Virus record (IMG/VR): IMGVR_UViG_3300012157_000001
Location: 64,001 to 128,000 of that record
Reading direction: 5' to 3' (one strand)
DNA from: a virus
Taxonomy: Duplodnaviria > Caudoviricetes
DNA: 64,000 nucleotides
Shown: positions 1-64,000 of the stretch, piece by piece
How the letters are laid out: each line of letters opens with the position of its first letter
Position numbering within the stretch: the first letter of the stretch is position 1
Notes under the pieces: generated by a model
Databases searched by the model: none
Told to the model about the DNA's origin: nothing
The model's input: only the letters and a program-made list of their open reading frames with translations
Position numbers and translations under genes: made by a program

Positions 1-87
1 GCAGCCCGGTCCTACGGTTCAATCGAGCAAGCCCACCAGAGACTGGTAGCGCTCATTGCGGAAGAGAGCGGCAGCGAGCTGCGCGAG

Positions 88-315
88 TTGGTCGAGTACC
101 TGGGATTCGTCCGCGAAATGCTCGCCGAGCTTTCAGTGGCACTCGTTGAGTTGCACCCCGATAAGGCGCAGTTTCTTCAGATAATCGAGCCACTGGCTTC
201 GGTGGCTCGCGACGGCATGCGGAACAGGCACCTGGCGGACTGGGAGACTCAGACGTTTCGCACGATCGTCGTCAAGGCTCTCGCGGGCGAGACGCCGGAA
301 CCGAAGGAAGGATGA
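88..315 (+). CDS. hypothetical protein, probably 5'-truncated by the window; weak C-terminal tag match (RTIVVKALAGE)
   Basis: frame is open back to the window start and abuts the next ORF. Confidence 0.55.
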   Translation: MVEYLGFVREMLAELSVALVELHPDKAQFLQIIEPLASVARDGMRNRHLADWETQTFRTIVVKALAGETPEPKEG

Positions 316-318
316 GCG

Positions 319-549
319 ATGGAACGAAGGCAGTGCCCATGGTGTACGGACGGAGAGATCCTGCGAGACGACGAGCGCAAGGCAACCGGTCACTCCGATC
401 CGGTCTGCAACGGCTTCATGGACATGCTCAGGGAGTCGAGCGGTTTCGCTCGGATGACAATCGACCTCGTCGACGACGACAACAACGTCGTGGAGAGCTT
501 CCCTACCACTACCGGTCCGCGCGTGGTCGTACCGGAGAAAGACGGGTAG
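319..549 (+). CDS. small CxxC hypothetical protein
   Basis: CPWC motif; AAGGA upstream; packed in operon. Confidence 0.6.
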   Translation: MERRQCPWCTDGEILRDDERKATGHSDPVCNGFMDMLRESSGFARMTIDLVDDDNNVVESFPTTTGPRVVVPEKDG

Positions 550-553
550 CCCG

Positions 554-781
554 ATGCGCGTCAAATTCGACGCTGGTGGCGAGATGACGGCGCGCGACGT
601 GTTCGCGATCTCGCTCCTGCTGAAGGAGCGCAAGCTGGAGGACGGACAGGAGGCTACCCGGCTTGACCTCGCTCGGCTGCTGGAGTGCACGCATGAGGGG
701 GGCGATCAAATGAAGTTCCATGCTGGCGCGGAGATGACGGTACGCGACGTACTGGCTATCCAGCGGCTGCTGGAGGAATAG
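554..781 (+). CDS. hypothetical protein with internal duplication
   Basis: KFDAGGEMTARDVFAISLLL vs KFHAGAEMTVRDVLAIQRLL. Confidence 0.7.
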   Translation: MRVKFDAGGEMTARDVFAISLLLKERKLEDGQEATRLDLARLLECTHEGGDQMKFHAGAEMTVRDVLAIQRLLEE

Positions 782-978
782 GAAAGGAACGAAAGTTTTG
801 CGCAACGAGATTCATGTGGATGTGGACGACTGGTCGGTGTTCCGATTGGCACAGCTTCGAGAGCAACGTGAGCCAGCTGGGCTGCGCATCGTCATCGACG
901 AAGACAGGCGCGTCACTGATCTCTACATCGTGCGCGCTGACGGTACGATCGAGCGCCAGCCAGAAAGGTAAACGGCGG

Positions 979-1293
979 ATGGACCCTCGCAAGTTCGCCC
1001 GTCCACGTACTCCGCACATGCGATCGTGGCGACTGCATGTTGCTCTCATGGCGGACCGCATCGAGCGTCGAATCGGTGAACGGCTCACGGACGACGAAGT
1101 AGATCGGCTCTCGCTCGCTGGTGACCCGCTCGTGCTCCGGGAAACGTGGTTTCATTGCGGCGGATATCTCGTGGTCGAAGACGGTCGCCTTCGTCTCTCG
1201 CGGGAGCTGCGTCGCCGAGAGCCGGCACACCACAGCGTACTTCGCCGGGACGCAAATGAGCCATTTCCCCGCCCCGCGCGGCGCCGCCGTTGA
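979..1293 (+). CDS. hypothetical protein
   Basis: ATG after AAAGGT; operon packing. Confidence 0.5.
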   Translation: MDPRKFARPRTPHMRSWRLHVALMADRIERRIGERLTDDEVDRLSLAGDPLVLRETWFHCGGYLVVEDGRLRLSRELRRREPAHHSVLRRDANEPFPRPARRRR

Positions 1294-1328
1294 CAGCACT
1301 GCTGTCGCCTGATAGGAGGAACAGATAT

Positions 1329-1676
1329 ATGGTCACGCCAACATCGCAGATGAACCTCGACTGGGAGAACGCTCGGGAGGGCGCCAAGGCTCGGGACCGG
1401 GCGATAGACCAGGTGGAGCGCGGCACCGGCGAGTGGCAGGTCGAGGCGCTCAATGCAATCCGAAGCGTTGCGGCGTCCAAGCCGGAGCTGACCACCGACG
1501 ACGTGTGGCGCGCGCTCGGACGCGACCCCGAAGTCGAAGGGCGAGCCATGGGCGCGGCGATGCGGCACGCGGCGAAGCTCGGGCTGATCGAGCGCACGGA
1601 CCGGACGGCGCGGAGCCTGCGCGTGGCGTGTCACCGACGCGACCTGCGCGTCTGGAGGTCGAAAATCCACCGCTGA
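1329..1676 (+). CDS. phage protein, possible winged-helix DNA binder
   Basis: strong RBS AGGAGGA; TTDDVW...RAMGAAM...GLIE pattern. Confidence 0.65.
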   Translation: MVTPTSQMNLDWENAREGAKARDRAIDQVERGTGEWQVEALNAIRSVAASKPELTTDDVWRALGRDPEVEGRAMGAAMRHAAKLGLIERTDRTARSLRVACHRRDLRVWRSKIHR

Positions 1677-1690
1677 AGAGGGAGGCTGGT

Positions 1691-1999
1691 ATGAGCGCCG
1701 AAAGGGACATGAAGTACATGGACGTGATCGATCTGCTCGCACAGACGGCGCTCGGTCGCCTGAACGCGGCCGCGAAGAAAGTTCGATCAAGGGCCGGCGA
1801 GGGTCTCCACGACGAAATGGTCAAGCTGCTGACCGAGGCCCACGCGGCCGGAAAGCGTGAGGCGCTCGAAACGGTCGATGCGGTGCGGGTGGGAGTCGTG
1901 CCGAATTTCACCGAGGAACAGATAGCGGCTCACGAGGGAATCCTGGCGATGGCTCGCCGAATCCTGCTCGGAAAGGACGAGGCTGGTGCGCCTGCGTGA
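1691..1999 (+). CDS. hypothetical protein
   Basis: GGAGG RBS, ATG at 1691. Confidence 0.65.
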   Translation: MSAERDMKYMDVIDLLAQTALGRLNAAAKKVRSRAGEGLHDEMVKLLTEAHAAGKREALETVDAVRVGVVPNFTEEQIAAHEGILAMARRILLGKDEAGAPA

Positions 2000-2267
2000 C
2001 GCCATTCCAGTTCGCCACGAGCGTTCGGATGCCTTCGTGAAAGGGGCGCGTGGCTGCAGCATCGAGCAGGTGCGGAGCCCGGTGTACGCCGTGAGCCCAG
2101 CGGCGACGGAGCTTCGCGAGCGGCGCGTGCGGGCCAGCGTATCGCTGCGCGACGCCGCGTCACGCGCTGGCATCAGAGCGGTCGAGTGGTCCGGCGTCGA
2201 GCGTGGGCGACTGGTGCCAGAGTCTACGGCGGACTGGGACGTGCTGAGAAAGGCGATTGCAACATGA
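1986..2267 (+). CDS. XRE-like helix-turn-helix protein
   Basis: LRERRVRASVSLRDAASRAGIRAVEWSGVERG fits the Cro/C1 HTH pattern. Confidence 0.7.
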   Translation: MRLRDAIPVRHERSDAFVKGARGCSIEQVRSPVYAVSPAATELRERRVRASVSLRDAASRAGIRAVEWSGVERGRLVPESTADWDVLRKAIAT

Positions 2268-2686
2268 GTGGAGACGAATGCAACCACTGCTGGGACGCGA
2301 ACGGAGACGGGATCCGATGCTGCGTCTTCTGCGGGGTGACAGACGAAAGGGACCGAACGGAGAAGGTAGTGAACGCGCAGGTCGAGGAGTTTGAGCGCAG
2401 TACCGGCGACGGCGCGTACGAATGGTCGATTCCTACGCATCCGGATCCCGACGGCACCCCGTTCAGAGTCTTCGTGTCGATCGACCCGGAGATTGCCAGG
2501 CTCATCTGCGTGGAGGAGGCGAAGGTCACGAGCGTGAACCCGGGAGCCCGTAGGCTCGAAGTGGAGCCGGCCGAGCGACGCAGGATCAACATCACGATCG
2601 GCGAAGCGCGGTGGCTGCTGACCTCGCTGCCGAAGGCTATCGCGAAGATCGAGGCCGAGTGGGCCAGAGACGAGGAGTCGACTTGA
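2264..2686 (+). CDS. hypothetical Cys-rich protein
   Basis: ATGA overlap; CNHC and CVFC. Confidence 0.6.
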   Translation: MSGDECNHCWDANGDGIRCCVFCGVTDERDRTEKVVNAQVEEFERSTGDGAYEWSIPTHPDPDGTPFRVFVSIDPEIARLICVEEAKVTSVNPGARRLEVEPAERRRINITIGEARWLLTSLPKAIAKIEAEWARDEEST

Positions 2687-2937
2687 CCGAACCAGCCGCA
2701 CGCGAATGGCAAATGATTTTCCTGGTCGCGCAGCACGACGGGCCCGGATGGCAGCCCCCGTACATCCTCGAACGCGAGGCCTGGCACCTGCCAGAGCATA
2801 AGTGTTGGAACGTCAACGTTCGCGAGCCAGCGTGCCGAACGCGCTCGATTCAATCCGTTCCGGAGGAGAAAGTCTACCTAACGCGCGAAGCGGCGGAGCC
2901 GCGGCTGCAGGAAGTGCTTCGCGAGAAGGGCGGATGA
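2683..2937 (+). CDS. hypothetical protein
   Basis: TTGA overlap; GAGGAG RBS. Confidence 0.55.
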   Translation: MTEPAAREWQMIFLVAQHDGPGWQPPYILEREAWHLPEHKCWNVNVREPACRTRSIQSVPEEKVYLTREAAEPRLQEVLREKGG

Positions 2938-3416
2938 TGACGAGCACACCGGCACGTTTCGCAACCTACACCGAGGACGGCGGCGAATGGGTCGTCAGGG
3001 TCCTCGCGGATGAAGTGCGCGAGCGCGCCGGGGGTAAGTTTCGGACCGTTCACCTCCTATGCGTTCGGGAGATCCGGAGGAGTCCGCGCTGCGGTTCGAT
3101 TCCGGAGGGCAACGAGTGGCAGTCGGACGAGCGCATCGGTTACGAGGGCGCCGCCGGTTGGACGCTGAGGTACCAGCCAGCTGACAAGGCCGATGTCATC
3201 CACGTGTGCCTCTGGTCGAGCCAGCCGGACATTCTGATCGCCTGCGACCACTCGTGGACGACGCCGAAGTGGGGCGACGCCAAGACGGGCACCGACGACG
3301 TCTTCTGGACTGACGACGGTCGCCGGTACACGTTCGATGAGAATCTGACGAACTGCGCGAAGTGTCTGGAGACGCTGGCCGATCCGGAGAAGCGGATGAA
3401 AGCAGGGACGCCGTGA
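2934..3416 (+). CDS. hypothetical protein
   Basis: ATGA overlap. Confidence 0.6.
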   Translation: MMTSTPARFATYTEDGGEWVVRVLADEVRERAGGKFRTVHLLCVREIRRSPRCGSIPEGNEWQSDERIGYEGAAGWTLRYQPADKADVIHVCLWSSQPDILIACDHSWTTPKWGDAKTGTDDVFWTDDGRRYTFDENLTNCAKCLETLADPEKRMKAGTP

Positions 3417-3622
3417 AGAACCCGGAGGCCATGAAAGCCTGGGACCTCCTGCGCGGCGGAACCGTCGTTGATACGGTGTTCTTCGTCGAGAGCATGGATC
3501 GGGCGCAAGTCGGGCTTGCGCTCGAACACGACGGTTACGTCCGTGGCGCTTTCAGCGCTCACCCAGCTGAGGAGCGACGTGGGCGGATGCCTCACGACAG
3601 GGCCGTAAGGTGGTCAAGATGA
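3413..3622 (+). CDS. hypothetical protein with N-terminal tag variant (EAMKAWDLLRG)
   Basis: GTGA overlap. Confidence 0.55.
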   Translation: MKNPEAMKAWDLLRGGTVVDTVFFVESMDRAQVGLALEHDGYVRGAFSAHPAEERRGRMPHDRAVRWSR

Positions 3623-4086
3623 AGCGCGAGACCGAACCGACGCAAGCCACTGTGCGCGAAGTCTACGGAGAGCTCGTGCTCGATGATCCGGCGGCGCTCA
3701 GTGTCGCGCGCGCAGTCGGAAAGCACAATTGTCGAGCCACGGCCGAGTTGAACGCCGACCGGATCGTGCACTTCACCCGGCGCATCGCCGAACGTGGCCT
3801 ATCCGCAAAGGACGCTCTGATCGTGATCATCAACATGGACGACCAGTTCGGCTCCGACGTGGGCGATGCGCTCATGCCGGGGCACGACTGGCAGGCGCAT
3901 CGAGACCGTGGGGAAGTGCCCTTTGCTCGCGGGCTCGCCGGCAGAGAGGGAATTCAGGGAGTCCTCGACGGGGTCGACCCGGAAGCAGCGACCAAGCTGC
4001 GAGGGCTGGCAACGGCAGTCGTGGTGTTCGACCACGGCACGGTCGAGGTATTTGACGCCGCGTCGATTGCTGGAGGAGCTCAGTGA
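3619..4086 (+). CDS. hypothetical protein
   Basis: ATGA overlap; typical codon usage. Confidence 0.65.
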   Translation: MKRETEPTQATVREVYGELVLDDPAALSVARAVGKHNCRATAELNADRIVHFTRRIAERGLSAKDALIVIINMDDQFGSDVGDALMPGHDWQAHRDRGEVPFARGLAGREGIQGVLDGVDPEAATKLRGLATAVVVFDHGTVEVFDAASIAGGAQ

Positions 4087-4442
4087 CCCCTGCTCAGTCC
4101 AAGATAGACCGCGAGCTATGGGTCCGGTTCATGGAGAAGCTCATCGAGCAAACCGAGAGCGGCATATTGTCGTGGGAGATGCGCTACACGGGCGAGTACG
4201 CCCGATACGCAGTGTGCGTCATTCTCGACCGGCAGGTGTGGTTCCGTGCGCTGGATTCGCAGGTGGAGGTTGTTGAACCGAACGGTATGCGCTGGACGGT
4301 CCTTGACACCCTAGACACTGAAACCACCAAGCTGTGGCGCATCAAACGACTGCAGCGGGCAATCAGCGCAAGCGTGTCGCCGGAGCACGCCGATCGCGTG
4401 CAGCAGTTTGCGCGCGAGTTTCTAGGCGAGGTGCCCCCGTGA
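4083..4442 (+). CDS. hypothetical protein
   Basis: GGAGGAG RBS; GTGA overlap. Confidence 0.65.
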   Translation: MTPAQSKIDRELWVRFMEKLIEQTESGILSWEMRYTGEYARYAVCVILDRQVWFRALDSQVEVVEPNGMRWTVLDTLDTETTKLWRIKRLQRAISASVSPEHADRVQQFAREFLGEVPP

Positions 4443-4693
4443 GCCGCTGCCCTTCATGCGGCCAGGTCATTGAGACCGAACGCGACAAGGCGAACAGGGA
4501 CGTCTTCGTCTGGACGTCAGTGTCCGTGTTGTTCATCGGCTCCGCGCTCGCGGCTGCGACCTGGACGTTTGCGTGGTGGATCGACCGCAAGGACATGCTC
4601 TGCATCCAATTGATCCTCGTCGCCGTTACGGCCTGGCACTGGGTGCGATTCATTCGGGTCCGGAGGCGGACGGACCGCGGAACTGCGCCATGA
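4439..4693 (+). CDS. small membrane protein with N-terminal CxxC
   Basis: CPSCG followed by two hydrophobic segments. Confidence 0.6.
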   Translation: MSRCPSCGQVIETERDKANRDVFVWTSVSVLFIGSALAAATWTFAWWIDRKDMLCIQLILVAVTAWHWVRFIRVRRRTDRGTAP

Positions 4694-4868
4694 AGGTGAT
4701 GCTGCGCTCGCCCCCGTGGCTTCAATCGGTAAGGGCAACGCTGCTCCGCGGCGTGTGCGCTTTAGTTGGGCATCGCCCTGTAGCCTTGGAGAGCGAGCGG
4801 CACGAGCTCGACCAGACACCGCGATGGCGCTTCCGATGCGGCGACTGTGGAAGGAGGTACTGGTGGCC

Positions 4869-5069
4869 ATGAACGACGCGAAGCGACCCGCAAGTGCACC
4901 GGAGCGGATGTGGATCGTGTTGAGCTCGAATGCCGAGCGGCACATCATCGAAAAGGAACCGATCGAAGGGATCCAGCAGTGGGCCGCCGGACAGAAGGGC
5001 ATCACCGTCATCGAGTACGACTTCAAGGCAGTCGTCTACCATGCGCCGGCCGCAGCGCCGAAAAAGTGA
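4869..5069 (+). CDS. hypothetical protein
   Basis: AGGAGG RBS; ATGA overlap. Confidence 0.6.
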   Translation: MNDAKRPASAPERMWIVLSSNAERHIIEKEPIEGIQQWAAGQKGITVIEYDFKAVVYHAPAAAPKK

Positions 5070-5091
5070 GACCGCGGCAGCCGCGCGTGTC

Positions 5092-5457
5092 ATGTCCGAG
5101 CAGCGCCGGGCATTCCTTGCGCTCCAAGGCAAGACGTTTCCACGCATCGGGGACAGAGGTCGCTACATCCACAACGAGATCGACCTCGGAGCGACGCGCC
5201 CGAGCGATGAGCGGACGGAGGCCGCGGTCGTTGTGCTCGCCGTTTCCGTGAGCGGTCTCACGGTGACCGTGCGCTTTGCGGAGCGATGGTCTCGCGTTCG
5301 TTTCTGCCGAAGGCCGTTCTGCATCCATCGCCGCGGCAACGGAGCCGACGGCAGCGGCTGGTACCTGCCGTGCACCAGCAAACCAACCACTCGGCGCCTC
5401 ACGGGAGAGGTTCTATTCACTCCAGGTGACCCCGTCTTGCCGTGGAGTCTCGCGTGA
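5092..5457 (+). CDS. tag family A paralog 1 (MSEQRRAFLALQGKTFPRIGDRG)
   Basis: N-terminus shared with the next three genes. Confidence 0.75.
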   Translation: MSEQRRAFLALQGKTFPRIGDRGRYIHNEIDLGATRPSDERTEAAVVVLAVSVSGLTVTVRFAERWSRVRFCRRPFCIHRRGNGADGSGWYLPCTSKPTTRRLTGEVLFTPGDPVLPWSLA

Positions 5458-5870
5458 GCTCGCGGCGCTCGATGTCCGAACGGCAGCGTGTTCTCTTTGC
5501 GCTCCAGGGCAAGCGCTTCCCGCGAGAAGGGGAAATCGGGCTCTACACGGGGCGCGAGCGAATCGAACGTATCAGTCAACTCGGGGTCTGCTTCCCGGAC
5601 TCCGCGCGCGTGTACGCCCGGGTCGAGGTCGTCCGCTTGTCGCCGACTGGGCAGACGCTCTGGACTAGGTTCTTGACCGATGTTGCGCGGGCGCGATGGG
5701 GCACCGATGTACACCGGTGGTGGCGCTACCCGAACGAGCACTATCGGGTCGTAGTAGAAGGCAATGAGGTTCTGTACGCGGCTGGCTTCGATGCCAAGCG
5801 GGCGCCGCAGGGAGAAGTCAGCTTTCCGCGTGTTGGCTCGTGGCTCGTCGTGCCGAAGGACGCACTCTGA
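5454..5870 (+). CDS. tag family A paralog 2
   Basis: MSERQRVLFALQGKRFPREG...VEVVRLSPTGQTLWTRF. Confidence 0.75.
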   Translation: MSSRRSMSERQRVLFALQGKRFPREGEIGLYTGRERIERISQLGVCFPDSARVYARVEVVRLSPTGQTLWTRFLTDVARARWGTDVHRWWRYPNEHYRVVVEGNEVLYAAGFDAKRAPQGEVSFPRVGSWLVVPKDAL

Positions 5871-6181
5871 TGGCCCGCGGCATGTCCGAGCGCCGTCGCG
5901 CCTTTCTGGCGTTGCAGGGCGAGAGGTTCCCTCGCATCGGGCAGCGTGGTTGGTGGTCGGGTCCGCGAAGTGAGATCACTCGTCGTTCGCCGCGGGCCGC
6001 CGTGGAGGTCGTTTGCCTTTCGGCGAGCGGCAAGACGATCTGGACCAGGTTCGTATCGGCCCACTCGCGAGAGCGATTCGGTAAGGAGTCGCATCGGTGG
6101 TGGCTCAGCGGTCATGGCCCGCACAACATCGCCTACTGTTCCTTCGGCAACGACCTGTACGGCACGGTCTGGTTCAAGTGA
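5870..6181 (+). CDS. tag family A paralog 3
   Basis: MSERRRAFLALQGERFPRIG...VEVVCLSASGKTIWTRF. Confidence 0.75.
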   Translation: MARGMSERRRAFLALQGERFPRIGQRGWWSGPRSEITRRSPRAAVEVVCLSASGKTIWTRFVSAHSRERFGKESHRWWLSGHGPHNIAYCSFGNDLYGTVWFK

Positions 6182-6513
6182 GCAAGCCCCGCACGATGTC
6201 CGAGAAGACGCGCGCGTTCTTCGCGCTGCGCGGCGACGTGTACCCGCGCGAAGGCGACCGCGGCATCTTCTCTGAGGGATTCGCCGGTATCATCGACGCC
6301 GAGTTCAGCGACGACAAGCAACGCACCGTCGAGGTACGGCGCGTCTCCGCGACCGGACATCGAATCTGGACTCGATTTGTGCATCCAGACGGACAGCGCC
6401 GATTCGGGGAAGGGATGCTCGAACACCGGTGGCTGCGCTCCGAGAACTACGTCTACTACAGCACCGGCTCGAACGCGCCGATCGGCGAGGTTCGTTTCCG
6501 AGCGATGCGCTGA
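6178..6513 (+). CDS. tag family A paralog 4
   Basis: MSEKTRAFFALRGDVYPREG...VEVRRVSATGHRIWTRF. Confidence 0.75.
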   Translation: MSKPRTMSEKTRAFFALRGDVYPREGDRGIFSEGFAGIIDAEFSDDKQRTVEVRRVSATGHRIWTRFVHPDGQRRFGEGMLEHRWLRSENYVYYSTGSNAPIGEVRFRAMR

Positions 6514-6530
6514 GAAAAGGGCAACCAAGA

Positions 6531-6755
6531 ATGGCACGCAAATACATCGGAACGACCGCTACGGAGCAGCTCATCATTGGGTGCGCGGTGTCGTGGGCGA
6601 TGCTGGTACGCCGCGGAGCGCCGCGCGCGTTAATTCGATCGATCGAGGACATGTTGCTAGACGCCGTAGAGGCCTGGCAGAGGGAGGGTATGGCGGCTCT
6701 CGCGCGGCACCCGCACGTCAAGCCGGTGCCACGGAAGCGCAGGCGCAAGCGGTGA
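6531..6755 (+). CDS. hypothetical protein with basic C-terminus
   Basis: ATG after purine-rich spacer. Confidence 0.55.
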   Translation: MARKYIGTTATEQLIIGCAVSWAMLVRRGAPRALIRSIEDMLLDAVEAWQREGMAALARHPHVKPVPRKRRRKR

Positions 6756-7085
6756 CCGAGCGTACCGTGTTACGCTAAGGGTGACGGTCTGGTTCCGGAC
6801 AGGCTGCAAGGACGCCAGAGCTGGCACAGATGCCAGGGCGGCCAGAGGCGCCACCGCCGCTGGTTCTGCCGGTGACGCGAGTGGCAGCACCCGTCCGGCA
6901 CGGGGCGTGCTACTATCCGGTGGCATGGCAATCACGGATACCACTGTCGAGGCTCCTGCCTGGCATGCAGTCCTACGCGAAGAGGTGGCGAGAGCAACGG
7001 CGACGCTCCGGTTCCGGTGGATGGCGCTCCAGTGGTTCACGGGGGTACGCGCCACGGGCTTTATCCGGACGGACAGGTGGCCACT

Positions 7086-7361
7086 GTGAGCGCTTGCAGC
7101 CGAACTAGCTGCGCGGGCGCCCACGGCGAAGGCGGCACGGCGGCGGATCCGGATCACATCGTCCTTCACTCGCACGAGCGACGGGACGGACGCCTGAAGC
7201 GTCACCGGTGGGCCGCGAACAACGGCGACCGCTGCGCGGACTGCGGCCTGAACCGCGAAGGCGCGGGCCACGGCCCATACGGCGCGATGCGGTACTACTT
7301 CGACAGCGGCAAGGGCTACGACTACAAGGCGCCGCCGTGCGTGCAGGAGGGAAGCAGGTGA
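7086..7361 (+). CDS. hypothetical Cys/His-rich protein
   Basis: GTGA overlap; HRW...CADCG. Confidence 0.55.
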   Translation: MSACSRTSCAGAHGEGGTAADPDHIVLHSHERRDGRLKRHRWAANNGDRCADCGLNREGAGHGPYGAMRYYFDSGKGYDYKAPPCVQEGSR

Positions 7362-7618
7362 CGCGCTACATCGACACCGAGAACGGCACGCCGGGCAACG
7401 CGCTGCATTGGACGATGCAGCCGCTGGACGCCGACGTCGTCGCAGTACTCCAGAGAATCGACGAGACAGGACGGCTCCGCGAGCGGGACCGGTTCAACAT
7501 CGCGTATCTCGTGGCCCGCGGTTGTCTCCACGTGGACGTCGACGCCGAGCCGATGACGTTCAAGATCACCCAGAAGGGCTACGATGCTCTCGCGTTCTAC
7601 GTGGAAACGGTGACATGA
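7358..7618 (+). CDS. possible winged-helix protein
   Basis: YLVARGCL...FKITQKG pattern. Confidence 0.5.
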   Translation: MTRYIDTENGTPGNALHWTMQPLDADVVAVLQRIDETGRLRERDRFNIAYLVARGCLHVDVDAEPMTFKITQKGYDALAFYVETVT

Positions 7619-7887
7619 CGAACCTCGATGAGCTGAACAGGGCCGTGACGGCCGCGATTCTGGAGGCCGAGGGGCTCGAACGACGCGGCGAGGATGCCCA
7701 GCAGGCCTACTTGAAGGTGGCGATGGTAGAGGCGGATATCTCTGCCGCGACGACGCCGGATACGCTGGAAGGTCAGCTCGCGCGGCTCGGCGCCATCAGG
7801 GCCGCGCTCAAGGCAGGCGAGGCCTCCGTGGCGCTCGCTCTCGTCGAGGCCCAGTACGCCGAGCGCGCCGGCAAGGAGCCGCTTTAG
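7615..7887 (+). CDS. hypothetical helical protein
   Basis: ATGA overlap. Confidence 0.6.
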   Translation: MTNLDELNRAVTAAILEAEGLERRGEDAQQAYLKVAMVEADISAATTPDTLEGQLARLGAIRAALKAGEASVALALVEAQYAERAGKEPL

Positions 7888-8255
7888 CGGTCCTTTTTCG
7901 GCAGCGGGATCCCTAGCCCAGGCTTGGTCTGCGGGCGCCGTGGTTCCTCGACCGGTTCGAACCGCGTCTCCTCCGTGACGGTGACGGCCCGCAGATCTTT
8001 GATGCTGATGGCCCGGGGCGTCTTGTCCGGGTCCGTCGACAGCGAGGCGCGAAGTCGCCTTTTGATGACGCGCAGGTCGTTTTCGAGCATGGGGAGCTTG
8101 TCGAATAGGGCCGCTATTTCCCTCAGTTCGGTTGCAAGTGAGATCCGCCGCGGTTTGTCATCCTCCTCGGCCCCAAAGGCTCCAAGCATCGATACGAGCC
8201 CCTCTAGCTCCTCGACCGTCTTGATCGTCGCCCCGATGAGCGCATCCACCTCCAT
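7884..8255 (-). CDS. hypothetical protein on the opposite strand (start may lie further upstream)
   Basis: coiled-coil-like natural sequence; converges on the previous gene; fills a gap with no good + ORF. Confidence 0.55.
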   Translation of the reverse strand: MEVDALIGATIKTVEELEGLVSMLGAFGAEEDDKPRRISLATELREIAALFDKLPMLENDLRVIKRRLRASLSTDPDKTPRAISIKDLRAVTVTEETRFEPVEEPRRPQTKPGLGIPLPKKDR

Positions 8256-8866
8256 GGCCTTTCTCGATGCGGACACAACCGAGTCTACCGCGCGGGGCAA
8301 GATGCCGCGCGTTTTGCGCAATGGTTCCGCGGGCCAACGCTGGTACCGGAATCGGCACCTCTCGCTTTCAAATCTTACCGCGGCTGCGACATGGTCAGCA
8401 TGGAAGACGACTTCGAAGACGAGCCGGCGCTCACGCCGGCCGAAGCGGAGCTGAAGGACAGGGCCATCCAGCGCACGCACGCGCTCGCTTACGCGCTCCT
8501 GGAGGCGCCGCCGGGCAGTTTCTGGAACCTCCGGCTCCACCGCCGGCCAGAGTGGCGCCCGGGCGTCCTGCACTGAAAGCGCCTTGGTCCGAAACCCGAA
8601 CGCGAGCGCGATGCCCGGCGTACGGGTTCCCGGCGTAATTGAGCGGGCTCGCAGCGGCGGATCGAGCATGATTACTGCGCCGCCTGGCCGATTTCGCACC
8701 GTCACCGAATGCGTGGACCTATTGGAGCCTGGCGACGAGATTCGGGCCGGTTCCGCGCGTCCTCCGACGGAGGCGCCAACGGCACGTGTGGCGCCGGCCA
8801 AGGCGCGCCATTCGGTATAGCACTGACTACGCAGGGGGGCGCAATAGTGTTACGGTCGAGCTCACT

Positions 8867-9280
8867 GTGCCACGCCGGAGCCGCGACTACGAGCAGGCTG
8901 CCCTCGACTTGGGGACCTTCCGCGTGGATTCCCAGGGGCGCGTGTGGCGCGTTCGGCACTACGGTAAGCCCTGCGCGCCGAGCCGGGCGGACGGCGTCCA
9001 GGGCGACGGCTACCGGTCCGTCTACCTGCGCCTCGACGCTCGTCGCGTCCGCGTGCTTGCCCACCGGCTCGTATACGTGGCCCTCATCGGGGCGATCCCC
9101 GACGGCTGGGTCGTCCGGCACCGCAACCGCAACCGGGCCGAGAATCACCCATCGAACCTTTTGCTCGTGCCCCCGTCGTTCAGTCTCCGGCCCGGCGCTG
9201 CTGCCACTGGCGCCGCCGCCGCCACTGGTGTATCTGGTCGGAGTGGCGGCTCTGACATCTCGGTCGCCACGGACGAATAG
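8867..9280 (+). CDS. HNH endonuclease (HNH_3-like)
   Basis: GYRSVYL...AHRLVYVALIGAIPDGWVVRHRNRNRAENHPSNL. Confidence 0.85.
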   Translation: MPRRSRDYEQAALDLGTFRVDSQGRVWRVRHYGKPCAPSRADGVQGDGYRSVYLRLDARRVRVLAHRLVYVALIGAIPDGWVVRHRNRNRAENHPSNLLLVPPSFSLRPGAAATGAAAATGVSGRSGGSDISVATDE

Positions 9281-9324
9281 AAGCGAACCACGGCACGTCC
9301 GACAGGCACAGAAAAGAGGACCCG

Positions 9325-9663
9325 ATGGACGAGGGACTTGAGTTGATCAACCGCTTGGAAGCGCTTGGGCTCCGCGACTGCGAGGTCGACGGCCTCGAAC
9401 GAGTGTCGGTTCCGTTCGAAAGCTTGGACAAGCTGCTCCGTCGCGTGGAGCGCTCGCTGATTGTCGATGACGGCAAAGAGCCCTCGCTTCCGGTTCGCAC
9501 TGACCAGTGGGAAACGCTTGTATGTGTGGGAGAACCGCGGACAGCGGATTCGGACCGACCCTGGTGGCTCCTGCAGGTGGTACCGACAGAGGTCAAGTCA
9601 TGGCCTGGAGAACCACTGAAACCCCAAGCCGTATGCCTGTGGGTTCGTCGGAGGTCGTCCTGA
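9325..9663 (+). CDS. hypothetical protein; N-half similar to 16434..16649
   Basis: RBS GAGGA; RLEALGL...FESLDKLL. Confidence 0.65.
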   Translation: MDEGLELINRLEALGLRDCEVDGLERVSVPFESLDKLLRRVERSLIVDDGKEPSLPVRTDQWETLVCVGEPRTADSDRPWWLLQVVPTEVKSWPGEPLKPQAVCLWVRRRSS

Positions 9664-10438
9664 CGCAGTCAGTCCGTCCTGGGCAGTCGCTGGCCGATCT
9701 GCGGCTCACGATTCCGCAATCGGCGCTTCTTGCGGTGCTACCGGACTCGCCGAGCGATGGACGTTGCTGCAAAGGCCCAGCGGGCCGCGTCGCGATGGCG
9801 CTCGTGGACAAGGGCTACGCGAAGTGTGTTGGGCGAACGATGAGCGACCAAGGCTACTTCGCGCGCACTGTGGCCGGCGAGGCCGCAAGCGCGGAGTACA
9901 AAGCGTGGGTGAGCGGCGTCAGAACCGGATCTGGAGCTCGACATTGATCCAATGGTGGCGCCACGTCTGGAATGCCGTACGCCACGGCTGGCGTACCGGC
10001 CTGAATACGTATCGTCATAGCCGGGCCAGTTCTCGGTGGTCACGATGAAGCAGAACAAGAAACCACTGCCGCCGCTGACGCACGCCCTCTCGCTGGTGTT
10101 TTCTACGCCGAACCCGCGCCGTGACCAGCGCGCTACAGAGGCATACGTCGATGTGAACGGTTGCGCCGGTTTGCTCGACGACAGAGGAGCGACGACAATG
10201 AGCCGCGAGAATTCGGCGCTCTGGGCGCGCTTGATTCTAGAACAGCAGGGCTGGGAGTTTGGTGCGGACTGGGCGCGGAGGTGCTCCAAGTGAGCCGCGA
10301 AGAGCTTCGACGTCGCTACGAAAGTAAGCGCCCCAGGCGACCCATTGGTCATGGCGCCACGGGCGCAGAACTCGATAGGCAGCGCGATGAGTACCTGCGT
10401 TTGCGTCGTCCTCTAGCTCAGCGGATTAGGGCTCGCAG

Positions 10439-10663
10439 ATGAAGCAGTCTGGCCGATTGGTTACCGAGGCCCAACGGCGCGTATTCGCGAATCTGCGGCG
10501 CGGGCGCGAGGCGTACTACGGCTTCGACGGCATGTCCGCTAGAGGAGGCCTCACTCGCACGATCGCCTCGATGCAGAGGAAGGGCTGGATCTCGTCGCAG
10601 ATTCAGCTCACGATCGACGGCAATGCGCTGTGTGACCAGCTCGGCATCGAGAGGCGGTCGTGA
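10439..10663 (+). CDS. possible winged-helix protein
   Basis: TIASMQRKGWI...LTIDG. Confidence 0.5.
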   Translation: MKQSGRLVTEAQRRVFANLRRGREAYYGFDGMSARGGLTRTIASMQRKGWISSQIQLTIDGNALCDQLGIERRS

Positions 10664-11019
10664 AGCAGTCGCGAACTAGGGTCCGGAAAGATCCGGTCTC
10701 GGGAATCCCGAGCCCTCCACCTATCCCGCACGCCCCCGACTGCAAGTGCGATCCGTTGCTCCACCGGTACAAATGCAAGCACTGCAAGCGCGTGGTCGGC
10801 TGGTGCATGGGTGCGCACGACGCGGTGGAGCGCCGGAGTGGTCCGATTTGCGACGACTGCGTCTGTCTGCTCATTCATCACGATGAATCCTTGTTGGACC
10901 TGGCGGAAACTCTGGAACAAATGGAACAGGATGATCCGACCATACGCGCCGCGGCGGCCCACTACTACGCCGCCGTGAAGAGGATTTTGGGTGAAGGAGG
11001 ACGAGGAGTGCGAACGTGA
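10660..11019 (+). CDS. Cys-rich putative zinc-binding protein
   Basis: CKC, CKHC and CDDC. Confidence 0.6.
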   Translation: MKQSRTRVRKDPVSGIPSPPPIPHAPDCKCDPLLHRYKCKHCKRVVGWCMGAHDAVERRSGPICDDCVCLLIHHDESLLDLAETLEQMEQDDPTIRAAAAHYYAAVKRILGEGGRGVRT

Positions 11020-11230
11020 CCAAGGCAGAGCGGATTCGCGCGGCAAGGGGCTTCGTCTTCGGCGCACTCGACGGAGCCATCAACCACTCGTGGAGCGACT
11101 ACGACCCGATCATGATGGGTTGGAGTAAGCAAGAACACCACGCGGTCATGACCGAGGTCGGGAGGATTCGCGACAAGTACCGCCGCTCCGCGGTGGGCGC
11201 GAGACTGGCTCAACGGTCACGGGGCCGAAC

Positions 11231-11491
11231 GTGAAGCAGGGCACTCAGCGAATTCGCAAGGGCGTCCCGCCGGTCAGTTCCGCGGCGCTGGCAGAGCGTG
11301 CGGCGTTCACTCGGGGCTACGCTTGCGCGCTCGCAGACTGGGTGCGCCTCTTCAACGAACCGTCGACAGCCGCAGACGTTTTGCATCACAGCGGCCTGAA
11401 GCTGCTCCACCTCGAAGAGGCGGGCGTCGAGCCTTACGATCTCGACGTGCTACGGCCAGAGGTGGTTCGCCGGAGCAGGAGAAGAAAGTGA
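11231..11491 (+). CDS. hypothetical protein
   Basis: GTGA overlaps on both sides. Confidence 0.6.
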   Translation: MKQGTQRIRKGVPPVSSAALAERAAFTRGYACALADWVRLFNEPSTAADVLHHSGLKLLHLEEAGVEPYDLDVLRPEVVRRSRRRK

Positions 11492-11783
11492 AGCCGTTGG
11501 ACCTGATTCGTCAGGCGTACTCTTTCTTCCTGTTCTGGAAGTGGGATCGTGAGTACTACGCCGCGGCGCGCCGGATGAGAGGATGTGTACACATTCGAAC
11601 GATGTTCGTGGACGTCGGAACGCCGCCGTACGATTGCGTCGAGAAGTGCCGTGACTGTTGGGCGCTCCGGCTACCAAAACTCGGAGGCGAATGGCCTACC
11701 AAGGAGCTGGAATGGACGCCGAACGCAGCTAACCCGCGCCGAGCGCGTCAGGTGAGCGCGCCCGAGAAAGCTGCGGTGCAGCC

Positions 11784-12062
11784 GTGAAGCAGTACGTGCT
11801 CGTGGTCGGCGCTTGGTTGCTTCTCGGCTGCGAATCCGCTCCGCCTCCGCCTCCGCCGGCTCCGGCGGAGCCGAACCTGGCGGCGGCCATCGCAGAGCTC
11901 AATGCGGATCTCCTGGCCTGCATGCGACGAGAGAACGATCGGCTGCGCGAAGAGAAGGTCGCGCTCGACGCCAAGATCAACGCCGCGATCGAAGAGGCGG
12001 CGACTCTACAAGCCGCTGCACTAGCTAGCGCGCAGCCCAGAAAACCGAAGCGGGAGCAATGA
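11784..12062 (+). CDS. putative lipoprotein with Pro linker and coiled coil
   Basis: MKQYVLVVGAWLLLG-C lipobox, poly-Pro run, heptad region. Confidence 0.65.
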   Translation: MKQYVLVVGAWLLLGCESAPPPPPPAPAEPNLAAAIAELNADLLACMRRENDRLREEKVALDAKINAAIEEAATLQAAALASAQPRKPKREQ

Positions 12063-12262
12063 AAGGTGAGCCAGTCGCACTACCGAGTCCTTGTGCCCGT
12101 AGTCTTTTGCGACCATGACGGCTTTGCGTCCGGAGTTGCGGACGGCGAACCTTCGGCGCGATGGCCTACCGAGGTGTTTGCTAACGATTCGTGGTTCGAG
12201 ATCATTCGGGATGGTGGGCCGCCGCTCTACGGAGTTCGCATCCGGGTGAAGGAGCATGCACC

Positions 12263-12583
12263 GTGAGTCAGCCTGAGACGTTCATGCCCGGAGAAGAACC
12301 GGAGGTCGCACCGGGCGTGCGTGCGATGGTGTTCGATACGCCGAACGGAATCTACATTCCGGTGATAATTGCCGATCGGCCAGGCAGGGGCGACGTCGCG
12401 CGCTACCTCGACTCGCTGCCAGCAACTCGGCGCGTTGTGTTTCCGACGGTCATCAGCGCTCGGCTGCGCGCGATGCTGGAACGTCGCGGCTTTGAGTTGA
12501 CCTCCGAGTGGTCTCCAGAATTCGGGGAGCACGTGGACATCTACGAGCGACTCGGAAGCGTGCATCAGGGAGAATCCCGGTGA
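12263..12583 (+). CDS. hypothetical protein, possibly GNAT-like
   Basis: PGRGDVARYL...LRAMLERRGF resembles a reduced acetyltransferase fold. Confidence 0.4.
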   Translation: MSQPETFMPGEEPEVAPGVRAMVFDTPNGIYIPVIIADRPGRGDVARYLDSLPATRRVVFPTVISARLRAMLERRGFELTSEWSPEFGEHVDIYERLGSVHQGESR

Positions 12584-12846
12584 GGCGAGCTCGCCACCTC
12601 ACGCCGTACATCCGCCGCCGACACTCGGGCGACCGGGCAGACAGCCTTCGCACCGCGCTCCGCATGGAGGTGTTCGGTGCGCGCTGCTACGTGCTCGTGC
12701 AGCGTGGGGTTCCACGCCGTGTGCTCGAAGTCGGTCGTACGCGGCGCGACTTGGCATCTGGCCTCGCTCTGCCCCCATCGGCGCGGCACGTGCGGAAGTG
12801 GGCGCGGCGCTTCCGGAAGTTCTGCAGCAAGGGAGCTCGGCCATAA

Positions 12847-13140
12847 GTGGGAAAGCTCGACCCTGCGAAGCCCGAAGGCACGACTGGACGCCGTGGAGGC
12901 GCCCCCCAAATCACGATACCGGGCAAGGCCTACAAGAAGCGCGTCTACGTGCATCGCGAGACGATCGAAATCATCGAGGCCATCGAGAAACGGCAGGGCG
13001 ATAACACGTCCGCGTTCGAGGCTATGTTTCTCGTCAAAATGATCCGCTCCAAAGATCTCACGATCGCAACCCTCAGGGAGCACCTGCAGAAGCTCGGACG
13101 CGAGAAAGCCGAGCTCGCCCGACGTCGGAGGCCCGCGTGA
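12847..13140 (+). CDS. hypothetical protein with C-terminal coiled coil
   Basis: operon packing. Confidence 0.55.
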   Translation: MGKLDPAKPEGTTGRRGGAPQITIPGKAYKKRVYVHRETIEIIEAIEKRQGDNTSAFEAMFLVKMIRSKDLTIATLREHLQKLGREKAELARRRRPA

Positions 13141-13355
13141 ATCTCCTGACCGACGATGAGGAAGCGCGCGAAGCCACCGTCGACGCGCTCGCCGGACGCG
13201 GCCGTAACGACCGGACGCTACGGGCAGACATCCGAGCGGCACGCGAGCGACAGCCTGAGCACCTGCGACATCGGTTCTGCCGCATCTGCGGGCCTTTCAT
13301 GATGGAGTCCTGCCCGGCGGCGCCCGCGCACGATCTTCGACCGGAGGAGCCTTGA
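13137..13355 (+). CDS. small protein with N-terminal tag (REATVDALAG) and CxxC
   Basis: GGAGG RBS; GTGA overlap. Confidence 0.6.
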   Translation: MNLLTDDEEAREATVDALAGRGRNDRTLRADIRAARERQPEHLRHRFCRICGPFMMESCPAAPAHDLRPEEP

Positions 13356-13732
13356 ACGCGGCCCCGCCGGCCATGTTCTACTGTGGCTGCCACGGCGACT
13401 CGGGGCATTACCTCTGGACCGAGGACGAGGCGACGTCGCACTCGTTTTGGAAGCTGCAGCCATGGGGAAACGGCATCGACGGTAACCTCCAACCGTTTGC
13501 CCGGAACGGCTTCCATGTACCGAACGGCGCCGCCCGCTTCACCCAGGCCCACGGATGGTCGGCGCTCTCGTGGTGGGATAACAGCATCGACACCCGACAC
13601 GGAAGCCACTCAACATTCGTTGTGGAAGGCGAATACCCGGCCGAGGTGGTACTCGCGATGGCGCGCGCGCGGTTTCCGTGGGTGTTCGCCCGATTCAAGT
13701 ACGAGATCGTTCTCGGTGGAGGTGATAAGTGA
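13352..13732 (+). CDS. hypothetical phage protein
   Basis: YCGC..SGHYLW, WWDNSIDTRHGSHS. Confidence 0.65.
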   Translation: MNAAPPAMFYCGCHGDSGHYLWTEDEATSHSFWKLQPWGNGIDGNLQPFARNGFHVPNGAARFTQAHGWSALSWWDNSIDTRHGSHSTFVVEGEYPAEVVLAMARARFPWVFARFKYEIVLGGGDK

Positions 13733-14279
13733 CGAAGCAGCAAGCCCTATCGGTGAGGTCGCTCTCAGGTTTGGACCGACTGGACGCGCGCCTGGAAGCG
13801 ATCATCGTCTCCGACGAGAGCTTTCTCTACTACGCTCGGCAGTGGCGGCTGCTTCGACACCACCGCGCGCAGCTGCGCGACATGGCTAGCCGGTATCCGG
13901 TGATCATCGACTTTCGCGATGTGCGTGTCGTGCTGGAGAGCCCAGAGGAGGTCGACCGTCTCACGGCGAACATTCGAGCAAAGCTCAAAGAGCGATGGAC
14001 TTCGTAGGGGATGAAGACGCCACGCGGTCTGCTCTGCAGGTCGCGCTCCGAGAGCACGACTGGGAGACCCGGGCCGCCGGGGTGCCTCGGGATGCGCTCC
14101 CGTCGGCGAACGTCGCTCGCATGTTCGTGACCGAGCTCCGTGCTCGTGGCTGGAAGCTCACGAAGGACGACGTCTGCGTGGTGTGCGGTACCGTCCTGAT
14201 TCCGGACGATACGGAACCGCACTGCGAAGGGTGTGACGTCGACGGCCCCAGGTACACCGACCCGCCGGAGACATGATGC

Positions 14280-14639
14280 ATGAGCCTCCTCAACGCATTT
14301 CCCCGTCCGCTGCTCGAAGCGCTCGCCGCGCACGAAACGCTCCGCAAGCTCGGCTTCACGCCGGACCAAATCTTCATTCATCAGAACCCACCACCGCTGC
14401 TCGACATCGCCGTGGTGCTCCGGCACCAGGGCAAGCAGTTCGCGGTCACGGTCGGCCAGTACGCCGCCGAGGACTGGCTGGACAAGTGGAAGGAGCTCGT
14501 CGGGCTCTTTAATTCACGTCAGCTTCCAGAGGACGAGTTCCAGACGTTCTACGAGAGCTCGCTCACCGGCGCGAACCACGTCTCGCTGCTGCTCGCGCTC
14601 GACCGGAAAGGCATCACGCCTCCGGGCGGATCGAACTGA
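14280..14639 (+). CDS. hypothetical protein
   Basis: codon usage; packing. Confidence 0.65.
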   Translation: MSLLNAFPRPLLEALAAHETLRKLGFTPDQIFIHQNPPPLLDIAVVLRHQGKQFAVTVGQYAAEDWLDKWKELVGLFNSRQLPEDEFQTFYESSLTGANHVSLLLALDRKGITPPGGSN

Positions 14640-14656
14640 GAAAGGATCGCTGCCCA

Positions 14657-15061
14657 ATGTCCGACGACGTAGTCCGCAGAGCATTGGTTCGAGCCGTTGT
14701 CGATTGGAGGGCCGCCGCCCAGCACGGTCACCCCTACGACGCGGAACGCCCGATACCCGACTTCTTCACTCTGGAGGCTTTGGCAAAGTACGCGGGCGCG
14801 CTCGCGAAGGATATTGCCGAAACACGCGGCGACGTGCGGCCGATTCGCGATGGGCTCTGGGAGCTTCTGCCGGAGCAACAGCCGATCCCCATGCGGCTCT
14901 TTTGCGAGCACTGCCACGCGCAGCACGTCGACAAGGGGCGCTTCGCGACGCACATGCACCACACGCATACGTGCCAAATCTGCGGCCTGACGTGGCGCCC
15001 GGCGAAGGTGTTCACGGTCGGCGTGCAGTTCATCCCGGGATTCAAAGACACGGAGGCATAG
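14657..15061 (+). CDS. putative zinc-finger protein
   Basis: CEHC...HVD...HHTHTCQICG. Confidence 0.65.
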   Translation: MSDDVVRRALVRAVVDWRAAAQHGHPYDAERPIPDFFTLEALAKYAGALAKDIAETRGDVRPIRDGLWELLPEQQPIPMRLFCEHCHAQHVDKGRFATHMHHTHTCQICGLTWRPAKVFTVGVQFIPGFKDTEA

Positions 15062-15322
15062 ATGGCTGAGAAAGCACCGATTCATTTCACCTGTCCCTGC
15101 TGCGAGGCACAACACACCCGCGGCTACTTCGACGGCGTGGCCCTGTTCCGCTGCCTGCGCTGCGGATATCAGGGTTACGGGTTCCACCCCGACCCGGTCA
15201 TCGACAAGGGCGTCTACGAAGAGCACAAGGCGGCGAATGAGTGGAACGTGGCGCATGGACTCCAGGCTCACGACCCGTTCAGCAGGCCCGGGCTCGGTGT
15301 CGGGACCGAGAGCGCCGGATGA
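15062..15322 (+). CDS. putative zinc-finger protein
   Basis: CPCC...CLRCG. Confidence 0.65.
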   Translation: MAEKAPIHFTCPCCEAQHTRGYFDGVALFRCLRCGYQGYGFHPDPVIDKGVYEEHKAANEWNVAHGLQAHDPFSRPGLGVGTESAG

Positions 15323-15862
15323 GCACGAGCGAAGCTCACGGCGTGCTACCAGCCGCTCTGCGGATGTGGTTCGACGCACCGAATCTCCTAGCGAGCTACG
15401 AGCGCCACGGCATCGTGATCGTCACGGTCGGTTTGCGCATAGAGGCTGCCGCTGCTGCCGCTGCGAAGCTTGCCCAGATGATCGCAGACCACAGAGCGGC
15501 CGGAGCTGGCGATCCGGAACGCCTCGACACGCTGGATGAGCTCGTCGTCATGATGCGCGACGTGTTGAGGAACAAGGACGGGCAGATCTTACCCCTCGAC
15601 GTTAACGACGCTTCGCCACTCGACGCGCTGTTCGGAGCGACCTCGTGAAGTGGTTCGGTAAATCCTGGGGCGCTCCAGTCTGCACGCCGGAGGACAGGGC
15701 ACCGTTGCCCGACGCGCCGTGCGTCTGCTGCGAGACCCGGTTCAAAGCGGATGACCAGGGCGTCATCCTGCCGTTCGTGGGAGGCCCGGACGATCCACCG
15801 GAACTGCCGTACCACCTTGCGTGCTTCCGAGATGCGCTCGGGCTCGCGCCAAAGGATGAATC

Positions 15863-16309
15863 ATGAGCCTGCGCGACGACGTGCGCTGGGTCCGCGAGGC
15901 TGCGGACGGCCTGCTCGTCGGGTGGCTGCCAGGGCGGCTGCCGAAATGGAGCACTAGCGAGGGCGAGCAGCTCGGCTGGCTCGTGCTGCTCCTCTGGAGG
16001 AAGTTCTACGACGCGAGCATGGCGCGTACGGTGCTCGAAGCAGAGGTGCAGACCCTGAAGGGCGACGTCGACGGCCTTCGCGCCACGAACGAGCGGCTGA
16101 CGGACCTACTCGACCAGCCCGAACGGGAGGAAGTTGTAGAGGCGCTCGCGGTAACAGGGAGACAGATCGGAAACTACTGGGTCCAGGAGTTTGATGGTGA
16201 CCCGATGGAAATTGCGCTGTGGGATGGCACTGTGTGGTTAACCTGTGGCTCCGCAGTCGGCAGCGCGGAGGTCCACAGGGTTCTTTCAAATCGGATACCC
16301 GAGCCCTAA
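15863..16309 (+). CDS. hypothetical protein with coiled coil
   Basis: ATGA overlap. Confidence 0.6.
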   Translation: MSLRDDVRWVREAADGLLVGWLPGRLPKWSTSEGEQLGWLVLLLWRKFYDASMARTVLEAEVQTLKGDVDGLRATNERLTDLLDQPEREEVVEALAVTGRQIGNYWVQEFDGDPMEIALWDGTVWLTCGSAVGSAEVHRVLSNRIPEP

Positions 16310-16632
16310 GGCGCAACCCTGATCGCAACAGTTACTGGGAGGTCGTACAGCCGCGGTGGAACCCAGGAGGCGTAGCTGGCTGTAGCGGCAGCAGTGGCGT
16401 CATGGCATGCTGCGTGCATTGGTTAGCAGTCCAATGACCCGCCGAGCCGATGCCTACGAGATCACAGTGACGAACGACGAGACGGCCGGACTGCTTCGTC
16501 GCCTTGATGCCCTCGGACTAGGTGACGGCCTGGTTGTTCGAAGCGCGGCTCGCAGGATGAGCCTCACGTACGACACTCTGGTCAAGCTGCTCGACGCGGC
16601 GGACTGCAAAGCAACCAAGGAGCTCCCCACCA

Positions 16633-17094
16633 ATGTCCCACTACGATGACCACAGAGTCCGTGCTGCGCGCGAGCGCGAGAACCGCGCCTTCGATCAGAA
16701 GGCCATGACCCTCTCGTTCGAGGTCTCGAACCCCAAGTTCGAGATGACGGATGACGACAACGAACCGGAGTTCGTCACGCTCGTCCTGCCGGCGAGGTAC
16801 GAGGTGTGCGACACGTGCGAAGGCAAGGGATCCCACGTCAACCCGTCGATCGATGCCCACGGCATCTCGGGCGAGGAGTTCGCCGAGGATCCGGACTTCG
16901 AGGAAAGCTACCTGTCCGGTCGCTACGACGTAACGTGTTACGGCTGCGGCGGGATGCGCGTCGTGCCAGTTGTCGATGAGGACCGCGCCTCGAAGGCTGA
17001 CTTTGTGCTCTACGAAGAGCACGCCGACGAGTGCGCGGCCTACGATGCGGAAGAGGCTTCAGAGGCTCGCTACTTCGCAGCGTTCGACCGCTGA
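16633..17094 (+). CDS. phage protein with DnaJ-type CxxCxGxG zinc-finger halves
   Basis: VCDTCEGKG...TCYGCGGMR; AAGGAG RBS. Confidence 0.7.
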   Translation: MSHYDDHRVRAARERENRAFDQKAMTLSFEVSNPKFEMTDDDNEPEFVTLVLPARYEVCDTCEGKGSHVNPSIDAHGISGEEFAEDPDFEESYLSGRYDVTCYGCGGMRVVPVVDEDRASKADFVLYEEHADECAAYDAEEASEARYFAAFDR

Positions 17095-17103
17095 GGGCGC
17101 TGA

Positions 17104-17532
17104 ATGACCGCTCGCACCCTCCGCACTACCGACCCGAAGCGGGCCGTTGACGGACTTCGCGGCGGCCGGCGCGTACGGCTCGACGTGCCACCCGCGCAGG
17201 TCGATGCAATTCGCGCCATCTTCGCCGCGCACTATCCGCCTGCCGTTATCGCGCGGCTCGACGTTCGGGGATCCGAGGTCGCGGAGCGCGCCGGATGCCT
17301 CGCCCTACGCACCACGCGCCAAGGCGTCCGCGTCGGCCTCTATCGGTCGCTAGAAGCTGGCCTGGAGTCGGATCCGAGCGTCCCGTACACGACGGTCTGC
17401 GAGACGCACGGAACGCTGGTGTGTCACGAGACTCGGCGCGCTGCTGAGCAGTCGCTCTCGCATCCGGAGTCGTGGTGCGATCAATGCCGGGGAGAACCAC
17501 CGGAGGAGTGCGTAGGTTCAACCGGAGGCTGA
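17104..17532 (+). CDS. hypothetical protein
   Basis: CETHG...WCDQC. Confidence 0.6.
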   Translation: MTARTLRTTDPKRAVDGLRGGRRVRLDVPPAQVDAIRAIFAAHYPPAVIARLDVRGSEVAERAGCLALRTTRQGVRVGLYRSLEAGLESDPSVPYTTVCETHGTLVCHETRRAAEQSLSHPESWCDQCRGEPPEECVGSTGG

Positions 17533-17537
17533 CGACC

Positions 17538-17846
17538 ATGACGACGAGTGCCACGACCACCAAGATTCGATACCGTGTGCTCTACCGCGAGTCCGGGCGC
17601 GATATTTCGGTCGCCGCCCCGGCTGTTGTGAGCCGCGCGAGGTACCGAGACATCGGCCTCGTGGAGGCTGATGATCTGGAGGGCCTGTTTCGGGAGATGA
17701 ACGCCGTAGACGGAACAGAGACGTGCCGCAAACTGCGTGTGCGCAGCATGTCCGTTGGCGACGTTGCGATCGACACCCGCGTGGGCCAAGGCGTGGCGTA
17801 CTACTGCGCGAGCTACGGCTGGCGCCGCGTGGGGTTTGTGCCGTGA
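17538..17846 (+). CDS. YodL-like domain protein
   Basis: LEGLFREMN...RSMSVGDV...YYCASYGW matches the YodL signature. Confidence 0.7.
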   Translation: MTTSATTTKIRYRVLYRESGRDISVAAPAVVSRARYRDIGLVEADDLEGLFREMNAVDGTETCRKLRVRSMSVGDVAIDTRVGQGVAYYCASYGWRRVGFVP

Positions 17847-18049
17847 GCGACGCTTACTCGACGGACAATTTGCTCATCGACGCAGCGGCACGTACGGAAG
17901 AAGCCATTGCGTACTGCCGCAAGGCGCTCCAACAGATTGACGACACGCCCACGCGGCTGGCGCTCGGACAGGCTATCCTGCGCATACAGGACGGGCGCCA
18001 CGAGATCCGGAGCGCACGCGAAATGCTGAGCGAGCTCGACAAGGGATGA

Positions 18050-18559
18050 ATGAGCGACGAGGAGGCAAACGCCGAAGAGGCACCCGAAGCGCCGCGGCGG
18101 CTCACGTGGCTCTGCCCGATCTGCCGCCAGCGGCTGTGGCTCCGCACCGCCAGCGAGGACGAGGCGATATTTCACGAGCGCTGCGAAGCGCACCGGCGCG
18201 CCAAGCGCGTCTGTAACGCACGAGTGCTGATGAAACAGCTGAAGTCCAACGGGTTCGTCCCGCTCCGGCGCGCCTCACTGAACGACTTCACCACCGAATA
18301 TCTCGGCTTGAACGATGCCGGGCTCGTCCAGTGGCATCCCACGCACATCATTGGCGACTCCTATGTTCGCTCCACTCCGTGGGGACCTGTTTGGGCAGCC
18401 GACTACGACCAGTACCTACGACGGAAGCGGAAGCTGTCGCTCCAGCGACGGGTGGTTGAGCTCCGAGAAGCGGCGGCGAGTCCCGAGTCGATCGACAGTC
18501 TCAGGGCCTTCCTCGCGTTTGCGCAAACGGACGAGGTTGACCTCGGCGGTGAGCCATGA
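18050..18559 (+). CDS. hypothetical protein
   Basis: CPIC motif; packing. Confidence 0.6.
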   Translation: MSDEEANAEEAPEAPRRLTWLCPICRQRLWLRTASEDEAIFHERCEAHRRAKRVCNARVLMKQLKSNGFVPLRRASLNDFTTEYLGLNDAGLVQWHPTHIIGDSYVRSTPWGPVWAADYDQYLRRKRKLSLQRRVVELREAAASPESIDSLRAFLAFAQTDEVDLGGEP

Positions 18560-19117
18560 CAGCATTGGCAGCAATGAATCTGTGCCTGAGCAACCACGAG
18601 GCGCATCTCGTCCGCGACGCCCTGGCGTTCGCGGTGCGAAACAGTTTCGGATCTGCCGGACAGCGGCGTGCGCTGGTGGCCATTGCCGAACACCGAATAC
18701 TTCACGAGTTGCTCCATCCGAAGAACCGGCGCGCGAAGCGCCCGATGAGCCCGTGGCGTGTGTCCACGTGGCGGCAGGAGATGTACGAGACCAAGAGCAC
18801 GTTTCTGCCGGCGCCCAGCCTCAAGGCCGTGCTCTGCCTCGTTCGCATCCTGTGCGGTCCGGGAAACTGGACGGCAAAACTGGTGACGTCCACATGACCG
18901 ACGTGGACCCGGACACCACGGGCGCGGATGTGACCGCGCTGCGCGCGGCTATCGAAAAAGCGGACCGGCTCATCGAGAAAAACCGGGAAGCAGGCACCCT
19001 GCTGGTAGACCTGAAGCGATCTCTCGTCCTGCGCCTGTTGCACACGCAGTACCCGAGCCTGAGCATCACCGACGAAGCAAAACTCCTCAAAGGATACGGA
19101 GTGCAGCTGCCGAAAAC

Positions 19118-20023
19118 ATGACCTCCCGAACCTCAACAGCTACCATCCCGAAGATGGAGACCAGCACGCGCTACATCGGGTTCTGTCCGGTCTGTCAGCG
19201 GCAGATCAAGGTTCAGAGCGGCCTCCTGGTGCACCACGGCTACAAGCGCCCAGGGATCGGCGTGATTGTGGGCGACTGCTTCGGCGTGAACATGCCGCCG
19301 CACGAGCTTTCGTCGGAGACCGCGCAGGCGTACTTGGAACAGGCGGTCGTGCCACGAATCGTTGCAGTGGAAAGGATGCTCGTGCACCTGGGACCACCCG
19401 GTGAGCCGGAGTGGCTGCAGTTCGAGGAGTTCAACCGCGAGACCCGGCAATACGAGCCGGTGAAGCGGTCCCGCTCGGAGGTGTCCGAGTACGACTGGGA
19501 GCGACGGCTCAGATCCGTCCGTATCCAAACGCGAAACGAGCTGGAGTACTGGCAGGGCGAGGAGAAGCGTCTGGAGAACCTCGTGGCGACCTGGCAGCTG
19601 CAGCCGCTCATGACGGCAGAGGAGGAAATCGCGAGGGCCACAGAGACGCGAACCGAACGCACGCGCCGGAGAGAGGCCGATCGCGAGCAGCGTGTGGCCG
19701 AGGCCCTGGTGAGCCTCCAGCAGCGGATCGACAGCGCCGTACGGAACAAACGGCCCGCTACGATCGAGGACTTGTTCCGTGAAGGTTACCGCAAGCTCAT
19801 CGAGCTCAGCGGCAACCGGCTCGAACGCGATGACGTTCTCCGTCTCTTGGAGCGCGACCACGTGTGGCGGGCCTTCGGCCTCATCCGCCCCGATGGCTCG
19901 TACCTTTTAGAGTGGCAGGAAGTCACGAAGGCATTCGAGCCCTGGAGCCCGTGGGACCGCGGACGCGCTCCGGCGCCCTTTCCTGCTGAACTCGGCGGGG
20001 GCAAGGCCAAGCTCCGGCGGTGA
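19118..20023 (+). CDS. phage protein with N-terminal Cys/His zinc-binding module
   Basis: GFCPVC...LVHHGYKRPG...GDCFG; 301 aa. Confidence 0.75.
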   Translation: MTSRTSTATIPKMETSTRYIGFCPVCQRQIKVQSGLLVHHGYKRPGIGVIVGDCFGVNMPPHELSSETAQAYLEQAVVPRIVAVERMLVHLGPPGEPEWLQFEEFNRETRQYEPVKRSRSEVSEYDWERRLRSVRIQTRNELEYWQGEEKRLENLVATWQLQPLMTAEEEIARATETRTERTRRREADREQRVAEALVSLQQRIDSAVRNKRPATIEDLFREGYRKLIELSGNRLERDDVLRLLERDHVWRAFGLIRPDGSYLLEWQEVTKAFEPWSPWDRGRAPAPFPAELGGGKAKLRR

Positions 20024-20632
20024 CCCTTGCAGGGGAAGCGGGACGTGATAGAACCGACTGCATCGGCAGCAAGATGGCGAAGAAAAAGAAGCAAGAGCAG
20101 GCGGAGCCGAGCTGCCAGCTCGTCATCCGCGAACGACTGAAGGCACTCGACGATGCGGCCGACTCTGCCGTAGAGTCGGTTGCAGATCACGTCGGAATCA
20201 GCAACGCCGTGAGCACGGTTGCTACTGGGCTTTTCATGTCGGCGGCCAGTATGGCCTGGCACGTAACAGAGCTCACCGAGGAGGAATTCGTGGAGACCGC
20301 TCGCCGATGCTACCAGCGGATCGCCGAGACCCATGCTCACTGCGAGCGAGGTGGGGGCACGGAAGGCTCTGTTCCTCACCATCACGCGCGCGAGAACCTG
20401 AACTGAGCTCCGCACATGAGCTCGCGTAAACGCACGCTGACCAAAGACGACTGGCACAAGGTGTTCGGGCTCCGCTGCCGATCGAAGCGCGGGCAGCGGC
20501 TCTCGGAGGACGAGCAGGCCTTGGTGGACGCAGCGTACCGCCAGGACGTCGACAGGTACGCCGCAATGGAACCAGACGTCTTCGACGCGACCGTGCCGTT
20601 TGGGTCGCAGGCTCGGGCTCGGAGAGTAAAGC

Positions 20633-20929
20633 GTGGCGGATGACGGAGACCTTCAGCACTGGAGAGACGAAGCGGCGCGGCTTCGCGACGAGCTCCGCCG
20701 GCTTCAGAAGGCGCATGCGATCCTTGCGCACCGGGAGTGGTTCGCTGTCGGGCCCGACGACGGAAGCGCCCTGCGCGATCCCGAAGGGCGCTTCACGCTC
20801 TTCTTCTGTGACAGAAGCGGTACATTCCCGTGCTGCACGCTCGGTCCAAAGGACGTGCTGCTCGTCGGCCGCTACACCGGCGAGCCGGAGCGCGAAGCCG
20901 CGGTCGTCGCGCTCGCGGGAGAGACTTGA
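20633..20929 (+). CDS. hypothetical protein with C-terminal tag (EREAAVVALAGET)
   Basis: operon packing. Confidence 0.6.
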   Translation: MADDGDLQHWRDEAARLRDELRRLQKAHAILAHREWFAVGPDDGSALRDPEGRFTLFFCDRSGTFPCCTLGPKDVLLVGRYTGEPEREAAVVALAGET

Positions 20930-21027
20930 ACCATGTGGAACGGCCTAGACCCCTGGGATCTCTACTCGCTCTTCGCGTGCGCGATCGTCGGGTTCGTCGT
21001 GTTGGCGAGGTGCCTCTACGAGCTTCG

Positions 21028-21381
21028 ATGACTGTTGCCGCGCTGCGCGTCGAACTGGAGCGCGAGGACGTGATGTGGGGCCTCACGATGATGCGCAGAG
21101 CGGAGGCCTGGGAACGATGGGAAACCGCTGAGGCATTGGTGCGCAGGCATCTACCAACGGGCGTGTACGTGCGCATGCCGCTTACGCTGATGCCGGACTG
21201 GTACCGTAATCTCTGGTGGGACCGAACACAGGTCGACGGTCGCGCCGCCCTGAACGACATCGACCAGCGAACTGTGGAGCTGAGAGGCGTGGGACCCGGA
21301 GGCACCGAGACGCTCTACCGTGTGGCCACCGTCGACTTCCTGGACGCAGTGCTAGCAGGCATCATCGGGGACGCCTCATGA
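21028..21381 (+). CDS. tag family B paralog 1
   Basis: LEREDVMWGLT...FLDAVLAGIIGDA. Confidence 0.7.
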   Translation: MTVAALRVELEREDVMWGLTMMRRAEAWERWETAEALVRRHLPTGVYVRMPLTLMPDWYRNLWWDRTQVDGRAALNDIDQRTVELRGVGPGGTETLYRVATVDFLDAVLAGIIGDAS

Positions 21382-21695
21382 CGCTCGCCGAGATTCGAGA
21401 GATTCTTCTTCGCGAGCTCGCCGTTTCTGCGCTATCCGGTCGCGAGAACAATTACTTCAACTTCGAACGCGGCGGACCGCGATTCACTCTACTTCGGAGG
21501 GTCGGAAAGCCGCTCGTGCTTCGTCACGTGCGCCGCGGGCAGCGCATTCGTTGGTACGAGAAGATCTACAGCGACGAGCCCCTCATCGTGGAGCGCGTCG
21601 AGACGGAACAGGTGATGTTCGAGAGCCCACGCCTCGTGATTCGGATGTCGCACTTCCTCAACGCCATCGCGAAAGGTGCGGCTCTGGACGCATGA
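21378..21695 (+). CDS. tag family B paralog 2
   Basis: LRELAVSALSG...FLNAIAKGAALDA. Confidence 0.7.
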   Translation: MTLAEIREILLRELAVSALSGRENNYFNFERGGPRFTLLRRVGKPLVLRHVRRGQRIRWYEKIYSDEPLIVERVETEQVMFESPRLVIRMSHFLNAIAKGAALDA

Positions 21696-22129
21696 GCATC
21701 GCGACCCTGAAAGAGGATCTCATGCGTGAGCTCGCCGTTGCGGCGCTGGCCGAACCGCCCGCGGGTTTCCTGCCGATCGGTGGCAGCACGGACCTGATTG
21801 ACTGGGAGAGTGGACCGACCTCTCCGCTACGCCGAGAAGCGTTGTTCCGCGCCCGGGGCCCAGCGCTGATCGTCGCTCACGTCCACGCCGGCTCGCGTAT
21901 CTGGCTCGCCACGGGTACTTTCCCGCAGAACGGTATCGTATCGATCGTGGAGACCAACGTGGTCCATTGGACCAACGATCACGTCGGCGTCTCTCGGCTC
22001 TGCGTTCGCAGGGACCCTGCGCGTCCACCACGGCGCTTCGAAACGGAGCACATGCCGCTCTTCCCGGAGCCGAGCCACATCGCCGCCTTTCTCTCGAACG
22101 TACTCCACGGCCATGTGCAGGACGCATGA
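21692..22129 (+). CDS. tag family B paralog 3
   Basis: MRELAVAALAE...FLSNVLHGHVQDA. Confidence 0.7.
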   Translation: MSIATLKEDLMRELAVAALAEPPAGFLPIGGSTDLIDWESGPTSPLRREALFRARGPALIVAHVHAGSRIWLATGTFPQNGIVSIVETNVVHWTNDHVGVSRLCVRRDPARPPRRFETEHMPLFPEPSHIAAFLSNVLHGHVQDA

Positions 22130-22536
22130 AGCTCGGCGAGCTCATCAAAGCCGCGGAGCGGCGCTTGAAACGGGTCGAGCGCACGCTCGCGTTCGACCTG
22201 CTTCGCGGTGATGACTGGGGAGCGGACAAGCGTCGATACCGCGCGTACGAGAAGGTTTCGGTTGGCGAGTACATCGCCACTGGCGATGAGGTCGAGTTCC
22301 ACCGCTCGCTCCTGCCAAAGGATAGCCCTTGGTACGGTGCCACGGCGCCCAGCCAAGCGTTCCACTGGAATGACTGGACGCGGCTGACGGTCGATCGCAT
22401 CGGCCCGGACTGCGTGCGCGTCCTGCTACCCGGACGTGGTAGCCACCCGATGCCCGTCGGCGACTTTGTGCGCGCCGTCGTGCGAGGCCACATACGCGAG
22501 CCTGTTTCCGCTGGGTCGGAAAATGCGCCTACTTGA
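22126..22536 (+). CDS. tag family B paralog 4
   Basis: VERTLAFDLLRG...FVRAVVRGHIRE. Confidence 0.7.
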   Translation: MKLGELIKAAERRLKRVERTLAFDLLRGDDWGADKRRYRAYEKVSVGEYIATGDEVEFHRSLLPKDSPWYGATAPSQAFHWNDWTRLTVDRIGPDCVRVLLPGRGSHPMPVGDFVRAVVRGHIREPVSAGSENAPT

Positions 22537-22543
22537 GGGAATG

Positions 22544-22572
22544 TTGCTGTCACTGCTGTCGTAGGCTACTCT
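22544..22572 (+). promoter_or_regulatory. sigma70-like promoter
   Basis: TTGCTG-N17-TACTCT upstream of the AAGGAG RBS of 22606. Confidence 0.5.
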
Positions 22573-22605
22573 GGCGGCATACACGCCGTAAAACAAGGAG
22601 ACCCG

Positions 22606-23352
22606 ATGACCAACGTAGTGATTTCCACCGAACGCGCGCGAGGCTGCGGTTACCGCAAACCTGCAAAGGACGGGGTGGGCATCTACCTCGTCGGCGATGG
22701 GCTCGGCGAACCTTGCGGGCTCTTGCCGTACCCCCTGGAGGTGTGCCCGTGCTGCGGCGGCGGCATCAAGGCGACCCGAGGCTGGACGTGGGTCACGCCG
22801 CAACTTCTCTTCGGCAAGGGGGACGTCCTGAGCAAGATCGCTGGCGTCGAACGCGAGTGCGAGAAGGCGCGACATCTCAAAACCGTTAGCGCCACACGCA
22901 GGATCTATGACGAGCTCGCAGCGAACGGTGCGTGCGCCAGGTGCCCGATCGGCAATCCGCCGGCCGGGCTGCACGGCCTGCTCTGGATCGGCGAAGCGTT
23001 CTATGCGACACCGGACGACTTTTCGCGCGAGGCGCAGGCGCAGGGCGTCTCTCGGAAGATCAAGGCGGTCCCGAAGGGCTTCAAGCTCGGCGAGACGTGG
23101 GTCATGCTCGCGCATCGCAAGGCCGTGCGGAACCCGGAAACGGGCGCACGAGAGCTGCCCGGAATCTTCACGATGTTCAAGCCGCGCGGGATCGATCTCG
23201 TGATCAAAGACGACGACGACGTCCCGGAAAAGGCGACGAAGCTCGCCGAACAGATCGGCGACGGCGCTCGGATCGTGAAGGTCGTTCGCGACGTCGACGC
23301 CCAGCTAGACATGGCCAAGGCGCCCGAGGCGCCGCAACCGGAAGCGCACTGA
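22606..23352 (+). CDS. conserved Cys-rich phage protein
   Basis: RGCGYRK..GIYL, CPCC, LLWIGEAFY; strong RBS. Confidence 0.75.
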   Translation: MTNVVISTERARGCGYRKPAKDGVGIYLVGDGLGEPCGLLPYPLEVCPCCGGGIKATRGWTWVTPQLLFGKGDVLSKIAGVERECEKARHLKTVSATRRIYDELAANGACARCPIGNPPAGLHGLLWIGEAFYATPDDFSREAQAQGVSRKIKAVPKGFKLGETWVMLAHRKAVRNPETGARELPGIFTMFKPRGIDLVIKDDDDVPEKATKLAEQIGDGARIVKVVRDVDAQLDMAKAPEAPQPEAH

Positions 23353-23355
23353 GCC

Positions 23356-23679
23356 GTGAGCGGCTCGGTGCTGATCGTGGGGGGCGACCGAGCCCCCCAC
23401 GGGATCGATGCGCTCGCCGCTCGCTTCGGTCTACCCGTCGAATGGGTCGAGGGCACAACCCGCAAGGTCGAGCAGGCGGAGCGCCGCGTACGATCCGGCT
23501 CGGTCGCCGCGCTCGTGGTCCTGGACGGTTATCTCTCCCACCGGACGTTCGGCACCCTGCTGGCTGCCAGCCGGGCTACCGGTACCCCGTTCGCCTACGC
23601 CGGCCGTGGCGGCAAGGCAGCCGTGGCGGCCGCCGGAGAGGCGCTGGCCGCCCCTTTGGCGGCGCGGAGGGTGGCCTGA
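23356..23679 (+). CDS. DUF2325-like protein
   Basis: SVLIVGG...LVVLDGYLSH...PFAY. Confidence 0.6.
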   Translation: MSGSVLIVGGDRAPHGIDALAARFGLPVEWVEGTTRKVEQAERRVRSGSVAALVVLDGYLSHRTFGTLLAASRATGTPFAYAGRGGKAAVAAAGEALAAPLAARRVA

Positions 23680-24195
23680 CCCGCTCGGGCGTACCGCGTA
23701 CGCCGCGCACCCAGCGGGCCGCCGCGGCGGCGGCGCCCACCGGCGGCGAGGTGCTCGTCCTGGCCGCTCCCAGGCTCGGGCGGGCGCCATGGCCGCCCAC
23801 CTACCTGGCGCGGGTTCACGACCTTCGGGGGCAGCTCAACGACCTCGGGAGCCTGCTGCGGCCGCTCCAGGACGCCCACCGGGCGTTCAAGGCGCTCGGC
23901 GGGGAGGAGCCGACCGAGGGCGTCACCGAGCGCTGGACGCTGCCGGCTGGGGCCTCGCTGATCGTCGAAGCCGGATTTCGCTTGACTACCGAAGTAGGCG
24001 ACATCGGCCGTGGCGTGATTCCGCCTCCTGACCCGGTAGTGTGCCTCGCGTCGGCGCTGCACACCGCGGAGCTCTGGGCCGAGGCCATGACCACCTTTGC
24101 GCAGGCCGCCCGCTGGGCGATCGAGCAGGCTGAGCAGTGGCACGTAAGCGTTCCCGGATTCGACTGAATCGACCTTGTGACACAATGGAGAGACC

Positions 24196-24522
24196 GTGAC
24201 GAAGAAGAACACAAAGACGGATCGCGTGAGCCTCGGACCGGTGATCGGCCCGAATGCACGGCTCGCCATGCGCGAGACGGATGGGAACATCGAGCCGATC
24301 GTTGTGCGCCGCGTGCTCGACGGCGAGCCGCTACACGACGGTACTGAGATCTCTGCTGTCGAGAACCCCAACTGCAGCTGCGGTCACTGGCAGGACTTGA
24401 AGCCGGTGTACAAGCGCGAAGGGCGCGCGACCGAGAGCGGCCCGGCTCAGGTCGCGACCCCCGAGTACAGAGCTGGCTACGACCGCATCTTCGGGAAGCG
24501 CCCGACGGTGGGGCTCGCGTGA
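24196..24522 (+). CDS. hypothetical protein
   Basis: GGAG RBS; GPAQVATPEYRAGYDRIFG. Confidence 0.7.
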   Translation: MTKKNTKTDRVSLGPVIGPNARLAMRETDGNIEPIVVRRVLDGEPLHDGTEISAVENPNCSCGHWQDLKPVYKREGRATESGPAQVATPEYRAGYDRIFGKRPTVGLA

Positions 24523-24799
24523 GCCTACTGAACCTGGACTTTCTCGTTGGTTGCCTGTGCGGCTCTTTCGTCATCCCCGCACTAGTCCGCCGGATGTCGA
24601 CGGGGCGATGGGACGGCTGGATCGAAGCGCGCCGGCAGAAACCAGCGCTCGGCTCTACTGTGCTCGCGTGCCTTCCGTGGACGAGCGTTCACGCGGTGAC
24701 GTACAACGGGCCCGACGGCGGCGGAGAAATTCCCGAGGATGCACCAGCTCTGCTGGCGTCCAATGCCACAGCGCCCTCACTTCCGGGTACGCTAGGAGC

Positions 24800-25801
24800 A
24801 TGTCCAGCGCCCTAATCACCGTCACGAGCCGTGCGCTCGAACCGGCCAAGGCAGCGGAGCTGCGCGCGACCGCCGAAGGGGCTACCGAATTCCTGAAAGC
24901 CGCTCGTGCCCCGAGCACACATGCCTCCTACGCATCGGACTGGCGGCAGTTCAGCGAATGGATCGAGGGTCACGGACTCGACCCGATTCCGGCGGATCCG
25001 CGCATGGTTGCCCTCTGGATCAGCCACATGGCGCGCGCTCTGAAGCGCAAGCCGTCGTCGATCCGCCGAATGCTCACGGCGATCGGAACCATCCACCGTC
25101 GCGCAGGCCATCCGAACCCGTGCGAGCAGGAAGTTGTCCGCGAAGAGATGCGCGGGATCGCCAACACGCTCGGCGTGCGACCGAAGCGGGCGGCGCCGCT
25201 CTTGATTCCACACCTGGAAGCCATCATCGCCGGCATGGGCGAGGGGCTCCGGGCCGCCCGTGATCGCGCGATCGTCCTCGTCGGCTGGAGCGGCGCTATG
25301 CGTCGGAGCGAGATCGCGGCTCTACGTGCCGAGGATCTGACGTTCCTCGACAAGGGCGTCAGCGTGCTGATTCGCCGGAGTAAGACTGACCAGGAAGGTA
25401 AGGGAGAGAACGTAGCCCTCTTCTACGCGACGCGGACGGCGCTCTGTCCCGTGCATGCGCTCCAGGAATGGATGCGCGCCGCGGCGATTACGGCGGGGCC
25501 GCTCTTTCTCCGCCTGAGCAGCCACCGCGACGCGCAGATCATCGCCGATCCGATGTCGCCAGAAATGGTTCGGTACATCGTACAGACGTGGACCGACCGC
25601 GCAGGTGTGCAGCCTGAGCAGATCGGTGCGGTGTTTTCGGCGCACTCGCTTCGCGCCGGCTTCATCACCGAGGCCGCTCGCAACGGCAAGGCCGAGTGGA
25701 CGATCGCGAAGCAGTCGCGTCATAAGAGCGCCGACGTGCTCCGGACGTACATCCGAACCGCCGATGCGTTCGAAGGGAACGCGGGAGAAGGACTGCTGTG
25801 A
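24800..25801 (+). CDS. tyrosine recombinase/integrase (Cre-like)
   Basis: catalytic R (AMRRSE), K (RSKTDQ), HSLR, H (SRHKS), Y (YIR); AGGAG RBS. Confidence 0.93.
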   Translation: MSSALITVTSRALEPAKAAELRATAEGATEFLKAARAPSTHASYASDWRQFSEWIEGHGLDPIPADPRMVALWISHMARALKRKPSSIRRMLTAIGTIHRRAGHPNPCEQEVVREEMRGIANTLGVRPKRAAPLLIPHLEAIIAGMGEGLRAARDRAIVLVGWSGAMRRSEIAALRAEDLTFLDKGVSVLIRRSKTDQEGKGENVALFYATRTALCPVHALQEWMRAAAITAGPLFLRLSSHRDAQIIADPMSPEMVRYIVQTWTDRAGVQPEQIGAVFSAHSLRAGFITEAARNGKAEWTIAKQSRHKSADVLRTYIRTADAFEGNAGEGLL

Positions 25802-26127
25802 GCGCCTACGAGGCGGCGCTGCTCCGAGAATCGGTGGCGCATGTCCTGGCCGGCGGCCGCGTATGTCCAGTGTACGGGCTGCCGCACTGGGTCTGCTCTA
25901 CGTTGCACTTGATCACCGGCGTCTGCCGCACGGTGACGACGGGGCGCTTTGAACGGGTCAGTGGCGGGTTCGCATCGAATGCCGACAAGAGCGGCATTTA
26001 CCGGCCGTGGATAGTGAGCCGCCCTGAGTGTCCGCATCACCCGGACGCGCAGGGCGAGACGTACTGGTCGACGCCCGCTGCCTCCACGCTCGATTGCGAG
26101 CAGCAGGCGATACAAGGCGGACCGTGA
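25798..26127 (+). CDS. tag family D paralog 1 (Cys/His-rich)
   Basis: RESVAHVLAGGRVCPVY..PHWVC..LH; CPHHP. Confidence 0.7.
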   Translation: MSAYEAALLRESVAHVLAGGRVCPVYGLPHWVCSTLHLITGVCRTVTTGRFERVSGGFASNADKSGIYRPWIVSRPECPHHPDAQGETYWSTPAASTLDCEQQAIQGGP

Positions 26128-26326
26128 GCAGTTCTTCGACCGACGTACTGGCCGAACACGACGACGAGCACTGCGCTTGTGGCTGGGAGCGCATCCTGGA
26201 GATCGACTTCGAGGGGATACCGGCAGCGGTTCTCGCCGCATTTCCGCCTTCGTTCACCGTGCTTTACCGCTGCCCTCGCTGCGGCCTGCAGTGGAGCGTA
26301 CACTTCGACAAGGAGCCCGAGAACTG

Positions 26327-26812
26327 ATGGCGCGCGCCGATGATATGGCTGGCGTCTGTGACCGCGAGTGCGCCGTTACCGCCCTCTCCGGGGCGCAAGT
26401 CTGTCCGATCTATCGTCTTCCGTGCTGGCTCTGCGTCGTGCTCCACATCATGACGGGGACCCTCCGGAGCGTGACCGAGGGACGCTTCGATCGGTTCGCC
26501 GGCCGCAGCTTCATGTTGCCGCTCGACGGCGATCAGAAGTACCTCTGGTCGCTGTGGCTCGTGTGCCCCCACCATCCAGGTGCCAGCACCATTGAGTACG
26601 CCAAGCGCCACGGACCCTCGTATTGGCACTACGCCGAACCCTCGCTCACGTCCACGCCGGTGACGCCGGCAAGGAAGGTGAGCGATGGCACATCACAAGC
26701 GGAAGCGACCGAAAAAGCGGCGGGCAGGCTGCCTCTACTGCAAGCCCCACAAGGCGAACGGGCAGGACGCGCAGCGGCGCCAAGAGATGCGCGCCCGGCT
26801 CTCGGAGGCTGA
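26327..26812 (+). CDS. tag family D paralog 2
   Basis: RECAVTALSGAQVCPIY..PCWLC..LH; CPHHP. Confidence 0.7.
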   Translation: MARADDMAGVCDRECAVTALSGAQVCPIYRLPCWLCVVLHIMTGTLRSVTEGRFDRFAGRSFMLPLDGDQKYLWSLWLVCPHHPGASTIEYAKRHGPSYWHYAEPSLTSTPVTPARKVSDGTSQAEATEKAAGRLPLLQAPQGERAGRAAAPRDARPALGG

Positions 26813-26831
26813 GCAGCGGAGCGACGCTTGA
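26685..26831 (+). CDS. small basic CxxC protein (48 aa, not in the ORF track)
   Basis: MAHHKRKRPKKRRAGCLYCKPHKANG; AAGGAAGG RBS. Confidence 0.55.
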   Translation: MAHHKRKRPKKRRAGCLYCKPHKANGQDAQRRQEMRARLSEAEQRSDA

Positions 26832-26866
26832 CGGCCGGCGCTGCCGCTGGCAGCGTTGGCGGCATG
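26828..26866 (+). promoter_or_regulatory. recurrent promoter, probably leaderless
   Basis: TTGACG-N17(ending TGG)-CAGCGT-7nt-ATG. Confidence 0.6.
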
Positions 26867-27223
26867 GCATTCGACCGATTCGTCTACTGGAGGAAAGGGA
26901 CGCGGCCCACCCGCGAGCAGGTGCAGTTCGTCCTGGAGGACTACGTGCGGGATCTGGCTACCGAGGTCAAATGGGAGCAGGACCGGTTCCTAGTGACGCT
27001 CCCAGGGATGGGCTCCCATCCAGCCGCCCGGATCGACGAGTCGGATACGACGCGCCTAGCCGCTGCGGAAGAGCGAAAGAATGAGCGATGGTTCGAGGTC
27101 TACGTCGACACGGACAACATCGACGTGATCACTCGGCGCGGGGACTGGATCACCAACGCCATCGCGACGGAGTTCGCCCGGATCTGCGCACAGTTCTGGC
27201 AGGGCGACCTGCAGATGGGGTGA
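26864..27223 (+). CDS. hypothetical protein
   Basis: ATG directly after the promoter motif. Confidence 0.7.
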   Translation: MAFDRFVYWRKGTRPTREQVQFVLEDYVRDLATEVKWEQDRFLVTLPGMGSHPAARIDESDTTRLAAAEERKNERWFEVYVDTDNIDVITRRGDWITNAIATEFARICAQFWQGDLQMG

Positions 27224-27233
27224 AGAGCGGCGC

Positions 27234-29432
27234 ATGGTTGCGATGTCCGACGTCGTCGCTGGCACCGAGCGCTGGCACGTGGCGCTCGCCGACTGCCTGT
27301 TCGCGCTCTCTTGCCTACCTGACGCTTCGGTCGATTCGATCGTGACGGACCCGCCGTACGGTCTAGGCACGCGAGACCCGACCGCCGAAGAGCTCGTCGC
27401 GTACCTGACATGTGGCGAGCTAGGGATTCAGCCCAAGGGCCGTCAGCACTGCGCGAACACAGTCCTTCGGGGCGCCTGTATCACGAATCCTAATGATCCT
27501 GAAGCCTCTACTTCGCAATTGACGGTCACGTTTCGTGTCCGCTTCTCTTCTGCTTTTGCGATGGCTGTCCGGAGTGTCCAGCTCCAGCACGAGGCGCTTC
27601 CCCACGAGAAAGTCGACAACATAGGCGGCGAACCCCAACTCGATGACATGCTGGTACCGGCACCGCACTCCGCGCCTACGCAGCGCACTCCGAACAGCCA
27701 GTTCCGTCTTGGGGAATTCCAAGGTTCTGCCGGATGCGTAGGTGTGTGCCGCTGTTTTACGCATCTTAGCGAGTCCCGCTTTGCTGTATCGGTACGGCTT
27801 GACGACGACTCGCTTCGAGAGCCCGAGGCTTCTGCCAGCGTAGTGACACCGACGAGAACAAAACTGCGAGCCGTGCTTACTCTTGATCTGGGAACGACAT
27901 CGGGAGAACTTTGTCTTGCAGACGGCACAGACCAGACGGACAGCGGTCTCCTGCTTGCGCCCACGAAGAATATAGGAACACCGCCTGCTGCAAGTGGTGT
28001 GTCTCCCTCGCTTCAACAGCCACTTCACAGCTCGGTAGGCCCGTCCACAGACGGGGCACGCACGATCCACGTGGCTGTTCCCGTCGCTCTTCTTCGGCGC
28101 TTCCACCAATCCAGCGTCTCACACAAAGATTTCATGGGCAAGGACTGGAGAATCCCACCTATTTCCGTCTGGCGAGAGCTTTACCGCGTCTTGAAGCCCG
28201 GGGGCCATGTGCTTTCGTTCGGCGGCACCCGTACCTTTGACTTGATCGCGCTCGGCCTCCGCGCGGCGGGCTTCCAGTTCCGCGACACGATCGGCGCCGA
28301 GGGCGTGCTGCGGTGGGTGCAGTCGCAGGGCATGCCGAAAGGGATCGACGTCGCGAAGGCGATCGACGCGATGGTCGGAGTCGCGCCTACGGTCATCGGC
28401 ACTCGCGTGCTCACGGGATCGGCGGCCATGTCGACAGCCGAGAAGGGGGGCACGTACGCGGCCGCAACGCGCAGCGCCGGCAGGAAAAAGGAGGTTGCCG
28501 TCACAGCTCCGACGTCGCCCGAAGCGCAAGCGTGGGACGGATGGAACGTCGCGCTGAAGCCGACGTGGGAACCCATCCTGATCTTTCGCAAACCGCTCGA
28601 CGGCACCGTGGCCGAGAACGTACTGCGCCACGGAACCGGGGGGCTCAATGTCGACGGATGCCGCGTGCGAGTCGATCCCGATGCAGACGCGGATCAGCTT
28701 CGACCGGTGAGCCGCGGCCAACGCACCGACGATGACGGCTGGGGCATGAATGCAACCGGCAGCACCACTGGGCAGGTGGTGAGCCCGGAGGGCCGCTGGC
28801 CACCGAACCAGCTGCTCTGCCACCTGCCGAGCTGTCTGCCTACCAAGACGATCGACGTCTGGGATTGTGCACCAGGCTGTCCCGTAGCCGCGCTCGACGC
28901 GCAGAGCGGAGAATGCCCCGCCGGTATCGCGGTCCTACGCAACGGCGGCGGGGGCAAAATATTCGGAAGCGAAAACACGAGAGGTCCGTCGCCGGACGGC
29001 GGATACACGGACACTGGCACGGCATCGCGGTTCTTTCCGCAGTTCGGCTGGGATCCAGTGCTCGACGGTCCTGGCTTTCTGTACGTTGCGAAGGCGTCGG
29101 GCGCCGAACGCGACGCCGGCCTCGACGGCGAGATCAACACGCACGTCTCTGTGAAACCCGTCACGCTCATGCAGTGGCTCATCCGCCTCGTGACACCGCC
29201 CGGGGGACTCGTGCTCGATCCGTATTCGGGTAGCGGTACTACCGGAGTTGCCGCGATGCGCGAGGCCGGAGGCTTCCGTTTCCTAGGGATCGACGTCGAC
29301 CCGGACTACGTGCCGATCGCCATAGCACGGATCCGTCACGTCTCCGGTGGGCACTACCGGACGCTCGCCGAGATCGCCGCCGCGGCCGCCGCGGGTTCCG
29401 CCGGTCCACAGAAGCAGCTCGGCCTCTTCTGA
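27234..29432 (+). CDS. N4/N6 DNA methyltransferase (beta class) with a ~235-codon in-frame insertion
   Basis: DSIVTDPPY, DFMGKDW, RVLKPGG, HVSVKP, VLDPYSGSGTT. Confidence 0.92.
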   Translation: MVAMSDVVAGTERWHVALADCLFALSCLPDASVDSIVTDPPYGLGTRDPTAEELVAYLTCGELGIQPKGRQHCANTVLRGACITNPNDPEASTSQLTVTFRVRFSSAFAMAVRSVQLQHEALPHEKVDNIGGEPQLDDMLVPAPHSAPTQRTPNSQFRLGEFQGSAGCVGVCRCFTHLSESRFAVSVRLDDDSLREPEASASVVTPTRTKLRAVLTLDLGTTSGELCLADGTDQTDSGLLLAPTKNIGTPPAASGVSPSLQQPLHSSVGPSTDGARTIHVAVPVALLRRFHQSSVSHKDFMGKDWRIPPISVWRELYRVLKPGGHVLSFGGTRTFDLIALGLRAAGFQFRDTIGAEGVLRWVQSQGMPKGIDVAKAIDAMVGVAPTVIGTRVLTGSAAMSTAEKGGTYAAATRSAGRKKEVAVTAPTSPEAQAWDGWNVALKPTWEPILIFRKPLDGTVAENVLRHGTGGLNVDGCRVRVDPDADADQLRPVSRGQRTDDDGWGMNATGSTTGQVVSPEGRWPPNQLLCHLPSCLPTKTIDVWDCAPGCPVAALDAQSGECPAGIAVLRNGGGGKIFGSENTRGPSPDGGYTDTGTASRFFPQFGWDPVLDGPGFLYVAKASGAERDAGLDGEINTHVSVKPVTLMQWLIRLVTPPGGLVLDPYSGSGTTGVAAMREAGGFRFLGIDVDPDYVPIAIARIRHVSGGHYRTLAEIAAAAAAGSAGPQKQLGLF
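27420..28109 (-). CDS. DUF559/Vsr-like (EDxHD-type) endonuclease with N-terminal zinc fingers, nested antisense in the methyltransferase
   Basis: CPVC..CSRRC, CAVC..CSRRC; TELAVRSAL..G..YQ..YVVDF..LVLELD..SH..DTKRDRQLRSRGFRIIRI. Confidence 0.85.
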   Translation of the reverse strand: MVEAPKKSDGNSHVDRACPVCGRAYRAVKWLLKRGRHTTCSRRCSYILRGRKQETAVRLVCAVCKTKFSRCRSQIKSKHGSQFCSRRCHYAGRSLGLSKRVVVKPYRYSKAGLAKMRKTAAHTYASGRTLEFPKTELAVRSALRRRGVRCRYQHVIELGFAAYVVDFLVGKRLVLELDTPDSHRKSRREADTKRDRQLRSRGFRIIRIRDTGAPKDCVRAVLTALGLNP

Positions 29433-29441
29433 AGACGTGCC

Positions 29442-29481
29442 TTGACATCGCGGCGACGCCGGTGGCAGCTTTGGCGTCATG
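29442..29481 (+). promoter_or_regulatory. recurrent promoter, probably leaderless
   Basis: TTGACA-N18(ending TGG)-CAGCTT-7nt-ATG. Confidence 0.55.
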
Positions 29482-29862
29482 GCCTACAAGGGCCCCGTCG
29501 CCACGATGCGCGAAGAGATGGAACGGGAGAGGGCCGCATTCGCTCTCACCGGCGAAAAGCCACTCGAACCGGACTCATGCCCGATCGCTCAGAAGGTACT
29601 GCGTGCTCGGCTGTTCACGCCTTTCCCATTTGTCTTCCTCAGCGACGGCAAACCGTTCCGACCGTGGCGTATAGGAATGGAAATGGTTGCGCCCAAGTGG
29701 TTCTGGGATGGAACCGGGCGCGCGTTGAACGATGACGCCGATGGGCTCGTGGTGGTGTGGACACGCAAGGCCCATCGTGCCTGGAACTCTCAGAGGTTCG
29801 CGACTCGCAGCATCGCCTCCGCAATCCTGCAGGGAGAGATCAAGGACGTTTTTTGGTGGTGA
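29479..29862 (+). CDS. tag family B paralog 5
   Basis: MERERAAFALTGE...IASAILQGEIKD. Confidence 0.72.
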   Translation: MAYKGPVATMREEMERERAAFALTGEKPLEPDSCPIAQKVLRARLFTPFPFVFLSDGKPFRPWRIGMEMVAPKWFWDGTGRALNDDADGLVVVWTRKAHRAWNSQRFATRSIASAILQGEIKDVFWW

Positions 29863-30275
29863 CCGATCTGATCCCCGCGAGGCTCCTCCCCGTCGCCGCG
29901 ATTCGCGCGGACATGGATCGCGAACGCGCGATGCGTGGACTCACCGGCGAACAGGTGCCTCAACCGAGCAAAGACACCATGGACGTCGAAGACGTTCACC
30001 TCCGCAAGGCCCTGATGCGGAAGCTCCGATGGCCACGTGACGGCGCGCGCAGGCCGTGGCTAGTCGGCATCGCGATGCTCGGTGGGCCGGGCGCACCCTG
30101 GCAGGGCGTCGGCAACGTCGTGCGAAGCTGGTCGGCTTCTAGCTTCTGTACCGTTTGGCAAAAGCTGCCACTGAAGGAGCACCCACAGATGAAGCAGTGG
30201 AAGAGCCAATGGGTGGACGTGAATCGGATGGCTCTCGACATCTTCTACGGCCACATCACGGATCCGTACCGATGA
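29859..30275 (+). CDS. tag family B paralog 6
   Basis: MDRERAMRGLTGE...MALDIFYGHITD. Confidence 0.72.
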   Translation: MTDLIPARLLPVAAIRADMDRERAMRGLTGEQVPQPSKDTMDVEDVHLRKALMRKLRWPRDGARRPWLVGIAMLGGPGAPWQGVGNVVRSWSASSFCTVWQKLPLKEHPQMKQWKSQWVDVNRMALDIFYGHITDPYR

Positions 30276-30505
30276 TGCTCCTCAACTGCACCCACTGCGA
30301 CGATCTCGTCGTGCTCTTTGAGACTAGGGAGCGGTCCTGCATCTGCGGCCGGTCGAGCGGACAGCTAAAGGGGCTCAAGGGCCAGGAAAAGCCCGCCGTC
30401 ACTGGCGCTGCCCGCATCGTCGAAATACCGTGGGAAGAGTACGACCAGGCGTCCAGCGGGACCTGGCAGCGCTGGCGTATTCTCAAGGCGCCGCGGCAGG
30501 GTTGA
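30272..30505 (+). CDS. small Cys-rich protein
   Basis: CTHCDD...CICGRSSG. Confidence 0.65.
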   Translation: MMLLNCTHCDDLVVLFETRERSCICGRSSGQLKGLKGQEKPAVTGAARIVEIPWEEYDQASSGTWQRWRILKAPRQG

Positions 30506-30540
30506 CACCATACGGCAGCGATGGCAGCGTTGGCAGCATG
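30502..30540 (+). promoter_or_regulatory. recurrent promoter, probably leaderless; three GGCAGC copies
   Basis: TTGACA-N17(ending TGG)-CAGCGT-7nt-ATG. Confidence 0.6.
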
Positions 30541-30813
30541 ACGGTTCTGTTGTGCCTAGGCGCTGTTCTCCTGGGCTACGCCGCCCGAGCGGCACAGGAA
30601 CACTATCTTCAGCGTCGTCGCGAGCGCGCTCTTCAGGCTCTCAGCGGAGAGCTGCCCGACTGGGAGAAGCGCTCCAGGGACCTAGAGGACCACGCTGACC
30701 GGGATGAAATAGAAGGCAACCTCACGAGCGCAAGGGTGTGCCGTAAGAAAGCGGCCCGCATGCGCCGTGTCGCACTACGGCGCCTAGGCCGCGGCCGCGC
30801 GGCGCTCCCATGA
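30538..30813 (+). CDS. tag family C paralog 1 (N-terminal TM)
   Basis: TM then RERALQALSGELPDWE. Confidence 0.72.
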   Translation: MTVLLCLGAVLLGYAARAAQEHYLQRRRERALQALSGELPDWEKRSRDLEDHADRDEIEGNLTSARVCRKKAARMRRVALRRLGRGRAALP

Positions 30814-31097
30814 TGATGACGTACCTGTTCACGCACCTCGCTGCGTGTGCGCTCGGATACGGCGGGCGCGTCTTCCTCGAATGGCGACAGCAGCGCCACC
30901 GTGAGCGCCTGCTCCGAGCACTCGGCGGCAAGCTACCGGACTGGGAGGAACAGGCGCGGGCGCTGGAGAGCACGGCGCACCTTTGTCTTTCCGAGATGAC
31001 CCAACTGTCGGGTGCTACGCACGCCGCGAACACCTTGCGCGCAGAGGCGGACATCACTCGTCGCCGAGGGCGCCGACGTGACCGGGAGTGGCTATGA
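30810..31097 (+). CDS. tag family C paralog 2 (N-terminal TM)
   Basis: TM then RERLLRALGGKLPDWE. Confidence 0.72.
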   Translation: MMMTYLFTHLAACALGYGGRVFLEWRQQRHRERLLRALGGKLPDWEEQARALESTAHLCLSEMTQLSGATHAANTLRAEADITRRRGRRRDREWL

Positions 31098-31540
31098 AGA
31101 GCCGGTTGGACTGGCTCGTCGCGCTCGCGTGGCTCTCATTCGCGTGGGCGTCTGCGCGAGCGCCCTCTTTCGGTCCACCCATGAAATACATTCGGGTATT
31201 CGACGCGGTGCTCGCTCTCGCGTGGGCGACGTTCGCATGGCTGAGCTACGCGCGCCGACAGGCCATGCTCCGTGAGCGCGCCTTTGCGGCTCTAGCTGGA
31301 CCGTTGCCGCCGGCTGCAAGTACGGTCCTTAAACTCGAATCGAGAGGTCCGGCCGTGCTCCGGTGGAAGGCTCGACTTTGCGAGCTCGGCTACGACGTGC
31401 CAGCGGACGATGTGTTTGACGAGAAAACAGCTATCGCCACCGCGGCCTACCAGCAGTCGCTCGGGCTCGTAGGAGACGGGATCGCGGGTCCGAAGACGCA
31501 GCGCGCTCATTTTCGACGCCGCTTCCGGTGGTTCCGATGA
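31094..31540 (+). CDS. membrane protein with tag and peptidoglycan-binding (PG_binding_1) domain
   Basis: two hydrophobic segments, RERAFAALAG, LKLESRGPAV..L..LGY..DDVFDEKT..YQQSLGLVGDGIAGPKT. Confidence 0.8.
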   Translation: MKSRLDWLVALAWLSFAWASARAPSFGPPMKYIRVFDAVLALAWATFAWLSYARRQAMLRERAFAALAGPLPPAASTVLKLESRGPAVLRWKARLCELGYDVPADDVFDEKTAIATAAYQQSLGLVGDGIAGPKTQRAHFRRRFRWFR

Positions 31541-31821
31541 CGACGATCGCGCTTTTCGCCATCAGTGGCGTCGCGGGCTTCGGCCTGGGGACCCTTCTCG
31601 GCTACTGTGTTCCGAAGCTCTACGCACGGGCGGTCGCAAAAGCTGTCGAGCGGGAGCGCGTCGTGGCCGCGTTGGCGGGACAGCAGGTACCAAGCTGGGA
31701 GCGGACCGCCTCGGAGCTGGAGCAGGCGGCGGTCGAACAAGCGAAGCGCGGGAATACAACCCGCTCGCAGGCGCTGCTTGACCAGGCCGCGGGAGTACGC
31801 GCCCGAGGCGCGGCACGTTGA
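31537..31821 (+). CDS. tag family C paralog 3 (N-terminal TM)
   Basis: TM then RERVVAALAGQQVPSWE. Confidence 0.72.
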   Translation: MTTIALFAISGVAGFGLGTLLGYCVPKLYARAVAKAVERERVVAALAGQQVPSWERTASELEQAAVEQAKRGNTTRSQALLDQAAGVRARGAAR

Positions 31822-31846
31822 CGGCCGGTGACGCCAGTGATAGCGT
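31818..31846 (+). promoter_or_regulatory. recurrent promoter
   Basis: TTGACG-N17(ending TGA)-TAGCGT. Confidence 0.55.
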
Positions 31847-32164
31847 CGGCTGCACGACGACGATGGACTCAGACGCCGAGCGACTCCGACGCATTCGGTG
31901 GTGCCGCTGCGGGCAGCCGTGGATCCCGGCGGCTGGCCTCTACGGCACGACCGAGGAGACGGAGTGCTGCGCCTGCGTACTCCGTCGCATGCTTGCCGAA
32001 GAACGAAAGGCGTATGGCGCCAAGGCAGCACTTCGGGCGGCCACGACGGTCGCATTCGCCGCAGCCGTGGAGGAGTGCGAGGCGTACTCGAAGGGCACGA
32101 CATCAGTGGAGGCCAAGGCGGTCGCGATGAATCTCGCGGTGCGCATCACACGGAGAGCAAAACA

Positions 32165-32731
32165 ATGAGCGGGCAAATCATCCAGTACCGAGACGACCTT
32201 GTCAGGTGTTTCGTGGACACCGAGTTCTATGAAGACGGCAAAACGATCGACCTGATCAGTCTCGGAGCGGTGCGCTCCGACGGCAGGGAGTTCTACGCCG
32301 TGAGCTCCGAGGCGAAACTCGACCGTGTGTCGGAGTGGGTCCGGGACAACGTCTTGCCGCACCTGCCTCCCCAGGGCGACCCGGCCTGGCAAACGCGCTC
32401 CGAGATCGCTCTCGGATTCTCGGCATTCATGATCGGCCTCGACCGCGAGAAGATCGGCGAAACCTGGGAGCAGGTCGGCGAAGTCTGGGGCTACTACTCC
32501 GACTACGACTGGGTCGGCATCTGCCAGCTATACGGCACGATGATGGGGCTGCCGACACACTTCCCGATGTACTGCCTCGACCTGAAGCAGCTCTCGTGGA
32601 TGCTCGGTAACCCGAAGCACCCAGAGCAAGAGACGGGCGAGCACCACGCGCTGCATGACGCGCGCTGGAACCGCGACCTGTTCGCGTTTCTACGCACTGT
32701 GCCGAGCGGCGTGCGGCGCTACGGCCGATAG
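32165..32731 (+). CDS. DEDD 3'-5' exoribonuclease (Rv2179c/DUF5051-like)
   Basis: FVDTEF...LISLG...WVRDNVLPHL...YSDYDW...HHALHDA. Confidence 0.88.
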   Translation: MSGQIIQYRDDLVRCFVDTEFYEDGKTIDLISLGAVRSDGREFYAVSSEAKLDRVSEWVRDNVLPHLPPQGDPAWQTRSEIALGFSAFMIGLDREKIGETWEQVGEVWGYYSDYDWVGICQLYGTMMGLPTHFPMYCLDLKQLSWMLGNPKHPEQETGEHHALHDARWNRDLFAFLRTVPSGVRRYGR

Positions 32732-32743
32732 GAAAGGACACCG

Positions 32744-33670
32744 ATGTACGACGCAAGAGTCTTGGCGCATTCCGTGAGCCCCACCGGTTACGAGCTCGTC
32801 ACGCTCGCAGCCACGTTCCCTCGAATCATCCTCGCCGAGGCCAACACGCATCGCGTGCTGTCACGGAACAGCGCTTCGTCGCGCGCAATCCCCGTGGAGC
32901 GGCGTATCAAGCAGATCCGGTCCTCTTGCTTCATTCCCGAGGCGTTCGGCAAGAACAAGAGCGGCATGCGGGCTGACGAGCCGCTCGGGGAGGACGAGGA
33001 CAGCCTTGCACGGACCATTTGGGCGAAGGCCGCGGAGGACGCCGCCATCCACGCGGATGCGCTTGCGGCGATCGGAGTCCACAAGCAGCACGCGAACCGT
33101 CTCATCGAGACGTTCGCCTGGCACACTATTATCGTCACCGCGACCGAGTGGGCGAACTGGGACGCGCTCCGCGTGAGCAAGAACGCTCAGCCCGAGATGC
33201 ACAAGATCGCCGGCATGATGCGCGAGGTACGGCTCGCCAGCGTTGGGGTGGCTGTAGACTACGACCAGTGGCACCTGCCGCTCGTGCGTGGCACTCCATC
33301 TTTCGGCAGGCCGATACAGGAGATCTTTGCCGAGGAGCACGATCTTCGGACCCGCGGCATCGATCCGGTGAAGGTCTGTGTCGGGCGTTGCGCCGCCGTG
33401 AGCTACGAGCGCCACACCGTAGACAGCACCCCGGAAAAAGACGCCGCGCGCTACGATGGGCTCCGTTCGAATGGGCACATGTCGCCGTTCGAGCACGCCT
33501 GCCGGCCCATGGCTCCTACGGAGCTCGACCTGTTCGCGCAACCTGAGTGCGTCTGGGACGGATCGCGGTTCCTGCGCACCGGTCGGATTCGACACTTCCT
33601 CGGGAACGTCGAAGGGTGGATTCAGCAGAGGAAGATGATCCCTGGAGAGGACGTATACACCGGAGAGTAG
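32744..33670 (+). CDS. thyX: flavin-dependent thymidylate synthase
   Basis: FPRIILAEANTHRVLSRNSASSRAIP, HKQHANR, AQPE, HMSPFEH. Confidence 0.9.
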   Translation: MYDARVLAHSVSPTGYELVTLAATFPRIILAEANTHRVLSRNSASSRAIPVERRIKQIRSSCFIPEAFGKNKSGMRADEPLGEDEDSLARTIWAKAAEDAAIHADALAAIGVHKQHANRLIETFAWHTIIVTATEWANWDALRVSKNAQPEMHKIAGMMREVRLASVGVAVDYDQWHLPLVRGTPSFGRPIQEIFAEEHDLRTRGIDPVKVCVGRCAAVSYERHTVDSTPEKDAARYDGLRSNGHMSPFEHACRPMAPTELDLFAQPECVWDGSRFLRTGRIRHFLGNVEGWIQQRKMIPGEDVYTGE

Positions 33671-33901
33671 GAGAATGACATGAGTGACGTCACTGAAGTC
33701 AGTTGTGCGCTGTTCAACAAACTCACGCAAAAGAAGGTCTGCGACGTGAAGCTCTTCGCTGTTCCTCGGCCGGGCGACCATGTAGTCGCGCGGCGAGCCT
33801 TCCAGGTCGTGGAGGTTTGGCACGTGGCCGGCAAGGGAATCTGCCTGGTCGTCGAAGAGACGACATCTGGCCTCCCCTCCTACATGCGAGCCTCCTGACC
33901 G

Positions 33902-34240
33902 ATGGACGGCCACCGAGTTTATGTGCGGCTGCCCATTGGGGCAAAGCTCAGCGCCGAGCAGGGGGTCGGCAGCATCGCGATCGACTGCCCCCCGGAGGGG
34001 CTCGACGAGCTCTGCAAGTGGCTCCGACTGACGGCTGATTCGCTCGACGGAAAGCTCAGCGCATCCGAGCTCGGCTACCTCCAGGAGCTCGTGGAAGAGC
34101 AAGCGGACGCGCGCGGCAAGCTGCGCGCCATCGAAGCCTGTCAGCGTTACGCCCAGGAGCACCCAGCGGACGCTCTGACTGCAACACGGATCGCGGAGAA
34201 CATCGCACGGAATCAAGCGGTGAAGGACAACCCCCGGTGA
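33902..34240 (+). CDS. hypothetical protein
   Basis: packing; codon usage. Confidence 0.6.
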   Translation: MDGHRVYVRLPIGAKLSAEQGVGSIAIDCPPEGLDELCKWLRLTADSLDGKLSASELGYLQELVEEQADARGKLRAIEACQRYAQEHPADALTATRIAENIARNQAVKDNPR

Positions 34241-34714
34241 AGTACCGAGCCTTCTGCATCAATTACGAACCGCCCGGCTTTGCATTGAGCAAGGCGACCA
34301 TCGATTCTCTGATGTCCACGGCGGACGTGTGCGTGTTCGCGCCGAAGGGGATCCCGGTCGGCGTGAGAGTCGACGCCTTCAACGGCAAGCGGCTTCGATG
34401 CGTCGCCCATGAGCACCACGGCAAGATCGTGATCCTGGAGGACGACCCGTCGTGAAGCGTGCTCGCCCTCCGAAGTCGAAGCTGCCGTACCCGTTGGTCG
34501 CCTGCTCGCACCACAACGGCGACCCGCTGCCGGGTTACGTCGTTTGCGTGCATGCCATCGACGAGCCAGAGCTGCCAGTAACGGTCGAGCGTGCGACTGC
34601 TACGAACGCCGGCACCGTGCTCTGCGGCGTGTGCTCCGGAGATCCCGACGTGCCGGTGGAGTTACTGAAGACGACGTGCGCGCACTTCGTGGCCGAGAAG
34701 TTCGGAGTCGATCT

Positions 34715-35248
34715 TTGACCGCGCCGTTCAGCCTGGCGGCGCCGAAGCAGCCGTTCGCCGTCTTCTCCAAATGCAAGCGCTACCGATACATGCTCGGATG
34801 GCCGGCGAAGGCCGACGGCCGCGGCGTCGCGTTGTTCATTTTAGCCAATCCGTCGACCGCGACAGCTGAGCAGACCGACCCAACTGTCACGCGCTGCATC
34901 GGCTACGCGACGCGCTGGGGCTACGAGTGGTGTCACGTCGTGAACGCCCGCGCATGGCGCGAGACGGATCCCCGGAAGGTACCGACGGACCCGCTCGCGA
35001 TCAGCGAGCCAGGTGAGCCAGCCCTGAACGACGACACGATTCAGCACGAAGCAACGCGAGCCGGCATCGTCATCTGCGGCTGGGGAGCGCTTGGCGGAGA
35101 TCGAGGTCCACAGATTCTCGCCTACCTGCGTGCCGCTGGTGTGCGGTCCTTCGCGCTCGCCCTGAACGACGACGGTACGCCACGCCACCCGCTCGCGCGG
35201 GGCAAGCTCGCCATTCCGAAAGACGTTCGACCCGTACCCATCCCATAG
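34715..35248 (+). CDS. DUF1643 family protein
   Basis: AVFSKCKRYRYML...NPSTA...DPTVTRC...GWG...GTPRHPL. Confidence 0.88.
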   Translation: MTAPFSLAAPKQPFAVFSKCKRYRYMLGWPAKADGRGVALFILANPSTATAEQTDPTVTRCIGYATRWGYEWCHVVNARAWRETDPRKVPTDPLAISEPGEPALNDDTIQHEATRAGIVICGWGALGGDRGPQILAYLRAAGVRSFALALNDDGTPRHPLARGKLAIPKDVRPVPIP

Positions 35249-36179
35249 CCCTACGGAGAATCTATGCAAGACGCCCACGCAACCGAGTTCAGTCACGAAT
35301 TCAACATCGCCATTACCCTGCGAGAGATGGGCAAAGGCTACGAGTCGGCGGCGTCAGCCCTCGAACGCGGCGAGAAGATCACGGAGGCCACAATCGCCGA
35401 CATCGAGCAGGCGACGACTGAAGTTGTCAGCAACCTACGGGCCCTATTGAAGGCGCCGGTGTCCGGATGAGCGCCGACGTGGAACCCGGCAGTTTCGAAT
35501 GACCGCAAATAAGCTGACGGCGCGGTGGTTTCTCTACGGAATAAGCATCGCATTTCTGTTCGTCGGAGCGTTCGGCCTCCGCTACACGGCCGACTACCGG
35601 TGGTGCTGGGCATTTGTCGCCAGCATCCTGTGCGGCCTGGGAGTGATCCGGCCAGAGAACGAAGACGACGAAGGGCGCCGATGAAAACTGGATGGGAAAT
35701 CGTCTGCCCGGACGGGAAGGTGCGACACTACCCGTACATCAACTTCGAGGATGCTGAGTTCGACGCCAAGACAGCGGCATCCGGGAAATGCCAGTTCTAC
35801 CCAACGCCCGGTGCGCTGGAGGTACAGCACGGGCCCTGCCCAGGCGGTCCGCACGGGCTTCGGCCTGCTGCGCTTCCGACTGGGGGCGAAGCCTGATGAA
35901 TCCGCACAATTGGCTCTCCCGCATCTCCGGGCTGCCGCCGTGGCCGCTCCCGGTTCCGCCGGCCGACACGGTGCGCTGGCGCTGCCAGTACTGTGGAATG
36001 GAGGGGACCTGGAAAGAGCTCCACGCCGTCGCCTGCAGCTACGTCTATCCGCCATGCCCGTCTTGCGGGCAGACTCCAGAATGTGCAGCCGACTGCCGCG
36101 GGATCGCGGAGGCGCTAGCCGCCCCCGGTGTGCACATCATCGGGACCTTCGACCCCAACCTACCGAAAGCCTGACGCCA

Positions 36180-36926
36180 ATGGCAGCGCCCGACCAATTG
36201 TACCTAGAGCAGTGGCCCGAGAGCGCGGACCGCGACGACCGCATCTTCTACGAGCCAACGGGCTACGGGGAGGACGGCAGGGGCAACGCGAGCGCCATCA
36301 CCGTGTACGTGAAGGAGAGCCTCGCGGGTAACCCAACGCCGCATACGGCGCGCGTTGCGTTTAAGAGCTGGTCGCTCGACGTTCAACGCGCATTCCTTGC
36401 GGACCTACACGGGGAACACGCTTACGCAGCAGGCGCGGCTGATGCAGCGTTCCCGATCGAGCTTGTCGGAGGTTCACACGGGCTACGCGCAGAGTGGGCG
36501 CACGGGCGCGCGCACTGTGCCGAGCGGAAGGCGCAGATCGATACTGGTGCGCGCGGAGAGCTTCAGCTGGCCGAAGCCGCCGCAAGGGTCACGTGGGATT
36601 TCGTTGAGGACGACGTGGGCTTCGACGAGGACCAGCTCGCGGCTCGCCGAACGGCCCGTGAGCGCCTCTGCGCCGAACCCGTCGTCGAGATTGCGGCGAT
36701 GGAGGGCGAGTCCAGCGGCAGCGACGGGGAGCCGTACTGGTACGCCATTTTCCTGCGGGACCGAGCCGCCGAGAAGGCGATTGGGCTTTCGGTCGGAACA
36801 ATTCAGTGCGCCTCCGGTCGCCCGACCGAGCAGGCCATCATCGCCGCGCTCACCCGTTGGCGTCCGGGACCGGAATACCGGGTGACAAAACGGGTGTTCA
36901 GCCACGGGGGCTCGATCATTGGCTAG
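36180..36926 (+). CDS. hypothetical protein
   Basis: 248 aa; codon usage. Confidence 0.65.
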   Translation: MAAPDQLYLEQWPESADRDDRIFYEPTGYGEDGRGNASAITVYVKESLAGNPTPHTARVAFKSWSLDVQRAFLADLHGEHAYAAGAADAAFPIELVGGSHGLRAEWAHGRAHCAERKAQIDTGARGELQLAEAAARVTWDFVEDDVGFDEDQLAARRTARERLCAEPVVEIAAMEGESSGSDGEPYWYAIFLRDRAAEKAIGLSVGTIQCASGRPTEQAIIAALTRWRPGPEYRVTKRVFSHGGSIIG

Positions 36927-36938
36927 GAGAGCATCGAC

Positions 36939-37454
36939 ATGAGCATGCGCTGCATCTCGTGCGACCAGGAGCAGCGTCCGGCGTCGCCACACACCACTCC
37001 GCTGGATCAGCAGCCGAGCTATGGGTTAGTCCTCTACACGCACGGTAACTACGGATCAGGCCTGTTCGATCCGATGGACGACACGCACCTGGAGCTCTAC
37101 CTTTGCGACGGCTGCGCGGAGAAAAAGGCTGCGTCCGTCTATCACGTGACGCCCGGCGCGCGACGACAAGACAACGTGCACGTTCGTTTCGACGAGTGGC
37201 TCGATGCAAGAACGAAAACGGAGGAAGTCCTGATGGCCAACCCTGAACGTCTCAAGATGGCGCAACGCCTAGTGGAGGCAAAGCACGATGCTGGGGTCCA
37301 CCCGGAGCACGGCGTGGTGATCTACTTCTCAAACAGAATTTGGCGCGTGGCCGGAGGGGATCCGCGCTCGCCCTCACTGATGGGACTCGCCGGTGTACGA
37401 GTCAGCGAGGTGACGTGGCTCAAACCGGGGCACAGACCGGAACCGGTGACGTGA
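36939..37454 (+). CDS. hypothetical protein with CxxC pair
   Basis: CISC...GNYGSGLFD...LCDGC; AGGAG RBS. Confidence 0.7.
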   Translation: MSMRCISCDQEQRPASPHTTPLDQQPSYGLVLYTHGNYGSGLFDPMDDTHLELYLCDGCAEKKAASVYHVTPGARRQDNVHVRFDEWLDARTKTEEVLMANPERLKMAQRLVEAKHDAGVHPEHGVVIYFSNRIWRVAGGDPRSPSLMGLAGVRVSEVTWLKPGHRPEPVT

Positions 37455-37594
37455 CGATCGATCTGGAGCTGACGCTGAACCGATTCGGGTTCGAGCGCGT
37501 CGCATCCAATAAGCTACAACTCGGGCCCGTGCGCCTCTCCTGGTGGCGCGGCACCGGAAAGCACTCAGTCAGCATGGAGGTAAACTGGAAGACA

Positions 37595-37978
37595 ATGAAC
37601 ACACGAGACGAGCGCCAGCGGCGCGTGTACGAGTGGGTGCGAACCACCTTCGGACTCGCCAACCAGGACGCTCACGAACGCGCTCTGCGCTTCTTCGAGG
37701 AAGCCGCGGAGCTCGCCCAGGCCGAGGGCATCCGTGAGGAAGAGCTGCTCCGAATCGTCCAGCACGTCTGCGCAAAGCCAGCTGGCAGGCCCGAGCAGGA
37801 GGCCGGCGGCGCCGGCACGACGCTGCTCGCGTACTGCGCCTCGAAGGGCTTTTCCGCAGACGACGCCGAGCGGCGCGAGTTCGAGCGCGTTCTCACGATC
37901 CCTGCTGCGCACTTTCGGCAGCGCCACCGCGTCAAATCGGATGCCGGCATTGCGCTCCCTTGCTCGGACGACCCATGA
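37595..37978 (+). CDS. MazG-like nucleotide pyrophosphohydrolase (frame open from 37451)
   Basis: ERALRFFEEAAELAQA...QEAGG. Confidence 0.6.
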   Translation: MNTRDERQRRVYEWVRTTFGLANQDAHERALRFFEEAAELAQAEGIREEELLRIVQHVCAKPAGRPEQEAGGAGTTLLAYCASKGFSADDAERREFERVLTIPAAHFRQRHRVKSDAGIALPCSDDP

Positions 37979-38351
37979 TCGGCCTCGCGCCACAGCCGTT
38001 TTCTGACCGCGTCGATCGCTGCCCTAGTTGCAAGGTAGGACTGGTGCTTGAGTGCGACTTCGGCTGGTGGTGCTCGCGTCGATACGATCCGGATAACCCC
38101 TGCGGCTGGGAGAAGGGAGATCCCGGCCCGAGTGCAGCACCGGAGACGAAGACGACCCAGCATGACGAGCATCTGCGGAAGTACCGGAAGCGGCGCGCGC
38201 TACGGCACCGCGAGATGTTGAAGCCGCGGCGCTGCGACGCCTGCAAGCAGCCCATCTGCTGCTTTTTCGGCCAACGTTCCGTCGAGGATCTCTTGGCCCC
38301 CGGCGGCGTTTGGATTCTGCACCCCAGCTGCAGCCCTCCGATCGGGCCGGC

Positions 38352-38392
38352 TTGACCCGGCGCGGCGGCTCTGGCAGCATTGCCGTCACATG
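38352..38392 (+). promoter_or_regulatory. recurrent promoter
   Basis: TTGACC-N17(ending TGG)-CAGCAT-9nt-ATG. Confidence 0.6.
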
Positions 38393-38833
38393 GCTGAGGG
38401 ACACATCGTGTTACTTCCTTGCCCACACTGTGGCTCCACTCGGATAGTGATCGACGCGGACCTTGCAGACTCGGGCGTGCACCAAGCAGTCTGCTCCGAA
38501 TGCTGCGCCATGGGCCCAATCGTCAAAATGGACATGGACGTCATCGAAGGCAAGGAAGAGCAGCAGGCGTTCGACCTGTGGAACATGAGAGTCAAACCGG
38601 AGGACGTCGCCGCAGCCGAACGTCGAGGGCAGGCTGAGGCTCTCCGATGGGTCGCTGCCGAGCTCGAAGCACAGCTGACCGAGGCCCGGGACGACTCGCT
38701 ACGACTCCTCATCTCCGCTGGAGCACGTAGCCACATGAACGCGCTCGACGCAACCGCAACGATGTGTCGAGCGGCCGCGGTGCGCGCGCTGCGTGGTAAG
38801 GCGCTCTCGACGGGAAAGGATCCGTCCGAATGA
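38390..38833 (+). CDS. Lar-like (restriction alleviation) zinc-finger protein
   Basis: LLPCPHCGS...VCSECCAMGP...AFDLWNMR. Confidence 0.7.
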   Translation: MAEGHIVLLPCPHCGSTRIVIDADLADSGVHQAVCSECCAMGPIVKMDMDVIEGKEEQQAFDLWNMRVKPEDVAAAERRGQAEALRWVAAELEAQLTEARDDSLRLLISAGARSHMNALDATATMCRAAAVRALRGKALSTGKDPSE

Positions 38834-39252
38834 AACAAGAACCCACTCAGGCGGCGATTGTCGACCTGATTCAGAACCTGCGCATACTCCGAGGGCTTGC
38901 CACTCCGGGAGAGTGGTACATTTCAGACCTCGACGGCGCCTGGGCTGCCGCGGTCGACGCGCCGCTCATGAAGGCGATCGGTGAAAGCCTTGGCAAGGTC
39001 GGCGGCGGTCCTGAGCAGCCGATCGGTGACTGCGACTTCTCCGGGGCCGACGAAGCATACGCGCTCGGAGCGGTGAATTCGGTTCCGGCGCTGCTCGACG
39101 AGATCGAGCTCCTTCGCGATGCCTGCTCGACGGCTCTGAAATGGGTGGAGAACATGCGCATCGTTGCTGGCGGTGAGCGCGAGCGACTCCGCGACAAGCT
39201 GCGGCATGCGCTCGGACCAAGAGAGGACCGGGCATGCCGCTCGAAGGAGTGA
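38830..39252 (+). CDS. Ead/Ea22-like phage protein
   Basis: ATPGEW...ADEAY..AVNSVPALLDEIELLR. Confidence 0.55.
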   Translation: MKQEPTQAAIVDLIQNLRILRGLATPGEWYISDLDGAWAAAVDAPLMKAIGESLGKVGGGPEQPIGDCDFSGADEAYALGAVNSVPALLDEIELLRDACSTALKWVENMRIVAGGERERLRDKLRHALGPREDRACRSKE

Positions 39253-39836
39253 ACGCCTTTCCGCTTTGCTGGCCTGTGGGCTGGCCGCGGACGATGGACC
39301 GACGGAAATCGCCGTATGAAGTCGTTGACTTCGGCCGGAATCGCGACCTGGTCCTCGGTTCGCTGCTCAAAATGGCGGACCGCCGTGACGTTGTGATCTC
39401 GACCAATGTGCCCCTCCGTGATGACGGTCTGCCGTACGCGGCGCGGCGCAGTCCGCTCGACCCCGGCGTTGCCGTCTACTGGATGCGTGGTGGCAAGCCG
39501 CAGGTCATCGCGTGCGACCGGTGGTATCGCGTCGGGGAGAACGCCCGCGCGATCTGGTACGCCCTGGAGTCGCTGCGGCAGCTCGAACGCTGCGGCGCCT
39601 CCCAGGTCATCGAGCGCGCCTACTCCGGATTCCTTGCGCTGCCGGCGGCCGGCAGAACGAAGTCGTGGCGCGAGGTGCTGGGCTTCGAGGAGGCCAGCGC
39701 AGTGTCGGTTCAGGCGATCGAGGCTCGTTATCGTGAGTTGGCTCACATCCACCACCCGGATCACGGCGGCGGCGATACCGTGCGCATGAGCGAAATCAAT
39801 CGGGCGCGCGATCAGGCGCTCGCCGAACAGAGGTAG
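39234..39836 (+). CDS. phage J-domain protein
   Basis: FPLCWPVGWPRT N-terminus; C-terminal J domain WREVLG...HHPDHGG...INRA. Confidence 0.88.
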   Translation: MPLEGVNAFPLCWPVGWPRTMDRRKSPYEVVDFGRNRDLVLGSLLKMADRRDVVISTNVPLRDDGLPYAARRSPLDPGVAVYWMRGGKPQVIACDRWYRVGENARAIWYALESLRQLERCGASQVIERAYSGFLALPAAGRTKSWREVLGFEEASAVSVQAIEARYRELAHIHHPDHGGGDTVRMSEINRARDQALAEQR

Positions 39837-40575
39837 CCGACGATGAACGACTGCCCGGTCTGGTATCACGATCCAACTGACGAAACGCGCTACGCAGTGG
39901 CGCACGACAACAAGTGCCCGGCGGACGGCACCACGCTGTATCCCACGGGCGACAGCGCTGTTTGCGTGCGATGCTGCCGAGTGTTCGACAAGGACGACGG
40001 CAGCCGCATCGGGCAATGCTGGTGGAGCGGCTTCCACGATCCCACGCGCTACGAGCTCGGCGCCATGCTCATGCTGCTGCTTCGTTCGGCGAGGCCACAT
40101 CCCGTCGAGAATCCGACGATGTGGCACGCCTGGGGTGAGGTCTGTAAGCACGCTGGACTGAATCCGGACGACTACCGCGTGCCCCGGAGCGAGTAGCCCG
40201 ATGGCGAAGAAACTGTTCGCGTGGCTCCGTCGCCTATTTTGCGACCACAGTTGGGCCTGGAACCACGGCGGTGGCTGGTCGAAGCGACGCTGCGTACGCT
40301 GCGGGGACGTCGAGTGGTTCGCGTGATGCCGATCACCATCCCCGTGGGCGCGACCTGCACGCATCCGCGCATGCGCTGCCCGAACGGAGAGAGCGGCTGC
40401 GGCAAGGACTGCGGCCACTGGTGGTGCCCTGACTGCGACCTCTCCTGGGATGACGGTTTCGAGGGCAGTGAGCCACTCACCGAGATTTGCTTTCGGTGCG
40501 GCGAGGACGCGCTGATCGAGGTCGGCGCCGGCTACGCCTGCCTCAGCTGCCTGATGGTCGGGCTGTACGAGAGCA

Positions 40576-41022
40576 ATGGGCGATTACGCGCTTAAGCGGG
40601 GCCCCTGGAAGCGCAAGGGCGGCCCGTGTCCAGAGTGCGGCTCGGAGCGGTGTCGCTCCGTGCGGGGCTACGCCTGCTGGGTACGCTCGTTCCGACGTGC
40701 GCTCAAGGACCACAACTACATCCGTTGTGGGGAACAGACGCGCTACCTGCGCGAGGCTGAACTCACGATGATGATGGCGCCTCAGCCATCCGGGAACGAA
40801 GTCTATTACGGCCCAGCGTGGGCGGTCGTGCTCATCACGGCGCTTCGGCATGAGGCAAAGGAAGCTCAGCAACGCCTCACGGTGGTCCACGTGGCTGAAC
40901 TGCTCAGGACAAGTAAGAGCTACGGGCCCGTGCCTCCCGAGCTCATCACCAGGCTCGAAGCTCTTCGAGCGTTCGCGGTACTCCGAGGCTGGCGATACGA
41001 GCACGGAATGTGGTATCGGTAG
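40576..41022 (+). CDS. hypothetical protein with CxxC and C-terminal tag variant (ALRAFAVLRG)
   Basis: packing. Confidence 0.55.
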   Translation: MGDYALKRGPWKRKGGPCPECGSERCRSVRGYACWVRSFRRALKDHNYIRCGEQTRYLREAELTMMMAPQPSGNEVYYGPAWAVVLITALRHEAKEAQQRLTVVHVAELLRTSKSYGPVPPELITRLEALRAFAVLRGWRYEHGMWYR

Positions 41023-41027
41023 CGGCA

Positions 41028-41474
41028 GTGCTCGCAGCCGTCCGCGTCGCGCAGGGGATCTACCAGGGCCCCTGCCCGAAGTCGGCCGAACAGGTACGCC
41101 GCTACGGCTTCCACGTCCTGACTTTCTGCGCGCGCGAGATTCAGCCCGTGATTCACGACCCACAGGGACTTCGCGTGCTCTACGCACCGATGAATGACAG
41201 CCCGACGAATCCGATGACCGAAGAGGAGTGGACGAGCGCTCAGCAAGCGGGCCGCGAGATCGCACGTGTCCATTCGACCGGTGGTCGCGCGCTGACGACC
41301 TGCGCAATGGGCCTGAACCGTTCCGGAATCGTGAATGCGCTCGCGCTGCACTACCGTTTCGGTGTTTCTGGCGCGGAGGCCATCGATCAGATCCGTCGCA
41401 CCAGGGGTCCCATGGCGCTCAGCAATCCGAGCTTTGTCGAGCGGCTTCGACGACTACCCGTGCGCGTCAGTTGA
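41028..41474 (+). CDS. dual-specificity/PTP-like phosphatase
   Basis: CX5R P-loop CAMGLNRSG; AIDQIRRTR..ALSNPSF. Confidence 0.85.
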   Translation: MLAAVRVAQGIYQGPCPKSAEQVRRYGFHVLTFCAREIQPVIHDPQGLRVLYAPMNDSPTNPMTEEEWTSAQQAGREIARVHSTGGRALTTCAMGLNRSGIVNALALHYRFGVSGAEAIDQIRRTRGPMALSNPSFVERLRRLPVRVS

Positions 41475-44400
41475 ACGGCAATTCTTCGTCGTCGTCGCTC
41501 CGCACGGCGGCGCGCGCCTCTTCGCTCCACTGTTGGCGCTCCAGCGATTCTTCTGTCGGCACGGAGACCTGTTCTTGCAGGACCGACACCTCTTCTGGGT
41601 GCTCCTCCACCCAATGCAGGAACGCTTCGGATCGGCTCATCCTCGGTGTATCAGTGAACTGGCGCTTCACGCGACGCCACACGGGAACCAGGCTCGCGTC
41701 GATGTCCCGCTCGACCGCGTCGTCCGACTCTTGCTGTGCTTCGCGCCGCTTCAGGCTGCGGAGCGCTCCCGCGGCCTTCCGCCCACGACCCGTCTGGATC
41801 GCGGTGATGTCCCTCGTTCGGTCGATGTCCTCGCGCAACCGCGCTTCCTCGGCATCTCGGGGCGCCACGATGTCGCGCCTGCTTTCCTCGTAGAAGGAGT
41901 CCACGCCTTGGCGCGACTCCCGCTGACGGTCCGCGGATGCAATGTAGCAACGGTCCCCTCGAACCGACGTCGTCGGCTCCAGCACCGTGCGAGCGCGTGC
42001 AGTTCTCTCAAAGCCTCGGACACGTGACAGTTCCGTGCGCTTCTCTGCGTCGAGCTCAGCGATGCGCGTGCGGTGCCGGCGGATCTTGTCCTGGGCGGTA
42101 CTCCGCACACCTTCAGCGTACGCGCGCTCGGCTTCAAGCTGCCTAGCGCCCTTGGCGTTCGGCTCCCACTCTGGAATCGGGTAACGCATGCGTAGGTAGT
42201 TCCGATGGCCCGGCTGGTCCACGCGCGCACCAGGGAATGCCGCCTCCAAGCCACGAGCGAATGGCTCCAGATCCTTTCCTGTGTCGGACCCGATGTCGAC
42301 GTCGATCCCGCGATGGTGGGTAACCCGCGCCCAAAACGGTACGTTGCCCTTCAGCCATTTATTGATCGCTCTGACATCCACGCCCCACCGGTTCGGAGCG
42401 TTCGGCTTCCAGGAGTGCGGCCCCTCGCCATCGATCCCGCACGCGGCGAGGCGTGAGTAGTAGTTCGCGTCTTCCGCCAGGTGATCCATCGCGATGCGCT
42501 CAGCCTCGTCCGGATCATCCGTGTGCTCCAGCTCGTGCGCCGTGCCGATCAAGAGCTCATCGGGATCCATGTCCGCTGCGGAGGCTCCGTCGGAGGATCG
42601 GTTGGCGGCGAGCAGCGACTGCCCAAAGTTCGCGCTGCGCCACACGGGCGCTCCCGTCGCCACCTCGCGGATCTCCGCATAGTCCTCACGCCCGGTTTCC
42701 GGACTCATGATCCTGATGAGCCTGTCCAGGTCGGTGGCGTAATCCCACACTGTCGTGCTTTCGTTCTTGAAGGCGACGTAATTCGTTGCGTGGGCCTTGT
42801 AGTCTCTGGCGTACTCCTGACGCCTCTTGCGGAGCCATTCGTCGTCGAGTTCTCTCAAGCCCGACGCTGCCGAGGATGCGAGCGGCAGACCGAACACCTC
42901 GGTGCGGTAGACCGGCACACCCTTCGTGTCGCGAACCTCGGCGGTGCCGTACCGGTCCGCGTAGCGCGAGGCTTCCTCCAGAGTGTCGAACGACCCATCG
43001 ATCCAGTCGTTTTCCTGATAGAACACCGCGTACGCTGCCCCAGAGCTCTTCGCGCGCGCCGCGCGTGTGCGCTCGATCGTTGCGTCCGCGAGCGGGAGGA
43101 GCTTCTCCTTCCGCTTCCTGCTTTTCCCGCCGCCTTCTTTCTTCGGCCCACGCGCGAGCACCGCCTTTCGGATCGCGCGTATCTGCCGTTCCTTGCCGGC
43201 GATCTTAGCCACGTTCCGAGTGAATGCCGCCGCAAAGGCCTCGTCGTGTTCGTCGAAGCCGTCGGCCATGTGCGTGCACTCGTGGATTGCCGAAGCGTAG
43301 AGCCAGGCGAGGTCATCATCGTCGCTCGGGTTGTATAGGTCGTCCTTGCCCGGCTTCTCGGAGTATCCGAAGCTCCGCGGTCGCTTGAACGGGTTGAAGA
43401 GGAGCCAGTGCTCGTCCTGGTCGGGCAGCGCCTGGTAGGCGGCGCCGATGCGTTCCGCGAAGATCCATCCGACGCCGAACTGTTCCTTGCTGCCGAGCTG
43501 GATCAAAACGAATCGGCAGAGCTCGGCCCACAGCTTTGCGAGCTTGCGCAGAGTCGCAGACATCGTCTCCGGATAGAACATCTTCGGCGGACGGTAGGCG
43601 TCCACCTTGTTCGACATGAAGAAGTCCGGTTCCCACGAGAGCTGCTTGATCGCTGCCTCGACCGCGTCCGTGCCTTCCATCGGCACGCCGTCGAGCAGCG
43701 CTGAGGCGATGTCCGGCGTTGTGCGCAGGTTCAGAGTCCCTCCCTGCTTTTCTTCCTCCTCGACCGCCTCGCCGCCGCCCATGTCTTTCAGGATCGAGGT
43801 GAGAACCATGATCTGCTCGTTCGACAGCGTGCCGATGCGACCACCGACCTGACGCTGCGGCACGATCTCTTCCAGGTGCGAGAGCATCGTCGCTTCGATC
43901 TTCTGTTGCGGCGCTCCCTGGAATTTGCCGCTACCCTCGAAGCGCTGGTCGAAGTGGTTCTTCTGCTTTTCCAGCGCGCTGTTGATGTCTGTCGACACCT
44001 GGCGCACGAACTGGTCGACGTCGCGCCCGAGCTCCTCGTCGCGGAATCCGTCCCGGTTTGAGGTCAAGAGATCCTTGCTCCGACCGACGAGCTCCAACAC
44101 AAGCTGCCCTTCGAGACCCGCCGGGAGCCATGCAAACGAAAACATGTACAGGCCCTTCGTCCGCACGAGGACGTTCCACCGCTTCGCGCTCTTCGTATTG
44201 TGAAAGAGCACGGCCTTGCCATGGAAGTCTCGGATCTCCTCGCCCGGTTCCAGGTTCGCGGCGTACTCCTGACCGTTCACGGTGAAGCGGACACCAGGCA
44301 GCGTACACTTGCCGATGAATTCGATTGCGGCGTCGGCAGAAGTGCATTTGTCCGCTGGCATGACGACACGGAGCTCGGCCCCATCGCGGTACGGCATCTC

Positions 44401-44985
44401 CTCCATGACGCCCTCGTCACCGGATCCGTAGAACCGCGCACTCCGCGAGTGGATGCTCCACGCGATCCACGGCAGGATCAGAAGCTCCTTAGCCTTGCCG
44501 AAGCCACCGGCTTCACCGCCAGCACCCGTCTTCGTCGTCTCGCCACCGACGAGAAACTTGTTTTCGATCGTGTCGGCATCCATGCCGCGTCCGTTGTCCG
44601 AGCACGAGACGGCTATGCCTTCTGGTACCTGTTCGACGCGGCAGTCGACCTGCGTCGCGCCTGCGTCGACGGCGTTCTGGATCGCCTCGCGCCACCACTT
44701 CTCTCTCCAGTCGCGGTAGTCGTCGAGCGCTGCGCTGAAGAACGCCTTACCGATCCGATAGCGCACCGCGCGTTGGTTGGGCGAGAGCGCCGCGCCCGGG
44801 ATCTCGACGGCGATGAGCTTCGTACCGTCCACTTCGTAGCGTTCGCCGAGCGAGCCGGCGCGCCCCTCGATGATCAGCGCCTTGAGCCACCCGTACGCGG
44901 GGTCGGTCGCCGCCGCGATGTAGACGCCGGGTTCGGGCCGATCGAGCGGCTCCGTGATCAGCGCGCCCTCGACTACGCCGCTCAC
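41467..44985 (-). CDS. large multidomain protein: GHKL ATPase + HExxH peptidase-like + DUF5661-like + coiled coil
   Basis: REAIQNAVDA, DNGRGM, GGFGKAK; IHECTH; GTAHELEHT..IAMDHL.E...YYSRL. Confidence 0.85.
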   Translation of the reverse strand: MSGVVEGALITEPLDRPEPGVYIAAATDPAYGWLKALIIEGRAGSLGERYEVDGTKLIAVEIPGAALSPNQRAVRYRIGKAFFSAALDDYRDWREKWWREAIQNAVDAGATQVDCRVEQVPEGIAVSCSDNGRGMDADTIENKFLVGGETTKTGAGGEAGGFGKAKELLILPWIAWSIHSRSARFYGSGDEGVMEEMPYRDGAELRVVMPADKCTSADAAIEFIGKCTLPGVRFTVNGQEYAANLEPGEEIRDFHGKAVLFHNTKSAKRWNVLVRTKGLYMFSFAWLPAGLEGQLVLELVGRSKDLLTSNRDGFRDEELGRDVDQFVRQVSTDINSALEKQKNHFDQRFEGSGKFQGAPQQKIEATMLSHLEEIVPQRQVGGRIGTLSNEQIMVLTSILKDMGGGEAVEEEEKQGGTLNLRTTPDIASALLDGVPMEGTDAVEAAIKQLSWEPDFFMSNKVDAYRPPKMFYPETMSATLRKLAKLWAELCRFVLIQLGSKEQFGVGWIFAERIGAAYQALPDQDEHWLLFNPFKRPRSFGYSEKPGKDDLYNPSDDDDLAWLYASAIHECTHMADGFDEHDEAFAAAFTRNVAKIAGKERQIRAIRKAVLARGPKKEGGGKSRKRKEKLLPLADATIERTRAARAKSSGAAYAVFYQENDWIDGSFDTLEEASRYADRYGTAEVRDTKGVPVYRTEVFGLPLASSAASGLRELDDEWLRKRRQEYARDYKAHATNYVAFKNESTTVWDYATDLDRLIRIMSPETGREDYAEIREVATGAPVWRSANFGQSLLAANRSSDGASAADMDPDELLIGTAHELEHTDDPDEAERIAMDHLAEDANYYSRLAACGIDGEGPHSWKPNAPNRWGVDVRAINKWLKGNVPFWARVTHHRGIDVDIGSDTGKDLEPFARGLEAAFPGARVDQPGHRNYLRMRYPIPEWEPNAKGARQLEAERAYAEGVRSTAQDKIRRHRTRIAELDAEKRTELSRVRGFERTARARTVLEPTTSVRGDRCYIASADRQRESRQGVDSFYEESRRDIVAPRDAEEARLREDIDRTRDITAIQTGRGRKAAGALRSLKRREAQQESDDAVERDIDASLVPVWRRVKRQFTDTPRMSRSEAFLHWVEEHPEEVSVLQEQVSVPTEESLERQQWSEEARAAVRSDDDEELPFN

Positions 44986-45000
44986 CGTTGGATCCTTGTC

Positions 45001-45147
45001 TCAGCGCGCTTTCCGCTTGCGCCGTGTGAAATAGACGAGCGCCACCAGTGCAGAGGCGCCGAGCACCCATGGAGTCGGGCTGACCATTGGGACGGCCGAA
45101 TCCGCGCCGAGCGGAGGACGGCGCGGCGTCAACGTCGTGACGTACAT
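45001..45147 (-). CDS. 48-aa membrane peptide (not in the ORF track)
   Basis: ...PWVLGASALVALVYFTRRKRKAR; GAGG before ATG. Confidence 0.5.
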   Translation of the reverse strand: MYVTTLTPRRPPLGADSAVPMVSPTPWVLGASALVALVYFTRRKRKAR

Positions 45148-45181
45148 GCCTCGGAGCCTACCGGGTGAGGCTCCCGACGCG

Positions 45182-45736
45182 CTACTTTCGTGCAGCGACG
45201 GCGTAAGAGCGGAAATATCGCGCTCCCGCGAGCGCGATTCCTGCGGAGTCCGCCGCGTGCTCGCTGAGCCGGCCCGTCCAGCCGAGCAGGGCGCGGACCG
45301 CCCGCTGCACCTGCGCCTTGTCGGCGGTCACCGGAAGCCCGAAGCAGGCCTTCCACGTGACCGGCTCGACTTCCACCAGCACCAGCTCGTGCTGCCACGC
45401 CAGCGCCCGCAGGATGCCCATCACGTCCCGCACCGCCAGGGACTCGTACGACGCCGTACCGCGCTCCCTGGCGCCGGCCTGAGCGCGGGCCTGGGCCTCC
45501 ACGGCCATGACGGCCGCCGGGGGGCGCCCGGTGGCGGTGATGACAGCCCCCACGCGCTGCCAGATCGTATGCAGCCTAGCTGCAAGTGGCTCGGACGGAG
45601 AGGTTCGCACCGTTTCCAGAATGTGCGGGCGACGCTGTTGGTCAAAGAAGTCGACGTCCCCTATCCCACAGGCGGCGACGCCCGGATCGATTCCGATGAC
45701 CCTCGTGATACGCTTCGCGTCGTGCTTCACCGTCAT
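45182..45736 (-). CDS. ruvC: RuvC-like Holliday junction resolvase
   Basis: VIGIDPG, MAVE, ADKAQV, HAADSAGIA. Confidence 0.88.
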   Translation of the reverse strand: MTVKHDAKRITRVIGIDPGVAACGIGDVDFFDQQRRPHILETVRTSPSEPLAARLHTIWQRVGAVITATGRPPAAVMAVEAQARAQAGARERGTASYESLAVRDVMGILRALAWQHELVLVEVEPVTWKACFGLPVTADKAQVQRAVRALLGWTGRLSEHAADSAGIALAGARYFRSYAVAARK

Positions 45737-45766
45737 CCTGGCGTTCAATGGATCGTCTTCCAGCCG

Positions 45767-46021
45767 GTGGGTAGCGGCATCGCGATCCGCTGCCTGGTCT
45801 GCGGCGCCGCCGCTACGCTCGCGCCTCAGCAGGCCGACTCTTTCGCGCAGCAACACGCCGCGCATCGGAGCCCCTCACCGGCCCACATGGGCCTCGGGGA
45901 CATCGTCGCTAAGGTCGCTCAGCCCGTCGCACGGGCGATGGGCCGTCCGCAGAATTGTACGCCTTGCGAGCAGCGAAAGCATTCCTTGAATCAGCTGGCT
46001 CCTCGCGTTTGGCGGCGGTGA
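45767..46021 (+). CDS. small Cys-containing phage protein (start uncertain)
   Basis: GLGDIVAKVA...CTPCEQRKHSLN. Confidence 0.6.
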   Translation: MGSGIAIRCLVCGAAATLAPQQADSFAQQHAAHRSPSPAHMGLGDIVAKVAQPVARAMGRPQNCTPCEQRKHSLNQLAPRVWRR

Positions 46022-46022
46022 C

Positions 46023-47921
46023 TCAGGGTACGGTCAACGTCGCGTAGAACGACCAGTGCCACGCCACGAAGGTCGGCGAGGTCGAGAAGGTCGCGGGTAA
46101 CGGTTGATACGGGCGCGAGAAGTAAGCGGCGTTGACCCCGCCTGGTTGCGACGCGAAGTGCAGGCCGTCCGAGCTCGGCGCGTAGGCTAGCCAGTACTTA
46201 CCCGGAGCGAGCGAGAGCGGCCCAACCACTGGCTGCGTGTTCCAGCCCACCACCGGTGTGAACTCGGCTGTAGCAGCCATGAGCGTCTGCGGGTTGCCAG
46301 CAGCGTTCGAGTCGTAGATCCCCATCCGGAGCTGGCCTGCCGCCGTGTTCACGCGGAACGAGATGCTCTGCATCGTTGCGGTCTGGGCGAGGTTAACGGG
46401 CTGTGAAACGACGAGGCCGCCATTGCCGTAGTCGTCCGTCGACAGGACGGACTGCTCGCCGATGATGATCGTGGTCGTACCGCCGGTCCACGGTGCACCG
46501 CCTGTGCTCGAAGCTCCACCGGTTTCTGGTGCTCCACCGGTTTCCGGTGCTCCACCGGTTTCTGGTGCTCCACCGGTTTCTGGTGCTCCACCGGTTTCCG
46601 GTGCTCCACCGGTTTCTGGTGCACCGCCTGTGCTCGAAGCTCCGCCGGTATCGCTGCCGCCACTAGAGCTACCGCCGGCAGAGCTGTCGGTTGACGCATC
46701 GCCCACAGTGCCTCCCGTTGAGACTCCACCTGTAGCCGTTCCGCCGGTAGCCGGCGTGCCGCCTGTCAATCCGCCTGTCGATCCGCCGCTCCCACCGGTG
46801 CCGCCAGCGCCCCCGGTACCCGAACACGAAGGCGGATCGCTCATGTACGCGATCACCGGGGCTTGCCCCCAAGCGCCCGCGCCGAAAAAGTCGATGGTGC
46901 CGTCGTTGTTGAGGTCGGCGCCGCGGAGGTTGTGGATCGCGTCCGTGCCGAGGACCGTGCTCGGCCACGTGGCGCCCTGGTTCGAGTAGAAGATGAGCCG
47001 ACCCGCGCCCTCGAACTCGCTCGCCACCACGTCCGGCGTGCCGTTGTGGTCGACGTCCGCGACCACGAAGTTGTGCACCTTCGTGAGGCCCATGTCGATC
47101 ACGTGCTCCGCCCACGACGGGGCTTGGAACCAGGAGAGGCCACCGATCCCTTCCGAGACGCCAAGCACGACATCAGGCAGACCGTCGCGGTTGATGTCGG
47201 TGACGTGCACGCTCGCGTAGTCGTTCCAACTGGCGAACGTGTGCGGCGTCCAAGCCGTCGTCGCCATGTCCCCCGCGGGGCACTCCATCCAGACGCCGCC
47301 GACGACGACGTCGAGTCGGCCGTCGCGGTTCACGTCGGCCACGTCGAGCCCGTTCCGACCGATGCCCGGCTCTAGTGTGAAAACCTGGTAGTCGCTCGCC
47401 GTCCCCTGCTGCAGGAACACGTAGACCGCCGGCAGGCTTTCGCCGCGCGAAACGATGTCCGGCTTACCGTCGCGGTTGATGTCGACGATGATCGAGTCGT
47501 GCGTGCCGAGCCCGACCGGGTTCATCCAGTGGAGCGTCCAAGTCGAGCCGAGCCCGACGTTCTCGTACCAGAACTGGCCGACCACGGCGTCGACGTCGCC
47601 GTCCCTGTCGAGGTCGCCGACGGCGCTGGCGCTGTCGCTCGGGCCGCCGTTGCCGAGGGTATGGCGGATCCAGGCCGGGCTCTCGTACCAGACGATGTTG
47701 CCCACATCATTCGCGACGAGCAGGTCCGGCAGGCCGTCGTTGTTGAAGTCGGCGATGCTCTTCATCCACGGGTTCACGAGCCCCGACGAATCAACGACGA
47801 CGCGCTGATACGTGGTCAGCGCAGCTCGCGACACACCGAGTTTCATCTCCGGGCTGTTTGTGCACGACCAGAAGCAGAGAGCCACGGCACCGAAGAGCAA
47901 CAGAAGCTTGGACGTTTTCAA
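46023..47921 (-). CDS. FG-GAP/VCBS-repeat lipoprotein with Thr/Gly linker and C-terminal beta domain
   Basis: signal peptide ending in Cys; seven DxNxDGxxD-type repeats; TGG-rich linker. Confidence 0.88.
   Translation of the reverse strand: MKTSKLLLLFGAVALCFWSCTNSPEMKLGVSRAALTTYQRVVVDSSGLVNPWMKSIADFNNDGLPDLLVANDVGNIVWYESPAWIRHTLGNGGPSDSASAVGDLDRDGDVDAVVGQFWYENVGLGSTWTLHWMNPVGLGTHDSIIVDINRDGKPDIVSRGESLPAVYVFLQQGTASDYQVFTLEPGIGRNGLDVADVNRDGRLDVVVGGVWMECPAGDMATTAWTPHTFASWNDYASVHVTDINRDGLPDVVLGVSEGIGGLSWFQAPSWAEHVIDMGLTKVHNFVVADVDHNGTPDVVASEFEGAGRLIFYSNQGATWPSTVLGTDAIHNLRGADLNNDGTIDFFGAGAWGQAPVIAYMSDPPSCSGTGGAGGTGGSGGSTGGLTGGTPATGGTATGGVSTGGTVGDASTDSSAGGSSSGGSDTGGASSTGGAPETGGAPETGGAPETGGAPETGGAPETGGAPETGGASSTGGAPWTGGTTTIIIGEQSVLSTDDYGNGGLVVSQPVNLAQTATMQSISFRVNTAAGQLRMGIYDSNAAGNPQTLMAATAEFTPVVGWNTQPVVGPLSLAPGKYWLAYAPSSDGLHFASQPGGVNAAYFSRPYQPLPATFSTSPTFVAWHWSFYATLTVP
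46513..46620. repeat. 18-bp tandem repeat x6 (encodes TGGAPE)
   Basis: gctccaccggtttcYggt units flanked by gcaccgcctgtgctcgaagctcc direct repeats. Confidence 0.9.
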
Positions 47922-47984
47922 TTCCCTATCTCCTTGACCTATCTTGTTCGCACAGCAGTCGCGGGACTGCAACGACCTTGAAGC

Positions 47985-48674
47985 TCACTCTTGGCTCCGC
48001 CCATCAGGCGGCAACGCCGGCTCGTCATCGCCAAGGTTGCCCAGTCCATCACCCGCGCTCCCGGGCGTCCCGAAAACTGCCTGCCCCGCGAACGGAAAAA
48101 GCACGCCCTCAACAGCCTGGTCCCCCGAGCCTGGCGACGTTGAGCCACCGAGTGCGATGCTGTTCGGCGGCAAGGTTCCCACTCGCCTCATTTGTTCCAT
48201 CTGGCGCGTGAGCTCTTCCGTTAGTTGCTTTCCCTGCGCGACCCTCGGAAAACTGGGACCGGTGACCCCTATCGGCCCCATTGGTCGTAGCGCCTCTTCC
48301 GCTGCGAGCGCGATGAGTGCCACCTCGCGCTCTGCGACCTCCGTGCAGTGAACGAACCATCCGTCCGCGACCGCAAGCACCTGTCGAGCGATGCTCGCTT
48401 GCTCGCAACCGGTCCAATCGGCGAGCATGCGCCGATGTTCTGGCTTTATGTTGAGTCGGCGCCCTACGTGTACGGGCGCTGGTGCTGTCATCACGTGCCA
48501 ACTGCAGTCCACCCATCCAACGCCTGACTTCGGGACAACATACGCCTCGACCGTTGCCACGGTCCCGCCTGCAATCTCTCTGCGTTCGGACCAGACCCTG
48601 ATCACGTAGGCTTCGACCGTGGATGCTGGCGGAATGTCCACGGCCGGAACCAGGCTCACAGCCCTTCGATCCAC
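47985..48674 (-). CDS. hypothetical protein with internal tag variant (EREVALIALAA)
   Basis: 229-aa ORF following the RHH-like gene. Confidence 0.6.
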   Translation of the reverse strand: MDRRAVSLVPAVDIPPASTVEAYVIRVWSERREIAGGTVATVEAYVVPKSGVGWVDCSWHVMTAPAPVHVGRRLNIKPEHRRMLADWTGCEQASIARQVLAVADGWFVHCTEVAEREVALIALAAEEALRPMGPIGVTGPSFPRVAQGKQLTEELTRQMEQMRRVGTLPPNSIALGGSTSPGSGDQAVEGVLFPFAGQAVFGTPGSAGDGLGNLGDDEPALPPDGRSQE

Positions 48675-48871
48675 TCGATGATCGCGCGATTGAAGCTCAT
48701 CTGCTTTCCCTCCTGCTTCGCGCGACGCGAGCAGTGGTCGAGGAGCTTCGCTTTGTGCGGCCGAGCGATCCGGAGTGTGATTACCTCGTAGTCCTTCGCC
48801 GCATGGCCATTGCTCTTGCTCTTGGCCTTTTTCGAGAGCTTCTTGGACCTGGAATGAGACTTGACTGCCAT
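48656..48871 (-). CDS. ribbon-helix-helix-like DNA-binding protein
   Basis: VITLRIARPHKAKL...SFNRAIIEWI after a basic N-terminus. Confidence 0.65.
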   Translation of the reverse strand: MAVKSHSRSKKLSKKAKSKSNGHAAKDYEVITLRIARPHKAKLLDHCSRRAKQEGKQMSFNRAIIEWIEGL

Positions 48872-48941
48872 GGCGCCAACGTAGCCGGTGGCAGCATAGG
48901 CGTCAACTGGCTTGTCCGATTGGGCCGAAAGAGCCTACTAT
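48869..48941. promoter_or_regulatory. divergent promoter pair
   Basis: minus strand TTGACG-N17-TACGTT-6nt-ATG(48871); plus strand TTGTCC...TACTAT before 48960. Confidence 0.55.
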
Positions 48942-48959
48942 GTACGGGGCGGCTCGCCA

Positions 48960-49142
48960 ATGACCTACGAGTACGAGTGCACGGACCCGGTTTGCCACCA
49001 CCATTGGGAGACCGAACAGCGAATCACGGAGCCGGCGATCAAGGTCTGCCCCTTGTGCGGGCGCGAGACCGCGCGGCGGCTCATTTCCCAGGGTAACTTC
49101 GTCTTGCATGGACCAGGATGGTTCAGGAGCGGTGGCTACTAA
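48960..49142 (+). CDS. FmdB-family zinc-ribbon protein
   Basis: MTYEYEC...CPLCG...RRLIS..FVLHGPGW. Confidence 0.85.
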   Translation: MTYEYECTDPVCHHHWETEQRITEPAIKVCPLCGRETARRLISQGNFVLHGPGWFRSGGY

Positions 49143-49387
49143 GCGACGTCCCGAAACCAGCCGGTGAATACGATCGCGCCGCGGTTCCTCATCGTCTGGA
49201 AGATCCAGTCCGAGCCCCCCCACTGCCTGCGCTCGCCTTCAACTCCGGGAGGCCACTGCGACGGCGGACCGGTCAAGGCGCGGAAGGCCCGGTGGCGCTC
49301 CGTGCTCTCGTTGTGCTCGTCTCGGCTCCGCTGCCGGCGCCGATCGAGCTTCGTTGGCGCCGCGTTCCGCCGGAGCCGCAATCGCAT
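49139..49387 (-). CDS. small protein with tag (ERHRAFRALTG)
   Basis: tag match supports this strand and frame. Confidence 0.5.
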   Translation of the reverse strand: MRLRLRRNAAPTKLDRRRQRSRDEHNESTERHRAFRALTGPPSQWPPGVEGERRQWGGSDWIFQTMRNRGAIVFTGWFRDVA

Positions 49388-49602
49388 GCGCAGCAACGGT
49401 AGCACGCAATTTCGCCGCTCGTCGCGCCCAGTACCAAGCATGTCGAAACGCACCGTCCGGCTCACCGAGCCGCAGGCTTCGATTCTGCGACAGGCTCTAC
49501 ACTGGATCGACAGCGCCGGCACCTACTCCGAGTTCTGGGAGTCCATATATCCGCACCAGCGGGCGCTCTGGGATCGCACAGTAGCCACTGTTGTGGAGCA
49601 GA

Positions 49603-49938
49603 CTACGCGGCGCGCTTGTCACGGAACGCGAGCGGCAGGTTCGACACGAGTCGGTAACCCGTCGGGCCGAGCGCGACGCCGGTCGTAGCGTCGCTGAGAT
49701 CCGGTTCCGTAAACGTGATGCACGGCACGCCGGCCACGCGAGCGCGTTGCGCGAGCGCGCAGAGCGCCGTTTCGTCGGGAACCTCCAGCAGCACGATGTT
49801 GTTCGATTCGTCGTGCCACCGGCGTGTCGCCTCCGGAAACGCTAACGCAAAGGCGAGAGCGGTGTGCGCCAACTGCGCGGCGCGCGCGCCGGGAGGAAGG
49901 TCAGAACGAACGACGACGTAAAGTTTTCCGTTTTCCAT
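49603..49938 (-). CDS. peptidyl-tRNA hydrolase, Pth2 family
   Basis: KLYVVVRSDLPPG..AAQLAH...IVLL...EPD...TGVALGP...LPL. Confidence 0.88.
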   Translation of the reverse strand: MENGKLYVVVRSDLPPGARAAQLAHTALAFALAFPEATRRWHDESNNIVLLEVPDETALCALAQRARVAGVPCITFTEPDLSDATTGVALGPTGYRLVSNLPLAFRDKRAA

Positions 49939-50019
49939 CGGCCGGTCACCGTGGTGCTGCCCCACGTCCCTTCCGGTTCATTAGGCCGGACGCTCTGCTG
50001 TTGAGCTAGTGACCGTTGG

Positions 50020-50058
50020 TCGGGGCGGCGTCATCCCGAGGGATGAGCAACCGCCCCG
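50020..50058. other. GC-rich stem-loop immediately 3' of the tRNA (minus strand)
   Basis: cggggcgg..tcatccc-ga-gggatga..ccgccccg. Confidence 0.5.
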
Positions 50059-50059
50059 G

Positions 50060-50134
50060 AGCGCCCCTGTGGAGTCGAACCACAGACCCCTCGGACCATT
50101 ACTCCGAGTGCTCTGACCACTGAGCTAGGGGCGC
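50060..50134 (-). tRNA. tRNA-like gene with enlarged anticodon arm; isotype undetermined
   Basis: acceptor GCGCCCC/GGGGCGC, D arm GCTC/GAGC, stem CTCGG/CCGAG around AGTAATGGT, T arm TGTGG-TTCGACT-CCACA; no encoded CCA. Confidence 0.85.
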
Positions 50135-50267
50135 GAAATGCGAAAAACCCGGTCGGGACGATTCCCGCCGGGTCTACGCTCGTGAAGCCCTCTAGGGGCT
50201 GACTGTCAATGGCACGAGCGAGTCACGGCCTGCATGGTGCGTCCTTCCGCCGAAGCTGTCAAGGCCG

Positions 50268-50834
50268 TCAGGTGAGCCACTGCCAGATCGCGCCGGCCCA
50301 GCCGGCGTACCCGGCGACTGTCGGCTGAAGCCCGTCCGGGCCCCGCGGCAGCGTCAGGGCCGTTGCGGTCGGGAAGTAGCGACGGGAAGGCTTCCCGCGC
50401 GCCCTGGCGCCCGCTGGGGCCGTCGGCGGCCCAAGCCACATGGCCTGGGCTCCCGAGCGCTGGATCGCCACCGCGAGTCCTTTCAGTGCCGCCGCCTGCT
50501 TGGCCTTGCCGATGAGGTCCGGAGCGATGATGTCCAGCGCCACAACGACGACCGTCGGACGAAAAGCCGCGAGCTTGCTGACGAGCTCCGGGCGCGCGGC
50601 CCACTCCTCGGTGCGGGGCGGCCTTGTGCCCTGCGGGGGGAGCGCCACGTCGAAGGCGATTCGTTGGTCGCGCGCGAGCGCACGCAAGGGGGGAGCGAGC
50701 CCATGCGCGAACGCGCCGCCGAGGAGCAGCAAGCGAGTCTTCGCTTCTACCTTTGGACCTGGACGGCCTAGCCGCCGTGCTCGCCCGATGCCGGCGGCAA
50801 CGCCGAGTCCCCCGTAAAGCCAGCGTCGGTCCAT
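50268..50834 (-). CDS. degenerate SGNH-hydrolase-like protein
   Basis: LLLGGAFAHGL, PTVVVVAL, MWLGPP, PDGLQPTVAGYAGWA; catalytic Ser and His appear replaced. Confidence 0.5.
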   Translation of the reverse strand: MDRRWLYGGLGVAAGIGRARRLGRPGPKVEAKTRLLLLGGAFAHGLAPPLRALARDQRIAFDVALPPQGTRPPRTEEWAARPELVSKLAAFRPTVVVVALDIIAPDLIGKAKQAAALKGLAVAIQRSGAQAMWLGPPTAPAGARARGKPSRRYFPTATALTLPRGPDGLQPTVAGYAGWAGAIWQWLT

Positions 50835-51062
50835 CGTCGGTTGACGCCGACGCTACCGCACCTCAGTCGGCCGCGGCAAATTGAGCGTCACCGGCGCTCT
50901 CGGGAGGTACGCTATCTGCCGGCCCGGCGATGCAGACGCTCAGCGTCGAGCCGCATGCGTGGTTGCGTAGTTCCAAGGTGCCCCCGAGCCCGTTGTCTTG
51001 GTAGCCGACAATCGGCAGGCTTTCCCATGCGACCACCTTCCCGCAGCACGTGCACGTCTTCG

Positions 51063-51458
51063 TCATCGTGAATCTTTCGTTGTAACCGACTCGATTAGGA
51101 CTAGCAAGGCCTCCGCCTGAACCGGCTGATCCTTGATGGCGTCGTGCAGCACCAGGGCCGCGTTTGGCGTCTCGTGCGCGCGCACGCCGCTGCCGAAGCT
51201 GTCGCGCTCGACCACGATCCGCGAGCCATTGTCCGGAGTCAGCTCGAACGTGTGACCACCCGCCGTGAGCAGCTCCACCGGTCTCAGGGCTGCCCGAATG
51301 GAAGACGGGAGTTCGTGGAGCACGTCCTCGTACTCTTCAAGCGCTTCGCGAATCAGCCAGAGCAGCGGCAGCTCACCGAGGGCAGCGCCGGCAATCGCCG
51401 CGAGGGCAGCGCGCCTATCGATCTCCGCTTGCGCTTCAGCAGCAGTCACTTTTCGCAT
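51063..51458 (-). CDS. hypothetical protein with N-terminal tag (DRRAALAAIAG)
   Basis: packing. Confidence 0.6.
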   Translation of the reverse strand: MRKVTAAEAQAEIDRRAALAAIAGAALGELPLLWLIREALEEYEDVLHELPSSIRAALRPVELLTAGGHTFELTPDNGSRIVVERDSFGSGVRAHETPNAALVLHDAIKDQPVQAEALLVLIESVTTKDSR

Positions 51459-51757
51459 TCCCGAGCGAGTGCGCCGAGGATGGCGTAAGGATCTGCGCTG
51501 CCTCGCTGCACACGCTCCGTGAGCACACGGACAGCACCTTCGAGACTCAGACCGCCGAGCGGCGTGCCGCGCGCAGCTTCTTTTGGATCGACCCACAAGT
51601 TAAAGTCGATAAGTACGTTCGGGCGCCGTTGCAGTTCCCGCGGCGGCAGACCGCGACAGTGTCGGCAGTACCGTTCAAGCGCCGCCTCGAACGTCTTCTC
51701 CCAACCGCCGAGCGCCCCGAATGCGACCTCGCGTTCGACTTCGTCCGAGGCGCTCAC
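51446..51757 (-). CDS. hypothetical protein with N-terminal tag (EREVAFGALGG)
   Basis: GTGA overlap; GGAAGG RBS. Confidence 0.65.
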   Translation of the reverse strand: MSASDEVEREVAFGALGGWEKTFEAALERYCRHCRGLPPRELQRRPNVLIDFNLWVDPKEAARGTPLGGLSLEGAVRVLTERVQRGSADPYAILGALARECEK

Positions 51758-52185
51758 CCGCCTTCCTTCCAGGCGCGCACGCACCGCCTAACAGCATCTG
51801 CCACGTCGTCGGGAATGCGGAAGAAACCGAGTGCGCCTTTGCATGGGAGTGGCTCCGGCAGCGCAATGACATCCGCCAACGTCAGAGCGCCAGGGCCAAC
51901 GAAGTAGGGCGAGTCGTGCTCTTCGACAAAACCCGTGATCGTCATCGCGCCGACGATCGCGCCGCGCGGCAGCTCGCCGAGCGGAGGCACCCGCAGGCCA
52001 GCCACCTCCAGAATGAACGCCGCGGCGTCCTGGTACTCCCGCTTGCCGCAGCCGGACGAGGCGTGCAGCAGCACACGTCCCCGGAACAGTCGATTCGGGT
52101 TGTCCGGCTGCCAATCTCTGTTCTCGACGGGCTTGCCGTTCAGAATGGCGAAGGCCCATGGTTGCCGGACCGACAGGCCTCTCAC
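51754..52185 (-). CDS. ASCH domain protein
   Basis: LSVRQPWA..I..GKPVENRDW...RG.VLLHAS...GAIVG...KGALGFF. Confidence 0.9.
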   Translation of the reverse strand: MRGLSVRQPWAFAILNGKPVENRDWQPDNPNRLFRGRVLLHASSGCGKREYQDAAAFILEVAGLRVPPLGELPRGAIVGAMTITGFVEEHDSPYFVGPGALTLADVIALPEPLPCKGALGFFRIPDDVADAVRRCVRAWKEGG

Positions 52186-52493
52186 GTCCCGCGCTCCACC
52201 GACCGGCGTCGCAATTTCCGCGCGATACGGATCCCGCGCAGAGCCGCGAGCAGTCGGCGTGCATCATCTCCGCTTTCCACGGCCGTGGACAGGCTGCCGG
52301 CGCGCACTAAGTACGCCACGCGCAGGCAGCCTGTACCCTCGCTCAGCGATTCGCCGGAGAGTGCCGCCATCGCGCGTTGACGATCGATCTCCCGAAACGC
52401 TTCCGGGTGCGCATGGAATGCGAGGTGACCCTCGTCGTCCATCTCGACAACATGCATCTCGTCGCCGCATCGGACGCGGTACCTGCGACTCAC
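52182..52493 (-). CDS. hypothetical protein with internal tag (DRQRAMAALSGE)
   Basis: GTGA overlap; GGAGGAG RBS. Confidence 0.65.
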   Translation of the reverse strand: MSRRYRVRCGDEMHVVEMDDEGHLAFHAHPEAFREIDRQRAMAALSGESLSEGTGCLRVAYLVRAGSLSTAVESGDDARRLLAALRGIRIARKLRRRSVERGT

Positions 52494-52762
52494 GGCTCCT
52501 CCGAATACCAAGGCTTCGGTCGGGGGGCCCACGCACAGTCGCACCAGAGACGCCGTTTGCACTCGCCCACGTCGTAGTCGCAGATGAGACTGTCTGCCTC
52601 GGCGTTGGGAAGGCAGTAGACGAGCGAGCGACCTAGCACGGGTCGTTCGCACGCCTGCATCGAGTCGTCTTCAACGAAGACGTCCCAGAGCCGCGCGTGG
52701 TGCGTCTCCCAGGCCACGAGCGCCAGGCCGACGGCTGCCGAGATGAACGCGATGCGCCTCAT
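52490..52762 (-). CDS. small secreted or membrane Cys-rich protein
   Basis: hydrophobic N-terminus; six Cys. Confidence 0.55.
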   Translation of the reverse strand: MRRIAFISAAVGLALVAWETHHARLWDVFVEDDSMQACERPVLGRSLVYCLPNAEADSLICDYDVGECKRRLWCDCAWAPRPKPWYSEEP

Positions 52763-54120
52763 GCAGCCTTTTCCTTCGGATCGCGAATCTTGAGCACACG
52801 CTTCGCGTATCGCGGCGGCGGGTAGTGCTCCTCCACACCCGAGTCTGGATTCAAGATTCCGATCACCAGCTGGCAGCCACGCGGCGGATCTGCGGGCCAC
52901 GGCGTGTAGCCATCCGTGAGTACGATGATGACGTTCGCGCGAAGCTTTTGCGCCGCCTCGATGCCGATACCCATATCGGTCCCGCCGCCACCGGCAAGCT
53001 CGACGTCGAACGCATTCGAGACACGCTGAACGCCGCCGTGAACCGCCGCGTCGCAGCAGAGCACCGGCACACGCCGCTGTCCGACCGCACGCAGGATGCC
53101 CTTGATTTCGATCAGTGCCCTGGCGAGCATGAGCTCACCCATCGATCCAGACGTGTCTACGACCACGGCCGCGTCCGGATTCGGCCGAACAAGCGCTGGC
53201 ATGAGCACGCCATGGAAGTTGCCGCGGCGAGCGATCTTCGCATACGAGTAGTCGCACATGCCCCGCGCCATCGTGACGGCGTTCTTCACGAGCGCCGAGA
53301 GCTCACGCTCCCAGGGCACCACCGGCGGTTCGAGCAGCGCCTCGGCCCAGCGCTTCCAGCCGGCGGGCACGTTGCCGCGCGCCGCGGCTGCCTGAATCTC
53401 GCGTGCTACCTGCTGGCGCAGCAGATCGCCCTCGGCTTCGCCAATGCCTGGCTCCTTAGTCGCACCGCCCGGCGCCGGGAGCTCGTACTCGCGCGGCACG
53501 CCGTGCGCACCGCTGCCGCAGTCGCACTTGTCCGGCATCGTGCCGCCGCCGCCTTTGCCGGATTTGCCCTTGCTGCCCAGAGCTCCCTTGCTACCACCGC
53601 CGCCTCCCGACGGCGGCGGCGGGTTCTTCAGGAGCATCTGATAGTACTCCTCCCAGAGCCGCCCCTCAGGATAACCGTACTTGTGCGGCATCGGCGGATC
53701 GCCCGGCAGCGGCATGCCCTCGTTCTTGAGGTCGTCGTTCAGCTCGCAGTCTTCCGCTACGTTGACCAGATGGCGCGTCTGCTCCTGCTGTTCGAGCGGC
53801 GCCGCACACAACACCATGTCGGCGCGTTCATGGTGCTTTCTGAGCCAGTGTCCAATTTCGTGCACGAGCACGCTCGCCGCCTCCTCGACGGACCATTTGT
53901 CCTGCGGCACACCCGTGCCGATGTGGATCCTGTTCGGATCGATGTAAACCCGGCCGTACTTGTCCACGGCCATAGTGAGCGGCATGAGGATGCCGCCGCC
54001 AAGATCGACCATCGTATTGGGGCGCGGCACGAGATGCATCGCGAAGAGCGCCGTCGCGAAGTACGGTCGCTTGTGCGCCGCAAGGAAGCGAACCGTTGCG
54101 ATCTTCGTCTTGTCGTCCAT
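52759..54120 (-). CDS. DUF2201-type metallopeptidase + vWA domain protein
   Basis: HEIGHWLRKH; MIDAS DTSGSM; GGGTDM; LTDGYTPWP. Confidence 0.92.
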   Translation of the reverse strand: MDDKTKIATVRFLAAHKRPYFATALFAMHLVPRPNTMVDLGGGILMPLTMAVDKYGRVYIDPNRIHIGTGVPQDKWSVEEAASVLVHEIGHWLRKHHERADMVLCAAPLEQQEQTRHLVNVAEDCELNDDLKNEGMPLPGDPPMPHKYGYPEGRLWEEYYQMLLKNPPPPSGGGGGSKGALGSKGKSGKGGGGTMPDKCDCGSGAHGVPREYELPAPGGATKEPGIGEAEGDLLRQQVAREIQAAAARGNVPAGWKRWAEALLEPPVVPWERELSALVKNAVTMARGMCDYSYAKIARRGNFHGVLMPALVRPNPDAAVVVDTSGSMGELMLARALIEIKGILRAVGQRRVPVLCCDAAVHGGVQRVSNAFDVELAGGGGTDMGIGIEAAQKLRANVIIVLTDGYTPWPADPPRGCQLVIGILNPDSGVEEHYPPPRYAKRVLKIRDPKEKAA

Positions 54121-54122
54121 GT

Positions 54123-54335
54123 TCAGTTTAGCCTCTGTTGGGGGTCCGGCTGCACGAGTGCCTTGATGAGCTTCCTTTGTGACTCGATCAGCTGCATGTC
54201 CGCCTCTCGCGCGCGCTTGTAGGTGGCGACACTTCTCCGGTACGACTCTATCGTTTTCCCGTAGCTCCGTCGGACGACAAGGGTGAGGATCAGCGACGCG
54301 ACTGCGACCGCAAGCGTGAATAGATTGAGCAGCAT
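54123..54335 (-). CDS. small membrane protein
   Basis: N-terminal TM; GAGG RBS. Confidence 0.55.
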   Translation of the reverse strand: MLLNLFTLAVAVASLILTLVVRRSYGKTIESYRRSVATYKRAREADMQLIESQRKLIKALVQPDPQQRLN

Positions 54336-54353
54336 TAGCCTCTCGTTCTTACG

Positions 54354-54818
54354 TCAGAGCCAGCGGCTCGCTTCCTCGCAGAGCTCGTAGCAGCGCTTCC
54401 TGGCGCGCTCGATCCCGAGCACGATCCGCAGCGCGACATCGACGTCGGTTCCGGCGCGGTGCGCAAGTTCCTTTGCCGCGAGGCCAGCGTCCATGTGGCG
54501 TCGAGAAGCGCCGCGCGCCGGATGAATCGTCACCAGCGGCGTAGGCTTTGTGTCGAAGGTGCCGTCCGGGTACGCGCTCTTCAGCGCCAGATGGATGTGG
54601 ACAGTCGCGCCGCGCCGGAGCGCGACTCGGATGTAGTCGCGCCCGGCCTTGCTCCTGCGGAGATCCCGCACCGCTTCGATGAGCCCACACTTTCCGAGCG
54701 AGAGGCGCACGTCCCGGTAGTTGCCGAGCCCCTTACGGAGGAGGGCCTCCACTGGCTCGCTACCGGTGCCGCCGCTCAGCGCGGCTACCGCAACTTCTCG
54801 TCGTAGATTCGCCTTCAT
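54354..54818 (-). CDS. hypothetical protein with N-terminal tag (RREVAVAALSGG)
   Basis: ATGA overlap; GAGGAG RBS. Confidence 0.65.
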   Translation of the reverse strand: MKANLRREVAVAALSGGTGSEPVEALLRKGLGNYRDVRLSLGKCGLIEAVRDLRRSKAGRDYIRVALRRGATVHIHLALKSAYPDGTFDTKPTPLVTIHPARGASRRHMDAGLAAKELAHRAGTDVDVALRIVLGIERARKRCYELCEEASRWL

Positions 54819-55081
54819 CCTGAGAACTCCTCGTCCGGGCGCACCAGTTCGTTCCGGTCCTGCTCAAACGTCTCTGCCGTTGGGCCGTCGAGCACGATCA
54901 CCAAGGCGTCGCGCCGAGCATGAAAGAGAATGCCCGTAGGACGGCGCACCACGCGGCCCGGAGTCCGAAGGCCGACGCTGTCGATGCTCAGGCCTATCTG
55001 GACTTCCTTCGGTGCGAGTCCACGTGCCTCACAGAACCGAAGGAGGTCCAGCAGCGTCAGCCTTTTGCCGTCCAATCGCAT
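54815..55081 (-). CDS. hypothetical protein
   Basis: TGATG coupling to the MoxR gene. Confidence 0.55.
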   Translation of the reverse strand: MRLDGKRLTLLDLLRFCEARGLAPKEVQIGLSIDSVGLRTPGRVVRRPTGILFHARRDALVIVLDGPTAETFEQDRNELVRPDEEFSG

Positions 55082-56253
55082 CAGATGATCCCTGCCGCTT
55101 TCAGAATCGGCACGAACGCCGAGACCTCCTTCGGCAGCTTGGTGTCGCCCGGTCGGTTCTGCGCGAGCAGCCGCGCGCTCGACGCAGCAACGTCCGGACG
55201 CTGCTGCGTCGTTGCCTTCGCGAGCACGGCCCAGCCCGCGTTCCACCGCTTCGGTGTGTTGTTCGCGAGAACGACCGCAACCACGGCCGTGAGCACGGCG
55301 AACGCGCGGTCTCCACGCTCCGGCAGCTTGAGCGACTCCGGGTTCGCCAGCACCACCTCCGGGTCCGGTAGGTCGAGCTCGCTGATGTACTGAACGAACT
55401 CCAAACCAGCTCCGGGGCCTACGCAGCCGCCAACGCACTGCACGAGCACGTCGTGCGGGAGCGCGCCCCTCGTGTCGCCGACGCCGTAGCCGATCGCCTT
55501 GCACGCGGCGATGAGACGCTCCGCCATCGTCCACGACCGAAACGTCGGAAACGGCTTCGACCGCAGCGCGGCTTCGTCGGGCATCTTGACGATCGCATCC
55601 GGCCGAGCGTTTGCGAATGCGGCCACCATGGTCCGCGCCCATGGCAGGTTCTTCTCCCACTCCTTCGGCAGCTCGGCGCCGCAATCCGGATCCGGGAACC
55701 CGGCGATGTGCTGCTGGTTCCAGTACGCGACGGGCATCTCCCATCCGAGCTGGCAGAACCGGTTCGAGAGCGGCGCCGAGAGCTCGTAGCCGCTCTCAGC
55801 GATCTCCGGCGGGTTCATCGCAACGACCGTGGCGAGGTTCTTGATCTCCACCTCTCCCCACACACCGTCGGTCACACCGCGCATCGTTGCCGACCGCGTA
55901 GCCGGCGCGCCGTTCGAGAACTCGTCGAGGAACAGGCCGGGGCGCTTCGCCCTTGCGAGACGTCGGAGCCAGCGGAGCGGCACCATGTCCACGCAGCGGC
56001 CGTCCTCTGACCGGCGCTCGATCACGTGACCGTCCTTCCCCGTCTCCGCAACGGGAACGTCCGGAACGGGAAACCCGCCGTACTCCGTCGGCTCATGCAA
56101 CGCGACGATCGAGAGCGCATGGTCGTCGCACCATCTCTTGAACAGCGTCCGCACGATCGCTGTCTTCGCCTCTCCCACGCCGCCCTCTAAGAGCGCCGGG
56201 ACTTGGGTCTGGATGCAGAGTGACAGCGCCTTGATCTTGGACTCGAAGTTCAT
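55081..56253 (-). CDS. MoxR-family AAA+ ATPase
   Basis: Walker A GGVGEAKT, Walker B LFLDE, AMNPP, PLSNRF, PTFRSW. Confidence 0.92.
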   Translation of the reverse strand: MNFESKIKALSLCIQTQVPALLEGGVGEAKTAIVRTLFKRWCDDHALSIVALHEPTEYGGFPVPDVPVAETGKDGHVIERRSEDGRCVDMVPLRWLRRLARAKRPGLFLDEFSNGAPATRSATMRGVTDGVWGEVEIKNLATVVAMNPPEIAESGYELSAPLSNRFCQLGWEMPVAYWNQQHIAGFPDPDCGAELPKEWEKNLPWARTMVAAFANARPDAIVKMPDEAALRSKPFPTFRSWTMAERLIAACKAIGYGVGDTRGALPHDVLVQCVGGCVGPGAGLEFVQYISELDLPDPEVVLANPESLKLPERGDRAFAVLTAVVAVVLANNTPKRWNAGWAVLAKATTQQRPDVAASSARLLAQNRPGDTKLPKEVSAFVPILKAAGII

Positions 56254-56281
56254 CGTCGTCGGTTCCCTTTCTTTATCAGAC

Positions 56282-56317
56282 GGCAGCAGTGCTGCCAGAG
56301 TTTTCGCCGCGCAGCAA
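56282..56317 (-). promoter_or_regulatory. recurrent promoter with overlapping palindrome
   Basis: TTGCTG-N17(ending TGG)-CAGCAC; GGCAGCA-n-TGCTGCC inverted repeat over the -10. Confidence 0.5.
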
Positions 56318-56707
56318 GCCCATCGCGAGATCCAGCACTTCCGCGCCCGGATCGCCCAGCACCCGCCAGACCACCAGGGCCACCGGGCGGCTCGGCCTCC
56401 GCGACCAGTCCCGGATGTCCGCCGCCGCCTCGGCCAGTTCCTCGGCCGATAGGCCGTGACGCGCCGCGGCCGCTGCGATGCGTTCCGCGTCTACGCTCGG
56501 CCTAGTTTCTAGGTCGCCCTTCCGGAGCGCCCGGTCGATTGCTGCCAGTGCTGCCATGCTAGCCATTCCTTCCTACGCCCGCGCCGTACCGAACCTTCCC
56601 CGGTGGGTAACGCAGGTTAGACGTAGCGACCGGTCCGTTTATTCAGTAGCGCCAGTGGTAGCAGTGCAGCCACTCCCGCATGGGGGCACCGGTCCGCGGT
56701 GATTGGT

Positions 56708-57826
56708 TCACAGGCTCGTCTGACAAGGTCCCGCTGTACCGGCCGTGCCGCCCGCCGTTCCGACCGCGGCGCCGCCAGGCCCTCCCGCGGCGCCGGTGAT
56801 CACGGTGCAGTAATTATTGTTGATGTCCCAGAGCACAATGAGGCCCCCGTCGCCACCGTTTCCCCCGTCGCCACCGTTGAGGGATCCGGTCCCGCCGACA
56901 CCGCCTCTTCCGCCACTTGCATTGATCCAATTCACCCCTGGGGCTGATCCGAGAAGCTCTTCGTACACGATAAGGATGACACCGCCACCGCCACCGCCAC
57001 CCGCGCCGCCGCCACCCTTGGATCCGGCGCTCGCGTTGCCTCCCGCACCGCCTATTTGGCCTCCAGCAAAGATCGTGTCCGCGATAGTCAGAGGGCCTCT
57101 CTTGATCTTCCTCGCGAAGATTGCGATCGTAAATCCAGCGGCGCCCCCCGCTCCCGCTCCGGCGCCGCTTGCACCGTCCCCGCCGCCGCCGCCACCTCCG
57201 GCGCCGCCAGCACCAGGACGGCCGGCGACTGCTCGCACGGCAGTACCGGTAACGTAGTTTCGAAAGAGGTTCGCGACGACGTGATCGAGTCTCGGTCGCG
57301 CGAGGCACACTCCTCCCGCGCGGGCGATGCCTCCGATGCCGGAGCTCCCGTCTCCGCCCTTACCGCTCGCACCTCCGTTTCCCCCTAACCCTGTGTTCTG
57401 GTTTGCCGGAGCCACTGCTTGCACGCCAGCGGCGATGCCGCCGGCACCGCCCGTGCTCCCGCCGCCTCCTCCACCGGCCGTGTTACCGTCTACGTCGGGA
57501 CGGCCCGCTGGGGCTATGCCGCCAGCGCCGCCCGCAGCTCCGGCAGGTGCGGGGGACGCTGCGGGGGTGTTTTGGATGGTGCCAGGTATCACCCCGGCTT
57601 GTGATAGGTCGAGCGTGTCGTTCACGTAGAGGTTGTAGGTGACCATCACGATCTGACTGCCGCCGGGTACCTTCGTGACGTTTCGCCAGAACTCGTCTCC
57701 CCCTAAGTTGTGGTTCGAGCCGGTACTGACGACGAGGTTACCGCTATTGCCGCTCCCGAAGATCATGCTTCGAAAGCAGTTTGGGACCAGGTTCCCTTCG
57801 ATCTGAACGTCGCGGATGATGTTCAT
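56708..57826 (-). CDS. glycine-rich protein, probably virion-associated (paralog of 57823..58932)
   Basis: GGxGG repeats; LYVNDTLDLS, IVYEELLGS. Confidence 0.75.
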   Translation of the reverse strand: MNIIRDVQIEGNLVPNCFRSMIFGSGNSGNLVVSTGSNHNLGGDEFWRNVTKVPGGSQIVMVTYNLYVNDTLDLSQAGVIPGTIQNTPAASPAPAGAAGGAGGIAPAGRPDVDGNTAGGGGGGSTGGAGGIAAGVQAVAPANQNTGLGGNGGASGKGGDGSSGIGGIARAGGVCLARPRLDHVVANLFRNYVTGTAVRAVAGRPGAGGAGGGGGGGDGASGAGAGAGGAAGFTIAIFARKIKRGPLTIADTIFAGGQIGGAGGNASAGSKGGGGAGGGGGGGVILIVYEELLGSAPGVNWINASGGRGGVGGTGSLNGGDGGNGGDGGLIVLWDINNNYCTVITGAAGGPGGAAVGTAGGTAGTAGPCQTSL

Positions 57827-58932
57827 AGATTGGACGTCGTGACGGCTCCGAGTCCGCCAGTACCTCCGATGAGCCCAGACGCCGCGCTGCCGCCGCTACC
57901 GTTCACTCCTATGACGATCGTGAACACGCCGGTTTTGATGTTGCAAAGCACGATGACGCCGCCGCCTCCGCCAGCCGCACCGTTGCCGCCGGCATTGGTG
58001 CCGTCACCGCCGTCACCGCCGTTGCCGCCGGAAACATCGAGCCACGCAGAAGGTGGAAGAGAACCGAGAAGCTCTTCATACACGATGTAGATGACGCCTC
58101 CGCCACCGCCGCCGCCTGCTCCGCCTCCACCGCGCGTGCCCGCTGGGGCAGTGCCGCCTTTTCCGCCCTTGAATCCTATTGCTTGGATGCACCCCGCTGG
58201 AGTATCGGCGTCCCGCTTGATTCTGCGCGCGTAGATCCAAATGTCGCCTGCGCCGCCCGCTCCGCCGCCCCCGCCGGCCCCAGCAACGCCACCGCTACCG
58301 CCACCGCCACCGCCGCCGGCACCGCTAGCACCACCGCGTACGGGAATGGCCCGAACCGCTGTCGTGATGGCGTAGACGACGAACGGGGACGTGAGGACGC
58401 GAAAGATTCTCGGTATGCCGGTGATGATGCCGCCGGCTCTCGCGCCTCCGCCTGCACCCGCAGTTCCGGCGCCTCCGGCACCACTGGCTCCGCCACTTCC
58501 ACCGCGGCCTCCGATGAGGTTCGTGACGATGCCCCCTAGGCCCCCGGTCGTTGCGCCGCCGGTGCCGCCGATCGTTCCTGGATTCGTACCACCGAGAGTC
58601 GAGCCGTCCACTTCTGCGAGCGCCGCGCCAGCCGTGCCGGCTGTGGCGGTCGCGCCGCCGGTGCCGCCGGTACCGGCGATGTTATTCGTGTTGATGGCTG
58701 CGATGGGTGCGACAGAGAGGTCGAGCGTGTCTCGGACGTAGATCGTAGAGAGACCAGGTTGAAGAGCGCCGGTCCCCGAGATGGTGAGGTTTTCGGCGTA
58801 CAAGTCCTGCGCAAGCAGAGTCGTGCCGGCGGCGATGGCTTGGTCGCCGTCTAGGCCACTGCCGAAGAGCATCGAGCGCGCAACGTTCGGTACGAACGTC
58901 GGGTCGATCTGTTTTCCTTGAATGAGTGGCAT
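57823..58932 (-). CDS. glycine-rich protein, probably virion-associated
   Basis: FGSGLDGD, IYVRDTLDLS, IVYEELLGS. Confidence 0.75.
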   Translation of the reverse strand: MPLIQGKQIDPTFVPNVARSMLFGSGLDGDQAIAAGTTLLAQDLYAENLTISGTGALQPGLSTIYVRDTLDLSVAPIAAINTNNIAGTGGTGGATATAGTAGAALAEVDGSTLGGTNPGTIGGTGGATTGGLGGIVTNLIGGRGGSGGASGAGGAGTAGAGGGARAGGIITGIPRIFRVLTSPFVVYAITTAVRAIPVRGGASGAGGGGGGGSGGVAGAGGGGGAGGAGDIWIYARRIKRDADTPAGCIQAIGFKGGKGGTAPAGTRGGGGAGGGGGGGVIYIVYEELLGSLPPSAWLDVSGGNGGDGGDGTNAGGNGAAGGGGGVIVLCNIKTGVFTIVIGVNGSGGSAASGLIGGTGGLGAVTTSNL

Positions 58933-58947
58933 CCGGCGCGACCCTAC

Positions 58948-59541
58948 CTATGACGACACGTCGTAAAAGAAGCTGACCTGATCCTTAGTCGCGTCAAGGT
59001 TGAAGCCGGCCACGCTCATGTTCCAATAGAGAAAGTCTCCTGCGACGACGTCCCGAAGCAACCGCGCCGTGACTCCTCCGTCGCCTGAGAAGTAGCAGTC
59101 GACTCCTACTTTCGTGCCATCGCCTACGATGTACGGGAACGCCGGGTTTATGCCCACGCCGATATATCCTCCGTTTGCTGAGGATGAAGCCGGAGTGAGG
59201 GCAACCGGCGTTGGACACGCTAGGTCCCCGTCCACCGTAGTGGTCGCAGCTGTCATGCCCTTATTCGCGGTAGTCGGCGTTGCGTTTACGGTAGGCCCCG
59301 AGGACGACGCAGCGAGCCATCGACCTGGGCCATTCAATGGTGCAAGCACCAGGTTTCCGTCGGGCGCAGCGGTGCTCTGCTTGTCCAGGCGGTAGGCGAG
59401 CTGAGCTTCGATGCAGTAGACGACCGCGCCGTCCGCGAGCGGCGTCGTGTTGAGTCCGACTACGCTCGACCCCGGGTCTCCCGCCTTCGTGAGACGCGGG
59501 CTCAGGATCATCAGCGCTGGCGGAAAGTCCTGGTAGCTCAT
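58948..59541 (-). CDS. putative structural protein
   Basis: YRLDKQSTAAPDG..VLAP..GPGRW; GDGTK..DCYFSGDGG; adjacent to Gly-rich genes. Confidence 0.6.
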   Translation of the reverse strand: MSYQDFPPALMILSPRLTKAGDPGSSVVGLNTTPLADGAVVYCIEAQLAYRLDKQSTAAPDGNLVLAPLNGPGRWLAASSSGPTVNATPTTANKGMTAATTTVDGDLACPTPVALTPASSSANGGYIGVGINPAFPYIVGDGTKVGVDCYFSGDGGVTARLLRDVVAGDFLYWNMSVAGFNLDATKDQVSFFYDVSS

Positions 59542-59590
59542 GGTTTCTCTCGTTGTGGAAGCCAGGCCAGCCGCCAAGGGTAGCGCCGCG

Positions 59591-60205
59591 ATGGAGAGCC
59601 GCGCTACTTTTGTGCCCCGGGTTCACATGGTTGATTCTTCTAGGCGCCAGGGGTCAGGTGACGGCCACATTTTGATTTCCGGCACAGGGCGCGCCGGGAC
59701 CACGCTGCTCGTCAAGTACTTCACTGCGCTCGGCTTCGATACCGGATTCACCAAAGAGCACGCGCAGTCGATCAACACGGGGCTAGAACATGTTTCAGAC
59801 AAGGAGCCGCTGCCCTACGTGATCAAGTCTCCGCACTACGCCGACCTCCTGGGAGTGTGCCTGGAGCAGCGTACCCTCGACATCAAGTGCTGCATCGTTC
59901 CAGTGCGCCGACTTTTCGATGCTGCCGAGAGTCGGCGACAAGCGGGTTTGGTTTGGCTGACCAAGGAGCCGCAACACCAAGAGGGTGTGCTCACATCGCA
60001 GCTCTACAAGTTGATCGAGGCGCTAGTCCGCCACGACGTTCCGACGTACTTCTTGCACTTTCCTACGTTCGCGGCATCGGCGGAACGCCTTTACCTGGGA
60101 CTGAAGCGCGTGCTCGACGAGCACGGAGTATCTCGCGAGGAGTCCGACGCTGCACACCGCGAAGTCGTCGATCTTCAGCTCATCCACCGGTTTTCGAGCG
60201 ACTGA
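59591..60205 (+). CDS. sulfotransferase-like P-loop protein
   Basis: ILISGTGRAGTTLL, VIKSP, IVPVR resemble PAPS-binding motifs. Confidence 0.6.
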   Translation: MESRATFVPRVHMVDSSRRQGSGDGHILISGTGRAGTTLLVKYFTALGFDTGFTKEHAQSINTGLEHVSDKEPLPYVIKSPHYADLLGVCLEQRTLDIKCCIVPVRRLFDAAESRRQAGLVWLTKEPQHQEGVLTSQLYKLIEALVRHDVPTYFLHFPTFAASAERLYLGLKRVLDEHGVSREESDAAHREVVDLQLIHRFSSD

Positions 60206-60206
60206 C

Positions 60207-60782
60207 TCAAACTCGTTTTAGCACCGTGAGACCGTTGTTGTTGGTGCGTCGCTCAGCGAGCGACCACTCTGGATGCCTACCGAGAAACTCCTCCACGGCG
60301 CCCCAGAGCCCCGGCGCTGCGCCGTCCTCACCCTTGGGGCCGAACGTTTCTGTGTCGTGCATCGCGATGTACCTACGCACATGCTCGCTGTGACGTTCGA
60401 GCTCGACCAGTAGCTGGTGATAGACGTGGTAGGTGTCGATGAAGAGGAGATCGGTCGGTTCGATGGTCAGCGTGAGCGTATCAGCTTGCTCGAACTTAAA
60501 GTTGATCTCCGCCTGCTCCGACAGCCGCTCCTGCAGCTCCAGATCGGTGCCCCGGTAGTTCCGGTTCGCCTGGTCCCTGCTCAGCAGATCGTAGCTCCGC
60601 AGTGTCCGAGGCCGTGCCTGCAGAAAGGCCCAGGTCGAGCGACCGATGCCGAACTCCGTGACGTGCGCGCACTCTTCGGCGAGCTCACACAATCGGCGCA
60701 TGTGCTCGTTGATGTCCGTCTGCATCTCGCAGGACTCCAGGAACGTGCGCTCGATTTCATCTATCGGTGCGATTGCCTCCAT
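60207..60782 (-). CDS. class I SAM methyltransferase (Methyltransf_24-like)
   Basis: TDINEH, VTEFG, DLLFIDTYH, IAMHDT. Confidence 0.8.
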   Translation of the reverse strand: MEAIAPIDEIERTFLESCEMQTDINEHMRRLCELAEECAHVTEFGIGRSTWAFLQARPRTLRSYDLLSRDQANRNYRGTDLELQERLSEQAEINFKFEQADTLTLTIEPTDLLFIDTYHVYHQLLVELERHSEHVRRYIAMHDTETFGPKGEDGAAPGLWGAVEEFLGRHPEWSLAERRTNNNGLTVLKRV

Positions 60783-60789
60783 GGCGACT

Positions 60790-61419
60790 TCACCGCGAGT
60801 AGACGGCCCAAAAGTTGTCCGGACCGGTCTCCACTCGAACGAAGCCGGCAGCCTCCAGGATACCGAGCGCGCGCCGCATGCTCGGCCAGTTCGTGTCGTC
60901 AGCGATCCAGACCGCTCGCTTGGCCATCTTCGGGAGCCACGTCGTGACATCTCGGCACGACACGAGCTCGGAGTGGTTCGAGTCAAGATGCATCAGATCG
61001 ATCGAACCGTCCTCGTAGTCGCTCAAGGCGTCGGTGGTACGCTTGCGAACGACACTAGCAAAGTCCGCCACATCGAACCGTTTCACTCCGTCGATCGTGT
61101 GGCGTACCAGCGCCTCGTAGTCCGTGTCATGTCCCCAGAGCTTCTTGTCGACGTCTGACTGCTCACCTTCCAAGCAGTCCTCGCTCGACCACGAATCGAT
61201 GCCGTCGATCCTTCCACGACCCGCGAGCTTCAACCCGAGAGCGAGCGCCACAAGGCTCCTACCTCCGTAGACGCCTAGCTCCACCGCTCGTTCGCCCCCA
61301 AGGGCTGCAGCCTCAAGAGCGATGTGCATGATGCGCTTCGCCTTGTACGGGGTGCACCAGCCAGGGAGCGAGGTGATCTGGGCATCGAGCAAAGCTTCGG
61401 CTTCAACAAAACTCTTCAT
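60790..61419 (-). CDS. class I SAM methyltransferase (Methyltransf_24-like)
   Basis: VELGVYGGRS, GIDSW, IDLMHLDSNH, IADD. Confidence 0.88.
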   Translation of the reverse strand: MKSFVEAEALLDAQITSLPGWCTPYKAKRIMHIALEAAALGGERAVELGVYGGRSLVALALGLKLAGRGRIDGIDSWSSEDCLEGEQSDVDKKLWGHDTDYEALVRHTIDGVKRFDVADFASVVRKRTTDALSDYEDGSIDLMHLDSNHSELVSCRDVTTWLPKMAKRAVWIADDTNWPSMRRALGILEAAGFVRVETGPDNFWAVYSR

Positions 61420-61422
61420 GGC

Positions 61423-62058
61423 TTACTCCGGAATGTAGGTGTCGAACTGTTCGAGAATGCGAGGCAGCACCGTGTATACGCGGGACATCCGCGGGAACGA
61501 GTGGAAACCGAGTGAAAGGTCGATCGGCGCGTAGCAGCGCGCCTCGTCTTGGGTCGCGATGAGCGTTTCGAGTGCGGTGCGCCGAACGATGTATCCGTGC
61601 GTACAGGCCGGCCATTTCACCTCGTACACCTCCCCAGAGATGTGCTTTCGATGCCTACCCTGGGTGCAACACGAGCCCACGTACAACACGTCGAAGTGGC
61701 CGGCGTCCTCCACCGCTCGATCTAAGCGCTCTCGCCAATTCTCCGGAAACTTTGCGTCGTCCTCGACGACGAAGAACAGTTGATCCGGCAGGAGCAACAA
61801 TGCCGCCCAGAGAGCTCGGTGCGAGAGCCAACAACCGGTTGGCTTCGGGCCCATGCGAAAGCCGCATCCGGGTCCCCCGTCGACCTCGTAGGGAAGCGTC
61901 GTCTCGACTCCTAGCTTGGGTGCGTTTAGCCCGTAGAAATAGGCTGCGTCTACGCCTCGCTCGGCAAAGTGCTGCCGCGTACGCTCGCCAGTGCGAATTC
62001 CCACGCCCGGCGTCTGTGCCTCGTAGCTACCGAACAACGTCACACAGACGATCTTCAT
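61423..62058 (-). CDS. glycosyltransferase family 25
   Basis: GCWLSHRALW, VVEDDA, DVLYVG, CTHGYIV, PID. Confidence 0.88.
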   Translation of the reverse strand: MKIVCVTLFGSYEAQTPGVGIRTGERTRQHFAERGVDAAYFYGLNAPKLGVETTLPYEVDGGPGCGFRMGPKPTGCWLSHRALWAALLLLPDQLFFVVEDDAKFPENWRERLDRAVEDAGHFDVLYVGSCCTQGRHRKHISGEVYEVKWPACTHGYIVRRTALETLIATQDEARCYAPIDLSLGFHSFPRMSRVYTVLPRILEQFDTYIPE

Positions 62059-62756
62059 TTGTTTGCCTCACCGTTGAATGGACGGTCGTACTTCTCCGCC
62101 CCGGGCATGCCGCCCCATTTCGCCACGTACCGATCTCGGTTGGCGACCCAGCGCTCTTGAAACCACGCGCTCTTCTCGCCCGTTGAGCCTTGGTACCCGG
62201 CATGTTCGATGAGCCATCCGTGCGTGATGCCCGAGGCATAGGTTGCGCGTCCGTAAGACGGCCGGCTCACCTCTTTGATGGGCCACTCGTCGATCTGCTC
62301 GCCCGCCAGCCGAAGCCGACGACGATAATCGGTGTCCTCCCAGTACGCGGGGTAGTATTCCTCGTCGAACTCTCCCACGCGCCGCCACACCTCCTCGTCA
62401 AGCCGATACGCCGAGAAGCCCTGCGCAGCCACCACACGGCGCGCCGAATCCATCATCCGGGAGAAGGTATCTCTGGCGACGGCGCAATCGCCGTTCAGGA
62501 TGATGATCGTGCCGACGCCGTCCTCGTCGAACACGGTGCGACAGAGCAGATTCCACGAGCCGGCACAGCCGACGTTGCGGGTTGGTCGCAGAACATCAAA
62601 GCCTGCTACAGCGCCGAGCAGGCTTTCACCATCGTCCACCACCAGCCTTCGGATCGGCGGCAGATCGCTCGCAAGCGCCGACTCGATAGTCTCCCGCCAG
62701 ACCCAGTCGGGCTCGTTGTAGCGAGTAATCCCCAACACGAACGGCGGCCGGCTCAT
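62055..62756 (-). CDS. glycosyltransferase family 2-like
   Basis: VVDDG, NVGCAGSWN, LNGD, VGEFDEEYYPAYWEDTDY. Confidence 0.85.
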   Translation of the reverse strand: MSRPPFVLGITRYNEPDWVWRETIESALASDLPPIRRLVVDDGESLLGAVAGFDVLRPTRNVGCAGSWNLLCRTVFDEDGVGTIIILNGDCAVARDTFSRMMDSARRVVAAQGFSAYRLDEEVWRRVGEFDEEYYPAYWEDTDYRRRLRLAGEQIDEWPIKEVSRPSYGRATYASGITHGWLIEHAGYQGSTGEKSAWFQERWVANRDRYVAKWGGMPGAEKYDRPFNGEANK

Positions 62757-63367
62757 CGTTTACGGTACACCTTCCAGCCGCCGTGATCTTCGAGCTCGCT
62801 GAAACCGAGAGCTTCGAGCTCTCGTTGAGCTTTCTTGGTGGTCGGCCAGTCCGTGTCATCAAATACCCAAAGGCCGCCGCTGCGCACCTTGGGAGCCCAG
62901 AGCGCGACCTCTTCGCACGACACCTCTTCAGAGTGGTTCGAGTCTTGGTGCAACAGGTCGATAGTTCCGTCTCCGTAGAACCCGACGACGTCCCGTGAGC
63001 TCATTCGAATGAGCCGTGCGTACCAGACCAGGTCTAGTCGGTAGAGCGCCTCTTGGGCGCTTCGCGCGACTACTTCGTAGTCCACCTTCTGACCCCACCA
63101 CTTGTCATTTTCGGGATCATTGGTTCCCTCCAGGGCAGCCCCTGGAGTGAACGGGTCGATGCCGTCAACCCTTCCGAAGTCATTGCGTCCGCACCGCACT
63201 CCTAGCGCAATCGCGACAAGACTTCTGCCGCCGAACACGCCTAGCTCCACGCAGAGATTTTGGTCACGTGCGAGCGCCGACAACCGATAGGCTTTTTCGA
63301 TCGTGCACCATCCAAGCATGCCCGGTAGCTCCCGATCGATAATCGCTTCGACTTCCGACCGGCTCAT
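62753..63367 (-). CDS. class I SAM methyltransferase (paralog of 60790..61419)
   Basis: VELGVFGGRS, GIDPF, IDLLHQDSNH, VFDD. Confidence 0.88.
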   Translation of the reverse strand: MSRSEVEAIIDRELPGMLGWCTIEKAYRLSALARDQNLCVELGVFGGRSLVAIALGVRCGRNDFGRVDGIDPFTPGAALEGTNDPENDKWWGQKVDYEVVARSAQEALYRLDLVWYARLIRMSSRDVVGFYGDGTIDLLHQDSNHSEEVSCEEVALWAPKVRSGGLWVFDDTDWPTTKKAQRELEALGFSELEDHGGWKVYRKR

Positions 63368-64000
63368 GGAGTGACCCATGTCATGGTGCTGAGCTCTTTC
63401 TTATCGATGCGAGCGAACCACGCTTCACAGTCTTTGATGCCGTAGGTCAGAACAAGATCCGGACCATCCTCCACGAGGCCGGCGCAGAACTCGATGCCGT
63501 AGACCTGGAAGATCCAAGACGGAGACACTGCCGCCACATTGAACTCGGCGTCGAGCTTCACAAATCGATGCAGGTAGATTCTGGTTTCAACCGCCTCGAT
63601 CGTTTCGTGGACCACACACAAGTAGCCGCCCTCGAACGCAATCGCTGCGCCGCCGCGCGCATGGTCGAGAGCGAGCGGACACGCTCTACGCGCGTCCCCA
63701 GGGATCACTACCGTGGGATCAAGCGAATAGATGAACCGGATGTCGCCACCAACGACAACCGGCATCCAGTTCTTTTCATGCGTCTGCCGGCTCTCCTGTA
63801 CGTGAGCGTGGGTGACGTTGCCGTCGCGATCGAGGTCGAGCTTAGCGATCATTCTCCGAGCAGCATCGCGGTCGCACACGGTACAGCTCCCGGCTAGCAT
63901 TGGACCTTCCGGGCCCTTTAGCGATACCAGTCGGATGTCTTCGTATCCGACGATCTTCGAGTCTTGCCGAGGTGACGGATCCAGGTCTCGCATCCGCTTG
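63364..64000 (-). CDS. C-terminal part of a beta-propeller glycosidase-like domain protein (partial)
   Basis: GYEDIRL, EKNWMP, RGG, YLHRF, IEFCAGL, YGIKD. Confidence 0.7.
   Translation of the reverse strand, partial: KRMRDLDPSPRQDSKIVGYEDIRLVSLKGPEGPMLAGSCTVCDRDAARRMIAKLDLDRDGNVTHAHVQESRQTHEKNWMPVVVGGDIRFIYSLDPTVVIPGDARRACPLALDHARGGAAIAFEGGYLCVVHETIEAVETRIYLHRFVKLDAEFNVAAVSPSWIFQVYGIEFCAGLVEDGPDLVLTYGIKDCEAWFARIDKKELSTMTWVTP

What the first reader, a model, noticed from the sequence alone, without database searches (positions are those of the whole stretch)
88..54818. One short helical tag (R-E-x-A-x-x-A-L-x-G) is shared by about 25 otherwise unrelated small proteins
Seen: the motif recurs at fixed spacing in genes on both strands. 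Close matches are 5092 QRRAFLALQG, 5454 RQRVLFALQG, 5870 RRRAFLALQG, 6178 KTRAFFALRG, 13137 REATVDALAG, 20633 REAAVVALAG, 21378 RELAVSALSG, 21692 RELAVAALAE, 25798 RESVAHVLAG, 26327 RECAVTALSG, 29479 RERAAFALTG, 29859 RERAMRGLTG, 30538 RERALQALSG, 30810 RERLLRALGG, 31094 RERAFAALAG, 31537 RERVVAALAG, 49387(-) RHRAFRALTG, 51458(-) RRAALAAIAG, 51757(-) REVAFGALGG, 52493(-) RQRAMAALSG and 54818(-) REVAVAALSG. Weaker matches occur in genes at 88, 3413, 21028, 22126, 40576 and 48674. It usually lies at the N-terminus, just after a TM anchor, or at the extreme C-terminus. Codons vary synonymously (cgc/cgt/cgg gag; gct ctc/gca ctc/gcg ttg), so conservation is at the protein level. Inference: a portable docking or addressing signal that recruits many different cargo domains to one hub, such as a capsid-packaging/ejection route (functionally like the T4 capsid-targeting sequence), the phage MoxR-vWA chaperone, a host machine, or a shared hetero-oligomer. 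I know no described system with this motif. Caveat: A/R/L/G are abundant in GC-rich proteins, and RuvC has a probable chance near-match (VQRAVRALLG).
Basis: partly seen in the sequence, partly recalled or inferred. Interest (0 to 1): 0.88.

Follow-up and report, generated by a model that had tools for sequence, protein, structure and literature searches.

The report
Portable helix tag for viral AAA+ machine
About thirty small, mostly unrelated proteins of this large uncultured bacterial virus carry the same ten-residue helix, which turns out to be the stripped-down core of an unnamed domain that sits beside one ATP-driven chaperone/peptidase gene pair in bacteria and viruses, so it is probably the label by which that machine picks its clients.

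Summary
The motif is real. All 21 close matches are in coupled ORFs. A profile trained on the window finds 7 hits outside it against 0.15 expected. Codons follow genome usage, so selection is on the peptide. 25 genes in the window and 34 in the 179-kb virus carry it, in about 21 unrelated groups, none in the morphogenesis block. Two tagged genes (54818, 52493) flank a DUF2201 zincin-vWA gene next to a MoxR-type AAA+ ATPase. In 52493 the tag is the central helix of an unnamed ~55-residue Cys/His module. The same module lies beside AAA+/DUF2201 in unrelated viruses and in actinobacteria (4 of 4 published genomes with it, among 149; p about 4e-6). A profile trained only on the bacterial helices recovers 18 tagged viral proteins. 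Nine relatives with no detected ATPase have 0-2 tags. Best reading (0.6): a recognition tag read by the virus's own AAA+/DUF2201 machine. Binding is not shown, and ATPase-bearing relatives need not expand the tag. No paper found describes tag or module. This scan has noted shared tags, and tagged clients of AAA+/DUF2201 pairs, on other DNA.

The parts
55081..56253 (-). MoxR-type AAA+ ATPase, 390 aa, proposed motor
   Evidence: phrog_1297 E 2e-24; Walker A at 24 and Walker B at 107; homologues carry AAA_5 and bpMoxR
54354..54818 (-). Gene X, 154 aa, between ATPase and DUF2201; N-terminal tag at 54771-54800
   Evidence: order kept in 9 related loci; tag Gly invariant, Leu nearly so in 21 homologues
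52759..54120 (-). DUF2201 protein, 453 aa: HExxH zincin-like domain plus vWA with complete MIDAS; proposed adaptor or peptidase
   Evidence: PF13203 and PF09967; H87, E88, H91, D322, S324, S326, T381, D403 invariant or nearly so in 98 rows
52182..52493 (-). Gene Y, 103 aa: full Cys/His module whose central helix is the tag (52353-52382)
   Evidence: 48-row family, C9, H14, L45, C56 conserved; model pLDDT 95, helix 32-46; same module beside AAA+/DUF2201 in bacteria
259..288 (+). C-terminal tag in the gene ending at 315
   Evidence: 18.2 bits; paralogue just upstream of the window has it too
5092..6513 (+). Four tandem paralogues with N-terminal tag (5101, 5481, 5891, 6205)
   Evidence: 18-22 bits; one group when the tag is masked
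13137..13355 (+). 72-aa orphan, N-terminal tag at 13167-13196
   Evidence: 21.1 bits
20633..20929 (+). 98-aa protein, tag two residues before the stop (20891-20920)
   Evidence: 22.0 bits; homologue in ATPase-negative G004 lacks it
21378..22536 (+). Three genes with N-terminal tag (21411, 21725, 22180)
   Evidence: 22.7, 19.6 and 13.2 bits
23751..24167 (+).
   Evidence: 17.4 bits (12.8 before retraining)
25798..26812 (+). Two paralogues with N-terminal tag (25825, 26363)
   Evidence: 16.2 and 23.0 bits; paralogy E 5e-15
29479..30275 (+). Two genes with N-terminal tag (29524, 29919)
   Evidence: 23.1 and 19.4 bits
30538..31821 (+). Four genes with a hydrophobic anchor followed by the tag (30619, 30900, 31271, 31651); 31094 ends in a peptidoglycan-binding domain
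   Evidence: 18.6-25.9 bits; hydropathy above the cut-off in three of the four; PF01471
38447..38833 (+).
   Evidence: 16.7 bits (14.4 before retraining)
47985..48659 (-). 224-aa protein with a degenerate internal tag at 48300-48329
   Evidence: 10.7 bits; orthologue in G001 scores 23.2
49139..49387 (-). Small protein, tag at 49268-49297
   Evidence: 23.6 bits
51063..51757 (-). Two genes downstream of Y with N-terminal tag (51387, 51704)
   Evidence: 15.5 and 21.2 bits; tag kept in orthologues at 27-58% identity elsewhere

Best explanation
The tag, (D/E)-R-E-x-A-h-x-A-L-x-G, is a short helix closed by a glycine. It is the exposed core of an unnamed Cys/His module that is a standing third component of one clade of MoxR AAA+ / DUF2201 operons. 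In this virus lineage the scaffold was shed and the bare helix spread over about thirty accessory proteins. The virus's own DUF2201 protein (vWA MIDAS site or zincin cleft) or the ATPase ring grips the helix, and ATP hydrolysis then remodels, releases or hands the protein to the peptidase, so that many fast-changing accessory proteins are activated or cleared by one machine. Shown: the motif, its selection at protein level, its homology with the module, the gene linkage. Inferred: binding, which subunit binds, and the outcome.
For: Order ATPase - tagged X - DUF2201 - tagged Y is kept in relatives down to about 47% ATPase identity. The Y module sits next to DUF2201 in distant relatives G020 and G022, in unrelated viruses G025 (two copies) and G027 (three copies), and in actinobacterial operons L198, L201, L202, whose helices score 13.2, 15.2 and 12.4 bits on the viral profile. 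The Atlas structure search reached actinobacterial ankyrin proteins on its own (TM 0.55). In a random draw of Actinomycetota, 4 of 4 published genomes with the module have DUF2201 within 0.4-2.1 kb, against 4 of 145 without it (p 3.5e-6); two hold 5-6 scattered copies at N-terminal, internal and C-terminal places, as the virus does. A profile from 15 bacterial helices alone picks 29 proteins of this virus against 8.6 expected, 18 of them tagged. Nine ATPase-negative relatives have 0-2 tags. Core positions are 64% identical in orthologues against 43% elsewhere. An X orthologue gained a second tag at its C-terminus. 28 of 30 tags have an acid at position 0 or 2, as a MIDAS ligand needs (PMC4660213).
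Against: No binding was measured. The ATPase pair does not force expansion: G005 has X, Y and about 4 tags, G019, G020 and G022 have 0-2. The two strongly tagged genomes are sisters, so within the family this is one event. The invariant residues are Leu and Gly, not the acid (Glu in 20 of 30). About half of the DUF2201 genes in the bacterial draw had no module hit. Real proteomes beat the shuffle null of the bacterial profile by up to 2.4-fold without any ATPase. Loci L041-L045 and L186 were chosen through the operon.
Confidence: 0.6

Rival explanations
1. The tag mimics the module in order to bind a host factor (the host's own AAA+/DUF2201 system or another protein that the module contacts), not the viral pair.
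For: The module is chromosomal in actinobacteria. Expansion is limited to two sister genomes, which could follow a host shift. Tagged genes fill the accessory region.
Against: The virus carries its own intact pair with two tagged genes inside the operon. The host is unknown; capsid-gene hits in genome bins gave mixed taxa and look like stray viral contigs.
Confidence: 0.13
2. The tag is a virion-loading or ejection signal read by a structural protein, like the T4 capsid targeting sequence.
For: Small diverse cargo with one shared peptide is the T-even pattern (PMC3012670). Four tagged genes have hydrophobic anchors and one a peptidoglycan-binding domain. Iyer et al. proposed a virion-assembly role for the phage pair (PMC7824862), so this may overlap with the best explanation.
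Against: 0 of 44 genes in the morphogenesis block and 0 of 124 small genes outside the accessory region are tagged (p 4e-8). Relatives whose conserved candidate capsid protein is 80% identical have no tags. The module is common in bacterial chromosomes. Position is free, unlike the N-terminal T4 signal (own knowledge).
Confidence: 0.1
3. The helix pairs with itself or with X or Y and builds hetero-oligomers among the tagged proteins, with no enzyme reading it.
For: It is amphipathic with small residues at 4 and 7; tagged genes come in runs.
Against: Ten residues are too short for a stable coiled coil; one copy per protein; strict linkage of the parent module to AAA+/DUF2201 is left unexplained.
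Confidence: 0.08
4. The tag is a relic of gene birth by recombination that copied the start of X-like genes, with no present function.
For: Several tags sit in tandem paralogues with shared N-termini; a tyrosine recombinase lies next to 25798.
Against: Codons are randomised to genome usage while residues are kept; core more conserved than the rest; C-terminal and internal copies, 21 groups.
Confidence: 0.07
5. Chance, from Ala/Arg/Leu/Gly-rich proteins and a common helix cap.
For: Ala 12%, Gly 9%, Leu 8%, Arg 8%; three hits are probably chance.
Against: Held-out 7 against 0.15; relatives of like composition give 0-2.
Confidence: 0.01

Closest known systems
MoxR AAA+ plus metallopeptidase-vWA pair of group 2.2 jumbo phages (Iyer et al. 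2021, PMC7824862)
   Same: Same two-gene architecture; the DUF2201 protein matches Atu_ph07 weakly (E 2e-8).
   Different: The paper names no third component, client or tag and proposes virion assembly; here the tagged genes are accessory and the virus shows no terminase.
CbbQ-CbbO, RavA-ViaA, Rea1/midasin, ATV p618-p892 (PMC4660213, PMC7159879)
   Same: MoxR ring with a vWA partner whose MIDAS binds an acidic residue of the client; complete MIDAS here.
   Different: These serve one or a few fixed clients through a surface residue; none is known to use a transferable peptide on dozens of proteins, and their vWA partners have no zincin domain.
vWA-MoxR ternary conflict systems and their FxSxx-COOH peptide systems (Kaur et al. 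2020, PMC7159879)
   Same: MoxR, vWA and a variable third component; a zincin cleaves small variable proteins with a conserved peptide.
   Different: No VMAP, iSTAND, FtsH or beta-propeller seen here; the zincin is fused to vWA; the word ankyrin does not occur in that paper.
T4 capsid targeting sequence (PMC3012670)
   Same: One short peptide shared by diverse small phage proteins.
   Different: N-terminal only and read by the prohead core; the present tag is position-free and descends from a bacterial domain.
Double-glycine leader peptides (own knowledge)
   Same: Amphipathic helix ending in hydrophobic-x-Gly.
   Different: Those need Gly-Gly/Ala/Ser, an N-terminal place and a C39 transporter.

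Membership tests
MoxR AAA+ / vWA pair | MoxR-clade AAA+ with Walker A and B | tested here: met
   phrog_1297; motifs at 24 and 107; AAA_5 and bpMoxR on homologues; the window protein itself has no Pfam hit
MoxR AAA+ / vWA pair | Adjacent vWA gene with complete MIDAS | tested here: met
   PF09967; D322, S324, S326, T381, D403 invariant
MoxR AAA+ / vWA pair | ATP-driven remodelling of a client bound through vWA | not testable with these tools
   needs purified proteins
Group 2.2 jumbo-phage MoxR / peptidase-vWA pair | vWA fused to an N-terminal metallopeptidase | tested here: met
   PF13203, HExxH at 87-91
Group 2.2 jumbo-phage MoxR / peptidase-vWA pair | Role in virion assembly (proposed by its authors) | tested here: inconclusive
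   tags absent from the morphogenesis block, which does not exclude other clients
vWA-MoxR ternary systems (Kaur 2020) | Third component VMAP, iSTAND, FtsH or beta-propeller | tested here: not met
   neighbours X and Y are 154 and 103 aa with no Pfam (X, Y) or NCBIfam match
T4 capsid targeting sequence | Strictly N-terminal | tested here: not met
   15 of 32 N-terminal, 6 C-terminal, the rest internal
T4 capsid targeting sequence | Prohead core and gp21-type protease of a tailed phage | tested here: inconclusive
   no Terminase_6N (control rang); Peptidase_S77 search had no positive control
T4 capsid targeting sequence | Encapsidates a fused reporter | not testable with these tools
   virus is uncultured
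Double-glycine leader peptide | Gly followed by Gly, Ala or Ser | tested here: not met
   4 of 32; mostly Glu, Lys, Arg
Double-glycine leader peptide | C39 peptidase transporter | tested here: not met
   none in the viral genome, control rang in 7; host not tested
Encapsulin or microcompartment loading peptides | Shell gene linked to tagged cargo | not tested
   lead from earlier scan notes only

The most novel reading that the evidence does not exclude
AAA+/DUF2201 pairs form a widespread, undescribed tag-directed unfoldase or ATP-dependent protease. Its natural handle is the Cys/His module; viruses shrink that handle to a bare helix and use it to control a whole accessory proteome. The many shared terminal helices seen in other large phages would be dialects of the same system.
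Probability: 0.3. Interest if true: 0.9.

Novelty: new variant of a known kind. Interest (0 to 1): 0.76.

Why it matters
MoxR-vWA chaperones are common, but for most the clients and the way they are chosen are unknown, and DUF2201 has almost no literature (one paper with the term and AAA). A ten-residue transferable label gives a direct assay, names about thirty candidate clients among orphan viral genes, and supplies an unnamed domain that predicts clients in bacteria. Because culturable Streptomyces and Micromonospora carry the same operon, the idea can be tested without isolating the virus. It would also offer a reader for the shared helical tags seen in other large phages.

Tried and rejected
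DNA-level repeat or recombination site: rejected, codons follow genome usage. Complex prediction of DUF2201 with Y, Mg and Zn: no verdict, score 0.00, controls not run; not evidence either way. Fold searches of Y in solved structures: nothing clear, best Z 3.8. Atlas feature searches of X and Y: blank. Structure of the candidate capsid protein: pLDDT 28, useless, so the virus type rests on gene content only. PHROGs, Pfam and NCBIfam name none of the tagged proteins except one peptidoglycan-binding domain. RecT and YqaJ hits: not kept in distant orthologues, set aside. Search for other dialects in ATPase-negative relatives: none stood out. ATPase search of species genomes by back-translation: nothing. 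Module search in 15 further records: nothing, with no positive control. Host: not found. No RNA holder listed. Literature searches for MoxR with DUF2201, and for shared motifs on phage small proteins: no paper.
Full report
Setting. The window is positions 64,001-128,000 of a complete 179,401-base virus record with terminal repeats and 65% G+C. The best-matching run, possibly its source, is a freshwater sediment metagenome. No terminase was found. A conserved 250-aa gene in the morphogenesis block finds 28 related records. The host is unknown. My gene calls come from a codon-model script, not a standard program.

The observation. Two of the six weak ones are real, two marginal, two not; two further tags were missed. 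In all, 25 window genes and 34 genome genes score 12 bits or more; these scores are partly circular. Unsupervised counting ranks the pattern first. Codons follow genome usage. The fuller consensus is (D/E)-R-E-x-A-h-x-A-L-x-G, with Leu 29 of 30 and Gly 29 of 30. With the tag masked, 32 proteins fall into 21 groups. 19 of 32 tags are within 15 residues of an end (p 0.0006). Tags occupy the accessory region only: 32 of 190 small genes there, 0 of 124 elsewhere. In orthologue pairs the core positions are 64% identical and the rest 43%. One homologue in an ATPase-negative relative lacks the C-terminal tag, and one X orthologue has gained a second copy. So the tag is selected and portable.

Where it comes from. 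Two tagged genes, X (54818) and Y (52493), flank a DUF2201 gene next to a MoxR-type ATPase. Catalytic and MIDAS residues are intact. The order is kept in relatives down to about 47% ATPase identity. Y belongs to a family with conserved Cys9, His14, Leu45 and Cys56; its model is confident (pLDDT 95) and the tag ends helix 32-46. Zinc binding by the Cys/His set is my inference. The module has no Pfam or NCBIfam name and no clear solved match. It lies beside DUF2201 in distant relatives G020 and G022 and in unrelated viruses G025 and G027. It also lies in bacterial operons: after DUF2201 in L198, and inside an ankyrin protein just upstream of the ATPase in Streptomyces goshikiensis and Micromonospora auratinigra, where its helix scores 12-15 bits on the viral profile. 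The Atlas structure search reached such ankyrin proteins independently (TM 0.55).

Out-of-sample tests. In a random draw of 150 Actinomycetota genomes, four published genomes had the module and all four had DUF2201 within 0.4-2.1 kb; only 4 of the other 145 had DUF2201 (p 3.5e-6). One more weak hit is in an unpublished genome without a DUF2201 hit (p 1.7e-5 if counted). Only 37 candidates were scored per genome and kinship was not corrected. Two of the four hold 5-6 scattered copies at different places in their proteins. A profile from 15 bacterial helices alone picks 29 proteins of this virus against 8.6 expected (max 14), 18 of them tagged; ATPase-negative relatives reach at most 2.4-fold. 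An unrelated 105-kb virus with the pair has its own C-terminal helix ending in L-x-G near the operon (7 against 1.6).

Within the family. Tags at 12 bits: 34 in this genome, 13 in its sister G001, 4 in G005 (ATPase, X, Y), 2 in G019 (ATPase, no X or Y), 0-1 in G020 and G022, and 0-2 in all ten ATPase-negative records, of which two are near-identical. The two rich genomes are sisters. The pair therefore looks necessary for the expansion but is not sufficient, and the expansion is one event.

Mechanism. From known MoxR systems, the vWA partner binds the client, usually through an acidic residue at the MIDAS metal, and the ring supplies force (PMC4660213; PMC7159879). 28 of 30 tags have an acid at position 0 or 2, which fits, but the strictest residues are Leu and Gly, which would suit a hydrophobic groove or the zincin cleft as well. 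Tags two to six residues from a stop argue against a leader whose removal frees a cargo, and for a handle or degron. I put 0.6 on the viral AAA+/DUF2201 machine as reader. Whether it activates, releases or destroys its clients is open. Rivals are a host reader (0.13), virion loading (0.10), self-association (0.08), a relic (0.07).

Comparison. The gene pair is a member of the MoxR / peptidase-vWA kind noted in group 2.2 jumbo phages, for which virion assembly was proposed and no tag or third component named (PMC7824862). The tag fails membership of the T4 capsid targeting sequence (position) and of double-glycine leaders, though it may work like an address label. I found no paper on tag or module; subscription journals are poorly covered. 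Earlier notes of this scan report shared helical tags in other large phages and tagged clients of AAA+/DUF2201 pairs elsewhere. They are unchecked leads, not support. None matched this module by sequence. What this case adds is a line of descent from a bare viral tag to a bacterial domain tied to the pair.

Verdict. Real feature; new variant of a known kind; interest 0.76.

Noticed in passing
window 31094-31540 +: Two hydrophobic segments, then the tag, then a peptidoglycan-binding domain; the basic stretch after the anchor suggests the domain faces the cytoplasm, odd unless the protein ends up in a virion membrane.
   Followed up: partly
L200 572-5058: Tandem array of six genes, five with a clear N-terminal Y module and all with related but divergent C-terminal parts; no ATPase on the 6.5-kb contig.
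   Followed up: partly
G026 47990-54700 and 70273-71500 (L213, L214): Unrelated 42% G+C virus with AAA+/DUF2201 has about a dozen small proteins ending in a shared helix, often closing in L-x-G.
   Followed up: partly
L201 2778-3983: The Streptomyces ATPase itself has a stretch scoring 15.4 bits on the tag profile at residue 274; the viral ATPase does not. Chance or a self-mimic.
   Followed up: no
L008 3565-6090: The DUF2201 gene of relative G001 carries an in-frame insert of about 390 aa that begins with Cys and ends His-Asn, like an intein.
   Followed up: no
L001 3371-6553: A second MoxR-clade ATPase (Mg-chelatase/YifB type) lies inside a 1060-aa protein; untagged relatives G002 and G003 share a homologue, so it is a poor candidate reader.
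   Followed up: partly
   Followed up: partly
window 24800-25801 +: Tyrosine recombinase overlapping the start of tagged gene 25798.
   Followed up: no
window 41467-44985 -: 1172-aa protein with an HSP90-like ATPase domain and a weak DUF5661 match.
   Followed up: no
L001 18719-19471 and loci L064-L091: A family of about 28 virus records, up to 182 kb, sharing an unannotated 250-aa candidate capsid gene; no terminase found in this genome.
   Followed up: partly
G020 and G022 (L160-L175): A different enriched pattern, N-R-R-x-R, tops the unsupervised count in these two distant relatives.
   Followed up: no
L197 2027-2692: In another phage-like contig the gene overlapping the ATPase start ends in a helix closing with L-G-G.
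   Followed up: no

Follow-up and report, generated by a model that had tools for sequence, protein, structure and literature searches.

How can a nuclease gene lie wholly inside another gene and leave it readable? Homing nucleases are usually assumed to need an intron or an intein to spare the gene that hosts them. At the locus considered here, a nuclease gene on the opposite strand fills an insertion within a DNA methyltransferase gene (hereafter the methylase), and the methylase frame runs through the insertion without a stop. The locus lies in a stretch of 64,000 nucleotides (called the window below) from a virus record of 179 kb that is complete and has direct terminal repeats; a search of the virus genome for a terminase gave no match. 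I consider it likely that the insertion is a mobile homing-endonuclease cassette that is not spliced out but translated through as part of the host methylase. The features on which this reading is based are collected in Table 1.

Table 1. Features of the interrupted methylase locus, in window coordinates.
Feature	Position	Strand	Basis or remark
Methylase gene, beta-class N6/N4 DNA methyltransferase	27234..29432	+	PF01555, phrog_67
Catalytic motif IV (DPPY) codons	27348..27359	+	Sequence
Left flank, same behaviour as right flank	about 27381-27422	+	Identity drop beside insert
Nuclease gene, antisense, in register	27420..28109	-	229-codon ORF, DUF559 PF04480 E 1.8e-8
Insert, 705 nt = 235 stop-free host-frame codons	27423..28127	+	Alignment to empty alleles
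Vsr-like / DUF559 catalytic domain, E136, D166, E176, H183, D191	27435..27704	-	Pfam; PDB matches
Second Cys4 zinc-finger-like motif (aa 61-88)	27846..27929	-	Cys invariant in alignment
First Cys4 zinc-finger-like motif (CxxC...CSxxC, aa 18-44)	27978..28058	-	Cys invariant in alignment
Putative extended -10 box (TG-n-GACGCT)	28113..28118	-	17 nt from -35; 6 nt before GTG
Right flank, probably carried in with insert (co-conversion)	28128..28193	+	Identity drop beside insert
Putative -35 box TTGCCC	28136..28141	-	Reverse complement of host Met-Gly-Lys codons; outside insert proper
SAM-binding motif I (DPYSGSG), intact	29217..29237	+	Sequence

The methylase ORF has 732 codons with the insert and about 501 without it. 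Its match to PF01555 has an E-value of 8e-23, its modelled core is good and, by structure comparison, matches the beta-class enzymes CcrM, TTHA0409 and M.RsrI, and the arrangement is that of the beta class: DPPY ahead of motif I (FxGxG) in a methyltransferase fold. Both motifs are preserved in the window and in the majority of the complete inserted hosts (a narrow regular-expression count, whose numbers are inexact). Genes for an integrase, an RNase H-like exonuclease and a thymidylate synthase are found nearby in the window (24551-25801, 31898-32731 and 32744-33670, respectively). The inserted host ORFs of four relatives (L078, L087, L114 and L128) stop short of motif I; these are split genes, further insertions or frameshifts.

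The initial annotation placed an in-frame insert of about 700 nt between two motifs of the methylase, and alignment with empty alleles now fixes its edges. The empty alleles have DTGG (4 codons, 12 nt) where the insert sits, giving a net gain of 693 nt, and the spacing from DPPY to xFMG is 260 aa in the window methylase as against 27-37 aa in about 100 empty homologues. The insert is, as had been remarked, richer in A/T than its flanks (58.7% vs 66.4% GC). The net 693 nt are missing at this position from a soil contig whose downstream identity is about 91%. The insert is no assembly artefact, since a second, independent sediment sample contains part of it (27475-27781) with one difference. Every inserted relative has the insert in the variable loop that separates DPPY from xFMG, with the nuclease gene antisense to the methylase and in register with it. 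The left junction differs among them, lying immediately behind DPPY in some and up to 27 codons downstream in others, and the right junction is constant, just before xFMG. Further insertions occur in some of these methylases: P0016 (1113 aa) carries, besides the insert, a PF13403 (Hint_2) domain that is probably an intein elsewhere in the same methylase, and an extra insertion seems to be present in L005 as well (1041-codon host frame).

The TAG stop of the nuclease is the complement of the methylase codon CTA at 27420-27422, with the codons of the two genes in register, just as first described. The nuclease ORF itself is present as annotated, but its length of 229 aa should probably be revised: the listed start is a TTG at 28109, and the spacing from the putative promoter makes the GTG at 28106 (228 aa) the likelier one. 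The two CxxC...CSxxC motifs and the DUF559/Vsr domain noted earlier are borne out by cysteines invariant across the family and by the Pfam match. A profile of the nuclease finds the PDB entries 3R3P (I-Bth0305I; E 1e-4) and 3HRL (E 7e-6), in keeping with the statement in the initial annotation that Vsr-like EDxHD nucleases act as phage homing endonucleases. Inserted copies keep the catalytic residues expected of a real EDxHD enzyme (E136 in 68/68, D166 in 68/68, H183 in 62/68); the final Asp (D191) aligns poorly across subgroups. Like other EDxHD homing enzymes, the nuclease combines a Vsr-like domain bearing E, D, H and D with a separate N-terminal region and has spread horizontally to empty alleles. 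The Cys4 region (aa 18-88) would, from its sequence, be a DNA-binding arm separate from the nuclease domain. Substitutions affecting the nuclease residue alone occur at 0.16-0.27 of the doubly silent rate; judged by this, the nuclease is intact and under purifying selection.

Relatives of the nuclease were recovered by alignment-based scans, a scan of viral contigs with the single protein as query having found none; tblastn against 50,697 GenBank phage records likewise gave no match. The element is widespread in uncultured phages, with at least 68 distinct inserted members. Its N-terminal arm is shared with Vsr and HNH genes that stand free, often placed head-to-head with an intact methylase gene, and the HNH and Vsr domains interchange on this one arm. 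The nuclease tree has 108 columns, weak for the number of origins and for the direction between free and inserted states. Three further loci deserve description. A free-standing nuclease (L068:2497-3295) of 34% GC has 0 antisense stops vs 15 expected; it joins the inserted copy L110 in the weak nuclease tree and is possibly derived from an inserted copy. At L002:2341-3274, a free-standing HNH gene with the same zinc-finger arm lies head-to-head with a methylase whose frame meets a stop within 6 extra nt (TAACTA) immediately after the DPP codons. L033:55-1310 consists of an N-terminal methylase fragment ending in DPPAG, then an antisense nuclease, then the start of a second, complete methylase, and this order may be intermediate between a free-standing nuclease and an inserted one.

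The central question is whether the methylase frame is open by chance or by selection. In order to avoid selecting for open frames, relatives were sought with the nuclease rather than the methylase as query, and the loci were classed by the position of the methylase pieces, ignoring frame, and dereplicated at 90% identity. The strict inserted class (n=56) has the N-part of the methylase on one side and the C-part on the other, and 12 more loci added by eye bring the number to 68. The claim that the host frame stays open in related insertions held up in this nuclease-first search: in-register antisense stops are absent from 56/56 strict loci, at GC contents down to 38%, and the other two antisense frames almost always contain several stops, up to 36. 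Expressed as codons, those that would place a stop in the host frame never occur in the 68 inserted nucleases (CTA 0/975, TCA 0/659, TTA 0/158) and are common in 37 free-standing relatives (CTA 48/431, TCA 108/492, TTA 78/188; 234 in all). From their own codon use, about 350 host-frame stops would be expected over the 68 inserted loci, and 0 are observed; since inserted relatives share ancestry, the codon counts are not fully independent and the pooled count is not a probability, although most inserted pairs differ at more than one third of residues. For the window gene alone, about 5 host-frame stops are expected, and the probability of finding none is 0.003. In two loci with a broken host methylase (L023 and L058) stops are present and the nuclease is intact.

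The purging of stops from the methylase frame argues that ribosomes very probably read through the insert, and such read-through argues in turn against RNA splicing, ribosome hopping and re-initiation. Internal re-initiation at the FMG methionine was considered and rejected: no selection against stops would follow from it. The closest related phage (GCA_009772335.1; L163:4256-5071) is empty at the DPPY-FMG site and has a different antisense DUF559 gene (271 aa), out of register, near the C-terminus of its methylase. That methylase is left in two pieces of 450 and 106 aa and its host frame contains stops, so breakage of the frame by such a gene can be survived.

The translation of the insert in the methylase frame had been called non-protein-like, a description that may be too simple. 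Substitutions that are silent for the nuclease and replace the host residue occur at 0.53-0.82 of the doubly silent rate, as compared with 1.1-1.4 in controls (free-standing nucleases and methylase flanks). At columns silent for the nuclease, the choice of host residue is narrower in 30/35, and the host frame is richer in Asp/Glu (12.5%) than the antisense shadows of free genes (6.7%) and has fewer Trp/Tyr, the free set being lower in GC. These measures show the host-frame peptide to be under selection on its amino acids. Even so, the conservation it appears to have is largely, to judge from the alignments, the shadow of the nuclease, and the antisense shadows of free genes show the same motifs. 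AlphaFold gave the insert a pLDDT below 50 with 14 inserted rows, and a beta-rich model with an insert pLDDT of 70.6 and a pTM of 0.66 with 65 rows; covariation in the nuclease leaks into the host-frame alignment from which these models were made, and the fold is possibly an artefact. Fold searches with the host-frame model (PDB, PDB-wide and Atlas) gave no match, which is not evidence of a new fold, and what the model did resemble included no Hint chain (best Z 3.2, the model being uncertain). On these predictions it is rather doubtful that the segment truly folds.

Independently of reading frames, the distribution of the insert bears on its mobility. Inserts about 99% identical reside in methylases that differ at 12-30% of residues. 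In pairs of loci such as L039/L040, L017/L019 and L069/L105, the inserts are 97-99% identical and the 110 methylase residues downstream differ by 23-30%, to which misalignment around indels may contribute. Identity within the pairs climbs at the DPPY codons, or at most about 70 nt before them, and remains high beyond FMG as far as RVLKP, the pattern that a co-conversion tract would leave. On a host tree built with the loop excluded, the 14 inserted alleles require 12 changes, of which strong branches force at least 10, and the total is no fewer than when the labels are shuffled (mean 13.4). In this tree the window allele has the empty allele P0003 as its sister. The identity of the window allele to the closest empty alleles is 47-67% beside the insert vs mostly 70-93% further off, and the alignment to the soil relative ends at 27380 and restarts at 28194. 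Judging from these comparisons, the cassette passes from one methylase allele to another, divergent one and takes flanking host codons with it, and vertical inheritance with losses is rejected by the near-identical inserts in divergent methylases and by the host tree. The initial annotation had presumed a mobile insert, and the scatter over the host tree and the empty state of the closest relatives of the window agree with this.

An antisense gene needs its own means of expression, and a candidate promoter became apparent by alignment, a generic promoter scan having made no call at the window nuclease. On the nuclease strand, the conserved host Met-Gly-Lys codons read TTGCCC or similar, a hexamer resembling a -35 box. 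At a spacer of 17, TANNNT is found in 29/68 inserted copies, many with the full TGnTATAAT, as against at most 7 copies at any other spacer from 10 to 29 and 0/6 empty alleles at spacer 17. About half of the inserted copies have their -10 located elsewhere, and the window's own -10 is weak (2/6 consensus match). The host residues over the -10 region vary (Ile-Ile, Arg-Val, Ser-Ile) and are encoded by rare codons, a sign of constraint at the level of DNA. Downstream of the -10 there follows a Shine-Dalgarno sequence, or else a start codon 6-7 nt on; in the window, the GTG at 28106 is only 6 nt past the putative -10, and its start is likely leaderless. A -35 borrowed from host codons would explain the fixed right junction. 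The sequencing runs listed as containing the element include no RNA run, and one RNA sequencing run that was inspected held only unrelated methylase fragments. A bolder version of the reading, that the nuclease's antisense shadow is a real folded domain in the methylase and that adjacent conserved host codons complete the promoter, is on balance unlikely; if true, some 230 codons would encode two structured, selected proteins on opposite strands.

Several other accounts compete with that of a cassette read through by its host. The caveat voiced at the outset was chance: the nuclease would be disruptive or a passenger, opposite a frame that is open as antisense frames in GC-rich DNA often are, and five GC-rich free-standing relatives (L024, L041, L056, L111 and L116) do lack an antisense stop. 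Against the low probability calculated for the window gene and the open frame in 68/68 inserted relatives, even at 38-39% GC, the caveat fails, and I give chance practically no weight. Avoidance of stops would by itself also fit a frame kept open only to hold ribosomes on the transcript and so avoid polarity downstream, with the long methylase inactive, and motif I is missing from the same ORF in some inserted hosts; but the roughly two-fold depletion of host-frame amino-acid changes, the avoidance of Trp/Tyr and the intact catalytic and SAM-binding motifs of the window and most complete hosts make this account unlikely. The tight linkage of nuclease and methylase, seen also in free-standing relatives that often lie beside a methylase gene, might suggest a domesticated unit inherited whole, for example a compact pair of the restriction-modification or addiction type, with the methylase guarding against its own nuclease. 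I find this very unlikely, as the insert travels independently of the methylase, which is empty in about 100 homologues, the zinc-finger arm joined to a Vsr domain is the architecture of a homing endonuclease, and HNH and Vsr have been swapped on the same arm.

The remaining alternatives would remove the insert from the product. An unrecognised protein-splicing or self-cleaving domain in the host frame, acting after translation, would agree with an open frame under amino-acid selection, which an intein would also show; true inteins with antisense Vsr-like nucleases exist, and the host-frame model is beta-rich. Yet Pfam intein and Hint families find no match in 65 host-frame peptides, and the junction residues (L/S and xFMG), which vary between clades, lack Cys/Ser1, a terminal Asn/Gln and a +1 Cys/Ser/Thr, in an insert that the nuclease fills almost end to end; protein splicing thus has a very slim chance. 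Removal or skipping at the RNA level, by a group I/II intron or by ribosome hopping, draws on the precedent of phage group I introns that carry EDxHD nucleases (PMC3239194), but a spliced or skipped region would not lose its stops. A search of Rfam found no intron at E<5 (two chance matches both lie outside the insert), and the non-coding part of the window insert amounts to about 20 nt at one end and none at the other, leaving no room for a ribozyme because the nuclease ORF fills the insert. This account is extremely improbable. The absence of intron and intein features is what the initial annotation had supposed in proposing an insert that does not splice, and its larger idea, a homing element that spares its host by keeping the frame open in a tolerant loop, gains support from the open frames, the mobility and the conserved catalytic residues.

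As a homing cassette, the element would work as follows. The nuclease would be transcribed from an antisense sigma-70-type promoter, with its -35 supplied by the host Met-Gly-Lys codons, and would cut empty methylase alleles of co-infecting phages near the DPPY/FMG codons; repair off the occupied allele would then copy the cassette into the cut one. The methylase mRNA would be translated straight through to give a 732-aa protein with a tolerated extra segment of 235 aa, and one stretch of DNA would thereby encode two peptides under selection, strong on the nuclease and weak on the host segment. An addition of this size in the loop after the catalytic motif could be detrimental to the enzyme. 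Nor need all hosts be active, given that the ORFs of several inserted ones terminate ahead of motif I. For sparing the host gene, this family would seem to have a third route, namely translation through the opposite strand of the nuclease gene. The natural series, with its free-standing controls, may show how a fully overlapping antisense frame gains amino-acid constraint, perhaps even a fold, and so concerns how new protein domains are born. Annotation is affected as well: gene callers give either the long methylase or a nuclease plus half a methylase (P0001), never both.

The closest known system is ShiLan, which adds about 200 codons, in frame and without a stop, to DNA methylases of actinophages (PMC11855218, PMC9957025) and has an HNH gene in frame 3 of the methylase's own strand and no splicing domain (PMC11855218). 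The initial annotation spoke of an antisense HNH in an actinophage methylase insertion, which that paper corrects: the ShiLan HNH is on the same strand, in frame 3. ShiLan and the present element share a nuclease in another frame, zinc fingers, the lack of an intron or intein and a patchy distribution, and a leaderless start, likely for the window nuclease, was proposed for ShiLan also. The present element works in the same manner, with a stop-free methylase insertion lacking a splicing domain, but by ShiLan's own description it falls outside that family, being antisense in register, of the Vsr/EDxHD type and in need of its own promoter, where ShiLan has a same-strand HNH in frame 3; the ShiLan paper (PMC11855218) makes no mention of reverse-strand cases. 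In scale, at least 68 distinct members far exceed the single published ShiLan family.

Full inteins with antisense Vsr-like or LAGLIDADG homing endonucleases have been described in polymerase, minor capsid, terminase and thymidylate synthase genes (bioRxiv 10.1101/2025.01.02.630785), a second precedent, absent from the initial annotation. They too place a Vsr-like nuclease opposite an open host frame, but within intein splicing domains, which are undetectable in the present element with its methylase host. The prototype of EDxHD homing, I-Bth0305I, resides in a group I intron and cuts beside its own insertion site (PMC3239194). It and the enzymes of fractured genes resemble the present nuclease in having a C-terminal Vsr-like E-D-H-D domain and an N-terminal DNA-binding arm, and in interrupting a phage host gene near a conserved motif; fractured genes are rescued by split inteins, whereas rescue here appears to be by read-through, and the arm consists of two Cys4 fingers. 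The element thus combines the antisense Vsr of the intein cases with the absence of a splicing domain seen in ShiLan. The general trick of hiding a nuclease in an open host frame was first described in 2023-2025, and the antisense, intein-free methylase version appears to be new: searches of the literature outside subscription journals yielded no account of a methylase that carries an antisense nuclease and no intein. The two kinds of element can occur side by side, for in L004:4055-4675 a second insertion in the same methylase, ShiLan-like with a same-strand, out-of-frame HNH and an open host frame, lies beside the antisense element.
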